Of a DNA stretch of 64,000 nucleotides, positions 1 through 64,000 are shown one piece after another. Each line of letters starts with the position of its first letter. Positions within the stretch are counted from its first letter, which is position 1. Origin of the DNA: an uncultured delta proteobacterium (GTDB lineage Bacteria > Desulfobacterota > Binatia > UBA9968); contig CAVUVW010000014.1 in NCBI GenBank assembly GCA_963745035.1, positions 320,001 through 384,000 on the forward strand, in the 5' to 3' direction. The notes beneath the pieces are model-generated. The model saw nothing but the letters and a program-made list of their open reading frames with translations, was not told where the DNA came from and did not search any database. A program made the translations under genes and the position numbers.

Positions 1-15905: not shown

Positions 15906-16520
15906 CTACCGAGCGATCCGTCCCAGCGGCGACTCGCCGCAGTCGATCACTCTGGATTCGGTAATCACATAGTGAACTCTTTCGTCCCACGGCTGCGCCG
16001 GCACGCGATCGATGAGCTGAAATTCGTAAGCCAGCCCGACGTAGACACCGCGTGCGCCCAGTGATCGCAGAGCCCGATCGTACCAGCCGCCGCCCCGGCC
16101 CAAACGGTGGCCGTGGCAATCAAACAGCACCCCGGGAACGATGACAATCAAGCTGTCGCGCGCCGCACCGGTCAACTCGGCCGTGCGTGCCGATCCGGCG
16201 GTTCCAGGAAGTCCCCGCAGGTGATCCTCGTTGGAGAGAATCTGAACAAAAACGCCCAGCTCCTCCCGGCCAAGCTCTGGAACAAAGACTTTTCTGTTAT
16301 GCCCAAGCGCATGGTCGATAATCGCGCTGGTATCGACCTCATTGCCCAAGGCGCGATACGCCGCCACCGAGCGGGCGACGCGATACTGCGGAAGATCGAG
16401 GATCTTGGCTTGGATCGACCTGCTCCAGGAACGGCAAATTGCCGGATCCAGCGCCGCCCGGCGTTTCAACGCCGCGCTACGCAGCCCGTTCCTGGTCTCT
16501 TCCATCGCTGCGCTCGGCAT
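15906..16520 (-). CDS. ygfA: 5-formyltetrahydrofolate cyclo-ligase
   Basis: IVPGVLFD…RLGRGGGWYDR motif; start codon uncertain (16520 or 16505). Confidence 0.9.
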   Translation of the reverse strand: MPSAAMEETRNGLRSAALKRRAALDPAICRSWSRSIQAKILDLPQYRVARSVAAYRALGNEVDTSAIIDHALGHNRKVFVPELGREELGVFVQILSNEDHLRGLPGTAGSARTAELTGAARDSLIVIVPGVLFDCHGHRLGRGGGWYDRALRSLGARGVYVGLAYEFQLIDRVPAQPWDERVHYVITESRVIDCGESPLGRIAR

Positions 16521-16530
16521 ACATCTGCGA

Positions 16531-16805
16531 GCGGCCGGAAGAGATGAAGAGAAAAGTTTTCTGGCGGAAAAAGGCGCGGTTAAAGATCTGATCGCGGATG
16601 CGGTGCGGTCGGACCCCTCGACAATCGCGTTCCGGCGCAAAACCGGACGCGAACCAGGCATGCCATCGTCGACGGCATGCCCACCGTCATGCTGGGAGTT
16701 TCCGTTATTGGCTGCCGCATTTTACGCGAACGGAAGAACAAAAAAATCCAACGGATCAGATCCATTGCTATCGTTTTTCCCCATTCCCTCATCTTCCCAC
16801 GCCGC
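16531..16805 (-). ncRNA. ssrS: Probable 6S RNA (unusually long)
   Basis: Canonical position between zapA and ygfA; ends pair as a long rod (GCGGC/GCCGC, GGAAAAA/TTTTTCC, GATCTGATC/GATCAGATC). Confidence 0.55.
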
Positions 16806-16850
16806 CTCATTAAGGCATTCCCCGATTGGGGAATAATTACCTTAACAGTG

Positions 16851-17129
16851 TTAACCCTCCTCGCTTAACCTCGTCGAAAGTTTCTTCGATAGTTGATCTA
16901 GTCGAGTCAAAATGGCCTCGTGCGTATCCTTCAAGCGATAATACTCATCTGCAATGTTGAGCGCGGCCAGCATCGCGACATTGGACTTCGCCACCGCCTT
17001 GGGCGAACGCATGAGCTCCTGCATTTTTCCATCGACATAGCCGGCCACCTTCAGCATGTAAGCCTCTTCGGCGTCGCTGCTGATGGTGAACTTCTGGCCG
17101 AGAATCTCTACGTCTAACGCCTTTTTCAT
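16851..17129 (-). CDS. zapA: Cell division protein ZapA
   Basis: VEILGQKFTI…VAGYVDGKM…AMLAALNIADE. Confidence 0.9.
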   Translation of the reverse strand: MKKALDVEILGQKFTISSDAEEAYMLKVAGYVDGKMQELMRSPKAVAKSNVAMLAALNIADEYYRLKDTHEAILTRLDQLSKKLSTRLSEEG

Positions 17130-17147
17130 CGAGCCACCCGGCATCGT

Positions 17148-17381
17148 CTACTCCGCAAGCTGCAAATTGGCGAACTGACCGATAATCTTGTCGAGCTTCT
17201 CGCGCAATTCGAGTCGCTCGCGCTCGTATTGCCGGATCTGGCCTTTCAGGTGATGCCATTCGCTCTCTTTTTCCCGCAGCCTCTTTTCGATCGCTTCCTT
17301 TTCCGTCTTCATGCGCTCATGGTTTTCGAGCAATCGGTCGATGGTCGCTTCCAATTTTTCAATGTTGTTATGGGGAGCCAT
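17148..17381 (-). CDS. zapB: ZapB-like coiled-coil protein
   Basis: 77-aa heptad coiled coil immediately upstream of zapA. Confidence 0.65.
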   Translation of the reverse strand: MAPHNNIEKLEATIDRLLENHERMKTEKEAIEKRLREKESEWHHLKGQIRQYERERLELREKLDKIIGQFANLQLAE

Positions 17382-17411
17382 GTTTTCGCGTGCGGCAAAA
17401 CTTCATGTTTG

Positions 17412-17440
17412 AGTTTAGTTTCAACGTTTCACCTTGTCAA
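17412..17440 (-). promoter_or_regulatory. sigma70 promoter for the zapB-zapA operon
   Basis: TTGACA-17-TAAACT. Confidence 0.7.
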
Positions 17441-17517
17441 GTTGAACCTCAGCGTGACAATCGTCCACAGCGTGGCGTCAAAATCCGGACGGGCGACCAA
17501 ACCGCATGACTTTGCGT

Positions 17518-18051
17518 TCACCGCCTTGTCGCGTCGGTTGCGGTTGGCTCATCGTAACCAAGAACGGTCTCCCACGGCACGCTGCAGTGCGCCACAACCA
17601 ATGTATCGAAGCGCTCCCACCACGCCAGATCTCTCCCTTCTCTACTCAGAAAGCGGACCATTTGCAGCATATCGTTGATCTCCGAGGGGCGGAGCGCCGG
17701 AGCGAAAGCGGGCATGACGCCCGCACCTTCGGCGATGATTTTGCGAATTTGACCATTGCTCTTTTTTTGAACCGTGTCGCGAAAATCGGGAGGCCGCACC
17801 GGCAGTGCCGCCGCCAGGGGACCATCGCCGACACCTCCCGGTCCATGACAATTAAAGCAGCGCTCGGCGTAGAGCGCGTCCATGCGCTCATTCCGCCCGC
17901 AGCCGACAGTCAAAGCGATCAATAGAAGTATCGGCAAAATAAATTTTCCCGGCACAACTAAACGCCTAGCACGACGACTCTGGTGATGCCAATCTCCGGT
18001 GCGCGGATTTGACACGAAGTGAAATTTCGTGTTACGCATTGGTACGATCAT
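17518..18051 (-). CDS. Monoheme cytochrome c, probable lipoprotein (true start probably downstream of 18051)
   Basis: Hydrophobic stretch ending TVGC, CFNCHG…G.GDGP motif, distal Met in MPAF. Confidence 0.8.
   Translation of the reverse strand: MIVPMRNTKFHFVSNPRTGDWHHQSRRARRLVVPGKFILPILLLIALTVGCGRNERMDALYAERCFNCHGPGGVGDGPLAAALPVRPPDFRDTVQKKSNGQIRKIIAEGAGVMPAFAPALRPSEINDMLQMVRFLSREGRDLAWWERFDTLVVAHCSVPWETVLGYDEPTATDATRR
18009..18035. promoter_or_regulatory. Candidate NikR operator
   Basis: TTGACAC-N13-GTGTTAC with a perfect ACACGAA/TTCGTGT dyad, directly upstream of nikR. Confidence 0.6.
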
Positions 18052-18466
18052 GCATCACTTATCGCGCTTCGGCGTTTCGCTGGAAGAAGATCTGCTGGCG
18101 GCTTTTGATGTCAACATTGCCGGAGTCGGTTATCAAAACCGCTCCGAGGCCATCCGCGACCTGATTCGCGATTACTTGATCCAAAAGAAAATCGGGCAGG
18201 GCGACACGGAGGTAATCGGCGTAGTGACACTGGTCTACGATCATAGAGTCCATCGTTTGAGTGATGTTTTGGCGGACATGCAGCACAAGGCCGAGGTCGC
18301 CGTAAACGCCAGCCTGCATATTCATTTGGACGAACACAACTGCCTTGAAGTGATCGTCATCCGCGGGCGCGGCGACAAAGTTCACGAGATCGCGGGTAAG
18401 CTGATCGCCACGAAAGGCGTGCAGAACGGCAAGCTCGTAACCACCACCGCCGAAATGAAGCACTAA
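18050..18466 (+). CDS. nikR: Nickel-responsive regulator NikR
   Basis: RHH domain (RFGVSL…NRSEAIRDLIR), YDH, Ni ligands in QH…LHIHL…NCLE. Confidence 0.93.
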   Translation: MHHLSRFGVSLEEDLLAAFDVNIAGVGYQNRSEAIRDLIRDYLIQKKIGQGDTEVIGVVTLVYDHRVHRLSDVLADMQHKAEVAVNASLHIHLDEHNCLEVIVIRGRGDKVHEIAGKLIATKGVQNGKLVTTTAEMKH

Positions 18467-18482
18467 AATTTTTTGCCGTGGA

Positions 18483-18509
18483 GTAACACGAAATTGCAAT
18501 ACTTGCTAT
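18483..18509. promoter_or_regulatory. Second candidate NikR operator
   Basis: GTAACAC-N13-TTGCTAT, sharing ACACGAA with the first site, upstream of the MFS gene. Confidence 0.45.
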
Positions 18510-18527
18510 TGGACGAGGCCGCTTGAA

Positions 18528-19793
18528 ATGAATCAGCACCAACACCATCACGACTCCGCCACCGGCGGGGGCCGCGACCACGGCGCCTCGGCGCTGACTC
18601 TGGTAAGCCTGGCGCACGGCGTTAACCATGCGCAGTCGGCGCTTAAGCCGCTGGTGTTTCCCCTCGTTCTTCGGGAACTGAATTTCGGCTACAGCGAGCT
18701 TGGCATCATGCTCGGCGTCGCCGCTGCGGTGGGCGGATCGCTGCAACTGGCCGCGGGAGCCCTTGGTCGTATTCTGCCGCGTCATCTCATATTGGGTTTG
18801 GGCAATGCCTCCGTCGGTGTTTGCTTCGTTCTCGTCGGGCTGGCGCAAAATTTTTTCCAATTTTCTCTCTGGACCGTGATGTCCCGGGTCGGTGGCGCCG
18901 CGCAGCACCCGGTGGGCAGCGCGCTCCTGTCACATCATTTTCAACGGAAGAAACTGGGCGTCGCTCTAGCGACGCACTTCACCGCCGGCAATATCGGAAC
19001 CGCGGTGATTCCTTTGGCCGCCGCGATCCTGATCGGCCTGTGGGGTTGGCGCGTCACGACAATTCTTTTTGCGGTGCCGGCGATCCTGGTTGGCGTGGCC
19101 ATGTGCATCTGGCTCAAGGATCCGGCCGCCAAAAGCCTCGGTGAATCCGAAAAACCCGCTTCGTTCTGGCAGGACAGCCGTCATGCCATCGGCAATCGGA
19201 ACCTGCGCTGGATCCTGGCTGCGGCGATCGTCGCCGCAGGCGGATCGGGCCACGGGATTATTTCAAGCTTTCTGCCGCTCTATCTCAATCACAATCTCGG
19301 CATGGATGCCCCGACGGTCGGAGTTATTTTCACGATTATGAGCGTGGGGAGCATCGTCGGCCCGATGCTTACCGGGAAGCTCAGCGATCGATACCACCCG
19401 CAGCGCGTGCTCCTGGTCTGTTACGCGCTCTCTGCCGCAACGGCGTTGATCTTGCCCTGGCTCGGCGCCAGTTTGATGGGCGTCTCGCTGGCGGTGTTCG
19501 CCTTGGGTGTCGTCGCGTTCGGCACGAATCCGATTTTGCAAACGCTCGTCGCGCAGTCGTCGTCCGATCGCCTTCGCGACACCGGTTTCGCATGGTTTTA
19601 TACCGCGACGTTTTTCGCCGGCGCGCTATGGTCTCCTGCCGTCGGCTACCTGAGCGAATGGCTGGGCTTGAAGGCCGCCTTCGGCGCCATGGCGGCGTCA
19701 TTCGTTTTGGCGAGCATGTGCGTCCTGCTCGGTCGTCTGCATGAAATCGCCGTCGATCACGAGCATGGAATCGCCGCACACACTCACCACTAG
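18528..19793 (+). CDS. MFS transporter with His-rich termini
   Basis: About 12 TM segments, GKLSDRY motif, N-terminal HQHHH and C-terminal HEH…HTHH. Confidence 0.85.
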   Translation: MNQHQHHHDSATGGGRDHGASALTLVSLAHGVNHAQSALKPLVFPLVLRELNFGYSELGIMLGVAAAVGGSLQLAAGALGRILPRHLILGLGNASVGVCFVLVGLAQNFFQFSLWTVMSRVGGAAQHPVGSALLSHHFQRKKLGVALATHFTAGNIGTAVIPLAAAILIGLWGWRVTTILFAVPAILVGVAMCIWLKDPAAKSLGESEKPASFWQDSRHAIGNRNLRWILAAAIVAAGGSGHGIISSFLPLYLNHNLGMDAPTVGVIFTIMSVGSIVGPMLTGKLSDRYHPQRVLLVCYALSAATALILPWLGASLMGVSLAVFALGVVAFGTNPILQTLVAQSSSDRLRDTGFAWFYTATFFAGALWSPAVGYLSEWLGLKAAFGAMAASFVLASMCVLLGRLHEIAVDHEHGIAAHTHH

Positions 19794-19823
19794 GAAATTG
19801 CATGTACATTTGGAGAGTCGGTA

Positions 19824-21860
19824 ATGCGTTTTGCAGCTTTGATTATTGCGGGACTAATCTCTTACTTTACTCCACTTGACGCGAAAGGAGCCGATGCAGG
19901 TAGTCCGGTCGAAGTTTACGTATGGGAACAGCAGCCAATGTCGGCCGCAACCGAGCAAACAAGGTGGCAAAGAGACTTGGAACTCCGTCCATCGAACACG
20001 CCGAGCGATGTCATGCGGCTAACGCCCGGATTGATCATCGGCCAACATCACGGCGGCGGCAAAGCCGATCAGATTCTTTTTCGCGGTTTCGACTCGGATC
20101 ACGGCACTGATTTCGCGGTCTTCATCGACGGGATTCCGGTGAACATGGTGAGCCACGCCCACGGCCAGGGTTATGCAGACATGCACTGGTTGATTCCGGA
20201 GACGATTGAACGAGTGGAAATCTACAAGGGACCGTACTTCGCGCACCTGGGCGATTTTGCCACCTCCGGAGCGATGAACATCATCACTAAACGGCGCGAC
20301 AAGGACAGCACAATTACTTTGAGCGGCGGCAGCTACAACACTCAGCGTTACGTCGGCATTTTTGCGCCCCCGGAAACAATTCCTCTCCGTCCGTACATCG
20401 CCGGTGAGATCTACCATAACGACGGGCCGTTCAAGAACGAGAACAATTACATTCGCTACAACCTCCTTGCTAAGCTCGGCCTCTATTCCACCGCCAACTC
20501 GAATCTGAATTTCCTCGGCACTTTTTTCAAAACTGACTGGGACGCATCAGGTGAAATTCCGGCGCGCTCCGTGCGCAGCGGCGAAATCGGCCGCTTCGGC
20601 TCCTTCGATCCGAGCGAAGGCGGCAAGTCCGAGCGCCAGAACCTGAGTCTGATCTACAACTACACAGACGCCAATCAGTCGTTTAACGCGCAGACCTGGG
20701 CAGGCTGGTATAGGCTCCAGCTCTGGTCCAATTTCACTTTGTTTTTTAACGACCCGGTCAACGGTGACGGCATCGAACAAAAGGACAAGCGATTCCTCGC
20801 CGGCAACAACATCAATTATCGCCGCAACTACCGTCTCTGGAACCTGCCGATGGAGACGTTCGTCGGCTTTCAGAGCCGCTTCGATCACATCCGCGTCGGG
20901 CTGTTCAACCAGACCGACCGTCGGCGCCGCGAGACCGTGAAAAATAACAATATCGAGCAAACAAATCTTGGCTGGTTCGTGCAGCAGGAGATTCAACCGG
21001 CGTCCTGGCTGCGAACTCAGATCGGCGCGCGTATGGACAACTTCTGGTTCAACGTCGATCAGATCGGCAATGTTACCGAGCCCATCGCCGGCAACGGCTC
21101 CGATACAATCGTCAATCCCAAGCTCAATTTCATTTTCACTCCGTTCAAAGACGGCGAGGTCGCCAAAACCACGAATTTATTTCTCAATTTCGGCGGCGGC
21201 TTCCACAGCAACGACGCGCGCGTTTTCGTGCAAGATTCTAAAAAAGAGATACCGCGCTATTGGGGCGGCGAGATGGGCGCCAAGTCGCGTTTCTTCGATC
21301 GTTTGGACGTGACACTCGCCTACTGGCGGTCGTATCTGGAAAGCGAGCTAGTATTCGTCGGCGACGAAGGCGGATTTCGAGCCGAGCGGCGCGAGCAACC
21401 GCCACGGCGTAGAAAGCGAGTTCCGCTACGATATCCTTTCCTGGCTATCCTACGATCTCGATCTTTCGTACACCTGGGCGAAATTCACCAACGGCGATAA
21501 AGTGCCCTCTCGCGCCGCGTTTTCTCGCGCTCACCGGACTCACTGCGCGCCACGAATCCGGCCTCCAGGCGCGTCTTGCAGATGCGTCACGTCGGCCGGC
21601 GCTACGGCATCGAAGACGGCAGCATCAAGACTCCGTCGTCGACGGTCTTTGACCTCTTCTTGAAATACGTCTGGAAGCGCTATGAGTTTTTCGTCGAGTT
21701 CCAGAACCTGGCCAACACGAAATATCGCGCCGCCGAGCACGTTTTCGAGTCGCGCACTCCGGGCGAAGTGTCCGGCGGGCTGCCGGGAAGGCTCGATTCT
21801 CACTTTACGCCCGGCGACCCGTTTACCGTGAAGGCTGGAATCACGGTTCATATGTGGTAG
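19824..21860 (+). CDS. TonB-dependent receptor, probably for a metal (frameshifts near 21375-21540)
   Basis: Signal peptide, plug with QHHGGGKADQ, DHGTD, SHAHGQGY, IERVEIYKGP; C-terminal fragment 21576..21860 ends in an aromatic residue (…GITVHMW). Confidence 0.85.
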
Positions 21861-21926
21861 AAAAATGTATTTTTAAACCGCGTCGATCGAGCTTTGCAGG
21901 GATGCGCGTGATTTACGGAAAGCGCA

Positions 21927-22745
21927 GTGAGAGCCGAGAGTTTCAGCATACCGCTCCTTTCATCCATCTCGATTCACGGCTGCGCGATCTTGGTCGCTTC
22001 TTTCCTGCTTCAAGGGAAGGTGCCGCGTCAGCAAAATTATTTTCCGGTACGCTTAATCGAAGCGCCAGAGTTGCAGAATCGGAACCATCTCAAACCTGCG
22101 ACGCGCCAGAAACAAGACCACCGCCGCAGCACAAAGTCAAAGAACGAACCGACAAAGATCACAAAGCCGACCGCGAAGTCCCCAACGGTTACACCGACCC
22201 CGACGCTTCCCGCGACCAAGCCGCAAGAACCGGTAAAGAACGCAGAAACTAAAACAGCCGCGCCGGCAGCGAGCGAGACTCCGGCGAGTGCCATCGTTAA
22301 CAAAGATGGAGAGGACGGCGGTAGCCCTGCCGGCGCAATAGCTTCATCCGGTTCCGGTAATGTGGGAGTCGTTCCCGGCACTGCTACCGGTATAGGCGGC
22401 GGAGGCACAGCGCCTTTAGGTTTAGGCCGCGGTGCCGGCGCGCCAGGATCGCCCGTCCAATCCGTGTTCCGCGCCAATCGCGAAGCCAAGCCGATTCAAA
22501 CCGCGCGGGCGAATTATCCGCCCATGGCGCTGCGGAGCGGCCTGGAAAGCGACGTAACCTTGAAAATCGAAGTCGATCCTCAAGGCAACGTGACCAAAGC
22601 AGAGATTACAAAGAGCGGCGGCGGGGGATTCGACGAAGAAGCCCTCAAGGCGGTAAAGCAGTCGCGCTTCGAGCCGGCGCACCGCGACGGCGAGAATATC
22701 GCGGCCGAATTCACCTATGTCTACCGGTTCCGGATCAGACGATGA
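21927..22745 (+). CDS. tonB: Energy transducer TonB
   Basis: SISIH TM motif, Pro/Lys/Thr-rich linker, YPPMA…FDEEALKAVKQSRFEPA C-terminal domain. Confidence 0.85.
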   Translation: MRAESFSIPLLSSISIHGCAILVASFLLQGKVPRQQNYFPVRLIEAPELQNRNHLKPATRQKQDHRRSTKSKNEPTKITKPTAKSPTVTPTPTLPATKPQEPVKNAETKTAAPAASETPASAIVNKDGEDGGSPAGAIASSGSGNVGVVPGTATGIGGGGTAPLGLGRGAGAPGSPVQSVFRANREAKPIQTARANYPPMALRSGLESDVTLKIEVDPQGNVTKAEITKSGGGGFDEEALKAVKQSRFEPAHRDGENIAAEFTYVYRFRIRR

Positions 22746-22774
22746 GACACTGCGTTTCCTGAAAGGAGATCGAC

Positions 22775-23383
22775 ATGGCAAGCTTCTCGCACTCGCATCA
22801 CCACCACCACGATCCGCACGATTGGGCATCAGCCGAGTATGTCGCCAAGTGGGCTAAGGGCCAGGATCCGAAAGAGGCCGGTCGCCGGCAGGCGTTTAGT
22901 TTGCTAGCGGATACAATCCCGTACGAAAAGCAGCAGCCGATCACGATTCTGGACCTCGGCGCCGGTTACGGCGCGCTGACGAAATTTCTTCTCGAACGAT
23001 TTCCACAAGCGACGGCGATCTGTCAGGACGGGTCGGAGGAAATGGCCAAGCTCGGCCGTGAGCGCATGAAAGAATTCGCAGGACGTTTTGAGTACGTCGT
23101 GGCCGATTTCAGCCGTCACGGTTGGAGTAAGCTGGTGCCGGGGCCGTTTGCCGCCGTCGTTTCCTCGATCGCCATTCACAACGTGAATAGTCCAAAGATC
23201 ATCCGCGGAATCTACGATGATGCCTACACGCTGGTTCAATCCGGCGGTTGCTTTTTGAATTTCGATCGGCACGAGCCGCCTATTGACGACCAGATGAAGT
23301 GGCTTCGCGGCGCCGGATTCAAAGACGTGCAGTGTTTCTGGCAGGATGACCATCGCGCTCTGTTCGGCGGCTTTAAAAAGTAG
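22775..23383 (+). CDS. Class I SAM-dependent methyltransferase with an N-terminal poly-His tract
   Basis: HSHHHHHDPH, ILDLGAGYG motif I, SSIAIH. Confidence 0.85.
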   Translation: MASFSHSHHHHHDPHDWASAEYVAKWAKGQDPKEAGRRQAFSLLADTIPYEKQQPITILDLGAGYGALTKFLLERFPQATAICQDGSEEMAKLGRERMKEFAGRFEYVVADFSRHGWSKLVPGPFAAVVSSIAIHNVNSPKIIRGIYDDAYTLVQSGGCFLNFDRHEPPIDDQMKWLRGAGFKDVQCFWQDDHRALFGGFKK

Positions 23384-23480
23384 GAATGGAAGCATGGGCG
23401 CTCGGTCTTCACAATCTTCATAACACCGGTCGCTTTCGCTCGTCCAACAATGATGCTTAATACGTCAAGAGGAGAGCAAG

Positions 23481-23903
23481 ATGGCAGGACGCAAATGGAC
23501 TGTTGCGGCTACGTTGATCCTGGTGCTGTCGCTGCCACCTTTCGTCCAGGCGCAGCACGACCATTCAAAAGGCCACCAGCCGCCGACGCAGACTAAGCCG
23601 ACCAAACCGGCAAAACCGGCGCTCAAACCGGCCGAGGGCGCAAGCATCAAGATCGTTGCGCCGAGCAAAGGCCAGGTCCTCAAAGGCGACAAGATCCCTA
23701 TCGAATACAAACTCACCAAGGGCAAGCGCGGACATCACGCTCATGCTTATGTCGATGGTGAATTGATGGGAATGTTCGAAAGCGAAAAAGGCACGCTCAA
23801 CGGCATCAAGCCCGGCAAACATATCCTCGAGCTGCGCGTCGTAGCGGCCGATCACGTAACCGAACTGGACGCCAGCGACAGGGTCGAATTTACGGTCAAG
23901 TAG
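23481..23903 (+). CDS. Exported His-containing Ig-like protein (possible metal-binding protein)
   Basis: Signal peptide then QHDH, GHHAHAYVDG, PGKHILELRVVAADH. Confidence 0.7.
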   Translation: MAGRKWTVAATLILVLSLPPFVQAQHDHSKGHQPPTQTKPTKPAKPALKPAEGASIKIVAPSKGQVLKGDKIPIEYKLTKGKRGHHAHAYVDGELMGMFESEKGTLNGIKPGKHILELRVVAADHVTELDASDRVEFTVK

Positions 23904-23961
23904 AGCTGCATTTCAAAATCGATCGACCGCTTGCGAACTGCCGGCCGTTCCGCCTAGGATA

Positions 23962-24390
23962 GTGCTCAGAAACGCGATGAAAGCACGAAGACCAGTTTCG
24001 AAGCTTCAGCGCGGCCTCTACCTGAGCGCCGCTGCCGCGTTTTGTTTCTTCCTGATCGCGTCCGCTCCCCATCGAGTGCATCATTTTTTCGAGCAACTGG
24101 CCGAATCTTCCGAGCATCACGCCGTTCACGCCGAAACACACGAGCACACCGGAATCGCCCATGATCATCACGACCATGATCATCACGGCCGCGATCACGG
24201 TCAACGGCGGCAGCAAGAAACCGACTGTGTGGTCTTGTCCGTCGCGCAGAACGCGCATGCATCTCTCGTGCAACCGTTTAGTTTTGCCATCTTCGAATCC
24301 GAGGTTACGCGCCGGCACGAACCGCGCGTCGTAGACGCGTCATCGTTCAATCCCGCACCTCGCTCTCAGCGCGCGCCACCGCTGGCCTAA
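23962..24390 (+). CDS. DUF2946-like His-rich protein with a C-terminal RAPP motif
   Basis: N-terminal TM, HDHHDHDHH tract, single Cys, ends …SQRAPPLA*. Confidence 0.7.
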   Translation: MLRNAMKARRPVSKLQRGLYLSAAAAFCFFLIASAPHRVHHFFEQLAESSEHHAVHAETHEHTGIAHDHHDHDHHGRDHGQRRQQETDCVVLSVAQNAHASLVQPFSFAIFESEVTRRHEPRVVDASSFNPAPRSQRAPPLA

Positions 24391-24608
24391 GTTTTTCCGA
24401 GCTACTTTCAGTGTCAAGTTAAGTTGTCTGCTTTCGACAATATCCTTTGTCGAAAGAGAGCTTACGTATTGGCGCCTTACCACTTAGGGACCGTGTCTGC
24501 TGCTTTCGGGTCATTTGGACCGTCAATCGAGCGAGGTTCGCGTAGTGGTAGGCGCAAAAGCGATTCGCCTGATGATCCATTCATCGGTGATCAGGTAGGT
24601 AATTTTCT

Positions 24609-25922
24609 ATGAGAACGCTAACAATTGTAAGTTGCTTCCTTTTTCTCGGCTGCGGTTCGGAACTGGCCGCGCCGCCGGCGGCCAATCGGGCAGTTCCTCT
24701 CGCCTTCGGACCGGAGATCGCTATCGGCGAACCCGAGGCGAATCCTTCGACACCGTTTCTGCGCCACTCGCCGGACGGACGACTGTTTGCCGTCTGGACC
24801 GAAGACCACGAGACACCTTGGCCACAAGGAAAGCACTCCGCAGGTGGCCACGCGCACATGAAGGGCGACCGAGCGCCATCGCCGATGCGCAACGCTTTTA
24901 TCGCTTCATCGAGCGACAACGGAAAGAGCTGGGCGCCACGGCGGCGGGTGAATAGCGAAGTCGAGGCAGTTCAAGGCGAGGAAAACGGACCTAAGGTCGC
25001 CTTTGACTCCAATAACCGCGCCTACGTCGTCTGGTCCATTCCCGGTGGCAAAGGCGACAAGACGCGCGCAAATATTCGCTTCGCCATGGAAGACAGTAAC
25101 GGCAACTTCACACCGGCCCGAACCTTGAACGAGGTCAAAGACGCCGGCCGCTTTCCGATCATTGAAGCCATGCCCGACGGCAACTTCTTGATCGCCTGGA
25201 TCGACCGCCGGATAGACAACCCAAAGCCACGCCAGCTCTATCTGATGAAGATGGGCGCCACCGGAGAATCGTTGACGAAGAACTACCAAGCCGGCGAAGG
25301 CCTGTGCGAATGCTGTAAACTGGGCTTTGCCTTCGCCGCCGGCGGTAAGACGGTTTACATGGTCGATCGCGAGGTGGATGAAAGTAAAATTCGCAATCAC
25401 GTGCTGCGCAAGTCCACCGACGGTGCCGCCACCTTCGGCGCGCCTGTGGAAATCAGCAACGACGGCTGGCAGGTGCCCTCGTGCCCGCACTCCGGGCCGA
25501 GCATCGGCCGCGACAGCCGTGGCTGGCTCCACGTCGTGTGGTTCACTCTGGGCCGCACCGAAAAGGAAGCGGGAATTTACTACAGCGTGTCGAGAGACGA
25601 CGGCAAAAGCTTCGCGCCGCGCCGGTTAGTCCATGCCAATGCGGCGCCGGAAATTCTCTATGCCAATCTCACCGTCGGTCTCGACGATACGGTCTATCTG
25701 GCCTGGAGTAATTTGGACAAGACCAGCAGAGCACAAATTTTTATGCGCACGATATCGGCCGACGGCCGGACATGGAGCGCCATCCAGCAAGTGAGTAACG
25801 CGAAAGGCAACGCCAGCCGGCCGGTTTTAGCGCTCCGAAACGATCAGTTGCACGTCGCCTGGACCGAAACCGACAGCGAGGACTCGCGAGTTGTCATGAG
25901 AAACGCGGCGGTAAGCCGATGA
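24609..25922 (+). CDS. BNR/Asp-box (sialidase-like) beta-propeller lipoprotein
   Basis: FLGC lipobox; SSDNGKSW, STDGAATF and SRDDGKSF Asp-boxes; CECC and CPHSGP motifs. Confidence 0.8.
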   Translation: MRTLTIVSCFLFLGCGSELAAPPAANRAVPLAFGPEIAIGEPEANPSTPFLRHSPDGRLFAVWTEDHETPWPQGKHSAGGHAHMKGDRAPSPMRNAFIASSSDNGKSWAPRRRVNSEVEAVQGEENGPKVAFDSNNRAYVVWSIPGGKGDKTRANIRFAMEDSNGNFTPARTLNEVKDAGRFPIIEAMPDGNFLIAWIDRRIDNPKPRQLYLMKMGATGESLTKNYQAGEGLCECCKLGFAFAAGGKTVYMVDREVDESKIRNHVLRKSTDGAATFGAPVEISNDGWQVPSCPHSGPSIGRDSRGWLHVVWFTLGRTEKEAGIYYSVSRDDGKSFAPRRLVHANAAPEILYANLTVGLDDTVYLAWSNLDKTSRAQIFMRTISADGRTWSAIQQVSNAKGNASRPVLALRNDQLHVAWTETDSEDSRVVMRNAAVSR

Positions 25923-26504
25923 ACACACGAATGACTCAGCGAAACCAGCCGCCTGGCGTGCGATATCGCGCCACTGGCAACATTGTGCTGCGCCGTCCTG
26001 TTGATATCGGCAGCGTCGACCGCGTGGTCGCAACACAATCATCACACCGGCCAGTCCGCCGCGCCGGTAGTCGGCGGCCCAGCGGTACCGTTCGAGCTCA
26101 AGTCACTCGATGGCAAACCGGTCGGCCTTTCAACCTTCCGCGGCAAACCGCTGGTCGTAAATTTCTTCGCCAGTTGGTGCGACCCCTGCCGCGAAGAAAT
26201 GCCATTGATCAACGATCTGGCGTCCAAAGGCGCCAAAGACGGTTACAGCGTGCTCGGCATCGCGGTCGAGGACAGCCGCGCGGCCGTAACAGAATTCGCT
26301 AAAGAGTCCAAGCTCGTTTTCCCCGTCGCCCTCGATTTGAACAGCACCGTCAAGCGCGCCTACCGCATCTTCGGTCCACCGGCGACTTTCTTTATCGACG
26401 GGCAGGGCATCATCCGCGATGTGGTTCTCGGCCCAATCACGCCCGACCGTGCTCGCGCGGCGATGAAGAAAATCAGTGATGAACGATGGATGGAAAAAAG
26501 GTAG
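25919..26504 (+). CDS. TlpA/ResA-family thiol-disulfide oxidoreductase (5' end uncertain or frameshifted)
   Basis: NFFASWCDPCREEMP, GPPATFFIDGQG; signal peptide followed by QHNHH. Confidence 0.85.
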
Positions 26505-26638
26505 AATCCGCGGGCCATCGCGACCTGGATAGCGCCGCCGCTGAGGCGGTCAAAAAGTGGCTATTCGAGCCTGCCCGGGCGGGAAAAACACCGGTTGCCG
26601 TCTGGGTCTTACTCCCAGTTAAATTTGAGCTAGAATAG
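26486..26638 (+). pseudogene. TonB C-terminal fragment
   Basis: Reads ESAGHRDLDSAAAEAVKKWLFEPARAGKTPVAVWVLLPVKFELE*. Confidence 0.7.
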
Positions 26639-26655
26639 CACACGCCCGGTCTTTC

Positions 26656-27606
26656 ATGAGAAAAACATTTTTCAGATACTTGCTGGTCACTACTTCGGTG
26701 GGGATCGTGCTGGTGGCATTGAATGTGCCAGCCGGTGCACAGTCCGTGGACTTTAATGGAAGGTCTCCAGTAGACGTCGTCAAGGCCTATCTCCGGGCGA
26801 TGCATGCCCGCGACTTTGATACTGCTTATGGCTACGTCTCCGCCAGCGATCGCAGGGTGCGCGGAAAGGGCACCTATCTTCGCTCTCATGAAAATTTCAT
26901 TGGCTTTGCCCTGGATCTCGCCAGGCGGCTCGCCACAGGCATGGAAGTATGGGCAATCAAACAGCAACTCGGGTCGTCGAAGACTCATCTTGAAATCGGG
27001 TATCGCGCGCCAACAGCCGATGAGCTGGCCTTGCAGCTTCTCGATTGGGATCCCGCCAAGCTCAACGCGCTTTCACCCGCTCAGCAATCCGCGCTGTTCG
27101 GAGCTCTCTCCAAGCTCCAAAGCAGCGGGAAGATGATCACCATCGAAGGTCGTGAAAACTTCGACTTGGTGCGAGAACGGGAGGGTTGGAGAATCTTCTT
27201 CGATTGGCAGGCGCACCACCGAATTGTTTTCAAGAGCACCCAGGCCGATCGTCAGGATTTGACGGTACGGTTTTTGCGCAACGATCTTTTCGTTAAACGC
27301 GAAGAGCCCTTTCAAGTAGACCTCGCCGTCACCAACCGTACGGACCGTGCGATTGTCGTAAAACTCAATCATCTTTTCGCACCACGCCAAATAGAGAAAA
27401 ATATCGATATGATCGCCTGCGGCTCCCTTGGGCCCTTGCACCTTCAGCCGCACGAGATTCGGAAGATCTCCAGCGTCTATCTCTTGCGCGGCGCTTTATC
27501 CGACGAAGCGCCGATTGGAATCATTTATGACTTCAATGTCACGCATCCACCGGACAAGAGATTTGCACGCCTGAAAGATCAAACAATGAGGCAACAGTGG
27601 CGCTGA
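26656..27606 (+). CDS. Exported protein with an N-terminal NTF2-like region and a C-terminal Cox11/CtaG-like domain (paralog 1)
   Basis: YLRAMHARDF..AY.YVS..DR; L.RE.EGWRIFFDW; C-terminal VTN…NIDMIACG…LQPHE…IIYDF. Confidence 0.7.
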   Translation: MRKTFFRYLLVTTSVGIVLVALNVPAGAQSVDFNGRSPVDVVKAYLRAMHARDFDTAYGYVSASDRRVRGKGTYLRSHENFIGFALDLARRLATGMEVWAIKQQLGSSKTHLEIGYRAPTADELALQLLDWDPAKLNALSPAQQSALFGALSKLQSSGKMITIEGRENFDLVREREGWRIFFDWQAHHRIVFKSTQADRQDLTVRFLRNDLFVKREEPFQVDLAVTNRTDRAIVVKLNHLFAPRQIEKNIDMIACGSLGPLHLQPHEIRKISSVYLLRGALSDEAPIGIIYDFNVTHPPDKRFARLKDQTMRQQWR

Positions 27607-28502
27607 GGCAGCATCATCACAAGCCAGTCCTCATTAGGCTCGGGATTTTCTCGCAACTGCTGCTGGCTCTGGCGCTCGGGGCTATGAGTAACCGGCCCGC
27701 TTGCGCGTCCGAGGAACCCGCAAAGGTTGTCGAAGCCTATGTGCGCGCGACCTATGCGCGTGACTTTGTCGAAGCGTATCGCTTTATTTCCGCCGATGAC
27801 CGCAAGGCGATGAACGTCAATCGTTATGTTCAGCAGCGCGGCGCCTTCAGCGGCTTCATTCTCGAGGCGGCGAAAAAGCTCAGCGAAGCGGTTGAGATTC
27901 ATCCCTTGAAGCAGCAAGCTCGGGGTAACCGCATGGATCTCTTGGTCAAGTACCGGGTTCCTGATACCAAGAAGATCGCGCCTGTTCTTTTGAATTGGGA
28001 TACGTACCAGTTGAATTCATTGAATCCCGTCGATCGAAAACAACTCCTTGCCACCTTGGAAAAGAAACGACGTGATCGCTCTCTGGAGATGATAGAGGGC
28101 GAAGTCAATTTCGAGCTGGTCAAAGAAGGCAGCGACTGGAGAGTGTTTTTGAACTGGGCTTCCGGCGTTAAGATACCCCTGCGACTTGATCTATCCCAGG
28201 CCGCCGATCTGGACGTGTCTATTTCGCAGCCGGAGGTCATGGTTCAGCCCGGTGAAATCTTTGACATAGTTCTTAAGGTCAAAAACAAAACCAAGGAGCC
28301 CATCACGGCGCGCATCGGCCATTTGGTCGAGCCGCAAGCTCATGCCGACTATTTGGACTTCGTTCAGTGCGGTTTTCTCTTGCCGGTGACGATTCCGCCA
28401 GAAAAAGAAGAACAGTACTTCGGCACTTACATGGTCCGTGGCAGCCTTCCCGAAGGCGTGCGGCAACTAAGTTTGACGTATGATTTTCGCATTCTTCAGT
28501 AA
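27597..28502 (+). CDS. Exported NTF2-like + Cox11/CtaG-like protein (paralog 2)
   Basis: YVRATYARDF.EAYRFIS; WRVFLNW; EVMVQPGE…VKN…YLDFVQCGF…LSLTYDF. Confidence 0.7.
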   Translation: MALRQHHHKPVLIRLGIFSQLLLALALGAMSNRPACASEEPAKVVEAYVRATYARDFVEAYRFISADDRKAMNVNRYVQQRGAFSGFILEAAKKLSEAVEIHPLKQQARGNRMDLLVKYRVPDTKKIAPVLLNWDTYQLNSLNPVDRKQLLATLEKKRRDRSLEMIEGEVNFELVKEGSDWRVFLNWASGVKIPLRLDLSQAADLDVSISQPEVMVQPGEIFDIVLKVKNKTKEPITARIGHLVEPQAHADYLDFVQCGFLLPVTIPPEKEEQYFGTYMVRGSLPEGVRQLSLTYDFRILQ

Positions 28503-29100
28503 GGTTATCGCCGTCGGCGGCCTGTCGCTCGGGCTCCTCTTGCCAGCTTTTCTCTTCGCGCATGTTCCCGACACGCCAAAAAGTTCAAGCAAAAATACCA
28601 CCGCTGTTGGTGTTAGAGTGCTCGATTTTGTTCTGGTGAATCAAGACACTCAACGTCTCGATTCGACGCAGCTCCGCGGCAAGGTGCTGGTGCTGAATTT
28701 TATCTTCACGACCTGCACAGATGTTTGCCCGCTATTCACGATGAATCTCGCCGCGCTTCAGCGCAACCTCAACGGTCGCTTCGGCGGTGATATTTTCTTC
28801 CTGAGCATAACCACCGACCCCGAAGTGGATTCGGCAAAGCATCTGAAAGCTTACGGCCAACGGCACGGCACCGATTTCAAGAATTGGGCATTCTTAACGG
28901 GCTCCGAAGCGCAATTGAAAGCGGTCTGGGACAGCTTCGGTATCACGGTCATCAAGAAGGGCCGCGGGTTGGTGCAGCACACGAGCCTCACCACCGTCAT
29001 CGACCGCCAGGGGGTTCGACGATTCAATTATCTCGGCGAGAAGTGGCGGATCCAAGATCTCGAAAGAGATCTCTTGACCTTGCTCGACAAGAAAGCTTGA
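28480..29100 (+). CDS. SCO1/SenC family protein
   Basis: FIFTTCTDVCP (CxxxC), ITTDPEVD, W.FLTG, distal His in VQHTS. Confidence 0.9.
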   Translation: MIFAFFSKVIAVGGLSLGLLLPAFLFAHVPDTPKSSSKNTTAVGVRVLDFVLVNQDTQRLDSTQLRGKVLVLNFIFTTCTDVCPLFTMNLAALQRNLNGRFGGDIFFLSITTDPEVDSAKHLKAYGQRHGTDFKNWAFLTGSEAQLKAVWDSFGITVIKKGRGLVQHTSLTTVIDRQGVRRFNYLGEKWRIQDLERDLLTLLDKKA

Positions 29101-29200
29101 TTTCTCCCAACGCAAATCTAGCGGCGACCCCGGTTTTATGGTTAATTGCTTTTGCCATGAGTTCGAGATTCCGATCGTCTAATCTGCGTCGAGGGGAAAA

Positions 29201-29776
29201 ATGAAGAATATCAGCCGCTGGATGCTCGCAGGACTTTTCGTCGCGCTCACGCTGGCTCCAAGTCGCGTAAGCCTGGAAATATCCGCCCACGCGCAGGATG
29301 CCCCTTTCGATAACAAGAAGATCGTCCCCTTTGTTCCCTCGCCGCAGGAAGTCGTCGATAAGATGATCGAGTTGGCGGGCGTAAAAAAGGGCGATGTCGT
29401 CTACGATATGGGCTCGGGTGACGGCCGCATCGTCATCGCCGCGGCCAAAAAAGGCGCTCGCGCCGTCGGCTTCGAGATCGACGGCGATCTCGTGAAAGAG
29501 TCGCGCGAAAATATTCGCAAGGCCGGCGTGGAGAACCTGGCGGAGATCCGCCAGCAGGACATTCTCACCGTCGATTTTGCTCCCGCGTCGGTGGTGACCA
29601 TGTATCTTTTGCCCGACGTCAATTTGAAGCTCAAACCAAATCTGTTGAAGCAGCTCAAACCGGGCTCCCGCTTGGTCTCGCATTCCTTCGACATGGGCGA
29701 TTGGAAGCCCGACAAGGTCGAGCGCGTGGACGGCCGCACGATCAATTTTTGGACTATTCCCGCCAAGAAAAAGTAG
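29201..29776 (+). CDS. SAM-dependent methyltransferase with an N-terminal signal peptide
   Basis: Signal peptide ending AHA; VPFVPSP, VYDMGSGDGR, MYLLP, SHSFDMGDW. Confidence 0.85.
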   Translation: MKNISRWMLAGLFVALTLAPSRVSLEISAHAQDAPFDNKKIVPFVPSPQEVVDKMIELAGVKKGDVVYDMGSGDGRIVIAAAKKGARAVGFEIDGDLVKESRENIRKAGVENLAEIRQQDILTVDFAPASVVTMYLLPDVNLKLKPNLLKQLKPGSRLVSHSFDMGDWKPDKVERVDGRTINFWTIPAKKK

Positions 29777-29818
29777 CGCGTTGGGTATTCGCGGAGATTT
29801 TTTAACTTAACTGAGCGA

Positions 29819-30706
29819 ATGCCCGCCGCCATTAAAAGGTCGCTGCTTTTCCTGATCAGCGTCGCGCTCCTGGCCGCGCCGCTGTTCTTTTGGTTCGGCG
29901 TTGAGAGCCGCCAAGAGGAGCCGCTCGACACGCTGGCGAAGTATTTGAAAGTCCTTTACGCCCGGGATTTCCGCCAGGCGTATCGTTTCATCTCCGCCGC
30001 GGACCGCGAGCTGAAAAGCCGCAGCGACTACGTGCGCGAGCGCGGCGCGTTTCACGGGCTTGCACTCGACGCCGCGCGCAAGCTTTCGGATCTCATCGAA
30101 GTTTATCCCGTAAAGCAGGATGTTGATGGAGCGCGCAATCGAGTGACAGTCGCTTTGAAGCTTCCCGACGCCAATGCCGTCGGCGATTTACTTCTCGACT
30201 GGGACGAGCGGCGGCTCGCTGACTTGCCGGTGTCCGAGCAGAAAAAGCTGCTCGCGCGCATCGAACAGCTCGTGCGCGACGATCAGGTGCCGATGATCGA
30301 AGGTGAGGAAGAATTCGTGCTGGTTCAGGAAGGGTCCCAATGGAAAATTTTTCTCGATTGGGCCGCCGGCGTTCAGGTCAAGTTCGCCACCACACTGCCG
30401 TCGAATGGCGCGCTGGCGGCGGAACCGGTGAGCAAAGAAACCGTCGTTCGCTCGGGCGATCTCTTCACGGTGGGCTTCAAAGTAAAGAATCCAGGGAAGA
30501 ATGAAATTCTGACCCGCATCGTTCACCGGGTGGAGCCTAAAGAAATGACCGAATACTTGGATCTTGTGGAGTGCGCGTTGCTGCTGCCGGTGCGCCTGCG
30601 CCCTGGCGAAGAGCAGATTTTCAACAGTACCTACATCGTGCGCGGCGATCTCCCTGACGGCGCCAAATCCATCGCTGTGAATTATGAATTCCAAATCGAA
30701 AATTAA
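29819..30706 (+). CDS. Membrane-anchored NTF2-like + Cox11/CtaG-like protein (paralog 3)
   Basis: YLKVLYARDF.QAYRFIS; WKIFLDW; VVRSGD…VKN…YLDLVECAL…LRPGEE…VNYEF. Confidence 0.7.
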   Translation: MPAAIKRSLLFLISVALLAAPLFFWFGVESRQEEPLDTLAKYLKVLYARDFRQAYRFISAADRELKSRSDYVRERGAFHGLALDAARKLSDLIEVYPVKQDVDGARNRVTVALKLPDANAVGDLLLDWDERRLADLPVSEQKKLLARIEQLVRDDQVPMIEGEEEFVLVQEGSQWKIFLDWAAGVQVKFATTLPSNGALAAEPVSKETVVRSGDLFTVGFKVKNPGKNEILTRIVHRVEPKEMTEYLDLVECALLLPVRLRPGEEQIFNSTYIVRGDLPDGAKSIAVNYEFQIEN

Positions 30707-31307
30707 CGGGTGGATTGCGGCTTTTGTGCTTGGCGCAGCATCCCTGTCCGCGACGAGCTCAGCGCATGTTCCGCTACCGCCCAGAGAACCGAGCGACATC
30801 GGCCGGCGTGTGGTCAACAAGCCTGTGCCGGACTTCAAGCTCACCGATCAAGACGACAGGCCGTTTCAATTCGCCGGCGCGCGCGGCAAGGTTGTTCTCG
30901 TAACTTTTGTCTTCACCACCTGCCCGGACGTCTGCCCGCTTTTCACGGCCAACTTCGCCGGCATCCAGCAGCGGCTCAACGAGAAGAAGATAACCGACTA
31001 CCTGCTGCTCACGATCACCACCGACCCCGAGCGCGACAGCGCCGCGGTCCTAAAAGAATACGCCGGCCGCTTCAAAGCCGACTTGAAGCGCTGGTCATTC
31101 CTCACCGGCGCACGCGCCGAATTGAGCAAAGTGTGGAAGATTTTCGGCGTCAACGTGGTCAAAACCGACTCCGGACAAGTGCAGCACACATCGTTCACGA
31201 CCCTCGTCGATCGCCAAGGCAGACGCCGCGTCGATTATTACGGCGACAAGTGGCGGGAGAAGGAGGTTCTCAAGGATATCGAATGGCTGCGCGCGGAGAA
31301 GCCGTAA
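30684..31307 (+). CDS. SCO1/SenC family protein (second copy)
   Basis: FVFTTCPDVCP, ITTDPERD, WSFLTG, VQHTS. Confidence 0.9.
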   Translation: MNSKSKINGWIAAFVLGAASLSATSSAHVPLPPREPSDIGRRVVNKPVPDFKLTDQDDRPFQFAGARGKVVLVTFVFTTCPDVCPLFTANFAGIQQRLNEKKITDYLLLTITTDPERDSAAVLKEYAGRFKADLKRWSFLTGARAELSKVWKIFGVNVVKTDSGQVQHTSFTTLVDRQGRRRVDYYGDKWREKEVLKDIEWLRAEKP

Positions 31308-31413
31308 GAACTGAAGTGATGGAGTGTCGGAGTAATGCTCAACCCGGCACTTTATTATCAGCCACGCCTAGGTTGTCTAACGAAGCACATACACGCATGA
31401 AAGAATTTCGTTC

Positions 31414-31992
31414 ATGCTGAGCCCGTCGAAGCATTCCTCGGCCCTTTTCGGTGCTTTGCTTTTTTTTGCCTCCTACCTCGTCGCCGATGTGGCAAACACC
31501 GCTGAGCGCGCTCAAGGCGTCTTGGAAATCCGGATCAAAGACCACCGCGACGCCATCGGCGACTTCGCCAAGCTTAATATCAATATCGATAAGATCCTGA
31601 TCAGCCCGAACGTTGGGCTGAAGGTCTGGCAAACCGGTTGGCAAGAACTCACCGCTTCACCCGACACGGTCGATCTGACGAAGTACATTGGCAAGACCAC
31701 AGCCAAAGTATTTCGCTCGAACATCGATGCAGGACCGTTCGATGCCTTTCATTTGAAGCTCAAGAGCATCGACGCCGTGCTCAAAAAAAACCAGAAAAGC
31801 GCACCGGTTAAAAATACGCTCGGGCCGGTGAAGCTCACCTTCGATGTTCCTCCAAAAGGCGAAACAATCCTGGTGATCGACCTGACCGTGGTGGATTTAT
31901 CCGACCACCCGCCGCGCGGCTATGAGCTGGGAATCCGCGGCTACGAGCTCTACACCAACGGCAAGCTCATCGGTAGAATCCCGCCGAATTAA
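31414..31992 (+). CDS. Exported DUF4382-like beta-rich protein
   Basis: Signal/TM, G.LEIRIKD…F..LNINI.KI, VDLT pattern. Confidence 0.55.
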   Translation: MLSPSKHSSALFGALLFFASYLVADVANTAERAQGVLEIRIKDHRDAIGDFAKLNINIDKILISPNVGLKVWQTGWQELTASPDTVDLTKYIGKTTAKVFRSNIDAGPFDAFHLKLKSIDAVLKKNQKSAPVKNTLGPVKLTFDVPPKGETILVIDLTVVDLSDHPPRGYELGIRGYELYTNGKLIGRIPPN

Positions 31993-32216
31993 GTGGAAGC
32001 GAATAGCGCCGCGTGGCGTTGTGGCAATGCGCAGATTTAGAAACGAGAACATTGGTTCTCTTTGTTTCCCCGCAGTCGATTGTTACCGCCCGTCGGCCGG
32101 GGATGGTTTTCCTTGCACTGGAGATTGCCGCTGGTTCCTTCCACCCGGGTCCGATTCAAGATACACGCCCCGGAAGTCGATCCCTCCGGAGCCTTTAAGG
32201 CGGTGAGATCTTTGGT

Positions 32217-34702
<2,486 letters not shown>

Positions 34703-34748
34703 GGGGCTGACCTCCAGCGGCCTGAGAATTCAAATTTTGAATCAATCT

Positions 34749-34777
34749 TCTATAACGAATACCGATGGGGTATTCAA
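34749..34777 (-). promoter_or_regulatory. Candidate sigma70 promoter for metK-ahcY
   Basis: TTGAAT-17-TATAGA, followed by a 7-1-7 palindrome and a GGAGG RBS. Confidence 0.5.
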
Positions 34778-34985
34778 CCCGGATTGCGCCAACGCGCTTG
34801 GCTCAACCCCGCAGCGCACAATGCTAAACCCGTGAAGACGCTCATAGGACGCGGCCGCAAAGTCTCTTCATGCCCCCGGCGGCAACCCTCTTGATCTCCC
34901 ACCTCGGACTACGATCCGTAGCAGTAACGCATTGCCCACGTAAGGACTGCGCCCCGGGGCTTCCCTGCGAATTTCGGATTCAACC

Positions 34986-35261
34986 TTACTCGTCTTCGTT
35001 GAATCGGTTGTCGATGAGCCTCTCGATAGCTTTGACGGCGCGCTCGGCGTCCTCGCCGCTCGCTTCGACCTGGATTTTGCTGCCTTGAGCGGCGGCGAGC
35101 GTGAGCACGCCCATGATGCTTCGGGCGTCGATGGTTTGGCCGTCTTTGGAAAGACTCACGTGGGCGGAGAATTTGTTGCGGTCTGCACGAGCAAGGCGGC
35201 CGCGCGCGCGTGCAGTCCAAGCTTATTCTTGATTTCGATCTTTTCGAACGACTTTGCCCAC
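34986..35261 (-). CDS. ptsH: Phosphocarrier protein HPr (frameshifted)
   Basis: Manual reading gives IKNKLGLHARAA…DARSIMGVLTLAAAQG…F.ED*. Confidence 0.85.
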
Positions 35262-35266
35262 GGCGT

Positions 35267-36134
35267 CTATTTCTCGATATCGCGGTGCTTGACGTGAATC
35301 CGAAAACGGCCGTCGCCGAATCTTTTCTGCAATTCTTCGATCAAAACCACGGAACGATGCCGCCCGCCGGTGCAACCGAGAGCCAAGCGTGAGACTGCTT
35401 TTGCCCTCGCGCTCATACAGCGGCAGAGCAAACTCCAGGAGATCGTAAAGGCGGTCGAGAAACGTCCGCGTCTCGGCGTTGCCAAGCACGTACTCGCGCA
35501 CTTCGGCATCCGCGCCGCTCTTTGGCCGCAGCTCATTGACGAAGTAAGGGTTCGGCAAAAATCGCACATCGAAAATCATGTCGGCATCGTGGGGAATGCC
35601 GAATTTGTAGCCGAAGGACGTAAAGAACAGCGCCATGCGCCGTCCGCTCGGCGCCTGGCAGAACTGCTGCTCCATTTCACGCTTGAGGTCGTGCACGTTG
35701 AAGTCGCTGGTGTCGATCACCTTATCGGCCAAGGCGCGAATCGATTCCAACGCCTTGCTCTCGCGCGAAATCCCTTCTTGAATCGATTCCTCGCCGGCTT
35801 GCGGATGGGGCCGGCGGGTTTCACTGAAGCGTCTCAGCAGGACGTCGTCGGCAGCGTCGAAAAACAACACCTGGACCTGATGGCCGGCGGCGCGCAGGTC
35901 CGCCAGCACCTCGGGCAGCGCCTGCAGAAAGTGCCCGCCGCGCAGGTCGACGCCGAGCGCGATTCGGCGAATCTCCTCTTGGTAGCCCTGGCACAGGTCG
36001 ATGAACTTGGGAATCAGCAGCGCGGGAAAATTATCGACGCAAAAAAAACCGTTATCTTCGAGGGCGCGGATGGCAAAACTTTTGCCCGACCCGGACAGGC
36101 CGGTGATCACGATGATGTCCAAGCCGTTCGCCAT
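35267..36134 (-). CDS. rapZ: RNase adapter RapZ (frameshift near 35385)
   Basis: TGLSGSGKS P-loop, RRFSETRRPHP, SFGYKFG, DVRFLPNP, GCTGGRHRSV. Confidence 0.93.
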
Positions 36135-36140
36135 AGAAAA

Positions 36141-36604
36141 TCAAAACTTCTCGTCCTCTTCCGCGATCAGCGTGTAGAGCTCCTGGCTGGCTCTGCGCCG
36201 CCATCAGACGGTGCCGAAATCCGTCGTCCTTGAGCAGGCGGGAGATCCGCGCCAGCGCCTTTAAATGATCCGCCGCGGCGTTTTGCGGCGCGATCAAAGC
36301 AAAGAACAAATGGGTCGGCTCGCCGTCCAACGACGCGAAGTCGATCCCCTCCTGGCTGCGCGCAAACACGCCCACAACCCGATCCACGCTCGGCAGCTTG
36401 CCGTGGGGAATGGCCACGCCCTCGCCAATGGCGGTCGTGCTGATGCGCTCGCGCTCGAGCAAGCACGTCGAGAACTTGCTTCCCATCGAGCTCCCGGTGG
36501 CGGGATGCGAGCAAGGCCGCCATCTCTTCGATGGCGCTGTTCTTGTCGCGACACTCGAGCCCGGGGATGACGGAATCGACACTCAAAAAGTCGGTGATTT
36601 TCAC
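36141..36604 (-). CDS. ptsN: PTS IIA(Ntr) nitrogen-regulatory protein (frameshifted)
   Basis: ERE.ISTTAIGEGVAIPH, IDFASLDGEP, HLKALARISR. Confidence 0.9.
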
Positions 36605-36741
36605 GCTTGAACCTTTTGTGAAGCAGCCTGTTCTCGGGCGCGGGAGTAATCGGCGCGCCGCTTCTCTTGCCGATCGCGCGATCGCGGCGCAATGGAGGCC
36701 ATCCGTCATGATCGCCCTTCGACGCGCTCGTCCGGCGGGAC

Positions 36742-38221
36742 TCATCGACGCAGAAAGGGTTGGCGGCGTTTGGAAGAAGGAAGAATGCCCATAGCCTCGC
36801 GGTATTTGGCGACCGTGCGGCGGGCGATATCGATGGAATCGCTCGACAGCATGGCGGCGATGTGCTGATCGCTGTAGGGCTTGCGCGGATCTTCGGCGCC
36901 GATAATGCCGCGAATTTTTTCTTTGACGCTCTCGCTCGCGACGTCCTCGCCGTTGCCGCCCTTGAGCCCGCTCTGGAAAAAGAATTTGAGCTCGAAAAGT
37001 CCCTGGGGCGTGTGCACGTATTTGTTGGCCGTGGCGCGGCTCACGGTGGACTCGTGCATGTGAATGTCCTCGGCAACGTCGCGCAGCACCATCGGCTTGA
37101 GCTGGCTCACGCCGTGGTCGAGAAACTCCTGCTGGAACTTGAAAATGCTTTGCGTGACTCGAAAGAGCGTTTGCTGGCGCTGCTGGATGCTCTTGATCAG
37201 CCAGGTCGCCGCCCGCACTTTTTCTTGCAGATACTGGCGCGCCTGTTCCTCTGCCGCGCCCTCCTGTCCCGCCATCCGGCGGTAAAGCGAGCTCACCCGC
37301 AGGCGCGGCACGCCGTCATCGTTTAAGTAAATCAAATATTCATCGCCGACCTTCTCGACGAAAACATCGGGCAACACGGTACGCACTTCGTCCTGCTCGA
37401 AGCCGCGCGAGGGCTTGGGCTCCAACGATGCGATCAGGTGCGCCGCCTCGGCGATCTCGTCGATGGTGATGGCCAGATCTTTCGCCAGCTTTTCATATCT
37501 TTTGGACTCGAGAAAGCTCAAGTGATCGGCGACGATGCGCGCCGCCAGGCTGTCGCTGAGCTTCAGGTTTTCGAGCTGGACCAGCAAACACTCGCGCAGA
37601 TCGCGCGCGGCGACTCCGACCGGGTCAAAAAACTGAATGCGCCGCAGCACGACTTCGAACTCTTCGGGAGTGCTTTCCGTCGCGTTGCAGATCTCGTCGC
37701 GGCTGAGCGCCAGATAACCGTTCTCATTGAGATTTTGAATGATGTGCAGGCCGATGGTCGATTCGCGCTCGGTAATTTTGGACAGGCGCAGCTGCCAGAT
37801 CAGATGATCTTCCAGGGTGGTTTTCTTGGTCAGGCTGTTTTCCCACGACGGCGGCGAGTCGCCGTCCTCCGACGTCGCTTCGGCCGTGAGCGAGCCGTGA
37901 ATCGAATTGGAATGGGTATCGAGATATTCCTGCCAGTCCAAAGTGCCAATCTTGTCGACAGCGGAAAGCTCGCGGTTGAGCACCGCATCGGTAGCTTTCG
38001 ACACCGGGGATCACCTCCGGAGTTTCGCTGCGCGCCTGCTCGCTGGTTTCACCCTCTTCGGTCGGTCCCTCCTCCAAAGCGGGATTTTCCTGCAGCTCCT
38101 TGGACACCATCTCTTCCAGTTCCACTCGCGAGAGCTGCAGCAGCTTGATCGCCTGCTGCAGCTGCGGCGTCATCACTAGCTGCTGCGCCAGTTTTTGAAC
38201 CTGTCGAATTTCAAGAGCCAT
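36742..38221 (-). CDS. rpoN: RNA polymerase sigma-54 factor (frameshift near 38005)
   Basis: MTPQLQQAIKLLQL region I, HESTVSR, RpoN box ARRTVAKYRE. Confidence 0.96.
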
Positions 38222-38223
38222 AG

Positions 38224-38946
38224 CTAGAACTTAAAACCTTCTCCCAAATAAAATTTGCGCGCCTTGTCGCTGGCGGCGATGGTTTCGGGCGTGCCTTCTT
38301 CGAGCACCACGCCTTCGTTGATGATGTAGGCGCGGTCGCAGATTCCCAGCGTCTCGCGCACGTTGTGATCGGTGATCAAAATGCCGATGCCGGTGCTGAT
38401 CAGCCGGCGCACGATTTTTTGGATTTCCGCCACCGCGATCGGATCGATGCCGGTAAACGGCTCGTCGAGCAGCAAGAAGAACGGCGACAGCACCAGCGCG
38501 CGTGCGATCTCGACTCGCCGGCGCTCGCCGCCGGAGAGCGTGATGGCCATGTGGGTCGCCAGATGCGCGACTCCGAGCATCTTCATCAACGCGTCGGCCC
38601 GTTCGCGCTGCTCGCTCGCGTCCAAGTCCAGGGTCTGAAGGATCGCGCGCAAATTATCTTCCACCGTCAGGCGGCGAAACACCGACGATTCTTGCGGCAG
38701 GTAGCTGATGCCCGCCTGCGCGCGCTGGTGCATCGGCGCGCTCGTCAAGTCGTCGCCGTTCATGGAGACCCGCCCGTCGTCGGGCCGAACCAAACCAACC
38801 ATCATATGAAACGTCGTCGTCTTCCCCGCGCCATTGGGACCGAGTAGACCGACCACCTCGCCGCCTTTGACTTCCAAGCTGATGCCATTAACTACCCGCC
38901 GCCCGCCATAAGATTTTGCGACCGACTCCGCCTTGAGGACGCTCAT
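38224..38946 (-). CDS. lptB: LPS export ABC ATPase
   Basis: GPNGAGKTT, LSGGERRRVEIARAL, LLDEPF, ITDHNVRETL. Confidence 0.95.
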   Translation of the reverse strand: MSVLKAESVAKSYGGRRVVNGISLEVKGGEVVGLLGPNGAGKTTTFHMMVGLVRPDDGRVSMNGDDLTSAPMHQRAQAGISYLPQESSVFRRLTVEDNLRAILQTLDLDASEQRERADALMKMLGVAHLATHMAITLSGGERRRVEIARALVLSPFFLLLDEPFTGIDPIAVAEIQKIVRRLISTGIGILITDHNVRETLGICDRAYIINEGVVLEEGTPETIAASDKARKFYLGEGFKF

Positions 38947-39504
38947 TCTTTCTTGGCGTCCTCTTTTTCCTTGCCCTTGAGATCCTCGGGAAATACTGTC
39001 GCTTCCACGCGTCGCGCTTTGCCGTCCCCTTCCGCCGTCGCCTTGTCTTGCTCGATAAAGTAGATAATCTTGGCGCCGCTCACTTGGCTGTTTCCTTGGC
39101 GCATCACCGGGCTGCCGGTGAGAGTGACGGTCTTGGCCGTGTCGTCGAAAACCGCCTTGTCGCCGGTGGCCACCCGATTGCCCTGGGTGGCATTGACCTT
39201 TCCCTCGGCGACGATTTGTTTCATCTGCTTCATTTCAGGATCGAAGTAGGCGGTAAGCGTCTCGCTGCGCATCGTCATGTCGTTCTGAATCGTCACCACG
39301 CGCCCCTTGTATGTAATCGACTGTTTCTTCTGATCGACTTCCATCCAATCCGCGGTGATGTAGATGGGATCGTTTTTATTGAACTCAAAAGTTGAGCTGC
39401 TTTTCTTGCCATCGTCTTTGGCGCTGGCGGGAGCCTCGCCGGCCAAGGCGGGATGCGCCATCGACAAAAGAATAACGAAAGTTATCAGGCACCAGCCGGC
39501 TCAT
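38943..39504 (-). CDS. lptA: LPS transport periplasmic protein (frameshift in the signal peptide)
   Basis: PIYITAD, GRVVTIQ, A.GKV…ATGDKA…LTGSP OstA-like repeats; position between lptC and lptB. Confidence 0.85.
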
Positions 39505-40136
39505 CGTCTCATCCCCCGACCCGCGCGTTGGCGCGAGGCCACGGCCTTTTTTTTGCCGAGCTTTTCGGGCTCGATCTTCGTCTTGACCGCCTGAATCATG
39601 CGAATCTTTTTCTCCTCCAACTCCACTTCCATGCGGGCGCCTTCCACGGAAATCCCCTCACCGACGACGGTCGTGCGACTCGGGAGCACGATCTGGTCCG
39701 TAGCGGGCGTGTAGTTCGCCTCCTCGGACTTGAGCACGTAGCCTTGAAAAGTCACTTCGATGCCGCCCCGCAGCTCCATTCGTTCCAGCTCTTTTTCATT
39801 GAGATAGATAACCGCCTGGTCTCCTTGAGTCTCGGCCACTTCGCCCTTCTTGTCATAGTAGTAAAATCGCGGCTTTTTGATCACCGCTTCTTTTCGTTCC
39901 TTGTAGTAATTGGCTTCCTCGCCGAAAAGCTCCCAGACCTTGCGGCCGTCTTCGATCTTGGATCGATGAAAGTCTTTTATTTGAAGGGCGGACTCAGGCA
40001 GGTAATCGAGGGCCTTCAGTGGATTTGCCTTAATTTCTTTTTGCACGCGACCGACGATCTCCGCGACTTTGTAGGTCACCCCTCCCAAAGAAGCGAGAAT
40101 CCCGGCCAACAGAATATATCGCCTGACTTTACGCAT
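39501..40136 (-). CDS. lptC: LPS export protein LptC
   Basis: N-terminal TM, beta-jellyroll-like sequence, synteny. Confidence 0.8.
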   Translation of the reverse strand: MRKVRRYILLAGILASLGGVTYKVAEIVGRVQKEIKANPLKALDYLPESALQIKDFHRSKIEDGRKVWELFGEEANYYKERKEAVIKKPRFYYYDKKGEVAETQGDQAVIYLNEKELERMELRGGIEVTFQGYVLKSEEANYTPATDQIVLPSRTTVVGEGISVEGARMEVELEEKKIRMIQAVKTKIEPEKLGKKKAVASRQRAGRGMRR

Positions 40137-40236
40137 GACGCCTCACGTAAAGTGCAAAAGTACCACTCTTCAGGAAGCCTGTAAAGGAAGCGGCATGAAT
40201 ATTGCTAAAATTGCTCTGAAAACTGAAAAAACTCTT

Positions 40237-40777
40237 TTATCTTCCGACGATCTTAGCGATCAACCCCGACCACTGGCCCTGGCTTTTGAGCAGCAGCTCA
40301 GCGACTTCGCGCACCGCGCCGTGTCCGCCGCGGGCAGCGGTTACGAAGTCGGCGGCAGCGCGAACGCCTTCCCAGCCGTCGGCGACCGAAAAGGCGACGC
40401 CCGCGCGGCGTAACAGCGGGAGATCGACGATGTCGTCGCCCATGAAGGCAATCTGGGCGTCGCTCAAGCCGGCGCCTTTGCCGGATCGACTCGTAGGCCG
40501 CGAGTTTGTCGCGCACTCCTTGTCGGAGGAGACGAACGCCGAGATCCCTGGCGCGATGGCGCACGCTGGCTGAAGAGCGGGCCGTTAGGAAGCCGACTTC
40601 GATCCCGCCGCGCAAGAGCAGAGCGATGCCCTGCCCGTCGCGCACATGAAAGTGCTTGGTTTCGACGCCGCGGTCGTCGACGATGATGCGGCCGTCGGTG
40701 AGCACGCCGTCGACGTCGAGCAGCAGCAACACGATATTTTTGGCCTTGCTGCGAAGGCGCGCGGGAATACGCTTCAC
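40237..40777 (-). CDS. kdsC: KDO-8-phosphate phosphatase (HAD family; frameshift near 40475)
   Basis: LLDVDGVLTDG, FHVRDG.GI, GDDIVD, GG.GAVRE. Confidence 0.9.
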
Positions 40778-40788
40778 GGCGCGCTCGC

Positions 40789-41767
40789 TCAGATCCCCGT
40801 CTTGAGAATGTCGTGGAGATGAATGATGCCGACGGGTTTGCGGCCGCCGTCGAGCACGAACAGGCAAGTGATCGGACGCGTGGGGTTCGCTTCCATTTCC
40901 GCCAGCGCCTGGGCGGCGAGCGCGTCTTTGTCGATGGTCCGCGGACGGGCAGTCATGACCTCGTCGGCTTTCTTGTGGAGAATCCCATCGCCGTGAGCTT
41001 GCAATCCGCGGCGCACGTCGCCGTCGGTGATGATGCCGACGAGCGCGCCGCTTCGCGTCGATTACGCCGGTCACGCCCAAGCGCTTGGAGGTGATCTCGA
41101 ACAGGGCGTCCTTGACGGACATGTCGTGGCGTACCAACGGCAGTTCCTCGCCTCGATGCATCAAGTCCTCGACGCGTAAAATCAGTCTGCGGCCCAAAAT
41201 ACCGCCGGGATGGCGCACCGCGAAGTCTTCTTCCTTGAAGCCCTTCTGTTCCAGCAACACAACCGCCAGGGCGTCGCCCATCGCCAGCGCCACCGTCGTG
41301 CTCGCGGTGGGAGCCAATCCCAGCGGGCAGGCCTCCTTCACACGGACGTTGAGCACCACGTCGCCCGCGCGGGCGAGCGACGACTCCGGATTGCCAGTCA
41401 TGACGATCAATTTGATACCGTGCAGCTTGAAATGCGGCAGCAGCTTGAGAATCTCCTCGGTCTCGCCGCTGTTGGAGACCGCGAGGATCACATCGCCCTT
41501 CATCACCATGCCGAGATCGCCGTGCATGCCATCGCCGGAGTGGAGAAAAAACGCCGGTGTGCCGGTGCTCGCAAAAGTCGCGGCGATCTTACGGCAGATC
41601 AAACCGGACTTTCCCAGCCCGGTCACCACCACCTTGCCGCGACATTGGCGCAACATCTGCACCGCGCGCACGAAGCTCTCATCCAGGCGCTCGACCATGG
41701 AGAGAATTCCCTCCGCTTCGATGCGCAGCACGTCGGCGGCGCGCGTGAGCGCTGCGCTCGATTTCAC
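40789..41767 (-). CDS. kdsD: Arabinose-5-phosphate isomerase (SIS + CBS; frameshift near 41055)
   Basis: [34 protein letters not shown]; CBS pair. Confidence 0.92.
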
Positions 41768-42621
41768 GCCCGCCCGCCGTGCGCCTGCTTCACCAGCGCG
41801 TCCACCTGCTTGACGACCCGCAAGAGACCTTCGAAATCTTCCAGTTTGAGCGAATTGGGGCCATCGCTCATGGCGTGGTCGGGATCTTCATGCACTTCCA
41901 TAAAAAGCGCGTCCACACCGGCGGCGACTCCGGCCCGCGCCAGCGCGGGAATATACTTCCGTTCGCCACCCGAAGCATTGCCTAGCCCGCCCGGCAGCTG
42001 CAGACTGTGGGTGGCATCGAAGACCACCGGATAGCCGAGCTCGCGCATGACCACCAGCGAGCGCATGTCGGAAACCAGATTATTATAGCCAAAGGAAGCG
42101 CCGCGCTCGGTGAGCAGAACCTGATCGTTGCCGGCGGCGAGGATTTTGTCGAGCACGTTGCTCATGTCCCAGGGCGCGAGAAATTGCCCTTTCTTTACGT
42201 TGACGACTTTTCCCGAGCGCGCCACCGCCAAAACAAAGTCGGTCTGGCGGCAGAGAAACGCCGGGATCTGCAAGACGTCCGCCACCTCTTTCACCGCCGC
42301 CACCTGATCGATCTCGTGAACATCGGTAAGAATCGGCACGCCGATTCGCGCTTTGACCTCGGCGAGGATTTCCAACCCCTTTTTCAGGCCGGGACCGCGG
42401 AAGGAGTTGACCGAAGAGCGGTTCGCCTTGTCGTAGGAAGATTTAAAAATATAGGAAACGCCGGCTCGGTCGGCTTTTTCTTTCAGCGCCGCGGCGTGGC
42501 GTAGCGCCGCTTCCCTGCTTTCGATCACGCACGGACCGGCGATGACGGCCAGCGGCGCGTTCCCGCCGATTTCAATGCGCCCGACTTTGACGACTTTGGT
42601 TGCCATCGAGATCAAGGCCAT
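41764..42621 (-). CDS. kdsA: KDO-8-phosphate synthase
   Basis: [36 protein letters not shown]. Confidence 0.96.
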
Positions 42622-42627
42622 TGCCCG

Positions 42628-45063
<2,436 letters not shown>

Positions 45064-45121
45064 TCATTAACTCAGATGTGAAAACGCGTACACTGGCATC
45101 ATCGTCGGGACGGGTTCCGCC

Positions 45122-45165
45122 AAAAAGAAAAAACCGTAACCGCTTTCGGCGAAAGCGCATTACGG
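45122..45165 (-). terminator. Leader terminator/attenuator upstream of kdsB-pyrG
   Basis: CCGTAA-TG-CGCTTTC-GCC-GAAAGCG-G-TTACGG followed by T6CT5. Confidence 0.75.
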
Positions 45166-45171
45166 AATTTT

Positions 45172-45200
45172 AATATACGCGGCGCATAAAAATGTGTCAA
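45172..45200 (-). promoter_or_regulatory. sigma70 promoter for the kdsB-pyrG operon
   Basis: TTGACA(45200-45195)-17-TATATT(45177-45172). Confidence 0.8.
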
Positions 45201-45424
45201 CGAGTTTCTGCCAATGGTGCTCAGGGAAATTCGAATTCCATCCACGGGAATTCGTGCCGTCATGCGCGCGCGAAAAAATTACCGCAAAAACTTCGATAAG
45301 CGCAACCGGCGCTACCGTCGATCGAAAGGCGCATGACCACGTGAGCGCGCGGGAGAATGTCGCAGCATGGTTGGAAAGCCCAAGAATAGGGGATGGAGAG
45401 CGCGCAGGCAGGCCGCCGAAACGC

Positions 45425-48400
45425 TCAGGATGTCCGCAGCGACCACTCCAAAACCGGCTCGGTCGGGCGCTCGCCGGCGGCGACCTCGATGCGATCTCGA
45501 CCGGTCTCCTTGGCGCGGTAAAGCGCGTGATCGGCCGCCTGCAGCAGCGATTGGCTGGTGCGCCCGTGCACCGGATAGAACGCCACACCCATGGAGACCG
45601 TCACCGCCTGGATCGATTGACCTTCCTCGCGCACGATCATGCCAGAGAGGTCGCTGCGCAGCTGTTCAAGCCGCTGGCGGGCGTCGTCCACGGAGATATC
45701 GGGGAGGATAATCACGAATTCTTCGCCGCCGTAGCGGCAGACGATGTCGCTGCCGCGAAACTTGGCTTTCAGCAGCTCGCTCCACTCGCGCAGCACGGCG
45801 TCAGCCGCGGTGTGGCCGAAGGTGTCGTTGAGGCGCTTGAAGTGATCGATATCCACCATCGCCACTACGACCGTCCTGCCCAACCGCTCGGCCCGGCTCA
45901 ATTCGCGGATCAGAGAGTCCTCCATGTAGCGGCGGTTGAACAGTCCCGTTTGCGGATCGCGGATGCTCTGGTTCTTGAGCGTCTCCCGCAGGCGGAGATT
46001 GGCGAGAATCAACGACAGCTGCTCGGCGGCGGCGAGCGCCGACTGGGCGATGATGTTTCTCACCCCTTCGTGGCTCTCGGCATAGCGAATATGCAGCAAG
46101 CCCATGATTTCACCGTGGGCGACCATGGGCAGACACAAATACGCTGTGCCGTTCTCCAGCTCGACGTGTTTGCAGACGAGGTCCGTTTCCTCGGACGCCA
46201 TGCCGTGCGGCTTGTTGCGCCGCAGCGCCCAGCAGTCCTCGGGGTCGAGAATCTTGTCGAACTCGCCGTTGGGCTCGCCCCAGTGGCTCACGCTTTCGAG
46301 CAGGTTGCGCGAGGCGGCGATCATGTAGAGCACCCCGCGGGTGCCGCGCAGCAGCAAGGGCAGGCGGCGCGAGATCACGTTGTGGGCCTCGTCCAGGTTG
46401 CGGCACGATTCCAGCAGCTCGACCATCTCGCTGACGAGCCTCATTTCCTGGTTGCGCCGCTCGAGCTCAAGCACCGAGCGTTGCAGATCGTCGTGGGCCT
46501 GCTGGAGCTCGCTTTCGACCAATCGCCGCTGGGCGTTTTCGGCTTCGAGCTCCTTGGTTCGTTCGGTCACCCGATGCTCCAGGTTGGCGTTGAGCGCCTG
46601 CACTTCGCCGGTGCGTTCGGCCACCCGGCGCTCGAGCGTCACGTTGAGCGCGCGGATTTCCTCCTCCACTCGCTTGCGCTCGGTGATGTCGACCACCGAA
46701 GCCAGCACCTCGGTGCCGCCGGGCGCGGGAATCGCATTCAGGCTGATTTCGACGGGAATCTCTGTGCCGTCGCTGCGCAGCGCGAACAGCTCGCGGCCCC
46801 GGCCGATGGAGCGCGGCTCGGTTCGATCGAAAACCTGCTCGGAATGGCCGGCCTGCGCGGCGCGGAAGCGGGCCGGCAGCAAAAATTCGGTGGGCTTGCC
46901 GAGCAGCTCTTCGCGCGAATACCCGAACAATTGCTCCACTTGCGAATTGACCAGAGTGATCGTGCCGCTTTCGTCGATGCGCAGCATGCCGTAGGGCGCC
47001 GACTCCACCACCAGGCGCAGTTGCTCCTCGGCCGATTTCTGCTCGCTGTTATCGACGTACATGGCGCGGGTGCCGACGATTTCGCCGGCGCTGTTGCTGA
47101 CCGGATCTCCCCGCACCAGCACCGGGATCAGCGCGCCGTCGCTGGCGATCAGCTCGCGGTCGCCGGAGACGACATTGCCTTGCATGGCGTCGCGGTAGCC
47201 GTTGTCTCCCAGCAGTTTGAGGCGCGACGACGGCGAATGAAAGTCGGCAAGCGGACGACCGATGACATCCTTGCGCGCGTATTTCAGCGTCTTCAAGAAG
47301 ACTTCATTGCAGTCGGTGATCACCGGCGCGCCGTTTTCATCGCCGGTGAGGACGTACATGGCGGGCGCCGCGTCGAACAGCGCGCGGTAGTGCCTCTCGG
47401 CGAGTTGCATCTGCAGCAGCGCGCGGTCGCGCATTCTGAGATAAAGGATCAGCGCGGCGGTAATCAGAATGCCGATCAGCAGCACCCCGAGGCTGTCCCA
47501 AATTGCTCCAATACCTGGGTAACTCGCGCCTGGCCGTGCCACCAGCAGCAACTCTCGGCCGCCGAGCGCCAACTGTGCCGCCTGGTGCGAGCCGATTTGC
47601 GCTTGCACGAGCTTCTGCACGTTGGCGGCCGGGAGTGACTCGTTCCACCCTCCAGACGTCGCCGCGAACGACGCCAGGTGCAGCGGCTCCTCGTCGTCGG
47701 TCACGTCGAGCAGATGGATTTCCCGGTTGCGAAACGATCCAACGGCCGCGGCGGATTTGGCCAATTCGATGATCGGAATTTCGATTCGAACTATTCCCAA
47801 GAACTTTTCCCGTCGCTGCGCCACCGAGGCGGGATCGGCCTCGTGATCGAGATAGAGCGGATCGTAAAGGTAGAGCCGCGGTCGGTCCTTTTTTCCGCGC
47901 GCCGTGCTCGCGAACGAAGCGGTGGTGCGATTAAAATCGCGCGCCGCATTGAGCACCGCCGCTGTTTCCGGAATCGACGCCAAGTCCAGCCCGATCTCGC
48001 TTGGGTGATCGCCCACCGGCTCGGAAAAGAGAATCGGATAGTATTCCGGGCGGCTCCCCGCCGCTACCCGCTCGCCGAGGGTCGTCCATTCGAAAACTTC
48101 GAACTGGGGCGCGCCGTCCACCCGGGCGCGCGCCTCGAACTGTGCCCGCCCCTCGATCTTGACCCGCGGCACCCATTGCAGCTGCGCCGGGGGCCGGTCA
48201 CCGCCGGAAAGCCGTGCGAGGAACTTACGAAAGTCCGCGCGCCGCACGCCCTCCGCGGTGGTCAGCAGACCTTTGACCGCGCGCGAGCGCTCCACTGCGC
48301 GTTCACTACTTCTTTCGACTTGGCGTGCCAGCTCGTGGACATCCTGGCGCAGTTTTTCATTGGCGGAAACGATTTTGTTTTGCCACATGAGATAGGAAAC

Positions 48401-49051
48401 CACCAAGGAGAGGCCGAGCCAAACCGTCGTGATCGGGAAAACGATGGGCGTGAGCGCGCCCCGCCGGCGCCAGGTGAGAATCATCATCATCAGCAGGGGC
48501 GTCAACGTCAATATCCCCGCATAGTCGCTCACCCACAAGGTGAGCCACACCGACGCCGCCTCGCTTGTCGAAAGCGCTTGAGTGATTTTCAGCGCCGCCG
48601 CCGCGACCGACGGCGAGATCACCGAGCTGAGCGCCACCAGCCCGATGAAAAGAAGAATATCGCGTGCGGTACTCGGCGCGCGCCGTAAATGCGGGGCCTC
48701 GCTGTGGACGCAAAGATCGGGGATGAAGCGGCGAATCAACAGCGTCGCCGTCAACATTTGCAGAGCCGCCGCCGTGGCGATCGCCAGTGGTGCCGCCGGC
48801 GCCGCCAGACCGTCGAGCGCTTGAAAACTCACGATCAACGCGCCGATCCAGACGCCGATGCCGCCGCGATAGCCGATCGCCAGGCCGACCGTCAGAGCAA
48901 TCGCTGCCGGCGGCGAGAGCGGAGAACCGTGGCCGTACAAAGATAAATGGGGCTTGATCTGGGCGCTCAGAACATACAGGACGGCGACGACGACTGCTTC
49001 AAGCAACAATCGGAGCGGCAGCCGTGTCGAAATTGCTTTCATTCCTTGCAC
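45425..49051 (-). CDS. Diguanylate cyclase (MASE1-CHASE-PAS-PAS-GAF-GGDEF)
   Basis: Multi-TM N-terminus, CHASE-like WVPRV…YYPI…GLDL, two PAS/PAC domains, D.QTGLFNRR, RGSD I-site, RYGGEEF. Confidence 0.92.
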   Translation of the reverse strand: MQGMKAISTRLPLRLLLEAVVVAVLYVLSAQIKPHLSLYGHGSPLSPPAAIALTVGLAIGYRGGIGVWIGALIVSFQALDGLAAPAAPLAIATAAALQMLTATLLIRRFIPDLCVHSEAPHLRRAPSTARDILLFIGLVALSSVISPSVAAAALKITQALSTSEAASVWLTLWVSDYAGILTLTPLLMMMILTWRRRGALTPIVFPITTVWLGLSLVVSYLMWQNKIVSANEKLRQDVHELARQVERSSERAVERSRAVKGLLTTAEGVRRADFRKFLARLSGGDRPPAQLQWVPRVKIEGRAQFEARARVDGAPQFEVFEWTTLGERVAAGSRPEYYPILFSEPVGDHPSEIGLDLASIPETAAVLNAARDFNRTTASFASTARGKKDRPRLYLYDPLYLDHEADPASVAQRREKFLGIVRIEIPIIELAKSAAAVGSFRNREIHLLDVTDDEEPLHLASFAATSGGWNESLPAANVQKLVQAQIGSHQAAQLALGGRELLLVARPGASYPGIGAIWDSLGVLLIGILITAALILYLRMRDRALLQMQLAERHYRALFDAAPAMYVLTGDENGAPVITDCNEVFLKTLKYARKDVIGRPLADFHSPSSRLKLLGDNGYRDAMQGNVVSGDRELIASDGALIPVLVRGDPVSNSAGEIVGTRAMYVDNSEQKSAEEQLRLVVESAPYGMLRIDESGTITLVNSQVEQLFGYSREELLGKPTEFLLPARFRAAQAGHSEQVFDRTEPRSIGRGRELFALRSDGTEIPVEISLNAIPAPGGTEVLASVVDITERKRVEEEIRALNVTLERRVAERTGEVQALNANLEHRVTERTKELEAENAQRRLVESELQQAHDDLQRSVLELERRNQEMRLVSEMVELLESCRNLDEAHNVISRRLPLLLRGTRGVLYMIAASRNLLESVSHWGEPNGEFDKILDPEDCWALRRNKPHGMASEETDLVCKHVELENGTAYLCLPMVAHGEIMGLLHIRYAESHEGVRNIIAQSALAAAEQLSLILANLRLRETLKNQSIRDPQTGLFNRRYMEDSLIRELSRAERLGRTVVVAMVDIDHFKRLNDTFGHTAADAVLREWSELLKAKFRGSDIVCRYGGEEFVIILPDISVDDARQRLEQLRSDLSGMIVREEGQSIQAVTVSMGVAFYPVHGRTSQSLLQAADHALYRAKETGRDRIEVAAGERPTEPVLEWSLRTS

Positions 49052-49685
49052 ACTATCGCCGAAACTGGCATCCCGCGGATTCGTTCTGAGCGTCGTTCTA
49101 TTCCAATGCCGGATACGACGAATTAGAGATCGAAGCAGCGCGATGCATCTGAGAAAGCCGACGCGCTCGTCAAAGATATTTCAAATCAATTATCCGCTCT
49201 CCGCGGATGCCTTGTCAATCACGCGCAGGCCGTCGTTGAAAGCGCCCGTTCAGGTGATCGCGGGCGCACCGTGCTCATTTCATCCTGAATCTCAATTTGA
49301 CCGACCATGTCGTCGCCGGTCACGTAGCCTTTCCGCGTTTCGATTGAGTTTGGCTTGCGCGATGCCGCCGAACGGAGCAACGACGTGCCTACAAACGCTT
49401 GAAGGACTGATCCCGGCGACGACGTCGGAAACATAAAATGACGGCGGTCTCGGTAATCGGTCGAATAGCGGGCATGCGAGATTTCATGGGATGTCCAGCG
49501 CGGCCGTTTTTCAAAGGCGAGCCTGGTATTGCAATCGCGCATCGGCGGCTTGGCTGCGAACCTCTTGAAACCTCTTGACTGCTCACGGCCTGAGCGTGCT
49601 AGGAGGATAGTTTAGTTGCTCGGCGAATATCGCACAATGTAGGAAATCGCGATAAGTTCGCCAGAAACGTACTTGCGAGAGCAAA

Positions 49686-50614
49686 TGATGACAAGTCTGA
49701 CACCGCTTAGCGCTGGCTTCGCGACCATCGGACAAGGCGCGGGACCGATGATGGTGACTTGGAAGGCCGGCATCTTCGAACGTCACGGACTCGCCATCGA
49801 CCGCCCGCGCATCATGGGCGGCGCCAGAGGCGTGGTGCGCGGCCTGATGGCCGGAGAAATCCAGTTCGGCAACCTGGCGGCGCCCGCGCCGCTTCGAGCC
49901 AACCTCAAGGGCGGAGCGGACGTGGTCTTTTTAACCGGTGGCATCAATCAGCAATTCGTCATCGGCCGTCCCGGCATCCGCCGCCGTGAAGAGCTGGCGG
50001 GAAGGAAAATCGGCACGGTCGGTGACGGCGGCATCGGTGATGTGCTGGTGAAGTTCATCGTCGCAAAATTGGCCGCGGCAGGCATTACGGGCCTGCGCGA
50101 AGAACCGCTAGCGCATGGCGCGGCGGCGGAGCTCGAAGCGCTTCTCAGCGGCAAAGTCGATGCGGTCGTCGGCACGCCGCCCGAGTGCATCGACACGATC
50201 CGCCACGGCTGCCACTATCTGATCGACTTCGCCGAGTACGGCTTCAACTACGCCCTCGGCGGCATCGCCGCGCGGCGCGCCTACGTCGAAAAGCATCCCG
50301 AGATCACGCGCAAGTTCGTCAAAGCCTACGTCGAAGGCATGCACCGCTACCGCACCGATCGCGAATTTACCATCGACGTCCAGGCCGACTACAGCGGCAT
50401 CGCCGATCGCACCATCGCTGCGGAAACCTACGATCTCACCCGGCCCGGCATGCCGCGCGCGCCCTACCCGGTCGCGGCCGCGTTGCAAACCCTGCTCGAT
50501 TTTATGGCCGGCGAGTTGCCGGATGCGAAGGGCGCCGACGCGCGCAAGTTTATCGACGATCGCTTCGTGCGCGAGCTCGAAGACGACGGCTTTATCGACT
50601 CGTTGGAAAAATAG
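49686..50614 (+). CDS. NMT1/SsuA-type ABC substrate-binding protein
   Basis: G.FE.HGL, L.G.KIG, L.SG.VDA, F.D..FV.EL…GF pattern; no clear signal peptide. Confidence 0.75.
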
Positions 50615-50628
50615 CGGCGTTTGCGCCC

Positions 50629-51645
50629 ATGGCGGAACAAATCATTCGACTGCGCTTTTGGCTTGCCGTCCTGTTCTTTGCCGCGATTCCGCTCTTTCCC
50701 ACCGGCGCCGCGAGCACCGACGGCTTGCTCGATGCCGCCAAGCGCGAAGGCGAGCTGGTTTATTATGCGTCGATGAATCTGGGCGAAGCCAATAGCGTGA
50801 TCGGCGCCTTCGAAAAACGCTACCCCTTCGTCAAAGTCAGGCTCAACCGCATCGGCAGCGAGAAGCTCTTGACCCGGGTTCTGACGGAAGCGCGCGCGAA
50901 AAAATTCTTTGCCGACGTGATTCAAACCGTCGAGTTCAGCATGCATGTCTTCCAGCGCAGCGCCATCCTGGCGCGCTACACGACGCAAGCGGATGCGCTT
51001 TACCCGAAAGAATTCAAAGCAGAGGGGTTTTGGACGACGGCTTACTACAACGCCTACGTGACCGGCTATAATTCCCGCCTGGTGCCGGCGCGCGCCCTGC
51101 CGAAATCCTATGACGATCTGCTCGATCGCCAATGGAAAGGCGCATTGATGATGGAAGGCACCAAGGCGGATTGGTTCGCCGGCATGCTGCAGATCATGGG
51201 CCAGGAGCGCGGGCTCCAATACATGCGCGCGCTCGCCAAGCAGCAGCCGAGCCCGCGCGAGGGCCACGAGCTGCTCGCCCAACTCGTCGCCGCCGGCGAG
51301 GGTCTTTTCGACATCAATATTCCCGTCGCATCGGTGGAGCGCATGAAGGAGCGCGGCGCCCCCATCGACTGGACGGCGCTCGGCCCGGTGCCGGCGATCA
51401 TGGTCGGCATTGGGCTCGCGGGTCACGCCCCGCATCCGAACGCGGCGAAGTTATTTTTGGAATTTGTCCTGTCGCGCGAAGGGCAAAAACTGATGCAGAC
51501 GCCGGGACGGCATGTCGCCCGCCGCGATCTTCCTAACGATCACAGCGCGCGGCTTAAAGAGCTCCAGATCGTTCCGGTCAACCCGGCGCTGGCGGAGAAA
51601 CTTGACGAATACGCCAAGCAACTGCGAACGATCTTTGGCAGTTGA
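50629..51645 (+). CDS. Extracellular solute-binding protein (Fe3+/thiamine-like class)
   Basis: Signal peptide, AKREGELVYY, FEKRYP, PKSYDDLL..WKG, APHPNAAKLF. Confidence 0.8.
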   Translation: MAEQIIRLRFWLAVLFFAAIPLFPTGAASTDGLLDAAKREGELVYYASMNLGEANSVIGAFEKRYPFVKVRLNRIGSEKLLTRVLTEARAKKFFADVIQTVEFSMHVFQRSAILARYTTQADALYPKEFKAEGFWTTAYYNAYVTGYNSRLVPARALPKSYDDLLDRQWKGALMMEGTKADWFAGMLQIMGQERGLQYMRALAKQQPSPREGHELLAQLVAAGEGLFDINIPVASVERMKERGAPIDWTALGPVPAIMVGIGLAGHAPHPNAAKLFLEFVLSREGQKLMQTPGRHVARRDLPNDHSARLKELQIVPVNPALAEKLDEYAKQLRTIFGS

Positions 51646-51706
51646 CTTGACTCCAACACGAGAGCCGAGACCCAAAACTCCAAACATACAGCCTAAGGAG
51701 GCCGCC

Positions 51707-52480
51707 ATGCGCTTCATGTTTTTGAATCATTCATATAAACGCCATTCGGCCGAGCTTGAAGCGCATATCCTCAAGCTGCTTAAAAGCTACGCCGCGCCGG
51801 ACAGCACTTTCGAGATCGCTTATCCCGAAGATCTCGGCGGCGGCGCGGTCTTGAGCTTGCTCGAAGAGCGCAAGGCGTTGTCCGGCCTGCATCATATTCT
51901 GGAAACTCCCGCGCTGGTCAAAAAAGCCATCGAAGCGGAGCGCAGCGGATTTGACGCGGTCATCCAGAGCAACACTTTCGACCCCGGGGTCGAAGCCAGC
52001 CGGCTGGCCGTGCGCATTCCGGTGATCGGCCTGCTGCGCGCTTCCCTCCACTTTACCGCGAGCATCTGCGATAAATTCGGCCTCATCGTGCCGCTCGAAA
52101 CGCACATGCCCCACACCATGCGCATGGTGCAGACCTACGGCATGGCGAATTTTGTTTTGGGCATACGCACCGTCGGCCTTTACGACACCGGAGATTTATC
52201 CGGCTATCATGACGTCGTCGTCGAGCGCACCCTCAAAGTCGGCAAGGAACTGGTCGAACAAGGAGCCGAGGCGATCATTCCTCTCGGCGGAAAAATTTAT
52301 CCTTACGTCGTTAAGCCTGAAGAGCTGGCGCCGCATCTCGGCGTGCCGGTGATCAACACCAAGGCGGTGGGCGTGAGCTATGCCGAGCTTATGGCGCGCA
52401 ACAAGATCCAGCACAGCATCAAAGCGTATCCCTGCCCCACTGGGCTCGATCCCGACGCGGTGTCCGAACGCGCACGCTGA
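51707..52480 (+). CDS. Asp/Glu/hydantoin racemase-family protein lacking the canonical catalytic Cys
   Basis: AE..GFDAVI…DPG…R..V.IPVIG and GAEAII; AAGGAGG RBS. Confidence 0.75.
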   Translation: MRFMFLNHSYKRHSAELEAHILKLLKSYAAPDSTFEIAYPEDLGGGAVLSLLEERKALSGLHHILETPALVKKAIEAERSGFDAVIQSNTFDPGVEASRLAVRIPVIGLLRASLHFTASICDKFGLIVPLETHMPHTMRMVQTYGMANFVLGIRTVGLYDTGDLSGYHDVVVERTLKVGKELVEQGAEAIIPLGGKIYPYVVKPEELAPHLGVPVINTKAVGVSYAELMARNKIQHSIKAYPCPTGLDPDAVSERAR

Positions 52481-52590
52481 GCGGCTGCCGCTCCGGTTGA
52501 AAAACCCCACGAAAGCCGAAATGGTGGAGGACAAGCCCAGCGGTTTTTGTCACGCTCGGCAGAAGCCTATTTTGCAAGGGAAGGTGCGGC

Positions 52591-53685
52591 ATGATCATCG
52601 ACGGTGACGGTCATTTTTTCGAAACGGAAGAAATCTTCGACAAGCACATGGAACCGGCGCTCAGAAACTATCGTCCGAGACTGCTCTCGGACGACCAGGG
52701 CCATAATTTCTGGGTGGTCGATGGTCAGACGCCGTACAAAAGACCATCGATCAAAGGCGCGGGCGCGCCGGGAACCGCCGCACCTCCGGGAAACGCGCTG
52801 CAATCGGCGCGGCGGGCCACGCCGGGAAGCCAGACGCTCACCAATCTCAAAGAGCGGCTCGATGATCTCGACCGCGAAGGCATCGACGTTCAGTTTATCT
52901 ATCCAAGTTTTCTCCTGCACGTGAACGCCTGGCCGGACGGCGTCTTGGCGATGGGCGTTTGCCGCGCCTACAACACCTGGCTCGCCGCAGCCTGCAAGCA
53001 GGCGCCCGATCGTCTGAAAGCCGTCGGCGTGGTATCGCTGCAGGATGCCCAGGGTGCCGCCAAAGAGCTTTCTCGCCTGCACGATATGGGTGTGCCCGCG
53101 GTTATGATCAACGGCACGGCGGGCGCCAAACGGCTCGACCATCCGGACCACGAAGTATTTTTCGCCGAAGCCGATCGTTTGAAAATGCCGATCGCCGTGC
53201 ACTTCAGCCTGCAGTTCCCGGTGGTCGACAAACTCTTCGAGCACCACTTTCCCAACCGAGTGCTGGCGGGCATCTTGCCGATCATGGCCGGCCTAACGAG
53301 CGTTCTCTGTTCCGGATTGCTCGATCGTTATCGGAATCTGAAATTCGCCTTTCTCGAAGGCGGCATCAGTTGGGTGCCGGCGCACGTCGAGCGCATGGAC
53401 GATCATTTCGAGAACCCTCGCTATGGCGCGCGCGATCTGCTGAGACATCCGCCCAGCGATTATTTGAAATCGGGCCGGATTTTTTTCGGCTGCGAAGGCA
53501 ACGAGTCGTTTCTCGGGCGGGTGGTAGAGGAGGTCGGCGAAGATCTGTTCATATTTTCCTCCGACTACCCGCACGCCGACCGCACGGAAGGTACCGCCAA
53601 GCTCCTGCGCGAGCGCGACGACATCGCCGCTCCGGTGCGAAAAAAGCTGCTGGAGGAAAACGCTCGCCGTTTTTATGATATCTAA
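52591..53685 (+). CDS. Amidohydrolase_2 family metallohydrolase
   Basis: IDGDGH, D.EGID…YPS, AFLEGG, SSDYPH, NARRFY. Confidence 0.85.
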   Translation: MIIDGDGHFFETEEIFDKHMEPALRNYRPRLLSDDQGHNFWVVDGQTPYKRPSIKGAGAPGTAAPPGNALQSARRATPGSQTLTNLKERLDDLDREGIDVQFIYPSFLLHVNAWPDGVLAMGVCRAYNTWLAAACKQAPDRLKAVGVVSLQDAQGAAKELSRLHDMGVPAVMINGTAGAKRLDHPDHEVFFAEADRLKMPIAVHFSLQFPVVDKLFEHHFPNRVLAGILPIMAGLTSVLCSGLLDRYRNLKFAFLEGGISWVPAHVERMDDHFENPRYGARDLLRHPPSDYLKSGRIFFGCEGNESFLGRVVEEVGEDLFIFSSDYPHADRTEGTAKLLRERDDIAAPVRKKLLEENARRFYDI

Positions 53686-53860
53686 GGAAAACGAGGTAGA
53701 CTGAGAGACCAATTCCAACCGGGACCGCGACCGCCGTGTCGCGCGGTTCCTTGCATCTTTGCCAGTGGCGCCGCACGTCCGAAAACGCTTGCTTGATTTA
53801 GGCCCATCACTTGGTACACTTTTTTCAACGAGGCTTCGCTGCGGCGAAGGAGGTGTGGAG

Positions 53861-54043
53861 ATGGACCTGCCGAAATGCCAAAAGTGCAACAATGGGCTAT
53901 TGATTCCACTATCCGATTACGGCCAGGAAGGCGCATCGGTACAGTATAAAGCCTGGGCCTGTACCAATCCGGATTGCGGCTTTTCAATCCGCATCGACAA
54001 GGGCGAGGTAAGCTACGGCAAGAGAATCGAGCCGAAGCACTGA
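53861..54043 (+). CDS. Small zinc-ribbon protein
   Basis: CQKC…CTNPDC; GGAGG/GGAG RBS. Confidence 0.75.
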   Translation: MDLPKCQKCNNGLLIPLSDYGQEGASVQYKAWACTNPDCGFSIRIDKGEVSYGKRIEPKH

Positions 54044-54123
54044 AGCGTCGTTGAGCATTTCATAGACATCGGCTGCTCGACCCCATCACTCCAATACTCC
54101 ACTGCTCCATTATTCCAATCTTC

Positions 54124-54780
54124 TCACGCCGGCATGCTCCGGTTGAAACTCTGAATCGCTCTGCCGAAGAGTTCGCACCCCTGCTTCAAGGCAGCCAGGC
54201 ATTTTTGCTGCATCGCGCCGTCGGTAACGTAACGGCGCAAGATCTCGGGCGCAATCCACTCGTGTCCTTCCTCATCGGCGAGCAACGTGTCGCGATAGAT
54301 GGCAGCGGTTTTCGGGTCGATGGCTGACACTCGTTCGATAAACGACTTCGACGTTCGTGGAAAGAATTCTTCGTGGCCGAACTGCACGCTGGCGATAAGC
54401 TCGCAAAGCGAACCGAGCTGCGCGTGAAACTCCCACAGCTCCTTGAGCTCGGGCAGAGGATGGTTCCACAGCGCGTCGGGATCGCCGTTCAACTCGCTGA
54501 TTCTTTTGCGTAAGATCGCAGCGTGCTTGAGCTCGTTGACAACGTATTCCGACATCGGCTGCTGCAGATCGAGATCGGGGATTTTCCCGACCCACGGCGC
54601 GGTCACTTCGGCGGCCTTGCGCTCCATCACGACGCCGAACTGGAGACGGCGCAGGACCACGGCCGGCGCCAGCGGTTTTTCCGCGCCGTAGCTCTTCCGC
54701 TCGGCATTCATTTTTTCCCAAAACTCTTCTCTCGCCGCGACCAATTGCTGGAGAAACTTTTCAGGATCTAAGGCTTCCAT
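54124..54780 (-). CDS. Ferritin-like diiron protein
   Basis: E…NELKH and E…DEEGH motif pair; GGAGG RBS. Confidence 0.7.
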   Translation of the reverse strand: MEALDPEKFLQQLVAAREEFWEKMNAERKSYGAEKPLAPAVVLRRLQFGVVMERKAAEVTAPWVGKIPDLDLQQPMSEYVVNELKHAAILRKRISELNGDPDALWNHPLPELKELWEFHAQLGSLCELIASVQFGHEEFFPRTSKSFIERVSAIDPKTAAIYRDTLLADEEGHEWIAPEILRRYVTDGAMQQKCLAALKQGCELFGRAIQSFNRSMPA

Positions 54781-54912
54781 GATTTCCTCCGCAGGATCGA
54801 CATCCCGTTTGACACACAGAATATTTAAGGTATTAACAATACAGGAAATTTACTGCGAGTAAAGGCAACTTTCTCGGCCTTAATCGCAAGTATTCACAAC
54901 TTGAAATCTGCT

Positions 54913-55656
54913 ATGGAACCCGCCGAAGCGAAAGCGTTCGTCGACAATCTCTACAAAGACGTTTACGCGCATTGGGATAAAAAGATCAACCGCGGCGCTT
55001 TCATGACGCAGTTGCGCAACGGCACCCTGCCCCTGCCGTGCCTGCGCCGTTTTTTTAAAGACTGGGGGCTTTTTTCCATCGAGGTCGTCGCCCTAAACGC
55101 CGTTTCCTACTACGTCCATCTACCGTTTTTTGTCGAGAACTACGATCTGCTGCCCGCGTTTTCCGATAAGATCGCCGAGGAACTCATCGCGCCCAAGCCG
55201 CCGGGTCACATTTTGATTCTGCTCGAAACCGCCAACGCGCTCGGCTTGTCGAAAAAAGAACTCTTCGAGCAGCCCGCGTCCGCTCCCGGCCGCGCGATCA
55301 GCGATTACTGCCGGCGCGTTTTTCAGGACGGCTCGATCATCGAGCTCTGGGGCGCGCACGCCTACGAAGAAACTCTCGCGCATTGGTCGAAACAATGGGG
55401 CACCGCGCTGGTCAGCCACTATGGCATGAGCAAGCGCCAGTCGATTTATTTCACCGAACACGCCGAAGCCGACCTCGTGCAGCACGAGGAGCGCATGGGA
55501 CACGGCCCGATGAATCGCATGATCCTCCAGCGCATCGTCGAACAAGGAAAGACTTCGAAAAAGCTCGGTTACGACCCCAAATACTGCGCCTTCACCATGG
55601 TGGATCTGCACGCGCTGATGGAACAACACGCGCTGGAGAATCCTTATCAGGCGTAG
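54913..55656 (+). CDS. PqqC/TenA/CADD-like (heme-oxygenase-like) iron redox enzyme
   Basis: EE…GH, YEE, YFTEHAEAD..H ligand pattern. Confidence 0.7.
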   Translation: MEPAEAKAFVDNLYKDVYAHWDKKINRGAFMTQLRNGTLPLPCLRRFFKDWGLFSIEVVALNAVSYYVHLPFFVENYDLLPAFSDKIAEELIAPKPPGHILILLETANALGLSKKELFEQPASAPGRAISDYCRRVFQDGSIIELWGAHAYEETLAHWSKQWGTALVSHYGMSKRQSIYFTEHAEADLVQHEERMGHGPMNRMILQRIVEQGKTSKKLGYDPKYCAFTMVDLHALMEQHALENPYQA

Positions 55657-55737
55657 ACTGTTGTGGCAACGCAGTCCAGCAAGCTGCAAATCTGCACGAC
55701 ACCATTCACCACGAAGTGATTTATGAGCTTACGTACG

Positions 55738-56786
55738 CTAGCCCGGCGCAAGCTTCTCATCGGTCAACGAACGGTTTACGCCTTGATTGGCGACGAAGAA
55801 CTCGATCACCCGTCCGGCAGCCATTCGAGGCGGCCCGGGAATTTGCCGGTGACAAAACCCACGTGCCCGCCGGCATGTGGAAAATCCAAAGTCACGGCCT
55901 CGGACACTTCGTCATTTTGCGGCAGCGCGCTCTCCGGCAAGAAGGGATCGTTGCGCGCGTTGATCAAGAGAGTCGGCACGCGGATCGATTTCAACCACCG
56001 TTTGCTGCTCGTGCTCGTCCAATATTCATCGGCGTCTTTAAAACCATGAAAGGGCGCCGTGTAAAGATCGTCGATGGCGCGAAAGGTCTTGCACGCGCGC
56101 ACGGCGCGCGCTTCGATCGACAGACCGTGCGCGGCTATCTTGTCCAGCACTTTCGGCCGCATCGACTGCAGAAAGTGTCGCGTGTAGAGGAGTTTTCCCA
56201 CTCCGAAGTCGAGCTGCTGCGCCGCGGCTTGCAAGTCGAGCGGCGTCGATACGGCGACCGCCCGGGCAACGATTTCTCGCGCCGCTTCGGTCTTTTCGCC
56301 CAGCCACTTGAGCAGCATATTCGCGCCGAGCGAGATCGCGACGACGTGGATCGCGCGCGCGGGCTCCCGGCTTTTCAGGCGGCGCAGGATCCAATCGATC
56401 TCCTCGGAATCGCCGGCGTGATACGAGCGCGGCAAGCAGTTGGCCTCGGCGCCGCAGCCGCGGAAGTGCGGCACGACTCCCGGCCAACCGCGCCGCGCCA
56501 GCGCGTCCATTAGACTGATCGCGTAGTGGCTCCGCGAGCAGCCTTCCAAGCCGTGAAAGAGCACCACTAGTTTGGCCGGGTTTGCCGGCGCATCGAGCCA
56601 GTCGAGATCGATAAAGTCTTCGTCCGGAGTGCGCCAGCGCTCGCGCCGATAAGGCACCGCAAGATGCCTGGACAAAAACCTCGCGTAGATCGTCTGCAAA
56701 TGGCCGCCCGGCAGCCACCAGGGCGCAACATACTCGCCGGTGTTATTGTCCTCCTTGGCAAACTTTGCGTCTTTGCGCGAGATCAT
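55738..56786 (-). CDS. YheT-family alpha/beta hydrolase (frameshift near the 3' end)
   Basis: GGHLQT, D.DFIDLDW, HGLEG, SLGAN, NDPF, GGHVGF. Confidence 0.88.
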
Positions 56787-56806
56787 TCGTAGTCCAGTAG
56801 TGGGGA

Positions 56807-56957
56807 AAAAATCCGAAATCCGAAACAAGCCTCCAATTCTGAAAATTCTAAAACTCGGATACAGAGACAGCCTTGGTTTCAGCCTTATGTTTTCTGCTCA
56901 TTTGAATTTGTTGCATCCCGATTTGAAATTGTTTCGGATTTCGTGCTTCGAATTTGT
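56807..56957. repeat. Inverted heptamer-repeat element (AAATCCG units)
   Basis: aaatccgaaatccgaaacaa … ttgtttcggatttcgtgcttcgaattt. Confidence 0.65.
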
Positions 56958-56966
56958 CTCTATTAT

Positions 56967-58529
56967 CTATTTCCGTAACTTCTCCGGCGGCGCAAAGCCG
57001 TGGCGCAGGGTGTTTTCCGAGATCGTTCGCGGTTCGAGAAACTGCAACAGATAATCGGGGCCGCCCGCCTTGGAGCCGATGCCCGAGAGCTTGAGCCCGC
57101 CGAAGGGCTGGCGCTCGACCACCGCGCCGGTGATACCGCGGTTGATATACAAATTGCCGACGCGAAATTCCTTGCGCGCCTGCTCGATATGCGCCGGTGA
57201 GCGCGAGAACACTCCGCCGGTGAGCGCGAAAGCGGAGCGATTGGCGATGTGCAGAGCCTGCGCGAAATCGCGCGCCTTGATCACGGCGAGAACCGGACCG
57301 AAGATTTCTTCCTGGGCGATGCGGCTGGCAGGATCGACTTCGCTGAAGATCGCCGGACCGACGAAGTAACCTTCCTTCGGCGCCGCCATCTCCAGAACGC
57401 ATTTCGCTTCTTTTTTGCCGAGAGCGATGTAGCGGCCGATGCGCTCCTGAGCTTCGCCTTCGATCACCGGCCCGACGGCATGGCGCGGATCTTCCGGCGG
57501 GCCGATTTTCAGGCTCCGCGCCGCCTCGGTCAACCGGGATAGAAACCGGTCGTGCACTTCGCGCACGAGGATCAGCCGCGAGGCCGCCGAGCACTTTTGC
57601 CCCTGGTAGCCGAAGGCCGAGTCGATGACGTGGTGCACCGCCTCGTCGAGGTCGGCGTCGCCATCGATGATCACCGCGTTCTTGCCGCCCATCTCGCATA
57701 CGACCCGCTTCACGTGCGCTTGTCCGGCGCGCTGCGTGTAGGCCTCGCGCAAAATCTCCAAGCCCACTTCGCGCGAACCGGTGAACGCGATCAAATGAAT
57801 CTTCGGCGACCGAACCAGATAAGCGCCGATCTCGCCGCCGCCTTGAAGGAGCTGGCAAGCGTCGGCCGGCAATCCGGCAGAGCGTAAAATATCCATGAGA
57901 TGCACCGCCATGATCGGCGACTGCTCGGCCGGCTTGACCAGCGCACAGTTGCCCGTCGCGAGCCCCGCCGCGGTCATACCGGTGAGGATTGCCAGCGGGA
58001 AATTCCACGGAGCGATGATCGCGGCGATGCCGCGGGGCTCGTAAAAATAGACGTTGGTTTCACCGGGGAGTTGTTGCGTATCCCGCGGCGCGGCAATGCG
58101 GAGCATCTCCCTCGCGTAATAATTCAGATAATCAATGGCCTCGATGATATCGGCGTCGGCCTCGCGCCATCCTTTGCCGACTTCGAAAACCTCCCAAGCC
58201 GCGAGCTCCCAGCGCCTTTCTCGCATGATGGCAGCGGCCCTAGTTAAAATCTTGGCGCGCTCTTGGGCGGGAGTACCGCGCCATTCGGGAAAGAAGCGTG
58301 CAGTCCGTTCCACCGCTTCCTGTGCCTGATCGACACTGGCAATGCGGACGCGTCCGACGATCTCTTTTGGATTGGCGGGATTAACCGAGTCGAGCCATTG
58401 GCCCGCGGTTCGCCTGGGGACGCGCTCTTTGAATTGACCGCGCACCTTCTCGAGGGTTTGCGCAAAGCGCTCCCGATTGTCGCGCCGGGAAAAGTCGATC
58501 GGTGGCTCGTTGCGAAAAGCCTCAGCCAT
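56967..58529 (-). CDS. putA: P5C/glutamate-semialdehyde dehydrogenase (C-terminal half of PutA)
   Basis: FRNEP, PWNFP, KPAEQ, FTGS, EMGGKN, GQKCSA, EEIFGP. Confidence 0.92.
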   Translation of the reverse strand: MAEAFRNEPPIDFSRRDNRERFAQTLEKVRGQFKERVPRRTAGQWLDSVNPANPKEIVGRVRIASVDQAQEAVERTARFFPEWRGTPAQERAKILTRAAAIMRERRWELAAWEVFEVGKGWREADADIIEAIDYLNYYAREMLRIAAPRDTQQLPGETNVYFYEPRGIAAIIAPWNFPLAILTGMTAAGLATGNCALVKPAEQSPIMAVHLMDILRSAGLPADACQLLQGGGEIGAYLVRSPKIHLIAFTGSREVGLEILREAYTQRAGQAHVKRVVCEMGGKNAVIIDGDADLDEAVHHVIDSAFGYQGQKCSAASRLILVREVHDRFLSRLTEAARSLKIGPPEDPRHAVGPVIEGEAQERIGRYIALGKKEAKCVLEMAAPKEGYFVGPAIFSEVDPASRIAQEEIFGPVLAVIKARDFAQALHIANRSAFALTGGVFSRSPAHIEQARKEFRVGNLYINRGITGAVVERQPFGGLKLSGIGSKAGGPDYLLQFLEPRTISENTLRHGFAPPEKLRK

Positions 58530-59910
58530 GGTTTTGCTCGTTGGACAATAGAGCGTTTGCTTTGCTCGCCGGAATCGGCGGTTTGATCAAGCTCGCGATG
58601 TCCCGTCGATCGGCGTAGGTCTGGCGCAGGAAAGAAGTATTGGAAGTATTCTCCATCAGCCGGCGGATAAGATAGGACATGCCGGGCAGCAAGTCGCCGA
58701 CCGGCAGATAGACGCGCACGCGCTCGCCATGCCGGATGATCGCCTGGCGCACCGGCTCGGCCATGCCGTAAAGCATCTGGATCTCGTAGCCGCCGCGCGG
58801 CACGCCGATCATCTTCGCGACGACGATGGCGTGCGCCAAGCTCCGCAGATTGTGGCTGCCAAACGCCGCGTCGATCACGTCGTGATTCTCCAGAAGTAGC
58901 CGGCTCAGCCGCTCGTAGCTCGCGTCGGTCTCGGCTTTCTCGAGGTAGACCGGAATCGGCCAGCTTTTCTGTTTGGCCCAGGCGATCTCGCTGTCCCAGT
59001 ACGCTCCTTTCACCAGGCGCACGCCGATCCTGCGTTTATGCCGGCGCGCCCAGCGGATCAACTCGCGAACGTCCTGCTCGGCATCGCGCAGGTAGGCTTG
59101 CAACGCGATCGCCGCGCGCGGCTCCCGGCAGAACTCTTCTTCCTCCAGCACCGCGCGAAAGATCTCCAACGTCAACTCTTTGAACGCATACTGCTCCATG
59201 TCGACGGTAATCGCCGCGCCCAGACGGCTTGCCTCGCGAAACAGCTCGCGCAGCCTTTGGCCGACGGCAACCTCGGTGTTGGGGTCGAGCGGATCGAAGC
59301 GCGCGCACAACGCGGAGAGCTTGACCGACAGATTGACCCGCGGAATCTTTCCCGCCGGTGCGTCGTCGATCTGCGCGCATGTCTGCCAACTCTCGCTCGC
59401 CGTCGCCAATCGGCGTAGCAGATCGAGATAGCGCTGCTGCATGGCCTGCGCTTCGAAATCGCTGACCGTCGCCTCGCCGACGACGTCGAGCGTAAACGCC
59501 GCCGGCTCCTTGCGCAGGCTTTCCAGGACCGCGAACAAATGGCCGCTGCTCTCCTCGGCGATAAAGCGGCGCGCTAGGGTAACGACGTTGCGCCGCACCA
59601 CGGGCGCGACCAGCGTGCCCGCATGAAGCGCCTGGGCGAGAACGGCTAACCCGCCGAGCGCATGATCGACGCGCGAGAAATATTCTTCAAGATGGCGGCC
59701 GATCTCGCTGGACGATTCCAAGCTCGGCAAAACGTCGACGAAGCGAAACAAAGCGACGCGCAAAGACTCGTCTGCGAGCGACCAGTCGATCATCCGGCCG
59801 AGCAGATCCTTGGCTTCGAAAAGCGACGGCTTGTGCTCGGCCGCTTTATGGTAAAGCGCGCGCGCCAGCGATTGCACGGCGTGCTCGACGGTGTCCGGTC
59901 GCGTGGTCAT
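58522..59910 (-). CDS. putA: Proline dehydrogenase (N-terminal half of PutA)
   Basis: FRFVDVLP, SVKLS, DME, QAYL, RLVKGAYW, SHN, YL.RRL.EN. Confidence 0.92.
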   Translation of the reverse strand: MTTRPDTVEHAVQSLARALYHKAAEHKPSLFEAKDLLGRMIDWSLADESLRVALFRFVDVLPSLESSSEIGRHLEEYFSRVDHALGGLAVLAQALHAGTLVAPVVRRNVVTLARRFIAEESSGHLFAVLESLRKEPAAFTLDVVGEATVSDFEAQAMQQRYLDLLRRLATASESWQTCAQIDDAPAGKIPRVNLSVKLSALCARFDPLDPNTEVAVGQRLRELFREASRLGAAITVDMEQYAFKELTLEIFRAVLEEEEFCREPRAAIALQAYLRDAEQDVRELIRWARRHKRRIGVRLVKGAYWDSEIAWAKQKSWPIPVYLEKAETDASYERLSRLLLENHDVIDAAFGSHNLRSLAHAIVVAKMIGVPRGGYEIQMLYGMAEPVRQAIIRHGERVRVYLPVGDLLPGMSYLIRRLMENTSNTSFLRQTYADRRDIASLIKPPIPASKANALLSNEQNHG

Positions 59911-60053
59911 GGAGTTGGAAAAATGATTGGTAACACGACAGCGATCGCGATAGATTCTCCGTCTGATCGCCGCTGTTTGTGTTCGTATAGAACATCATAA
60001 TACGATCGCCGCCGACGGTGAAAGACCGTGATTTTTCATCGAACAGCTCGTTT

Positions 60054-60096
60054 CTTTCTCCCTCGCCACGAAGTAGGAGAGGGTGAGGTGAGGGCA
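60054..60096. repeat. REP-like element of the CCCTCACC…CTCTCC type
   Basis: tctccctcgccacgaagtaggagagggtgaggtgaggg between divergent genes. Confidence 0.5.
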
Positions 60097-60129
60097 TCGG
60101 TAGAGTAGATCAACGAACGAGACTTTCCC

Positions 60130-61833
60130 ATGAACAAGCCCATCGAGACGGCAACTTCGACGATCACCGGCGCGGAGGCGGCAGTCGAGATGCTCCGAGC
60201 GCACGGCGTCGAGATTCTCTTCGGCCTGTGCGGCGATACCAGCTTGCCGTTCTACGACGCGCTGGCGCGCTTGCCGCACGGCATGCGCCACATACTCGCG
60301 CGCGACGAGCGCTCCGCCGCCTACATGGCCGACGGCTACGCGCGCGTGTCTGGCAAGGTCGGCATCTGCGAAGGTCCGAGCGGCGGCGGCGTGACTTATA
60401 TTCTGCCGGGGGTTGCCGAAGCCAACGAATCGTCGGTGCCGCTGTTATGCATCAATTCGGATATTTCCGTCGGCGCGCGCGGCCGCTTTACCCTGACGGA
60501 ACTGGATCAGGGCGCGCTCATGCGTCCGGTGACGAAATGGAACAGCGTGCTCGACAAAAGCGAAGATTTGCCGGGCGCGTTTCGCGAAGCTTTCAGGCAA
60601 ATGACCACCGGACGCCCGGGAGCCGCTCACATCGCTCTGCCCTTCGACGTGCAAAACGGCCTCGTGAATCGTACTGAAATTTGCGGCGATGCGAATTTTG
60701 GCCGGTATCCTGCCGAGCGCGCAGCGCCCGACTTAGATTCCGTCGAACGCGCCGCTCGATTGTTGCGTGAGGCGGCACGACCGGTTTTCATCTGCGGCGG
60801 CGGGGTGATGATCTCAGGCGCCGAGGCCGAACTCGCCCGACTCGCGGAGCGCCTTTCGGCGCCGGTCGCGACCACCATCAGCGGCAAAGGATCGATCAGC
60901 GAACATCATCCGCTTGCCACAGGCGTGGTCGGCTCCAACGGCGGCACCCCGGAGACCCGATCAATCGTAGATCAAGCCGACCTGATCATTTTCGTCGGCT
61001 GCCGCGCCGGCTCGGTGACCACCGAGCGCTGGCGCCATCCGGCGCCGGGAAAAACAAAGGTGGTTCACCTGGATGTGGACGAAAAGGTTCCCCGAACCAA
61101 CTATCCTGCTGACGCGGCGCTCCTCGGCGACGCGCAGCTCGGGCTTAGAATGTTGAACGAAGCGCTTGCCGATACACAGCGCCCGCTCGATGCAGCACTC
61201 GTGCAAAAGGCCAAGGAACAGAAATTCGCAAAGTTCCAGGCGCTCGCCGAGTCGCACGAAAAACCCATAAAACCGGAGCGCGTGGTTGCCGCGCTCGCCG
61301 GCGCGCTCGATGCCGATGCCATCGTCGTCGCTGACGCCGGCACGCCGTGCCCGTATTTTTCGGCCTATTATGAAGTGGGCGAAGCCGGCCGACGCTTTTT
61401 CTCTAACCGCGCCCACGGCGCACTCGGTTATTCGATGGCTGCCGCCATGGGCGCGCATTTCGCGAAGCCCCAAGTCAAATGCGTCTCGGTGATGGGCGAC
61501 GGCAGCTTCGGCTTCACCTGCGGCGAGCTCGAAACCGCCGCCCGCTACCGCCTGCCGATCACTTTTATCGTAATTTCAAACGCCAGCTACGGCTGGATCA
61601 AAGCCGGCCAAAAAGCCGGCTACGATCAACGCTATTTTTCCGTGGATTTCGCTGTAACGGATCACGCCGCCGTGGCAGCCGCCTTCGGCGTCAAGAGCTG
61701 GCGCGTGACCGAGCCCGGAGATTTGGCGAATTCATTGGGACAAGCCTTGGCGTACGGCGGGCCCAGTCTGGTGGACATCGTCTGTCAGCCGCTGCACGAA
61801 GCCAAAGCTCCGGTATCGGAGTGGATTGCGTGA
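60130..61833 (+). CDS. Thiamine pyrophosphate-binding enzyme (acetolactate synthase-like)
   Basis: RDERSAAYMADGYAR, GRPG, GDGSF…N TPP motif. Confidence 0.88.
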   Translation: MNKPIETATSTITGAEAAVEMLRAHGVEILFGLCGDTSLPFYDALARLPHGMRHILARDERSAAYMADGYARVSGKVGICEGPSGGGVTYILPGVAEANESSVPLLCINSDISVGARGRFTLTELDQGALMRPVTKWNSVLDKSEDLPGAFREAFRQMTTGRPGAAHIALPFDVQNGLVNRTEICGDANFGRYPAERAAPDLDSVERAARLLREAARPVFICGGGVMISGAEAELARLAERLSAPVATTISGKGSISEHHPLATGVVGSNGGTPETRSIVDQADLIIFVGCRAGSVTTERWRHPAPGKTKVVHLDVDEKVPRTNYPADAALLGDAQLGLRMLNEALADTQRPLDAALVQKAKEQKFAKFQALAESHEKPIKPERVVAALAGALDADAIVVADAGTPCPYFSAYYEVGEAGRRFFSNRAHGALGYSMAAAMGAHFAKPQVKCVSVMGDGSFGFTCGELETAARYRLPITFIVISNASYGWIKAGQKAGYDQRYFSVDFAVTDHAAVAAAFGVKSWRVTEPGDLANSLGQALAYGGPSLVDIVCQPLHEAKAPVSEWIA

Positions 61834-61835
61834 AG

Positions 61836-61922
61836 CAGGCATTAGGCGCTAGGCAACAGGCAACAGTAAGTCAAAATCGTTCTTCGTTTTCACTGTTGCC
61901 TAATGCCTGTTGCCTGTTGCCT
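61836..61922. repeat. Inverted heptamer-repeat element ((C/T)AGGCAA units) between convergent genes
   Basis: caggcattaggcgctaggcaacaggcaacagt … actgttgcctaatgcctgttgcctgttgcct. Confidence 0.75.
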
Positions 61923-61932
61923 TTTTAATTCT

Positions 61933-62387
61933 TCAGCCGCACTTTGCTGCCGAGATTGGCGCAGTCTTCGTCGGTCTTGAGACCCGCGGCGCGGATGCCG
62001 TGCGCGGCGAGTTCCTCGTCGCGCTCCTGGGTATCGCCGGTGACGCCGACGGCGCCGAGCAGCTCGCCATTTTGAGTCGCGGACCAGCATGCCGCCGCCT
62101 TCGGGAAAAATCTGATCGTCGGAAGCGCGGATCAAATACTGCATGAACAGCGGTCGTTCCTCGGTACGCATGCGCACCAACGACGAAGAGCGCCCCAGAG
62201 CCAGCGCCGCGTACGCTTTGCCGAAGGCCATCTCGAATCGCATCATCGCGGAGTCGTCTTCTTTTTGAAACGCTTTGACCTTGGCGCCGGGCTCGACGAC
62301 GATCACGCTCATCGGCCGGCAATTCAGCTCGCGGGCCCGAGAAAAGATCGCGGTGATGATCCGGTTTGCCTGCTCCAGATTGATCAT
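61933..62387 (-). CDS. GlcG/HbpS heme-binding family protein (frameshift near 62075)
   Basis: V.VV..G, A.GKAY.A, GG…(G)ELLGAVGVTG..…DEE.A..GI. Confidence 0.8.
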
Positions 62388-62548
62388 ATCGATCCCTTCC
62401 GAGGGAGGGATTGATGAACGCTATCAAGACTCGACCCGCACAGAGTTTTCTGACCAAAGGGACGGATGCTTCACCATAACTGATTTATGAGTTTACGCTC
62501 GCCTCAGATAATAAATGGGAAGTTATCACGGCACGATTCCCGCCAGTC

Positions 62549-62651
62549 GTCATTCCCCGCACGCGGAAATCCAGGTTTTGTTTTCGCGAATTAGCCTGGA
62601 TACCCGCCCCCGCTTTCGCGAGGGCATGCTTTCGAATCGCTGGTATGACGG
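62549..62651. repeat. Degenerate GTCATTCCCGC…ATCCAG / CTGGAT…ATGAC REP-like element
   Basis: cgtcattccccgcacgcggaaatccagg … cctggatacccgc…ggtatgacg. Confidence 0.55.
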
Positions 62652-62769
62652 AACCAACTACTCCCCCAGCTGCTAACATTCGCACCCTTCTTTCGAAAGA
62701 GCCGCGAAGGCCACGACAATTATCTAAACTAAATCTTGGCGTCCTTCGCGCCTTGTGGTTAGGCCAGTC

Positions 62770-63630
62770 TTAACTGAACAAAACGGCCGCCAGCTCGGAG
62801 CGATATTTATCCGTGAGCGGGTCGTCCGGTCCCAGGACCTCAAAGATCTGCAGCATCGCCTTGCGCGCGCCGTCGTCCTGAAAGTTACGATCGGCGCGCA
62901 CGATGTGCAGAAACTCCTTGAGCGCTTCTTCATACTTTTCCGCGCCTGCAAGCGCCTGGGCGAGCTCGTAGCGCGCCGCCAAATTGTTCGGCTCCGCCTT
63001 TACTTTCTCTCTGAGGGCGTTCAGGTTCTCCGCCGCGCCGCCCTGGAGCTTGAGGCGGGCAATCAAACGATCGGCATCCTTGCGCGCGTCGTCGACCAGA
63101 GAAATTTTCTCTAGATGCTCCAGTGCGGCGTCGTTGTCTCCTTCGTTCATCGCGAGCCGGCCGAGCCCGAGCAGTGCCTTGGCATGATTGGGATCGACGT
63201 CGATGATCGCCTGGTACGCGCGCTTGGCCTCGGCGGTTTTTCCGGCCGCCTCCAGCTCGGCCGCCTCGTCGGCTTCTTTGTCCGCGGCGGTGGGCAGGAA
63301 CTTGGACAAAAACTCCCGCACCATCGGCTCGGGCAGTGCGCCGGTGAATTCTGAAGCCAGGTCACCATCCTTGAAAAGCTTCACCGCCGGGATGCCTTGA
63401 ATGCCGAACACGCCGGCGAGATTCGGATTTTCATCGACGTTCACCTTGGCGAGCCGAAATTCTCCTTTGTACTCGTCGGCAAGCTTTTCCAGCAGCGGTC
63501 CGAGGGTTTTGCATGGTCCGCACCACGGCGCCCAGAAGTCCACCAGCACGGGAACTTCGGTGGAGCGCTCCAAGACCTCGCTCTCGAAATTTTCCTCGCC
63601 AACGTCGGTAGTCCACTGATTCATTTGCAA
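62770..63630 (-). CDS. cnoX: Thioredoxin-TPR chaperedoxin (CnoX/YbbN family)
   Basis: [11 protein letters not shown] plus TPR repeats, ending [11 protein letters not shown]. Confidence 0.88.
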
Positions 63631-63681
63631 TGCTCTCTTATCTCCAGCCGTTTAAGCTATTTGGACGGCTTGAACGATTCT

Positions 63682-63927
63682 TTATTTTGCGATGATCGCT
63701 TTGGCGAAATTGCGCACGTTGGCCGCCACCGGACGCATGGCGTAAACGACCGTCTCCCAAATCTCGTCCTCGCTCGCGCCCAGCTCCCGCGCCCGGCCCA
63801 GGTGAAGTTTCGCGCCGTGCTCATGGCCGATCGCCAAATTGACTGCAAACAAGATAAGCTGCGCCGCCTTCGGATCCAGCGAACCTTCTTTGTACTTTAC
63901 GTTGAAAAATTCTTTGTCCGTCGTCAT
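63682..63927 (-). CDS. Small carboxymuconolactone decarboxylase-family protein
   Basis: LDPK..QLI..AV…H..RARELGASEDEI.E; GGAGG RBS. Confidence 0.75.
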   Translation of the reverse strand: MTTDKEFFNVKYKEGSLDPKAAQLILFAVNLAIGHEHGAKLHLGRARELGASEDEIWETVVYAMRPVAANVRNFAKAIIAK

Positions 63928-64000
63928 CGCATCACCTCCAAGCGGTCATCGGAATCGGAAGGTACGAAACTCACCGCGGAGACGCGGAGTACGCCAAGAA

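What the first reader, a model, noticed from the sequence alone, without database searches (positions are those of the whole stretch)
17518..31992. NikR-headed ~14 kb metal uptake and metallochaperone island combining Ni regulation with Cu-type chaperone folds
Seen: 15 co-directional intact genes plus a TonB remnant between core loci zapB and ahcY. Order: nikR, His-rich MFS, TonB-dependent receptor (His-rich plug), TonB, poly-His methyltransferase, exported His protein, His-rich RAPP protein, CECC/CPH propeller, TlpA, three Cox11-like fusions interleaved with two SCO proteins and an exported methyltransferase, then a DUF4382-like protein. A cytochrome c gene is divergent. Known: NikR senses Ni, whereas SCO, Cox11 and TlpA normally deliver Cu to oxidases. 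No oxidase, urease or hydrogenase gene is in the window. Inference: an undescribed periplasmic pathway that imports, modifies and hands off a metal (Ni, or Cu under NikR control) to an unknown client.
Basis: partly seen in the sequence, partly recalled or inferred. Interest (0 to 1): 0.85.

Follow-up and report, generated by a model that had tools for sequence, protein, structure and literature searches.

The report
NikR-headed metal uptake and chaperone cluster
An uncultured soil bacterium (Candidatus Binatia) keeps a nickel-sensor gene, metal-uptake genes and a set of unusual copper-chaperone-like genes in one conserved row, a combination not found in the papers searched and whose metal and client enzyme are still unknown.

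Summary
The gene row is real and almost as described. It runs nikR, MFS, TonB-dependent receptor (TBDR), TonB, His-tagged methyltransferase, exported His protein, DUF2946, BNR propeller, TlpA, three Cox11-like fusions, two SCO, exported methyltransferase, DUF4382.

Corrections:
- The TBDR is broken by three frame changes. The "TonB remnant" is its C-terminus.
- The left flank is zapA, not zapB.
- ahcY is also broken in this assembly.

The row is conserved across Candidatus Binatia, but it is modular:
- A predicted NikR operator sits only upstream of nikR, and nikR is always followed by transporter genes.
- The His-rich "RAPP protein" belongs to the CruR/CutF family of metal-sensing arrest-peptide leaders. 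It probably controls the downstream chaperone genes separately.
- Relatives insert CopC-CopD and ZnuABC genes into the row.
- Other Binatia families keep a Cox11(CFCF)-DUF4382-SCO core without nikR, with Cox11 and DUF4382 fused in one genus.

Best reading (about 0.5): a Ni-responsive uptake unit joined to a copper-type periplasmic chaperone unit. Heme-copper oxidases are candidate clients.

No major Ni enzyme family tested was found in the genome, so a single NikR-governed pathway is not excluded. I rate it a new variant of a known kind, of moderate to high interest.

The parts
17518..18051 (-). Monohaem cytochrome c, divergent from nikR, with a lipoprotein-like signal. The true start probably lies downstream of the listed ATG.
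   Evidence: Pfam Cytochrome_CBB3 41 bits. Orthologues align from residue ~39. In relatives it is followed by an SCO gene that the window lacks.
18009..18035 (.). Predicted NikR operator TTGACAC-N13-GTGTTAC in the cytochrome c / nikR intergenic region
   Evidence: Conserved in 6 of 6 aligned loci of the genus. Family f2 has GTGTTAC-N13-GTAACAt. It matches the delta-proteobacterial NikR consensus and its reversed form in PMC545781. It is the only site in the window.
18029..18466 (+). nikR (likely start ATG 18050)
   Evidence: RHH_1 plus NikR_C. NF003381 scores 177 bits against a cut-off of 105. Best PDB match is 2bj1, 128.7 bits, with the H-x-H...C and QH residues aligned.
18528..19793 (+). MFS transporter with His-rich N- and C-termini; direction of transport unknown
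   Evidence: MFS_1 209.8 bits. Source names are generic only. The CcoA motifs MXXXM and HXXXM in helices 7 and 8 were not found.
19824..21860 (+). TonB-dependent receptor with a conserved His-rich plug, interrupted in this assembly by three single-base frame changes (about 21378, 21504 and 21574)
   Evidence: Plug and barrel domains. Intact orthologues are 686-705 aa. Alignment. One 98%-identical contig of run X3 lacks one base at each of the three places. Plug motifs are conserved. No paralogue elsewhere in the genome.
21927..22745 (+). TonB
   Evidence: TonB_C 66.4 bits
22775..23383 (+). Cytoplasmic class I SAM methyltransferase with an N-terminal His run (MT1)
   Evidence: Methyltransf_25 45.4 bits. 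The His-rich N-terminus is kept in orthologues.
23481..23903 (+). Exported Ig-like beta-sandwich protein with invariant H86, H88, H125 ('exp140')
   Evidence: No Pfam or PDB sequence match. AF2 domain pLDDT 95-98. The fold match is generic FnIII/Ig. Invariant residues come from alignment A4. In relatives the same domain is fused to CopD.
23962..24390 (+). DUF2946 (CruR/CutF family) exported leader peptide. It has 17 His, a single Cys89 and a C-terminal RAPP at 137-140.
   Evidence: PF11162 25.8 bits against 23.7. RAPP is kept in 17 of 17 complete copies. Family properties from PMC9426467 and two preprints.
24391..24608 (+). Long (218 nt) leader-to-gene intergenic region
   Evidence: In 12 loci the DUF2946 gene is followed by the BNR gene after 112-244 nt. 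RNA fold z = -2.16.
24609..25922 (+). BNR/sialidase-like beta-propeller lipoprotein with conserved CxCC and CPH motifs
   Evidence: BNR_2 31.4 bits. C233, C235, C236, C292 and H294 are kept in 7 of 8 orthologues.
25983..26504 (+). TlpA-like periplasmic thiol:disulfide oxidoreductase (WCDPC)
   Evidence: AhpC-TSA 98.7 bits, Redoxin 80.2 bits. The motif is read.
26656..27606 (+). Cox11-like fusion A (TM anchor, NTF2-like domain, Cox11 fold); motif CGSL
   Evidence: Cox11 16.6 bits, under the cut-off. 31% identical to CoxC.
27597..28502 (+). Cox11-like fusion B; motif CGFL
   Evidence: Cox11 30.2 bits. Alignment A1.
28480..29100 (+). SCO protein 1 (CxxxC...H)
   Evidence: SCO1-SenC 89.4 bits. Motifs aligned.
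29201..29776 (+). Class I methyltransferase with an N-terminal signal or anchor (MT2)
   Evidence: Methyltransf_31 43.4 bits. Conserved position in the cluster.
29819..30706 (+). Cox11-like fusion C; motif CALL; invariant N224 and C252, near-invariant H236
   Evidence: Cox11 41.9 bits. AF2 model pLDDT 94.8. Best PDB fold is apo-Cox11 1SO9, TM 0.69. Profile versus 1so9 gives E 1.9e-24. Motif counts.
30684..31307 (+). SCO protein 2 (CxxxC...H); overlaps CoxC by 23 nt
   Evidence: SCO1-SenC 100.3 bits..
31414..31992 (+). DUF4382 protein with invariant D43, H44, R45, D161, S163, H165
   Evidence: PF14321 41.7 bits. Alignment A3. Fused in frame to the Cox11-like protein in genus g9.

Best explanation
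This is a lineage-specific metal-supply supercluster of Candidatus Binatia. It is built from separable units laid head to tail beside zapA.

Unit 1 (18009-23383) has a NikR operator, then nikR, a His-rich MFS, a TBDR, TonB and a His-tagged methyltransferase. I read it as a nickel-responsive, self-regulated envelope uptake unit. It would work like the NikR-controlled TonB-dependent nickel uptake of Helicobacter.

Unit 2 (23481-31992) has an exported His protein and then a DUF2946 leader that ends in RAPP. By analogy with CruR and CutF, the nascent leader senses periplasmic metal and sets expression of the genes behind it by ribosome arrest. Those genes are a Cys/His-rich BNR propeller, a TlpA-type reductase, three membrane-anchored Cox11-fold proteins, two SCO proteins, an exported methyltransferase and DUF4382. 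I read this unit as a periplasmic thiol-reductase and copper-chaperone relay. Its most likely clients are the cell's heme-copper oxidases or another envelope cuproenzyme.

Shown: gene content, conservation, modularity, the operator-like palindrome, the defining motifs and the Cox11 fold.

Inferred: the metals, the direction of transport, regulation by arrest, the client, and any hand-off between the two units.
For: NikR:
- The canonical Ni ligands are aligned with P. horikoshii NikR 2bj1, and the equivalog score is well over its cut-off.
- The palindrome at 18009-18035 is conserved in the genus and has a standard-orientation counterpart in family f2. It fits the published delta-proteobacterial NikR signal.
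- In 23 of 23 nikR loci with more than 1.5 kb downstream, the next gene is a transporter: ZnuA 9, TBDR 7, MFS 7 (three of the 24 rows are repeats of the same genomes).

Modularity:
- G015 and G021 have the chaperone unit beside cytc-SCO and no NikR in the genome.
- G043, G045 and G036 have nikR-ZnuABC without an adjacent Cox11-like gene.
- Genus g9 has NikR in 0 of 19 genomes but keeps ABC-Cox11::DUF4382-SCO-VKOR.

DUF2946:
- It has an export signal, a Cys at the place of the first Cys of CXXC (47 residues before RAPP, against 48 in Bp2923), RAPP two residues from the end, and a 218-nt IGR.

Copper pointers:
- Both SCO proteins keep CxxxC...H.
- Relatives place DUF2946-(DUF4198 or an outer-membrane protein)-CopC-CopD::exp140 inside the row.
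- The f2 and f3 Cox11 copies keep CFCF and score 85-105 bits.
- These fusion genes are the only Cox11 matches in all 61 genomes.
- The window's genome has 4 COX1 and 3 COX2 genes.

Soil metatranscriptome contigs (run X18) with 0-1 differences lie on MFS, TBDR, CoxB, the CoxB/SCO1 junction, CoxC and DUF4382. This is a weak hint only, because DNA can be present in such libraries.
Against: - Tight synteny of nikR with the Cox11-like/DUF4382/SCO genes recurs in two families with different genes in between. That would also fit one regulon.
- The nikR operator region is shared with a divergent cytc-SCO pair in 11 of 24 loci.
- None of the Ni enzyme families tested was found in the window's 92.6%-complete genome: NiFe hydrogenase, urease alpha, NiSOD, CODH/prismane, LarA. 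The need for Ni uptake is therefore unexplained.
- The three window paralogues have lost the second Cys of CFCF. His-rich tracts dominate the leader, MFS, MT1 and exp140, which suits Ni(II) or Cu(II) as well as Cu(I).
- One oxidase operon has its own SCO, and the genome holds six SCO-family matches. Six complete g9 genomes have COX1 but no Cox11-like gene. The oxidases therefore need not be the clients.
- The TBDR is broken in this assembly and has no paralogue.
- No promoter, terminator or transcript data define the operons.
Confidence: 0.5

Rival explanations
1. There is one NikR-governed nickel pathway. Ni enters through the TBDR and is passed along His- and Cys-bearing periplasmic proteins (exp140, BNR, Cox11-like, SCO, DUF4382). 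It goes to an inner-membrane importer (MFS here, ZnuABC in relatives) or to an unknown envelope Ni protein. The copper-type folds would have been re-used for Ni.
For: - nikR heads the row in families f1 and f2.
- NikR keeps all the Ni ligands.
- The ABC importer genes sit directly beside Cox11-DUF4382-SCO even where NikR is absent.
- The window's Cox11-like proteins keep one Cys plus a near-invariant His instead of CFCF.
- The leader is His-rich. A preprint links His-only CutF-like proteins to HupE/UreJ Ni/Co transporters.
- DUF4198, found in relatives, is recalled to be related to Ni/Co ABC accessory proteins. That recollection was not tested here.
Against: - No major Ni enzyme family tested was found in the genome.
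- Genus g9 keeps the core with no NikR.
- The SCO motifs are the canonical copper ones.
- CopC-CopD genes lie inside the row in relatives.
- Only one NikR box is present, and the leader with its 218-nt IGR splits the row.
Confidence: 0.2
2. The pathway is copper-only, and the NikR homologue has been recruited to sense Cu (or to shut Cu uptake when Ni competes). The TBDR, MFS, CopCD and ZnuABC-like genes import Cu, and the chaperones distribute it.
For: - Most families in the row are copper-associated: DUF2946, SCO, Cox11 fold, TlpA, and CopC/CopD in relatives.
- No Ni enzyme was found.
- It is established, from recall, that E. coli NikR binds Cu(II) tightly in vitro at the high-affinity site.
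Against: - The sensor site is unchanged from Ni-sensing NikRs, and the operator is of the known NikR type.
- No NikR is known to respond to Cu in vivo (recalled).
- The TBDR shows no sequence match to OprC in the PDB search, only plug-level matches to BtuB and Cir.
Confidence: 0.1
3. The units are neighbours with no functional coupling: a Ni-uptake operon that is decaying in this strain, and an oxidase-assembly operon. They merely share a conserved chromosomal site next to zapA.
For: - The units occur apart.
- The TBDR is broken here. The window also lacks the ZnuABC and CopCD genes of relatives and the SCO gene behind cytochrome c.
- The same zapA flank is seen in 11 loci.
Against: - Co-directional order with short gaps (29-218 nt, three overlaps) is kept across many species.
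- nikR is adjacent to Cox11-DUF4382-SCO again in family f2, with a different gene set in between.
- ahcY is also frameshifted twice, so the TBDR breaks may be assembly errors.
Confidence: 0.15

Closest known systems
NikR-controlled TonB-dependent nickel uptake of Helicobacter pylori (FrpB4/FecA3 with ExbB-ExbD-TonB). Recalled; Schauer 2007 and Davis 2006 were seen only in the reference list of PMC11247825.
   Same: A NikR regulator is linked to an outer-membrane TonB-dependent receptor and a TonB gene. The operator-like palindrome lies at the promoter.
   Different: Here nikR, the TBDR, TonB and an MFS lie in one row. No exbBD is in the row. No urease or hydrogenase was found in the genome. 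A long chaperone row follows.
NikR regulon of delta-proteobacteria (Rodionov et al. 2004, PMC545781; passages read)
   Same: The half-sites are GTGTTAC/GTAACAC with a 13-nt spacer, in both orientations, upstream of transporter genes next to nikR.
   Different: The published targets are nikMNQO-type ABC systems. Here they are a TBDR, an MFS and ZnuABC-type genes.
CruR (Bp2923)-BfrG-Bp2921 of Bordetella pertussis, and CutF-CutO-CutG of Rhodobacter capsulatus (DUF2946 leaders). PMC9426467: abstract, passages and section 10. Preprints 10.1101/2022.11.11.516240 and 10.1101/2025.02.05.636593: passages.
   Same: An exported small protein with a metal motif at a fixed distance from a C-terminal RAPP. 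A long IGR lies before the regulated genes. The neighbours include TBDT, SCO and AhpC_TSA genes.
   Different: CXXC is reduced to one Cys and the protein carries 17 His. The gene is internal to a longer row rather than first. The first gene behind it is a BNR propeller.
Cox11/SCO/TlpA copper delivery to aa3-type cytochrome oxidase (reviews PMC6696091 and PMC7558416 seen in a search listing only; otherwise recalled)
   Same: SCO with CxxxC...H. A TlpA-type reductase. A membrane-anchored Cox11 fold (1SO9, TM 0.69).
   Different: An extra NTF2-like domain. Three paralogues. The CFCF motif is lost in this genus. The genes are not beside oxidase genes. DUF4382 is linked or fused, and nikR is linked.
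CopC-CopD (YcnJ-type) copper import
   Same: Relatives carry CopC and a CopD whose C-terminus is the exp140 domain. The fold is an Ig-like sandwich.
   Different: The window has only the free exp140 domain. That domain is not a CopC family member: no Pfam match, and CopC 5ICU ranks only 33rd in the fold search.

Membership tests
NikR | N-terminal ribbon-helix-helix plus C-terminal NikR_C domain | tested here: met
   RHH_1 34.3 bits, NikR_C 96.8 bits. NF003381 177 bits against a cut-off of 105.
NikR | High-affinity Ni site: three His and one Cys | tested here: met
   H79, H90, H92 and C98 (numbered from Met 18050) align with identical residues of P. horikoshii NikR 2bj1. That these are the ligand residues is recalled.
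NikR | Ni-dependent binding to a palindromic operator | not testable with these tools
   Only a conserved palindrome of the published type was found.
DUF2946 / CruR-CutF arrest-peptide leaders | Pfam PF11162 match over the cut-off | tested here: met
   25.8 bits against 23.7
DUF2946 / CruR-CutF arrest-peptide leaders | N-terminal export signal or TM segment | tested here: met
   A hydrophobic stretch at residues 19-35 follows a basic N-terminus. This was judged by eye; no predictor was run.
DUF2946 / CruR-CutF arrest-peptide leaders | C-terminal RAPP a few residues before the stop | tested here: met
   RAPP at 137-140 of 142. Kept in 17 of 17 complete copies.
DUF2946 / CruR-CutF arrest-peptide leaders | CXXC metal motif about 45 residues before RAPP | tested here: not met
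   Only Cys89 is present (C-V-V-L), 47 residues before RAPP. His-rich variants are reported for the family.
DUF2946 / CruR-CutF arrest-peptide leaders | Metal-dependent ribosome arrest that controls the downstream gene | not testable with these tools
   Only the 112-244 nt IGR before the BNR gene in 12 loci was seen.
Cox11 / CtaG | Cox11 beta-sandwich fold behind an N-terminal membrane anchor | tested here: met
   AF2 pLDDT 94.8 with helix 3-26. 1SO9 is the top fold hit, TM 0.69, rmsd 2.7. The profile hits 1so9 at E 1.9e-24.
Cox11 / CtaG | CFCF copper-binding motif | tested here: not met
   The window paralogues read CALL, CGFL and CGSL. 31 of 62 family members keep CFC[FLM].
Cox11 / CtaG | Genomic or functional link to cytochrome oxidase | tested here: inconclusive
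   No oxidase gene lies in the row. These are the only Cox11 matches in 61 genomes. COX1 is present in 58 of 61, including genomes without the fusion.
SCO1/SenC | Thioredoxin fold with CxxxC and a distal His | tested here: met
   89.4 and 100.3 bits. CTDVCP/CPDVCP and VQHTS are aligned with orthologues.
TlpA-type periplasmic reductase | Exported thioredoxin-like domain with a CxxC active site | tested here: met
   AhpC-TSA 98.7 bits. WCDPC and a hydrophobic N-terminus. Its substrates were not tested.
TonB-dependent receptor | Plug plus a complete 22-strand barrel in one reading frame | tested here: not met
   The domains are present, but three frame changes interrupt the barrel. Orthologues are intact.
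CopC | Pfam CopC domain or a specific fold match (tested for exp140) | tested here: not met
   No Pfam match. CopC 5ICU ranks only 33rd, TM 0.37-0.47. The link rests only on the fusion to CopD in relatives.
CcoA-type MFS copper importer | [quoted passage not shown] | tested here: not met
   No MXXXM. The only HXXXM is HNLGM at residue 255, in a loop.

The most novel reading that the evidence does not exclude
SCO, Cox11-fold and DUF4382 proteins form a NikR-governed periplasmic relay for nickel, or for copper sensed through NikR. The relay carries the metal between a TonB-dependent receptor and inner-membrane importers, or to an unknown envelope enzyme. This would be the first non-copper, or non-oxidase, job for these chaperone folds. 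It would also be the first case of two stacked metal sensors (NikR plus a His-rich RAPP arrest peptide) on one row.
Probability: 0.15. Interest if true: 0.85.

Novelty: new variant of a known kind. Interest (0 to 1): 0.6.

Why it matters
Copper and nickel trafficking in the bacterial envelope is known from a few model proteobacteria. This row adds four things:
- An uncharacterised protein family: TM anchor, NTF2-like domain and Cox11 fold, often linked or fused to DUF4382. About 125 clusters at 50% identity reach E<=1e-30.
- A His-rich member of the new CruR/CutF class of arrest-peptide metal sensors.
- A canonical nickel regulator wired next to copper-type chaperones.
- All of this in an abundant, uncultured soil lineage.

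If the units are coupled, nickel would gate copper supply, or the chaperone folds would handle nickel. If they are not coupled, the row is still a compact, testable set of candidate envelope metallochaperones, and probably the only Cox11-type proteins that Binatia have.

Tried and rejected
- Complex prediction of CoxC (residues 30-295) with DUF4382 (30-192) gave no verdict, score 0.02. It is not used either way.
- Sequence searches of the PDB found nothing usable for exp140, BNR and DUF4382.
- The fold search for exp140 gave only generic FnIII/Ig domains.
- Atlas look-ups for exp140 and BNR returned own-lineage or generic sialidase-like clusters.
- The TBDR against the PDB gave only plug-level matches to BtuB and Cir. 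No substrate clue came from it.
- Homologue names for the MFS were generic, so transport direction remains unknown. The CcoA motif test was not met.
- The genome-wide NikR-box scan (up to 2 mismatches) gave 7 reversed and 6 standard sites. Only the window's site lies at a nikR promoter or is conserved; the rest look like chance. With 3 mismatches the window has 1 site against 1.59 expected, so the count alone is not significant. Conservation is the evidence.
- Promoter and terminator scans were near the shuffle level: 7 promoter-like sites against 5.7, and 34 terminator-like sites against 22.7.
- The RNA fold of the leader IGR gave z = -2.16 and was not followed up by covariation.
- Depth and gaps of the laid contigs are not used as evidence. 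Contigs of runs X1 and X2 do not show the three deletions and show a joint at 21506>21577 that I could not interpret.
- pmoB was sought, but the control search rang nowhere, so that result is uninformative.
- Supplementary tables of the CruR and CutF papers (family lists, the His-only clusters) could not be seen.

Full report
WHAT IS THERE

The window is G000:C14:320001-384000 of a 7.4-Mb, 28-contig, 92.6%-complete metagenome-assembled genome. Record titles of related loci name the lineage as Candidatus Binatia, often labelled 'uncultured delta proteobacterium'.

Sixteen + strand genes lie between 18029 and 31992. Pfam and NCBIfam give:
- nikR: RHH_1 plus NikR_C; equivalog NF003381 at 177 bits against a cut-off of 105.
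- An MFS transporter with His-rich ends.
- A TonB-dependent receptor (TBDR).
- TonB.
- A methyltransferase that begins MASFSHSHHHHH.
- A 140-aa exported protein with no family ('exp140').
- DUF2946.
- A BNR propeller lipoprotein.
- A TlpA-like redoxin (WCDPC).
- Three paralogous proteins whose C-terminal halves match CtaG_Cox11: 41.9, 30.2 and 16.6 bits, cut-off 25.
- Two SCO1/SenC proteins.
- A second methyltransferase with a signal-like N-terminus.
- DUF4382.

A monohaem cytochrome c gene is divergent from nikR. Gaps between genes are 29-218 nt, with three overlaps.

CORRECTIONS TO THE OBSERVATION

The receptor is not intact. Its orthologues are single ORFs of 686-705 aa. The window reads the same protein only if the frame is changed three times, near 21378, 21504 and 21574.

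One 2872-nt metagenome contig of run X3, about 98% identical, lacks one base at each of the three places and so reads through. Contigs of runs X1 and X2 do not show these deletions.

ahcY is cut into three frame segments relative to a 432-aa orthologue. Assembly indels are therefore a live explanation, and I cannot tell a pseudogene from an error. No second copy of the receptor is in the assembly.

The left flank is zapA, followed by a 5-formyl-THF cyclo-ligase gene and rny. It is not zapB.

CONSERVATION AND MODULARITY

A search of 61 related genomes found relatives of CoxC in 47, and in 27 of 30 genomes of the same genus. These tallies, and those, include G005, and one search also includes G035. 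Both are unpublished. No locus-level statement rests on them.

tblastn maps of 20 fetched regions show the whole order in L014, L015, L017, L018, L020, L023 and L024. That order is nikR-TBDR-MFS-TonB-(MT1)-exp140-DUF2946-BNR-TlpA-Cox11-like...MT2-Cox11-like-SCO-DUF4382.

Of 40 further public loci with at least 2 kb downstream of the last Cox11-like gene, 37 have DUF4382 within 2.5 kb and 36 have DUF4382 and SCO together. The row lies beside zapA in 11 loci, so it is not a mobile island.

The row is modular:
- (a) G015 (98% complete) and G021 (95% complete) have the chaperone part next to cytochrome c-SCO. They have no nikR or TBDR there and no NikR_C match anywhere.
- (b) G043, G045 and G036 have nikR followed only by ZnuA-ZnuC-ZnuB.
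- (c) Family f2 has nikR-ZnuABC-Cox11-like-DUF4382-SCO-VKOR.
- (d) Genus g9 (family f3) has NikR in 0 of 19 genomes. It keeps ABC ATPase-permease-Cox11-like-SCO-VKOR, with the Cox11-like protein fused in frame to DUF4382.
- (e) Relatives carry extra genes between MT1 and exp140 that the window lacks. These are ZnuABC and a second DUF2946 leader, followed by DUF4198 or an outer-membrane protein, then CopC, then a CopD whose C-terminus is the exp140 domain.

The window's genome has no other copy of these genes. The exceptions are a CopC and an SCO-VKOR pair on contig C15.

REGULATION

NikR is most like P. horikoshii NikR (2bj1, 128.7 bits). The H-x-H...C and the QH histidine align with identical residues.

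A palindrome TTGACAC-N13-GTGTTAC lies at 18009-18035, just upstream of nikR. It is conserved in six of six aligned loci of the genus. Family f2 has GTGTTAC-N13-GTAACAt at the same place. Rodionov et al. 2004 derived GTGTTAC-[N13/14]-GTAACAC, and its reversed form, as the NikR signal of delta-proteobacteria (PMC545781, passages read).

It is the only such site in the window. A genome scan gave no other convincing site. NikR here therefore looks like a local regulator.

In 23 of 23 nikR loci with room downstream, the next gene is a transporter gene: ZnuA, TBDR or MFS.

The second regulator is the 'His-rich RAPP protein'. It matches DUF2946. Members of this family, CruR of B. pertussis and CutF of R. 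capsulatus, are exported leader peptides. Their nascent chain senses copper through CXXC and controls downstream genes through arrest at a C-terminal RAPP-type motif (PMC9426467; preprints).

The window protein has the export segment and RAPP at 137-140 of 142. It has one Cys, placed 47 residues before RAPP, where Bp2923 has 48. It has 17 His, and a 218-nt intergenic region follows. RAPP is kept in 17 of 17 complete copies. In 12 loci the next gene is the BNR propeller, after 112-244 nt.

CutF-like proteins with only His motifs were reported beside HupE/UreJ genes and proposed to sense Ni or Co. The leader's metal is therefore open.

THE CHAPERONE-LIKE PROTEINS

Both SCO proteins keep CxxxC and the distal His.

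CoxC folds with high confidence (pLDDT 94.8). The model shows a membrane helix, an alpha+beta domain that matches the NTF2-like N-terminal domains of PBP2a-type proteins, and a beta-sandwich. The best PDB match of the sandwich is apo-Cox11 1SO9, with TM 0.69 and rmsd 2.7 over 111 columns. The family profile hits 1so9 at E 1.9e-24.

The family has about 125 clusters (50% identity) at E<=1e-30. Half of 62 aligned members keep CFC[FLM]. The other half, including all three window paralogues, keep only the first Cys. N224 and C252 are invariant, and H236 is kept in 57 of 62.

In the 61 genomes, all but one of the Cox11 Pfam matches fall at or beside the places the CoxC search found. The exception is a partial match in G040, a genome with no CoxC match. 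The CFCF-type copies score 85-105 bits and the genus copies 22-44 bits.

DUF4382 has an invariant DHR and an invariant D...S-D-H set. exp140 is an Ig-like sandwich with invariant H86, H88 and H125. The BNR propeller keeps CxCC and CPH in 7 of 8 orthologues.

CLIENTS AND METALS

The window's genome has four COX1 and three COX2 genes on other contigs. One of those operons has its own SCO. There are six SCO-family matches in all.

COX1 is in 58 of 61 genomes, including complete g9 genomes that lack the Cox11-like gene.

The following were not found in the window's genome:
- NiFe-hydrogenase large subunit (over the cut-off in only 5 of 61 genomes);
- urease alpha over the cut-off;
- NiSOD (1 of 61 genomes);
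- CODH/prismane;
- LarA.

The genome is 92.6% complete, so these are 'not found', not 'absent'.

READING

The evidence best fits a supercluster of separable units. One is a NikR-operated uptake unit. The other is a leader-controlled, copper-type periplasmic reductase and chaperone unit, to which relatives add CopCD and ZnuABC. I hold this at about 0.5.

Three things keep a single NikR-governed pathway alive, for Ni or for Cu sensed by NikR:
- the repeated adjacency of nikR to Cox11-DUF4382-SCO in two families;
- the shared operator region with cytochrome c-SCO (11 of 24 loci);
- the lack of any Ni enzyme found.

Together I give those readings about 0.3. Pure coincidence of neighbours is about 0.15.

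LITERATURE

- 'DUF4382' occurs in one unrelated paper.
- No paper in the searched library holds both 'NikR' and 'Cox11'.
- Searches combining Binatia/Binatota with copper, nickel, NikR, oxidase, TonB or metallochaperone showed nothing on this row in the 15 and 10 top-ranked rows listed. Each search held many more papers than it listed.
- Subscription journals and supplementary files were not searched.

EXPRESSION

Contigs from a soil metatranscriptome library (run X18) with 0-1 differences lie on six parts of the row, including the CoxB/SCO1 junction. Such libraries can contain DNA, so this is only a hint.

Noticed in passing
window 32220-33506 (- strand): ahcY is split into three frame segments (breaks near 33328 and 32485) relative to a 432-aa orthologue in L013. 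This is either two frameshifts in a housekeeping gene or assembly indels.
   Followed up: partly
window 17145-17517: In relatives an SCO gene lies between cytochrome c and zapA (for example L014 2465-2986). The window has only a 374-nt gap there and no SCO match.
   Followed up: partly
L029:9500-10936, L030:9957-11393, L031:10030-11457, L028:9488-10921: In a GC-rich Binatia genus (about 65-68% GC) the Cox11-like protein (with CFCF) and DUF4382 are one open reading frame of about 475 aa. A fusion of this kind suggests that the two proteins work together.
   Followed up: yes
L018:7739-8989, L033:5899-7263, L019: CopD membrane proteins carry the exp140 domain as a C-terminal periplasmic domain. 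They follow a CopC gene and a second DUF2946 leader that ends in (I/S)RAPP.
   Followed up: yes
L023 (G019:C45): The whole row in this genome is peppered with frame breaks: Cox11-like, SCO, BNR, MFS and TBDR are each split into pieces. The same genome also gave split COX1 matches. This looks like an error-prone assembly.
   Followed up: no
L025:12234-13106, L031:12208-13149; G000:C15:304441-305292: A VKOR protein with a thioredoxin-like C-terminus follows SCO in families f2 and f3. In the window's genome the SCO-VKOR pair lies on another contig.
   Followed up: partly
window 29201-29776: A class I SAM methyltransferase with an intact GxGxG motif carries a signal-like N-terminus (charges favour export), although SAM is not expected in the periplasm. 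It is conserved inside the chaperone row.
   Followed up: no
L015:6499-7359, L025:8100-8966, L031:8009-8875: The ZnuC-type ATPases of the linked ABC systems have His-rich N-terminal extensions. In g9 no ZnuA gene is seen directly beside the ATPase and permease genes.
   Followed up: no
window 24366-24385: A GC-rich hairpin followed by a T-rich run overlaps the codons of the RAPP motif and the stop codon of the DUF2946 gene.
   Followed up: no

Follow-up and report, generated by a model that had tools for sequence, protein, structure and literature searches.

A conserved, probable leader terminator at the predicted start of the kdsB-pyrG-kdsA operon in uncultured Binatia, with a possible role for CTP-dependent start-site choice

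Transcripts of pyrC and pyrD in E. coli and Salmonella carry two extra C's at a high CTP/GTP ratio, by which a 5'-terminal hairpin is completed, and start with G at a low CTP/GTP ratio (PMC6524683). The hairpin is described as hiding the ribosome-binding site, and control is therefore translational. The earlier note on this DNA had claimed that E. coli pyrC shares the T6-C7-C8-G9 start region described below, with initiation at C7 when CTP is high and at G9 when it is low; the published account bears out two extra C's at high CTP and a G start at low CTP/GTP (PMC6524683), and its support extends no further. In the pyrG leader of B. subtilis, transcription starts at GGGC, slippage at the start adds further G's, and the resulting poly-G pairs with the pyrimidine-rich 5' arm of a leader terminator (PMC7039003). 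In E. coli, most greA transcripts end at a terminator in the leader, which gives rise to the GraL RNAs of 40-60 nt (PMC2836576). Finally, in the antitermination described for Tphi of phage T7, short RNAs made at initiation disturb the hairpin of a terminator by pairing with it (PMC2952870).

The locus reported here lies in a stretch of 64,000 nucleotides (the window, meaning the whole stretch analysed) from the genome of an uncultured member of the Binatia, a lineage that we take to be widespread in soil. Its features, in the order of transcription, are as follows.

45425-49051, co-directional with kdsB: upstream gene for a PAS-GGDEF cyclase (NCBIfam)
45200-45195, minus strand: -35 hexamer TTGACA, from a promoter scan
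45177-45172, minus strand: -10 hexamer TATATT, separated from the -35 by a 17-nt spacer
45171-45166, minus strand: start region AAAATT, followed by C7 (45165), C8 (45164) and G9 (45163), together the predicted start window
45165-45134, minus strand: predicted terminator hairpin CCGTAATGCGCTTTCGCCGAAAGCGGTTACGG, 32 nt, with 14 pairs, one bulge and a 3-nt loop
45133-45122, minus strand: U tract U6CU5, TTTTTTCTTTTT, abutting the stem
45060-45121, minus strand: remaining 62-nt leader up to the kdsB start, with no conserved structure or promoter (alignment of 66 leaders; RNAalifold on 14 leaders)
44286-45059, minus strand: kdsB, CMP-KDO synthetase (NCBIfam NF003952, 307 bits)
42628-44274, minus strand: pyrG, CTP synthase (NCBIfam), its ATG 11 nt past the kdsB stop codon
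41764-42621, minus strand: kdsA, KDO-8-phosphate synthase (NCBIfam)

The promoter TTGACA-17-TATATT, the AAAATT-C7-C8-G9 start region, the hairpin and the U6CU5 tract ahead of kdsB had all been pointed out in the earlier note, and every part is correct as described there. The promoter scores 11/12 in the promoter scan; 60 kb of the window contain 21 promoter-like sites, of which no more than 2 reach this score. The canonical start, 7 nt past the -10 of this near-consensus sigma-70-type promoter, coincides with the hairpin's initial base, and two C's and then a G stand in the start window. C7-G, C8-G and G9-C are the first three pairs of the stem. The hairpin is stable and contains G+C, and the U tract follows directly on the 3' side of the stem, as is usual for intrinsic terminators, whose U tracts measure about 7-9 nt. 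The kdsB ATG (45059) is 62 nt past the U tract and 74 nt past the end of the hairpin; the leader terminator is upstream of pyrG, with kdsB intervening. The other promoter of score 11/12 in the 60 kb, TTGACA-18-GATAAT at 49189-49218 on the minus strand, lies immediately upstream of the PAS-GGDEF gene; its -10 is overlapped by a short hairpin at 49208-49192.

The combination is rare in the 7.4-Mb genome. Just 3 of 1395 promoter-like sites are followed, 5-11 nt past the -10, by a lone hairpin with a T run at its end, and the kdsB-pyrG site is the best of the three in both promoter score and stem energy. By BLAST and by the covariance model described below, the stretch carrying the element is single-copy in the window's genome. 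A simple terminator scan misses this hairpin, probably on account of the bulge, since such a scan looks for a stem without gaps, and generic terminator scans of the window came out near the shuffled expectation and are uninformative. Terminators of canonical type do exist in this genome, as seen from a clean 16-pair hairpin at 6638-6673 on the minus strand which is preceded by A's and followed by T's and resembles a canonical bidirectional terminator. A search of 44000-46500 against Rfam gave no family matching the element at E values up to 10; four weak matches in that interval lie elsewhere.

A covariance model was built on 26 sequences from relatives. It was then run on 100 sources, namely the window and 99 loci, from which repeat fetches of the same genomes, the loci of family f3 (see below) and eight short loci had been left out, and the 99 matches obtained reduce to 63 distinct sequences. 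All 63 have an unchanged TTGACA as the -35 and a -10 of the form TAnnnT, and in every case exactly 6 nt separate the -10 from CCG. The promoter spacer is 17 nt long in 55 of them and 18 nt in the other 8. The hairpin always starts with CCGT, its CCG occupying positions 7-9, and always finishes on CGG; in all 63 the stem base is closed in the predicted fold, and at least 6 of the first 8 bases past the stem are T in all 63. Position 6 is always a pyrimidine (T in 59, C in 4), so that the spacing of TCCG and the hairpin upstream of kdsB and pyrG, whose conservation the earlier note had proposed as a check, are kept in 63 of 63 elements if C is accepted at position 6 in four. Variation is free in the sequence of the promoter spacer, in the loop, and in the stretch of 60-70 nt that leads from the U tract to the start codon. 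The length of the hairpin ranges from 25 to 35 nt; its half-sites are thus not at a fixed distance, which disfavours a dimeric DNA operator.

The U tract is typically broken by A or G at position 7 or 8 in the relatives, and by C in the window. A recent preprint proposes particular dinucleotides at the transcription bubble's edges for intrinsic terminators, GC before U7 and then RU (bioRxiv 10.64898/2026.05.29.728758). Most relatives have the purine-U break, but the stem ends in GG rather than GC.

The pattern of change in the stem is that of a folded RNA. In an alignment of 26 sequences, 93.1% of cells hold a standard pair, compared with 37.5-44.0% when the partners are slid against each other, and five stem pairs have changed on both sides. 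In family f2 the upper stem has been rebuilt in different letters. Among 25 distinct sequences, the pair at stem position 4 is U·G in 15 and that at position 5 is G·U in 14; such pairs would be A/C mismatches on the opposite strand, and folding is therefore restricted to RNA in the sense of kdsB. A weak segment of wobble and A-U pairs is clamped by the three basal G-C pairs. Over the 63 sequences the mean hairpin energy is -16.1 kcal/mol, and -10.4 kcal/mol without the CC/GG pairs. When 14 whole leaders were folded together with RNAalifold, the terminator hairpin alone was obtained, with no alternative fold of the leader, and an alignment of 66 leaders showed no conserved second promoter between the element and kdsB. 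Its conservation shows that the combination of promoter and hairpin is not a matter of chance.

Searched across the order, the covariance model matches 81 of 123 genomes, each exactly once; these genomes belong to two families and about 25 genera. The matches comprise 75 of 89 genomes in family f1 and all 5 in family f2, plus the window's genome; none of the 28 genomes of family f3 matches, and neither does any of 150 other genomes of the phylum. The kdsB loci of relatives that were examined all share the same promoter-hairpin design. Five genomes of the window's own genus gave no match. Four of these (G001, G006, G011 and G016) have no kdsB match either, and in them the locus is therefore probably unassembled. 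The counts include four unpublished genomes (G005, G076, G079 and G093), and no conclusion depends on these alone.

An exact-pattern scan of the genomes of 185,579 species gave 55 matches, nearly all of them in metagenome-assembled genomes labelled Candidatus Binatia or 'Deltaproteobacteria'. Element records were also seen under the labels Limnocylindrales, Verrucomicrobiia and Syntrophobacter(aceae) (L088, L096, L085, L091, L104 and L110). Their scores equal those of records from the Binatia order (L088 equals L019, and L096 equals L006), and the submitter taxonomy or the binning is probably off for these six. One of the 55 matches, in a metagenome-assembled genome labelled Chloroflexia (L106, 7703-7767, which corresponds to about 1604-1668 of L141), was rejected as a chance look-alike. 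It has TTGACA-17-TAGAAT, the 6-nt gap, a hairpin whose base is likewise CCGTAACG...CGTTGCGG, and a U tract that is weak, and it fails the covariance model; its TTGACA overlaps the stop codon of the upstream reading frame, a transposase-like reading frame lies downstream on the other strand, and its genome lacks a close kdsB.

Family f3 has a related but different leader. In six kdsB leaders of this family (L028-L031, L134 and L136), TTGACA-17-TATGAT is followed, after the same 6-nt gap, by a 5'-terminal hairpin that starts with GGRC at position 7 and closes with GUCC, and then by CCUC; there is no U tract. The CC starts therefore go with the terminator form of the hairpin. Three of the six start with GGGCTC, the same six letters as in the initially transcribed region given for B. 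subtilis pyrG (PMC7039003), and the other three with GGAC. Among 29 pyrG loci from other families of the phylum, kdsB is directly upstream of pyrG in 15, and none of these 29 has a leader with a hairpin and U tract beside the operon start. Two of the 29 have between them four terminator-like hairpins, at 576-1164 nt upstream of pyrG.

Wherever there is enough DNA to tell, the element is tied to this operon. It was never seen away from kdsB among 56 distinct loci. kdsB is downstream of 53 of the 56 distinct elements, the other 3 having at most 230 nt of downstream DNA, and in 50 of these 53 its match starts 45-73 nt past the U tract. For the other three the distances are 119, 199 and 302 nt, and the alignment at 119 nt begins at residue 19. 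pyrG follows kdsB in 50 of the 56 loci, the remaining 6 being too short to tell, and kdsA follows pyrG wherever the downstream DNA is long enough. Given that kdsB and pyrG are never apart in the genomes that bear the element, a link with CTP synthase is inseparable from a link with KDO synthesis.

Some details of the surroundings may be recorded here. No clear ribosome-binding site was found in front of kdsB. A loosely conserved motif GCAYCYSTGAAT occurs about 20-30 nt on the 5' side of the kdsB ATG in several relatives (L003, L004, L008 and L013), with its counterpart in the window at about 45075-45090; in some genomes it reads CACCTC, a sequence more like the 3' end of 16S rRNA than like a Shine-Dalgarno sequence. 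After kdsA, at 40298-41767 on the minus strand, there is a reading frame of 489 amino acids with a KdsD/KpsF match at residues 10-240 and a KdsC phosphatase match at residues 333-432, which may be a fused arabinose-5-phosphate isomerase/KDO-8-P phosphatase, or may be two genes read as one. On the other side of the element the usual neighbour, in 28 of 51 loci (for example L011 and L013), is a conserved gene, divergently transcribed and resembling that of a binding protein.

The anatomy is that of an attenuator: a strong promoter is followed at once by a terminator and no conserved promoter comes after it. The element is very probably a promoter-proximal intrinsic terminator serving as a leader attenuator of kdsB-pyrG-kdsA, with the working of both promoter and terminator predicted from the sequence. 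Since the hairpin runs from the predicted +1 and the leader has no alternative fold, control in cis could act only through the 5' end of the RNA.

How the 5' end might matter is suggested by folding the transcript from each start. RNAfold gives -15.9 kcal/mol for an RNA that starts at C7, -13.9 for C8 and -11.9 for G9, and in the RNA started at G9 the two G's adjoining the U tract are unpaired. Completion of the stem in these predictions needs the two 5' C's, as for the hairpin of pyrC and pyrD. The earlier note had argued that a G9 start removes both of the C-G pairs beside the U tract, and by RNAfold it does, at a cost of going from -15.9 to -11.9 kcal/mol. With regard to the starts themselves, position 7 past the -10 is reported as the modal start (55%), followed by position 8 (29%) and position 9 (7%), and RNA polymerase strongly favours a purine start preceded by a pyrimidine (PMC5730371). 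Position 7 is thus the best place to start and G9 the best base, and C7/C8 and G9 are therefore plausible competitors. With regard to the effect on termination, positions at the stem base beside the U tract are described as critical (bioRxiv 10.64898/2026.05.29.728758), and in the greA leader terminator disruption of the bottom three pairs gave 2.5- to 4-fold more full-length RNA (PMC2836576). C7 and C8 would act as a clamp because the segment above them is weak.

The mechanism that we propose is the following. When CTP is plentiful, RNA polymerase would start at C7, which needs CTP at the first two positions; the RNA would form the full stem, with C7-G and C8-G set against the U tract, and most transcripts would end at about 40-46 nt. 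When CTP is low relative to GTP, the start would move to G9, and the two G's beside the U tract would be left partnerless. The stem would then be weaker by about 4-6 kcal/mol, its end would lie 2 nt farther away from the U tract, and read-through into kdsB and pyrG would increase. Low CTP would in this way raise CTP synthase together with CMP-KDO synthetase, an enzyme that uses CTP, a logic that fits the operon. We note that such start regions are not enriched in this genome: YCCG at positions 6-9 is found at 16 of 1391 promoter-like sites (1.15%), which by a rough estimate is about what chance would give, and no wider regulon is therefore visible.

Start-site switching of this kind is consistent with every feature of the sequence. 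That there are two start sites, that the choice between them depends on CTP/GTP, and that this choice changes termination, is as a whole a tentative proposal. We consider switching to be the best single explanation, ahead of each single rival, and hold it as unproven and well short of probable. The element might accordingly be pictured as a CTP sensor of a hitherto undescribed kind that needs no protein, in which starting with C or with G, two bases apart, makes or unmakes the basal pairs of a terminator that begins at +1; we offer this picture as a possibility of about the same standing. The same applies to its corollary, that the chemistry of initiation may set termination some 40 nt later with no alternative fold in between.

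The rival that survives best keeps the leader terminator and lets something other than the start base set the read-through; we regard it as somewhat doubtful. It could take several forms. Fixed partial termination could damp the strong promoter and insulate the operon from upstream transcription. There is precedent for this in the greA leader terminator of E. coli, which stops about two thirds of transcripts in any growth phase (PMC2836576), and in the window's genome no terminator belonging to the co-directional cyclase gene is evident ahead of the element. A fixed damper, however, leaves the CC pyrimidine start of 63 of 63 elements unexplained, where a purine start, to judge by the motif reported in bioRxiv 10.64898/2026.05.29.728758, would presumably serve a plain terminator at least as well; a 6-nt spacing that never drifts also tells against this rival. 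Alternatively, a factor acting in trans, such as an RNA-binding antiterminator or NusA/NusG, could act on the lower stem or on the kinetics of termination. The sequence of the lower stem is indeed conserved well beyond the CCG that start-site switching requires, and beyond the needs of pairing; against a bound factor speak the unconserved loop and the absence of any linked candidate for a binding protein. The invariant CCG and CGG could likewise reflect a bound factor, or the ordinary demands that any strong terminator makes on its stem base. A further such factor acting in trans could be abortive RNAs made at this promoter, which have complementarity to the 3' arm, much as abortive transcripts are reported to antiterminate T7 Tphi by hybridising to one arm of its hairpin (PMC2952870).

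It is distinctly unlikely, in our view, that the hairpin is mainly a 5'-terminal stem-loop that guards the operon mRNA from decay dependent on the 5' end, with termination secondary or weak. Protection of this kind calls for a hairpin at the very 5' end, as in the ompA leader of E. coli, and this requirement would account for the invariant spacing. The strict placement at +1 would thus serve an mRNA-stabilising hairpin as well as a terminator, and the leaders of family f3 appear to keep such a hairpin without the terminator, at the same distance from the -10 and with no U tract in any of the 6 loci. Against this reading stands the U tract itself, which all 63 of 63 elements keep; it adjoins the stem directly and, as is described for strong terminators, tends to be broken by a purine. 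A stem of 14 pairs followed by U6-8 is, moreover, expected to terminate bacterial RNA polymerase.

A still less likely reading, to which we give little weight, is that promoter and terminator form the gene of a small RNA of about 45 nt, with kdsB expressed by leakage. GraL provides a precedent (PMC2836576), and the element is single-copy and highly conserved, the stem sequence included. The RNA would, however, consist of nothing but the hairpin and a U tail, with no single-stranded seed; the element never occurs apart from kdsB; and there is no conserved promoter between the two.

Finally, we give next to no credence to the view, listed by the earlier note among the findings that would count against it, that the hairpin has no other task than to terminate the cyclase gene upstream of it and that the promoter match is fortuitous. 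In the window 260 nt separate the end of the cyclase gene, which is co-directional, from the hairpin downstream, but in the 51 distinct loci with at least 900 nt of upstream DNA the neighbour is a cyclase in 8, a divergent gene in 28 and something else in 15, so that the element precedes kdsB whatever gene is upstream, the -35 and the form of the -10 are invariant over about 25 genera, and synteny excludes this role.

Six RNA runs hold small shares of the stretch, in the form of assembled contigs, and four of the runs were aligned. One contig of 151 nt (X15 record 6, with 2 other letters and 1 gap) spans 44997-45148, from kdsB through the U tract into the hairpin loop, and another of 325 nt (X16 record 15) spans 44777-45102; no contig of the four runs covers 45222-45335. 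These contigs would fit a start within 45148-45393 and some read-through, but starts, ends and strand cannot be read from them and carry-over of DNA is possible, and we draw nothing from them.

The literature was searched for precedents. No paper was found on a kdsB-pyrG leader, and a search combining Binatia or Binatota with attenuator, riboswitch or terminator gave nothing relevant among the matches listed. For pyrG together with start-site switching, the titles and opening abstract lines of the papers listed point to no switch coupled to a terminator, and the main text of a survey of premature terminators mentions neither pyrG, kdsB, kdsA nor CTP. The element is a new, uncatalogued family of leader terminators of kdsB-pyrG-kdsA in two families of Binatia.

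Whatever its trigger, this is a sharply defined, single-copy family of cis-regulatory RNA that can be added to the catalogues of RNA families. If the proposed switch is real, it would be a third route to control by CTP, beside start-site switching at pyrC and pyrD and reiterative transcription at B. subtilis pyrG, and would join two textbook controls of pyrimidine synthesis, the start-site switching of pyrC and the attenuation of pyrG. It would also be the simplest attenuator yet seen, made up of a promoter, one hairpin and a U tract, in which the initiating nucleotide is the variable sensed and which dispenses with antiterminator, leader peptide, aptamer and protein. The synthesis of CTP and that of CMP-KDO, and hence of LPS, would be co-regulated in this lineage.

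Set beside the known systems, the element has its nearest parallel in layout in E. coli greA/GraL, where a strong promoter is likewise followed by an intrinsic terminator within about 50 nt and the stem is conserved (PMC2836576). GraL differs in that termination is described as unaffected by growth phase, the hairpin is not at +1 and the gene context is unrelated. With T7 Tphi it shares the possibility that RNAs made at initiation pair with a terminator hairpin, given that the initial transcript in Binatia is the 5' arm itself (PMC2952870); the phage case involves T7 RNA polymerase, action in trans on a distant terminator and G-rich abortive products.

The likeness to pyrC and pyrD of E. coli and Salmonella is closer. 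Both have two C's and then a G at about 7-9 nt past the -10, in both the hairpin with which the RNA begins is completed by the two extra C's, and in both no protein or ligand-binding aptamer would be needed and the target is a gene of pyrimidine nucleotide synthesis (PMC6524683). Unlike the hairpin of pyrC and pyrD, that of the Binatia is the stem of an intrinsic terminator and is far from the start codon, and control would therefore act on transcription; in the RNAalifold prediction for 14 leaders there is no pairing with the start region that would sequester a ribosome-binding site. There is also no sequence homology between the two and no Rfam match, and the host is an uncultured lineage of Binatia.

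With the pyrG leader of B. subtilis, the element shares the gene controlled, CTP synthase, and the use of a leader terminator as output, and in both the 5' end made at initiation would decide whether that terminator forms (PMC7039003). The means are different. There is no GGGC in the initially transcribed region, the start being YCCG in 63 of 63 elements with no run of G's; the hairpin of the Binatia runs from +1 rather than lying downstream; and the 5' end would complete the terminator instead of competing with it. The Binatia element is thus like pyrC and pyrD in its proposed sensing and like B. subtilis pyrG in its output, and is a member of neither class.
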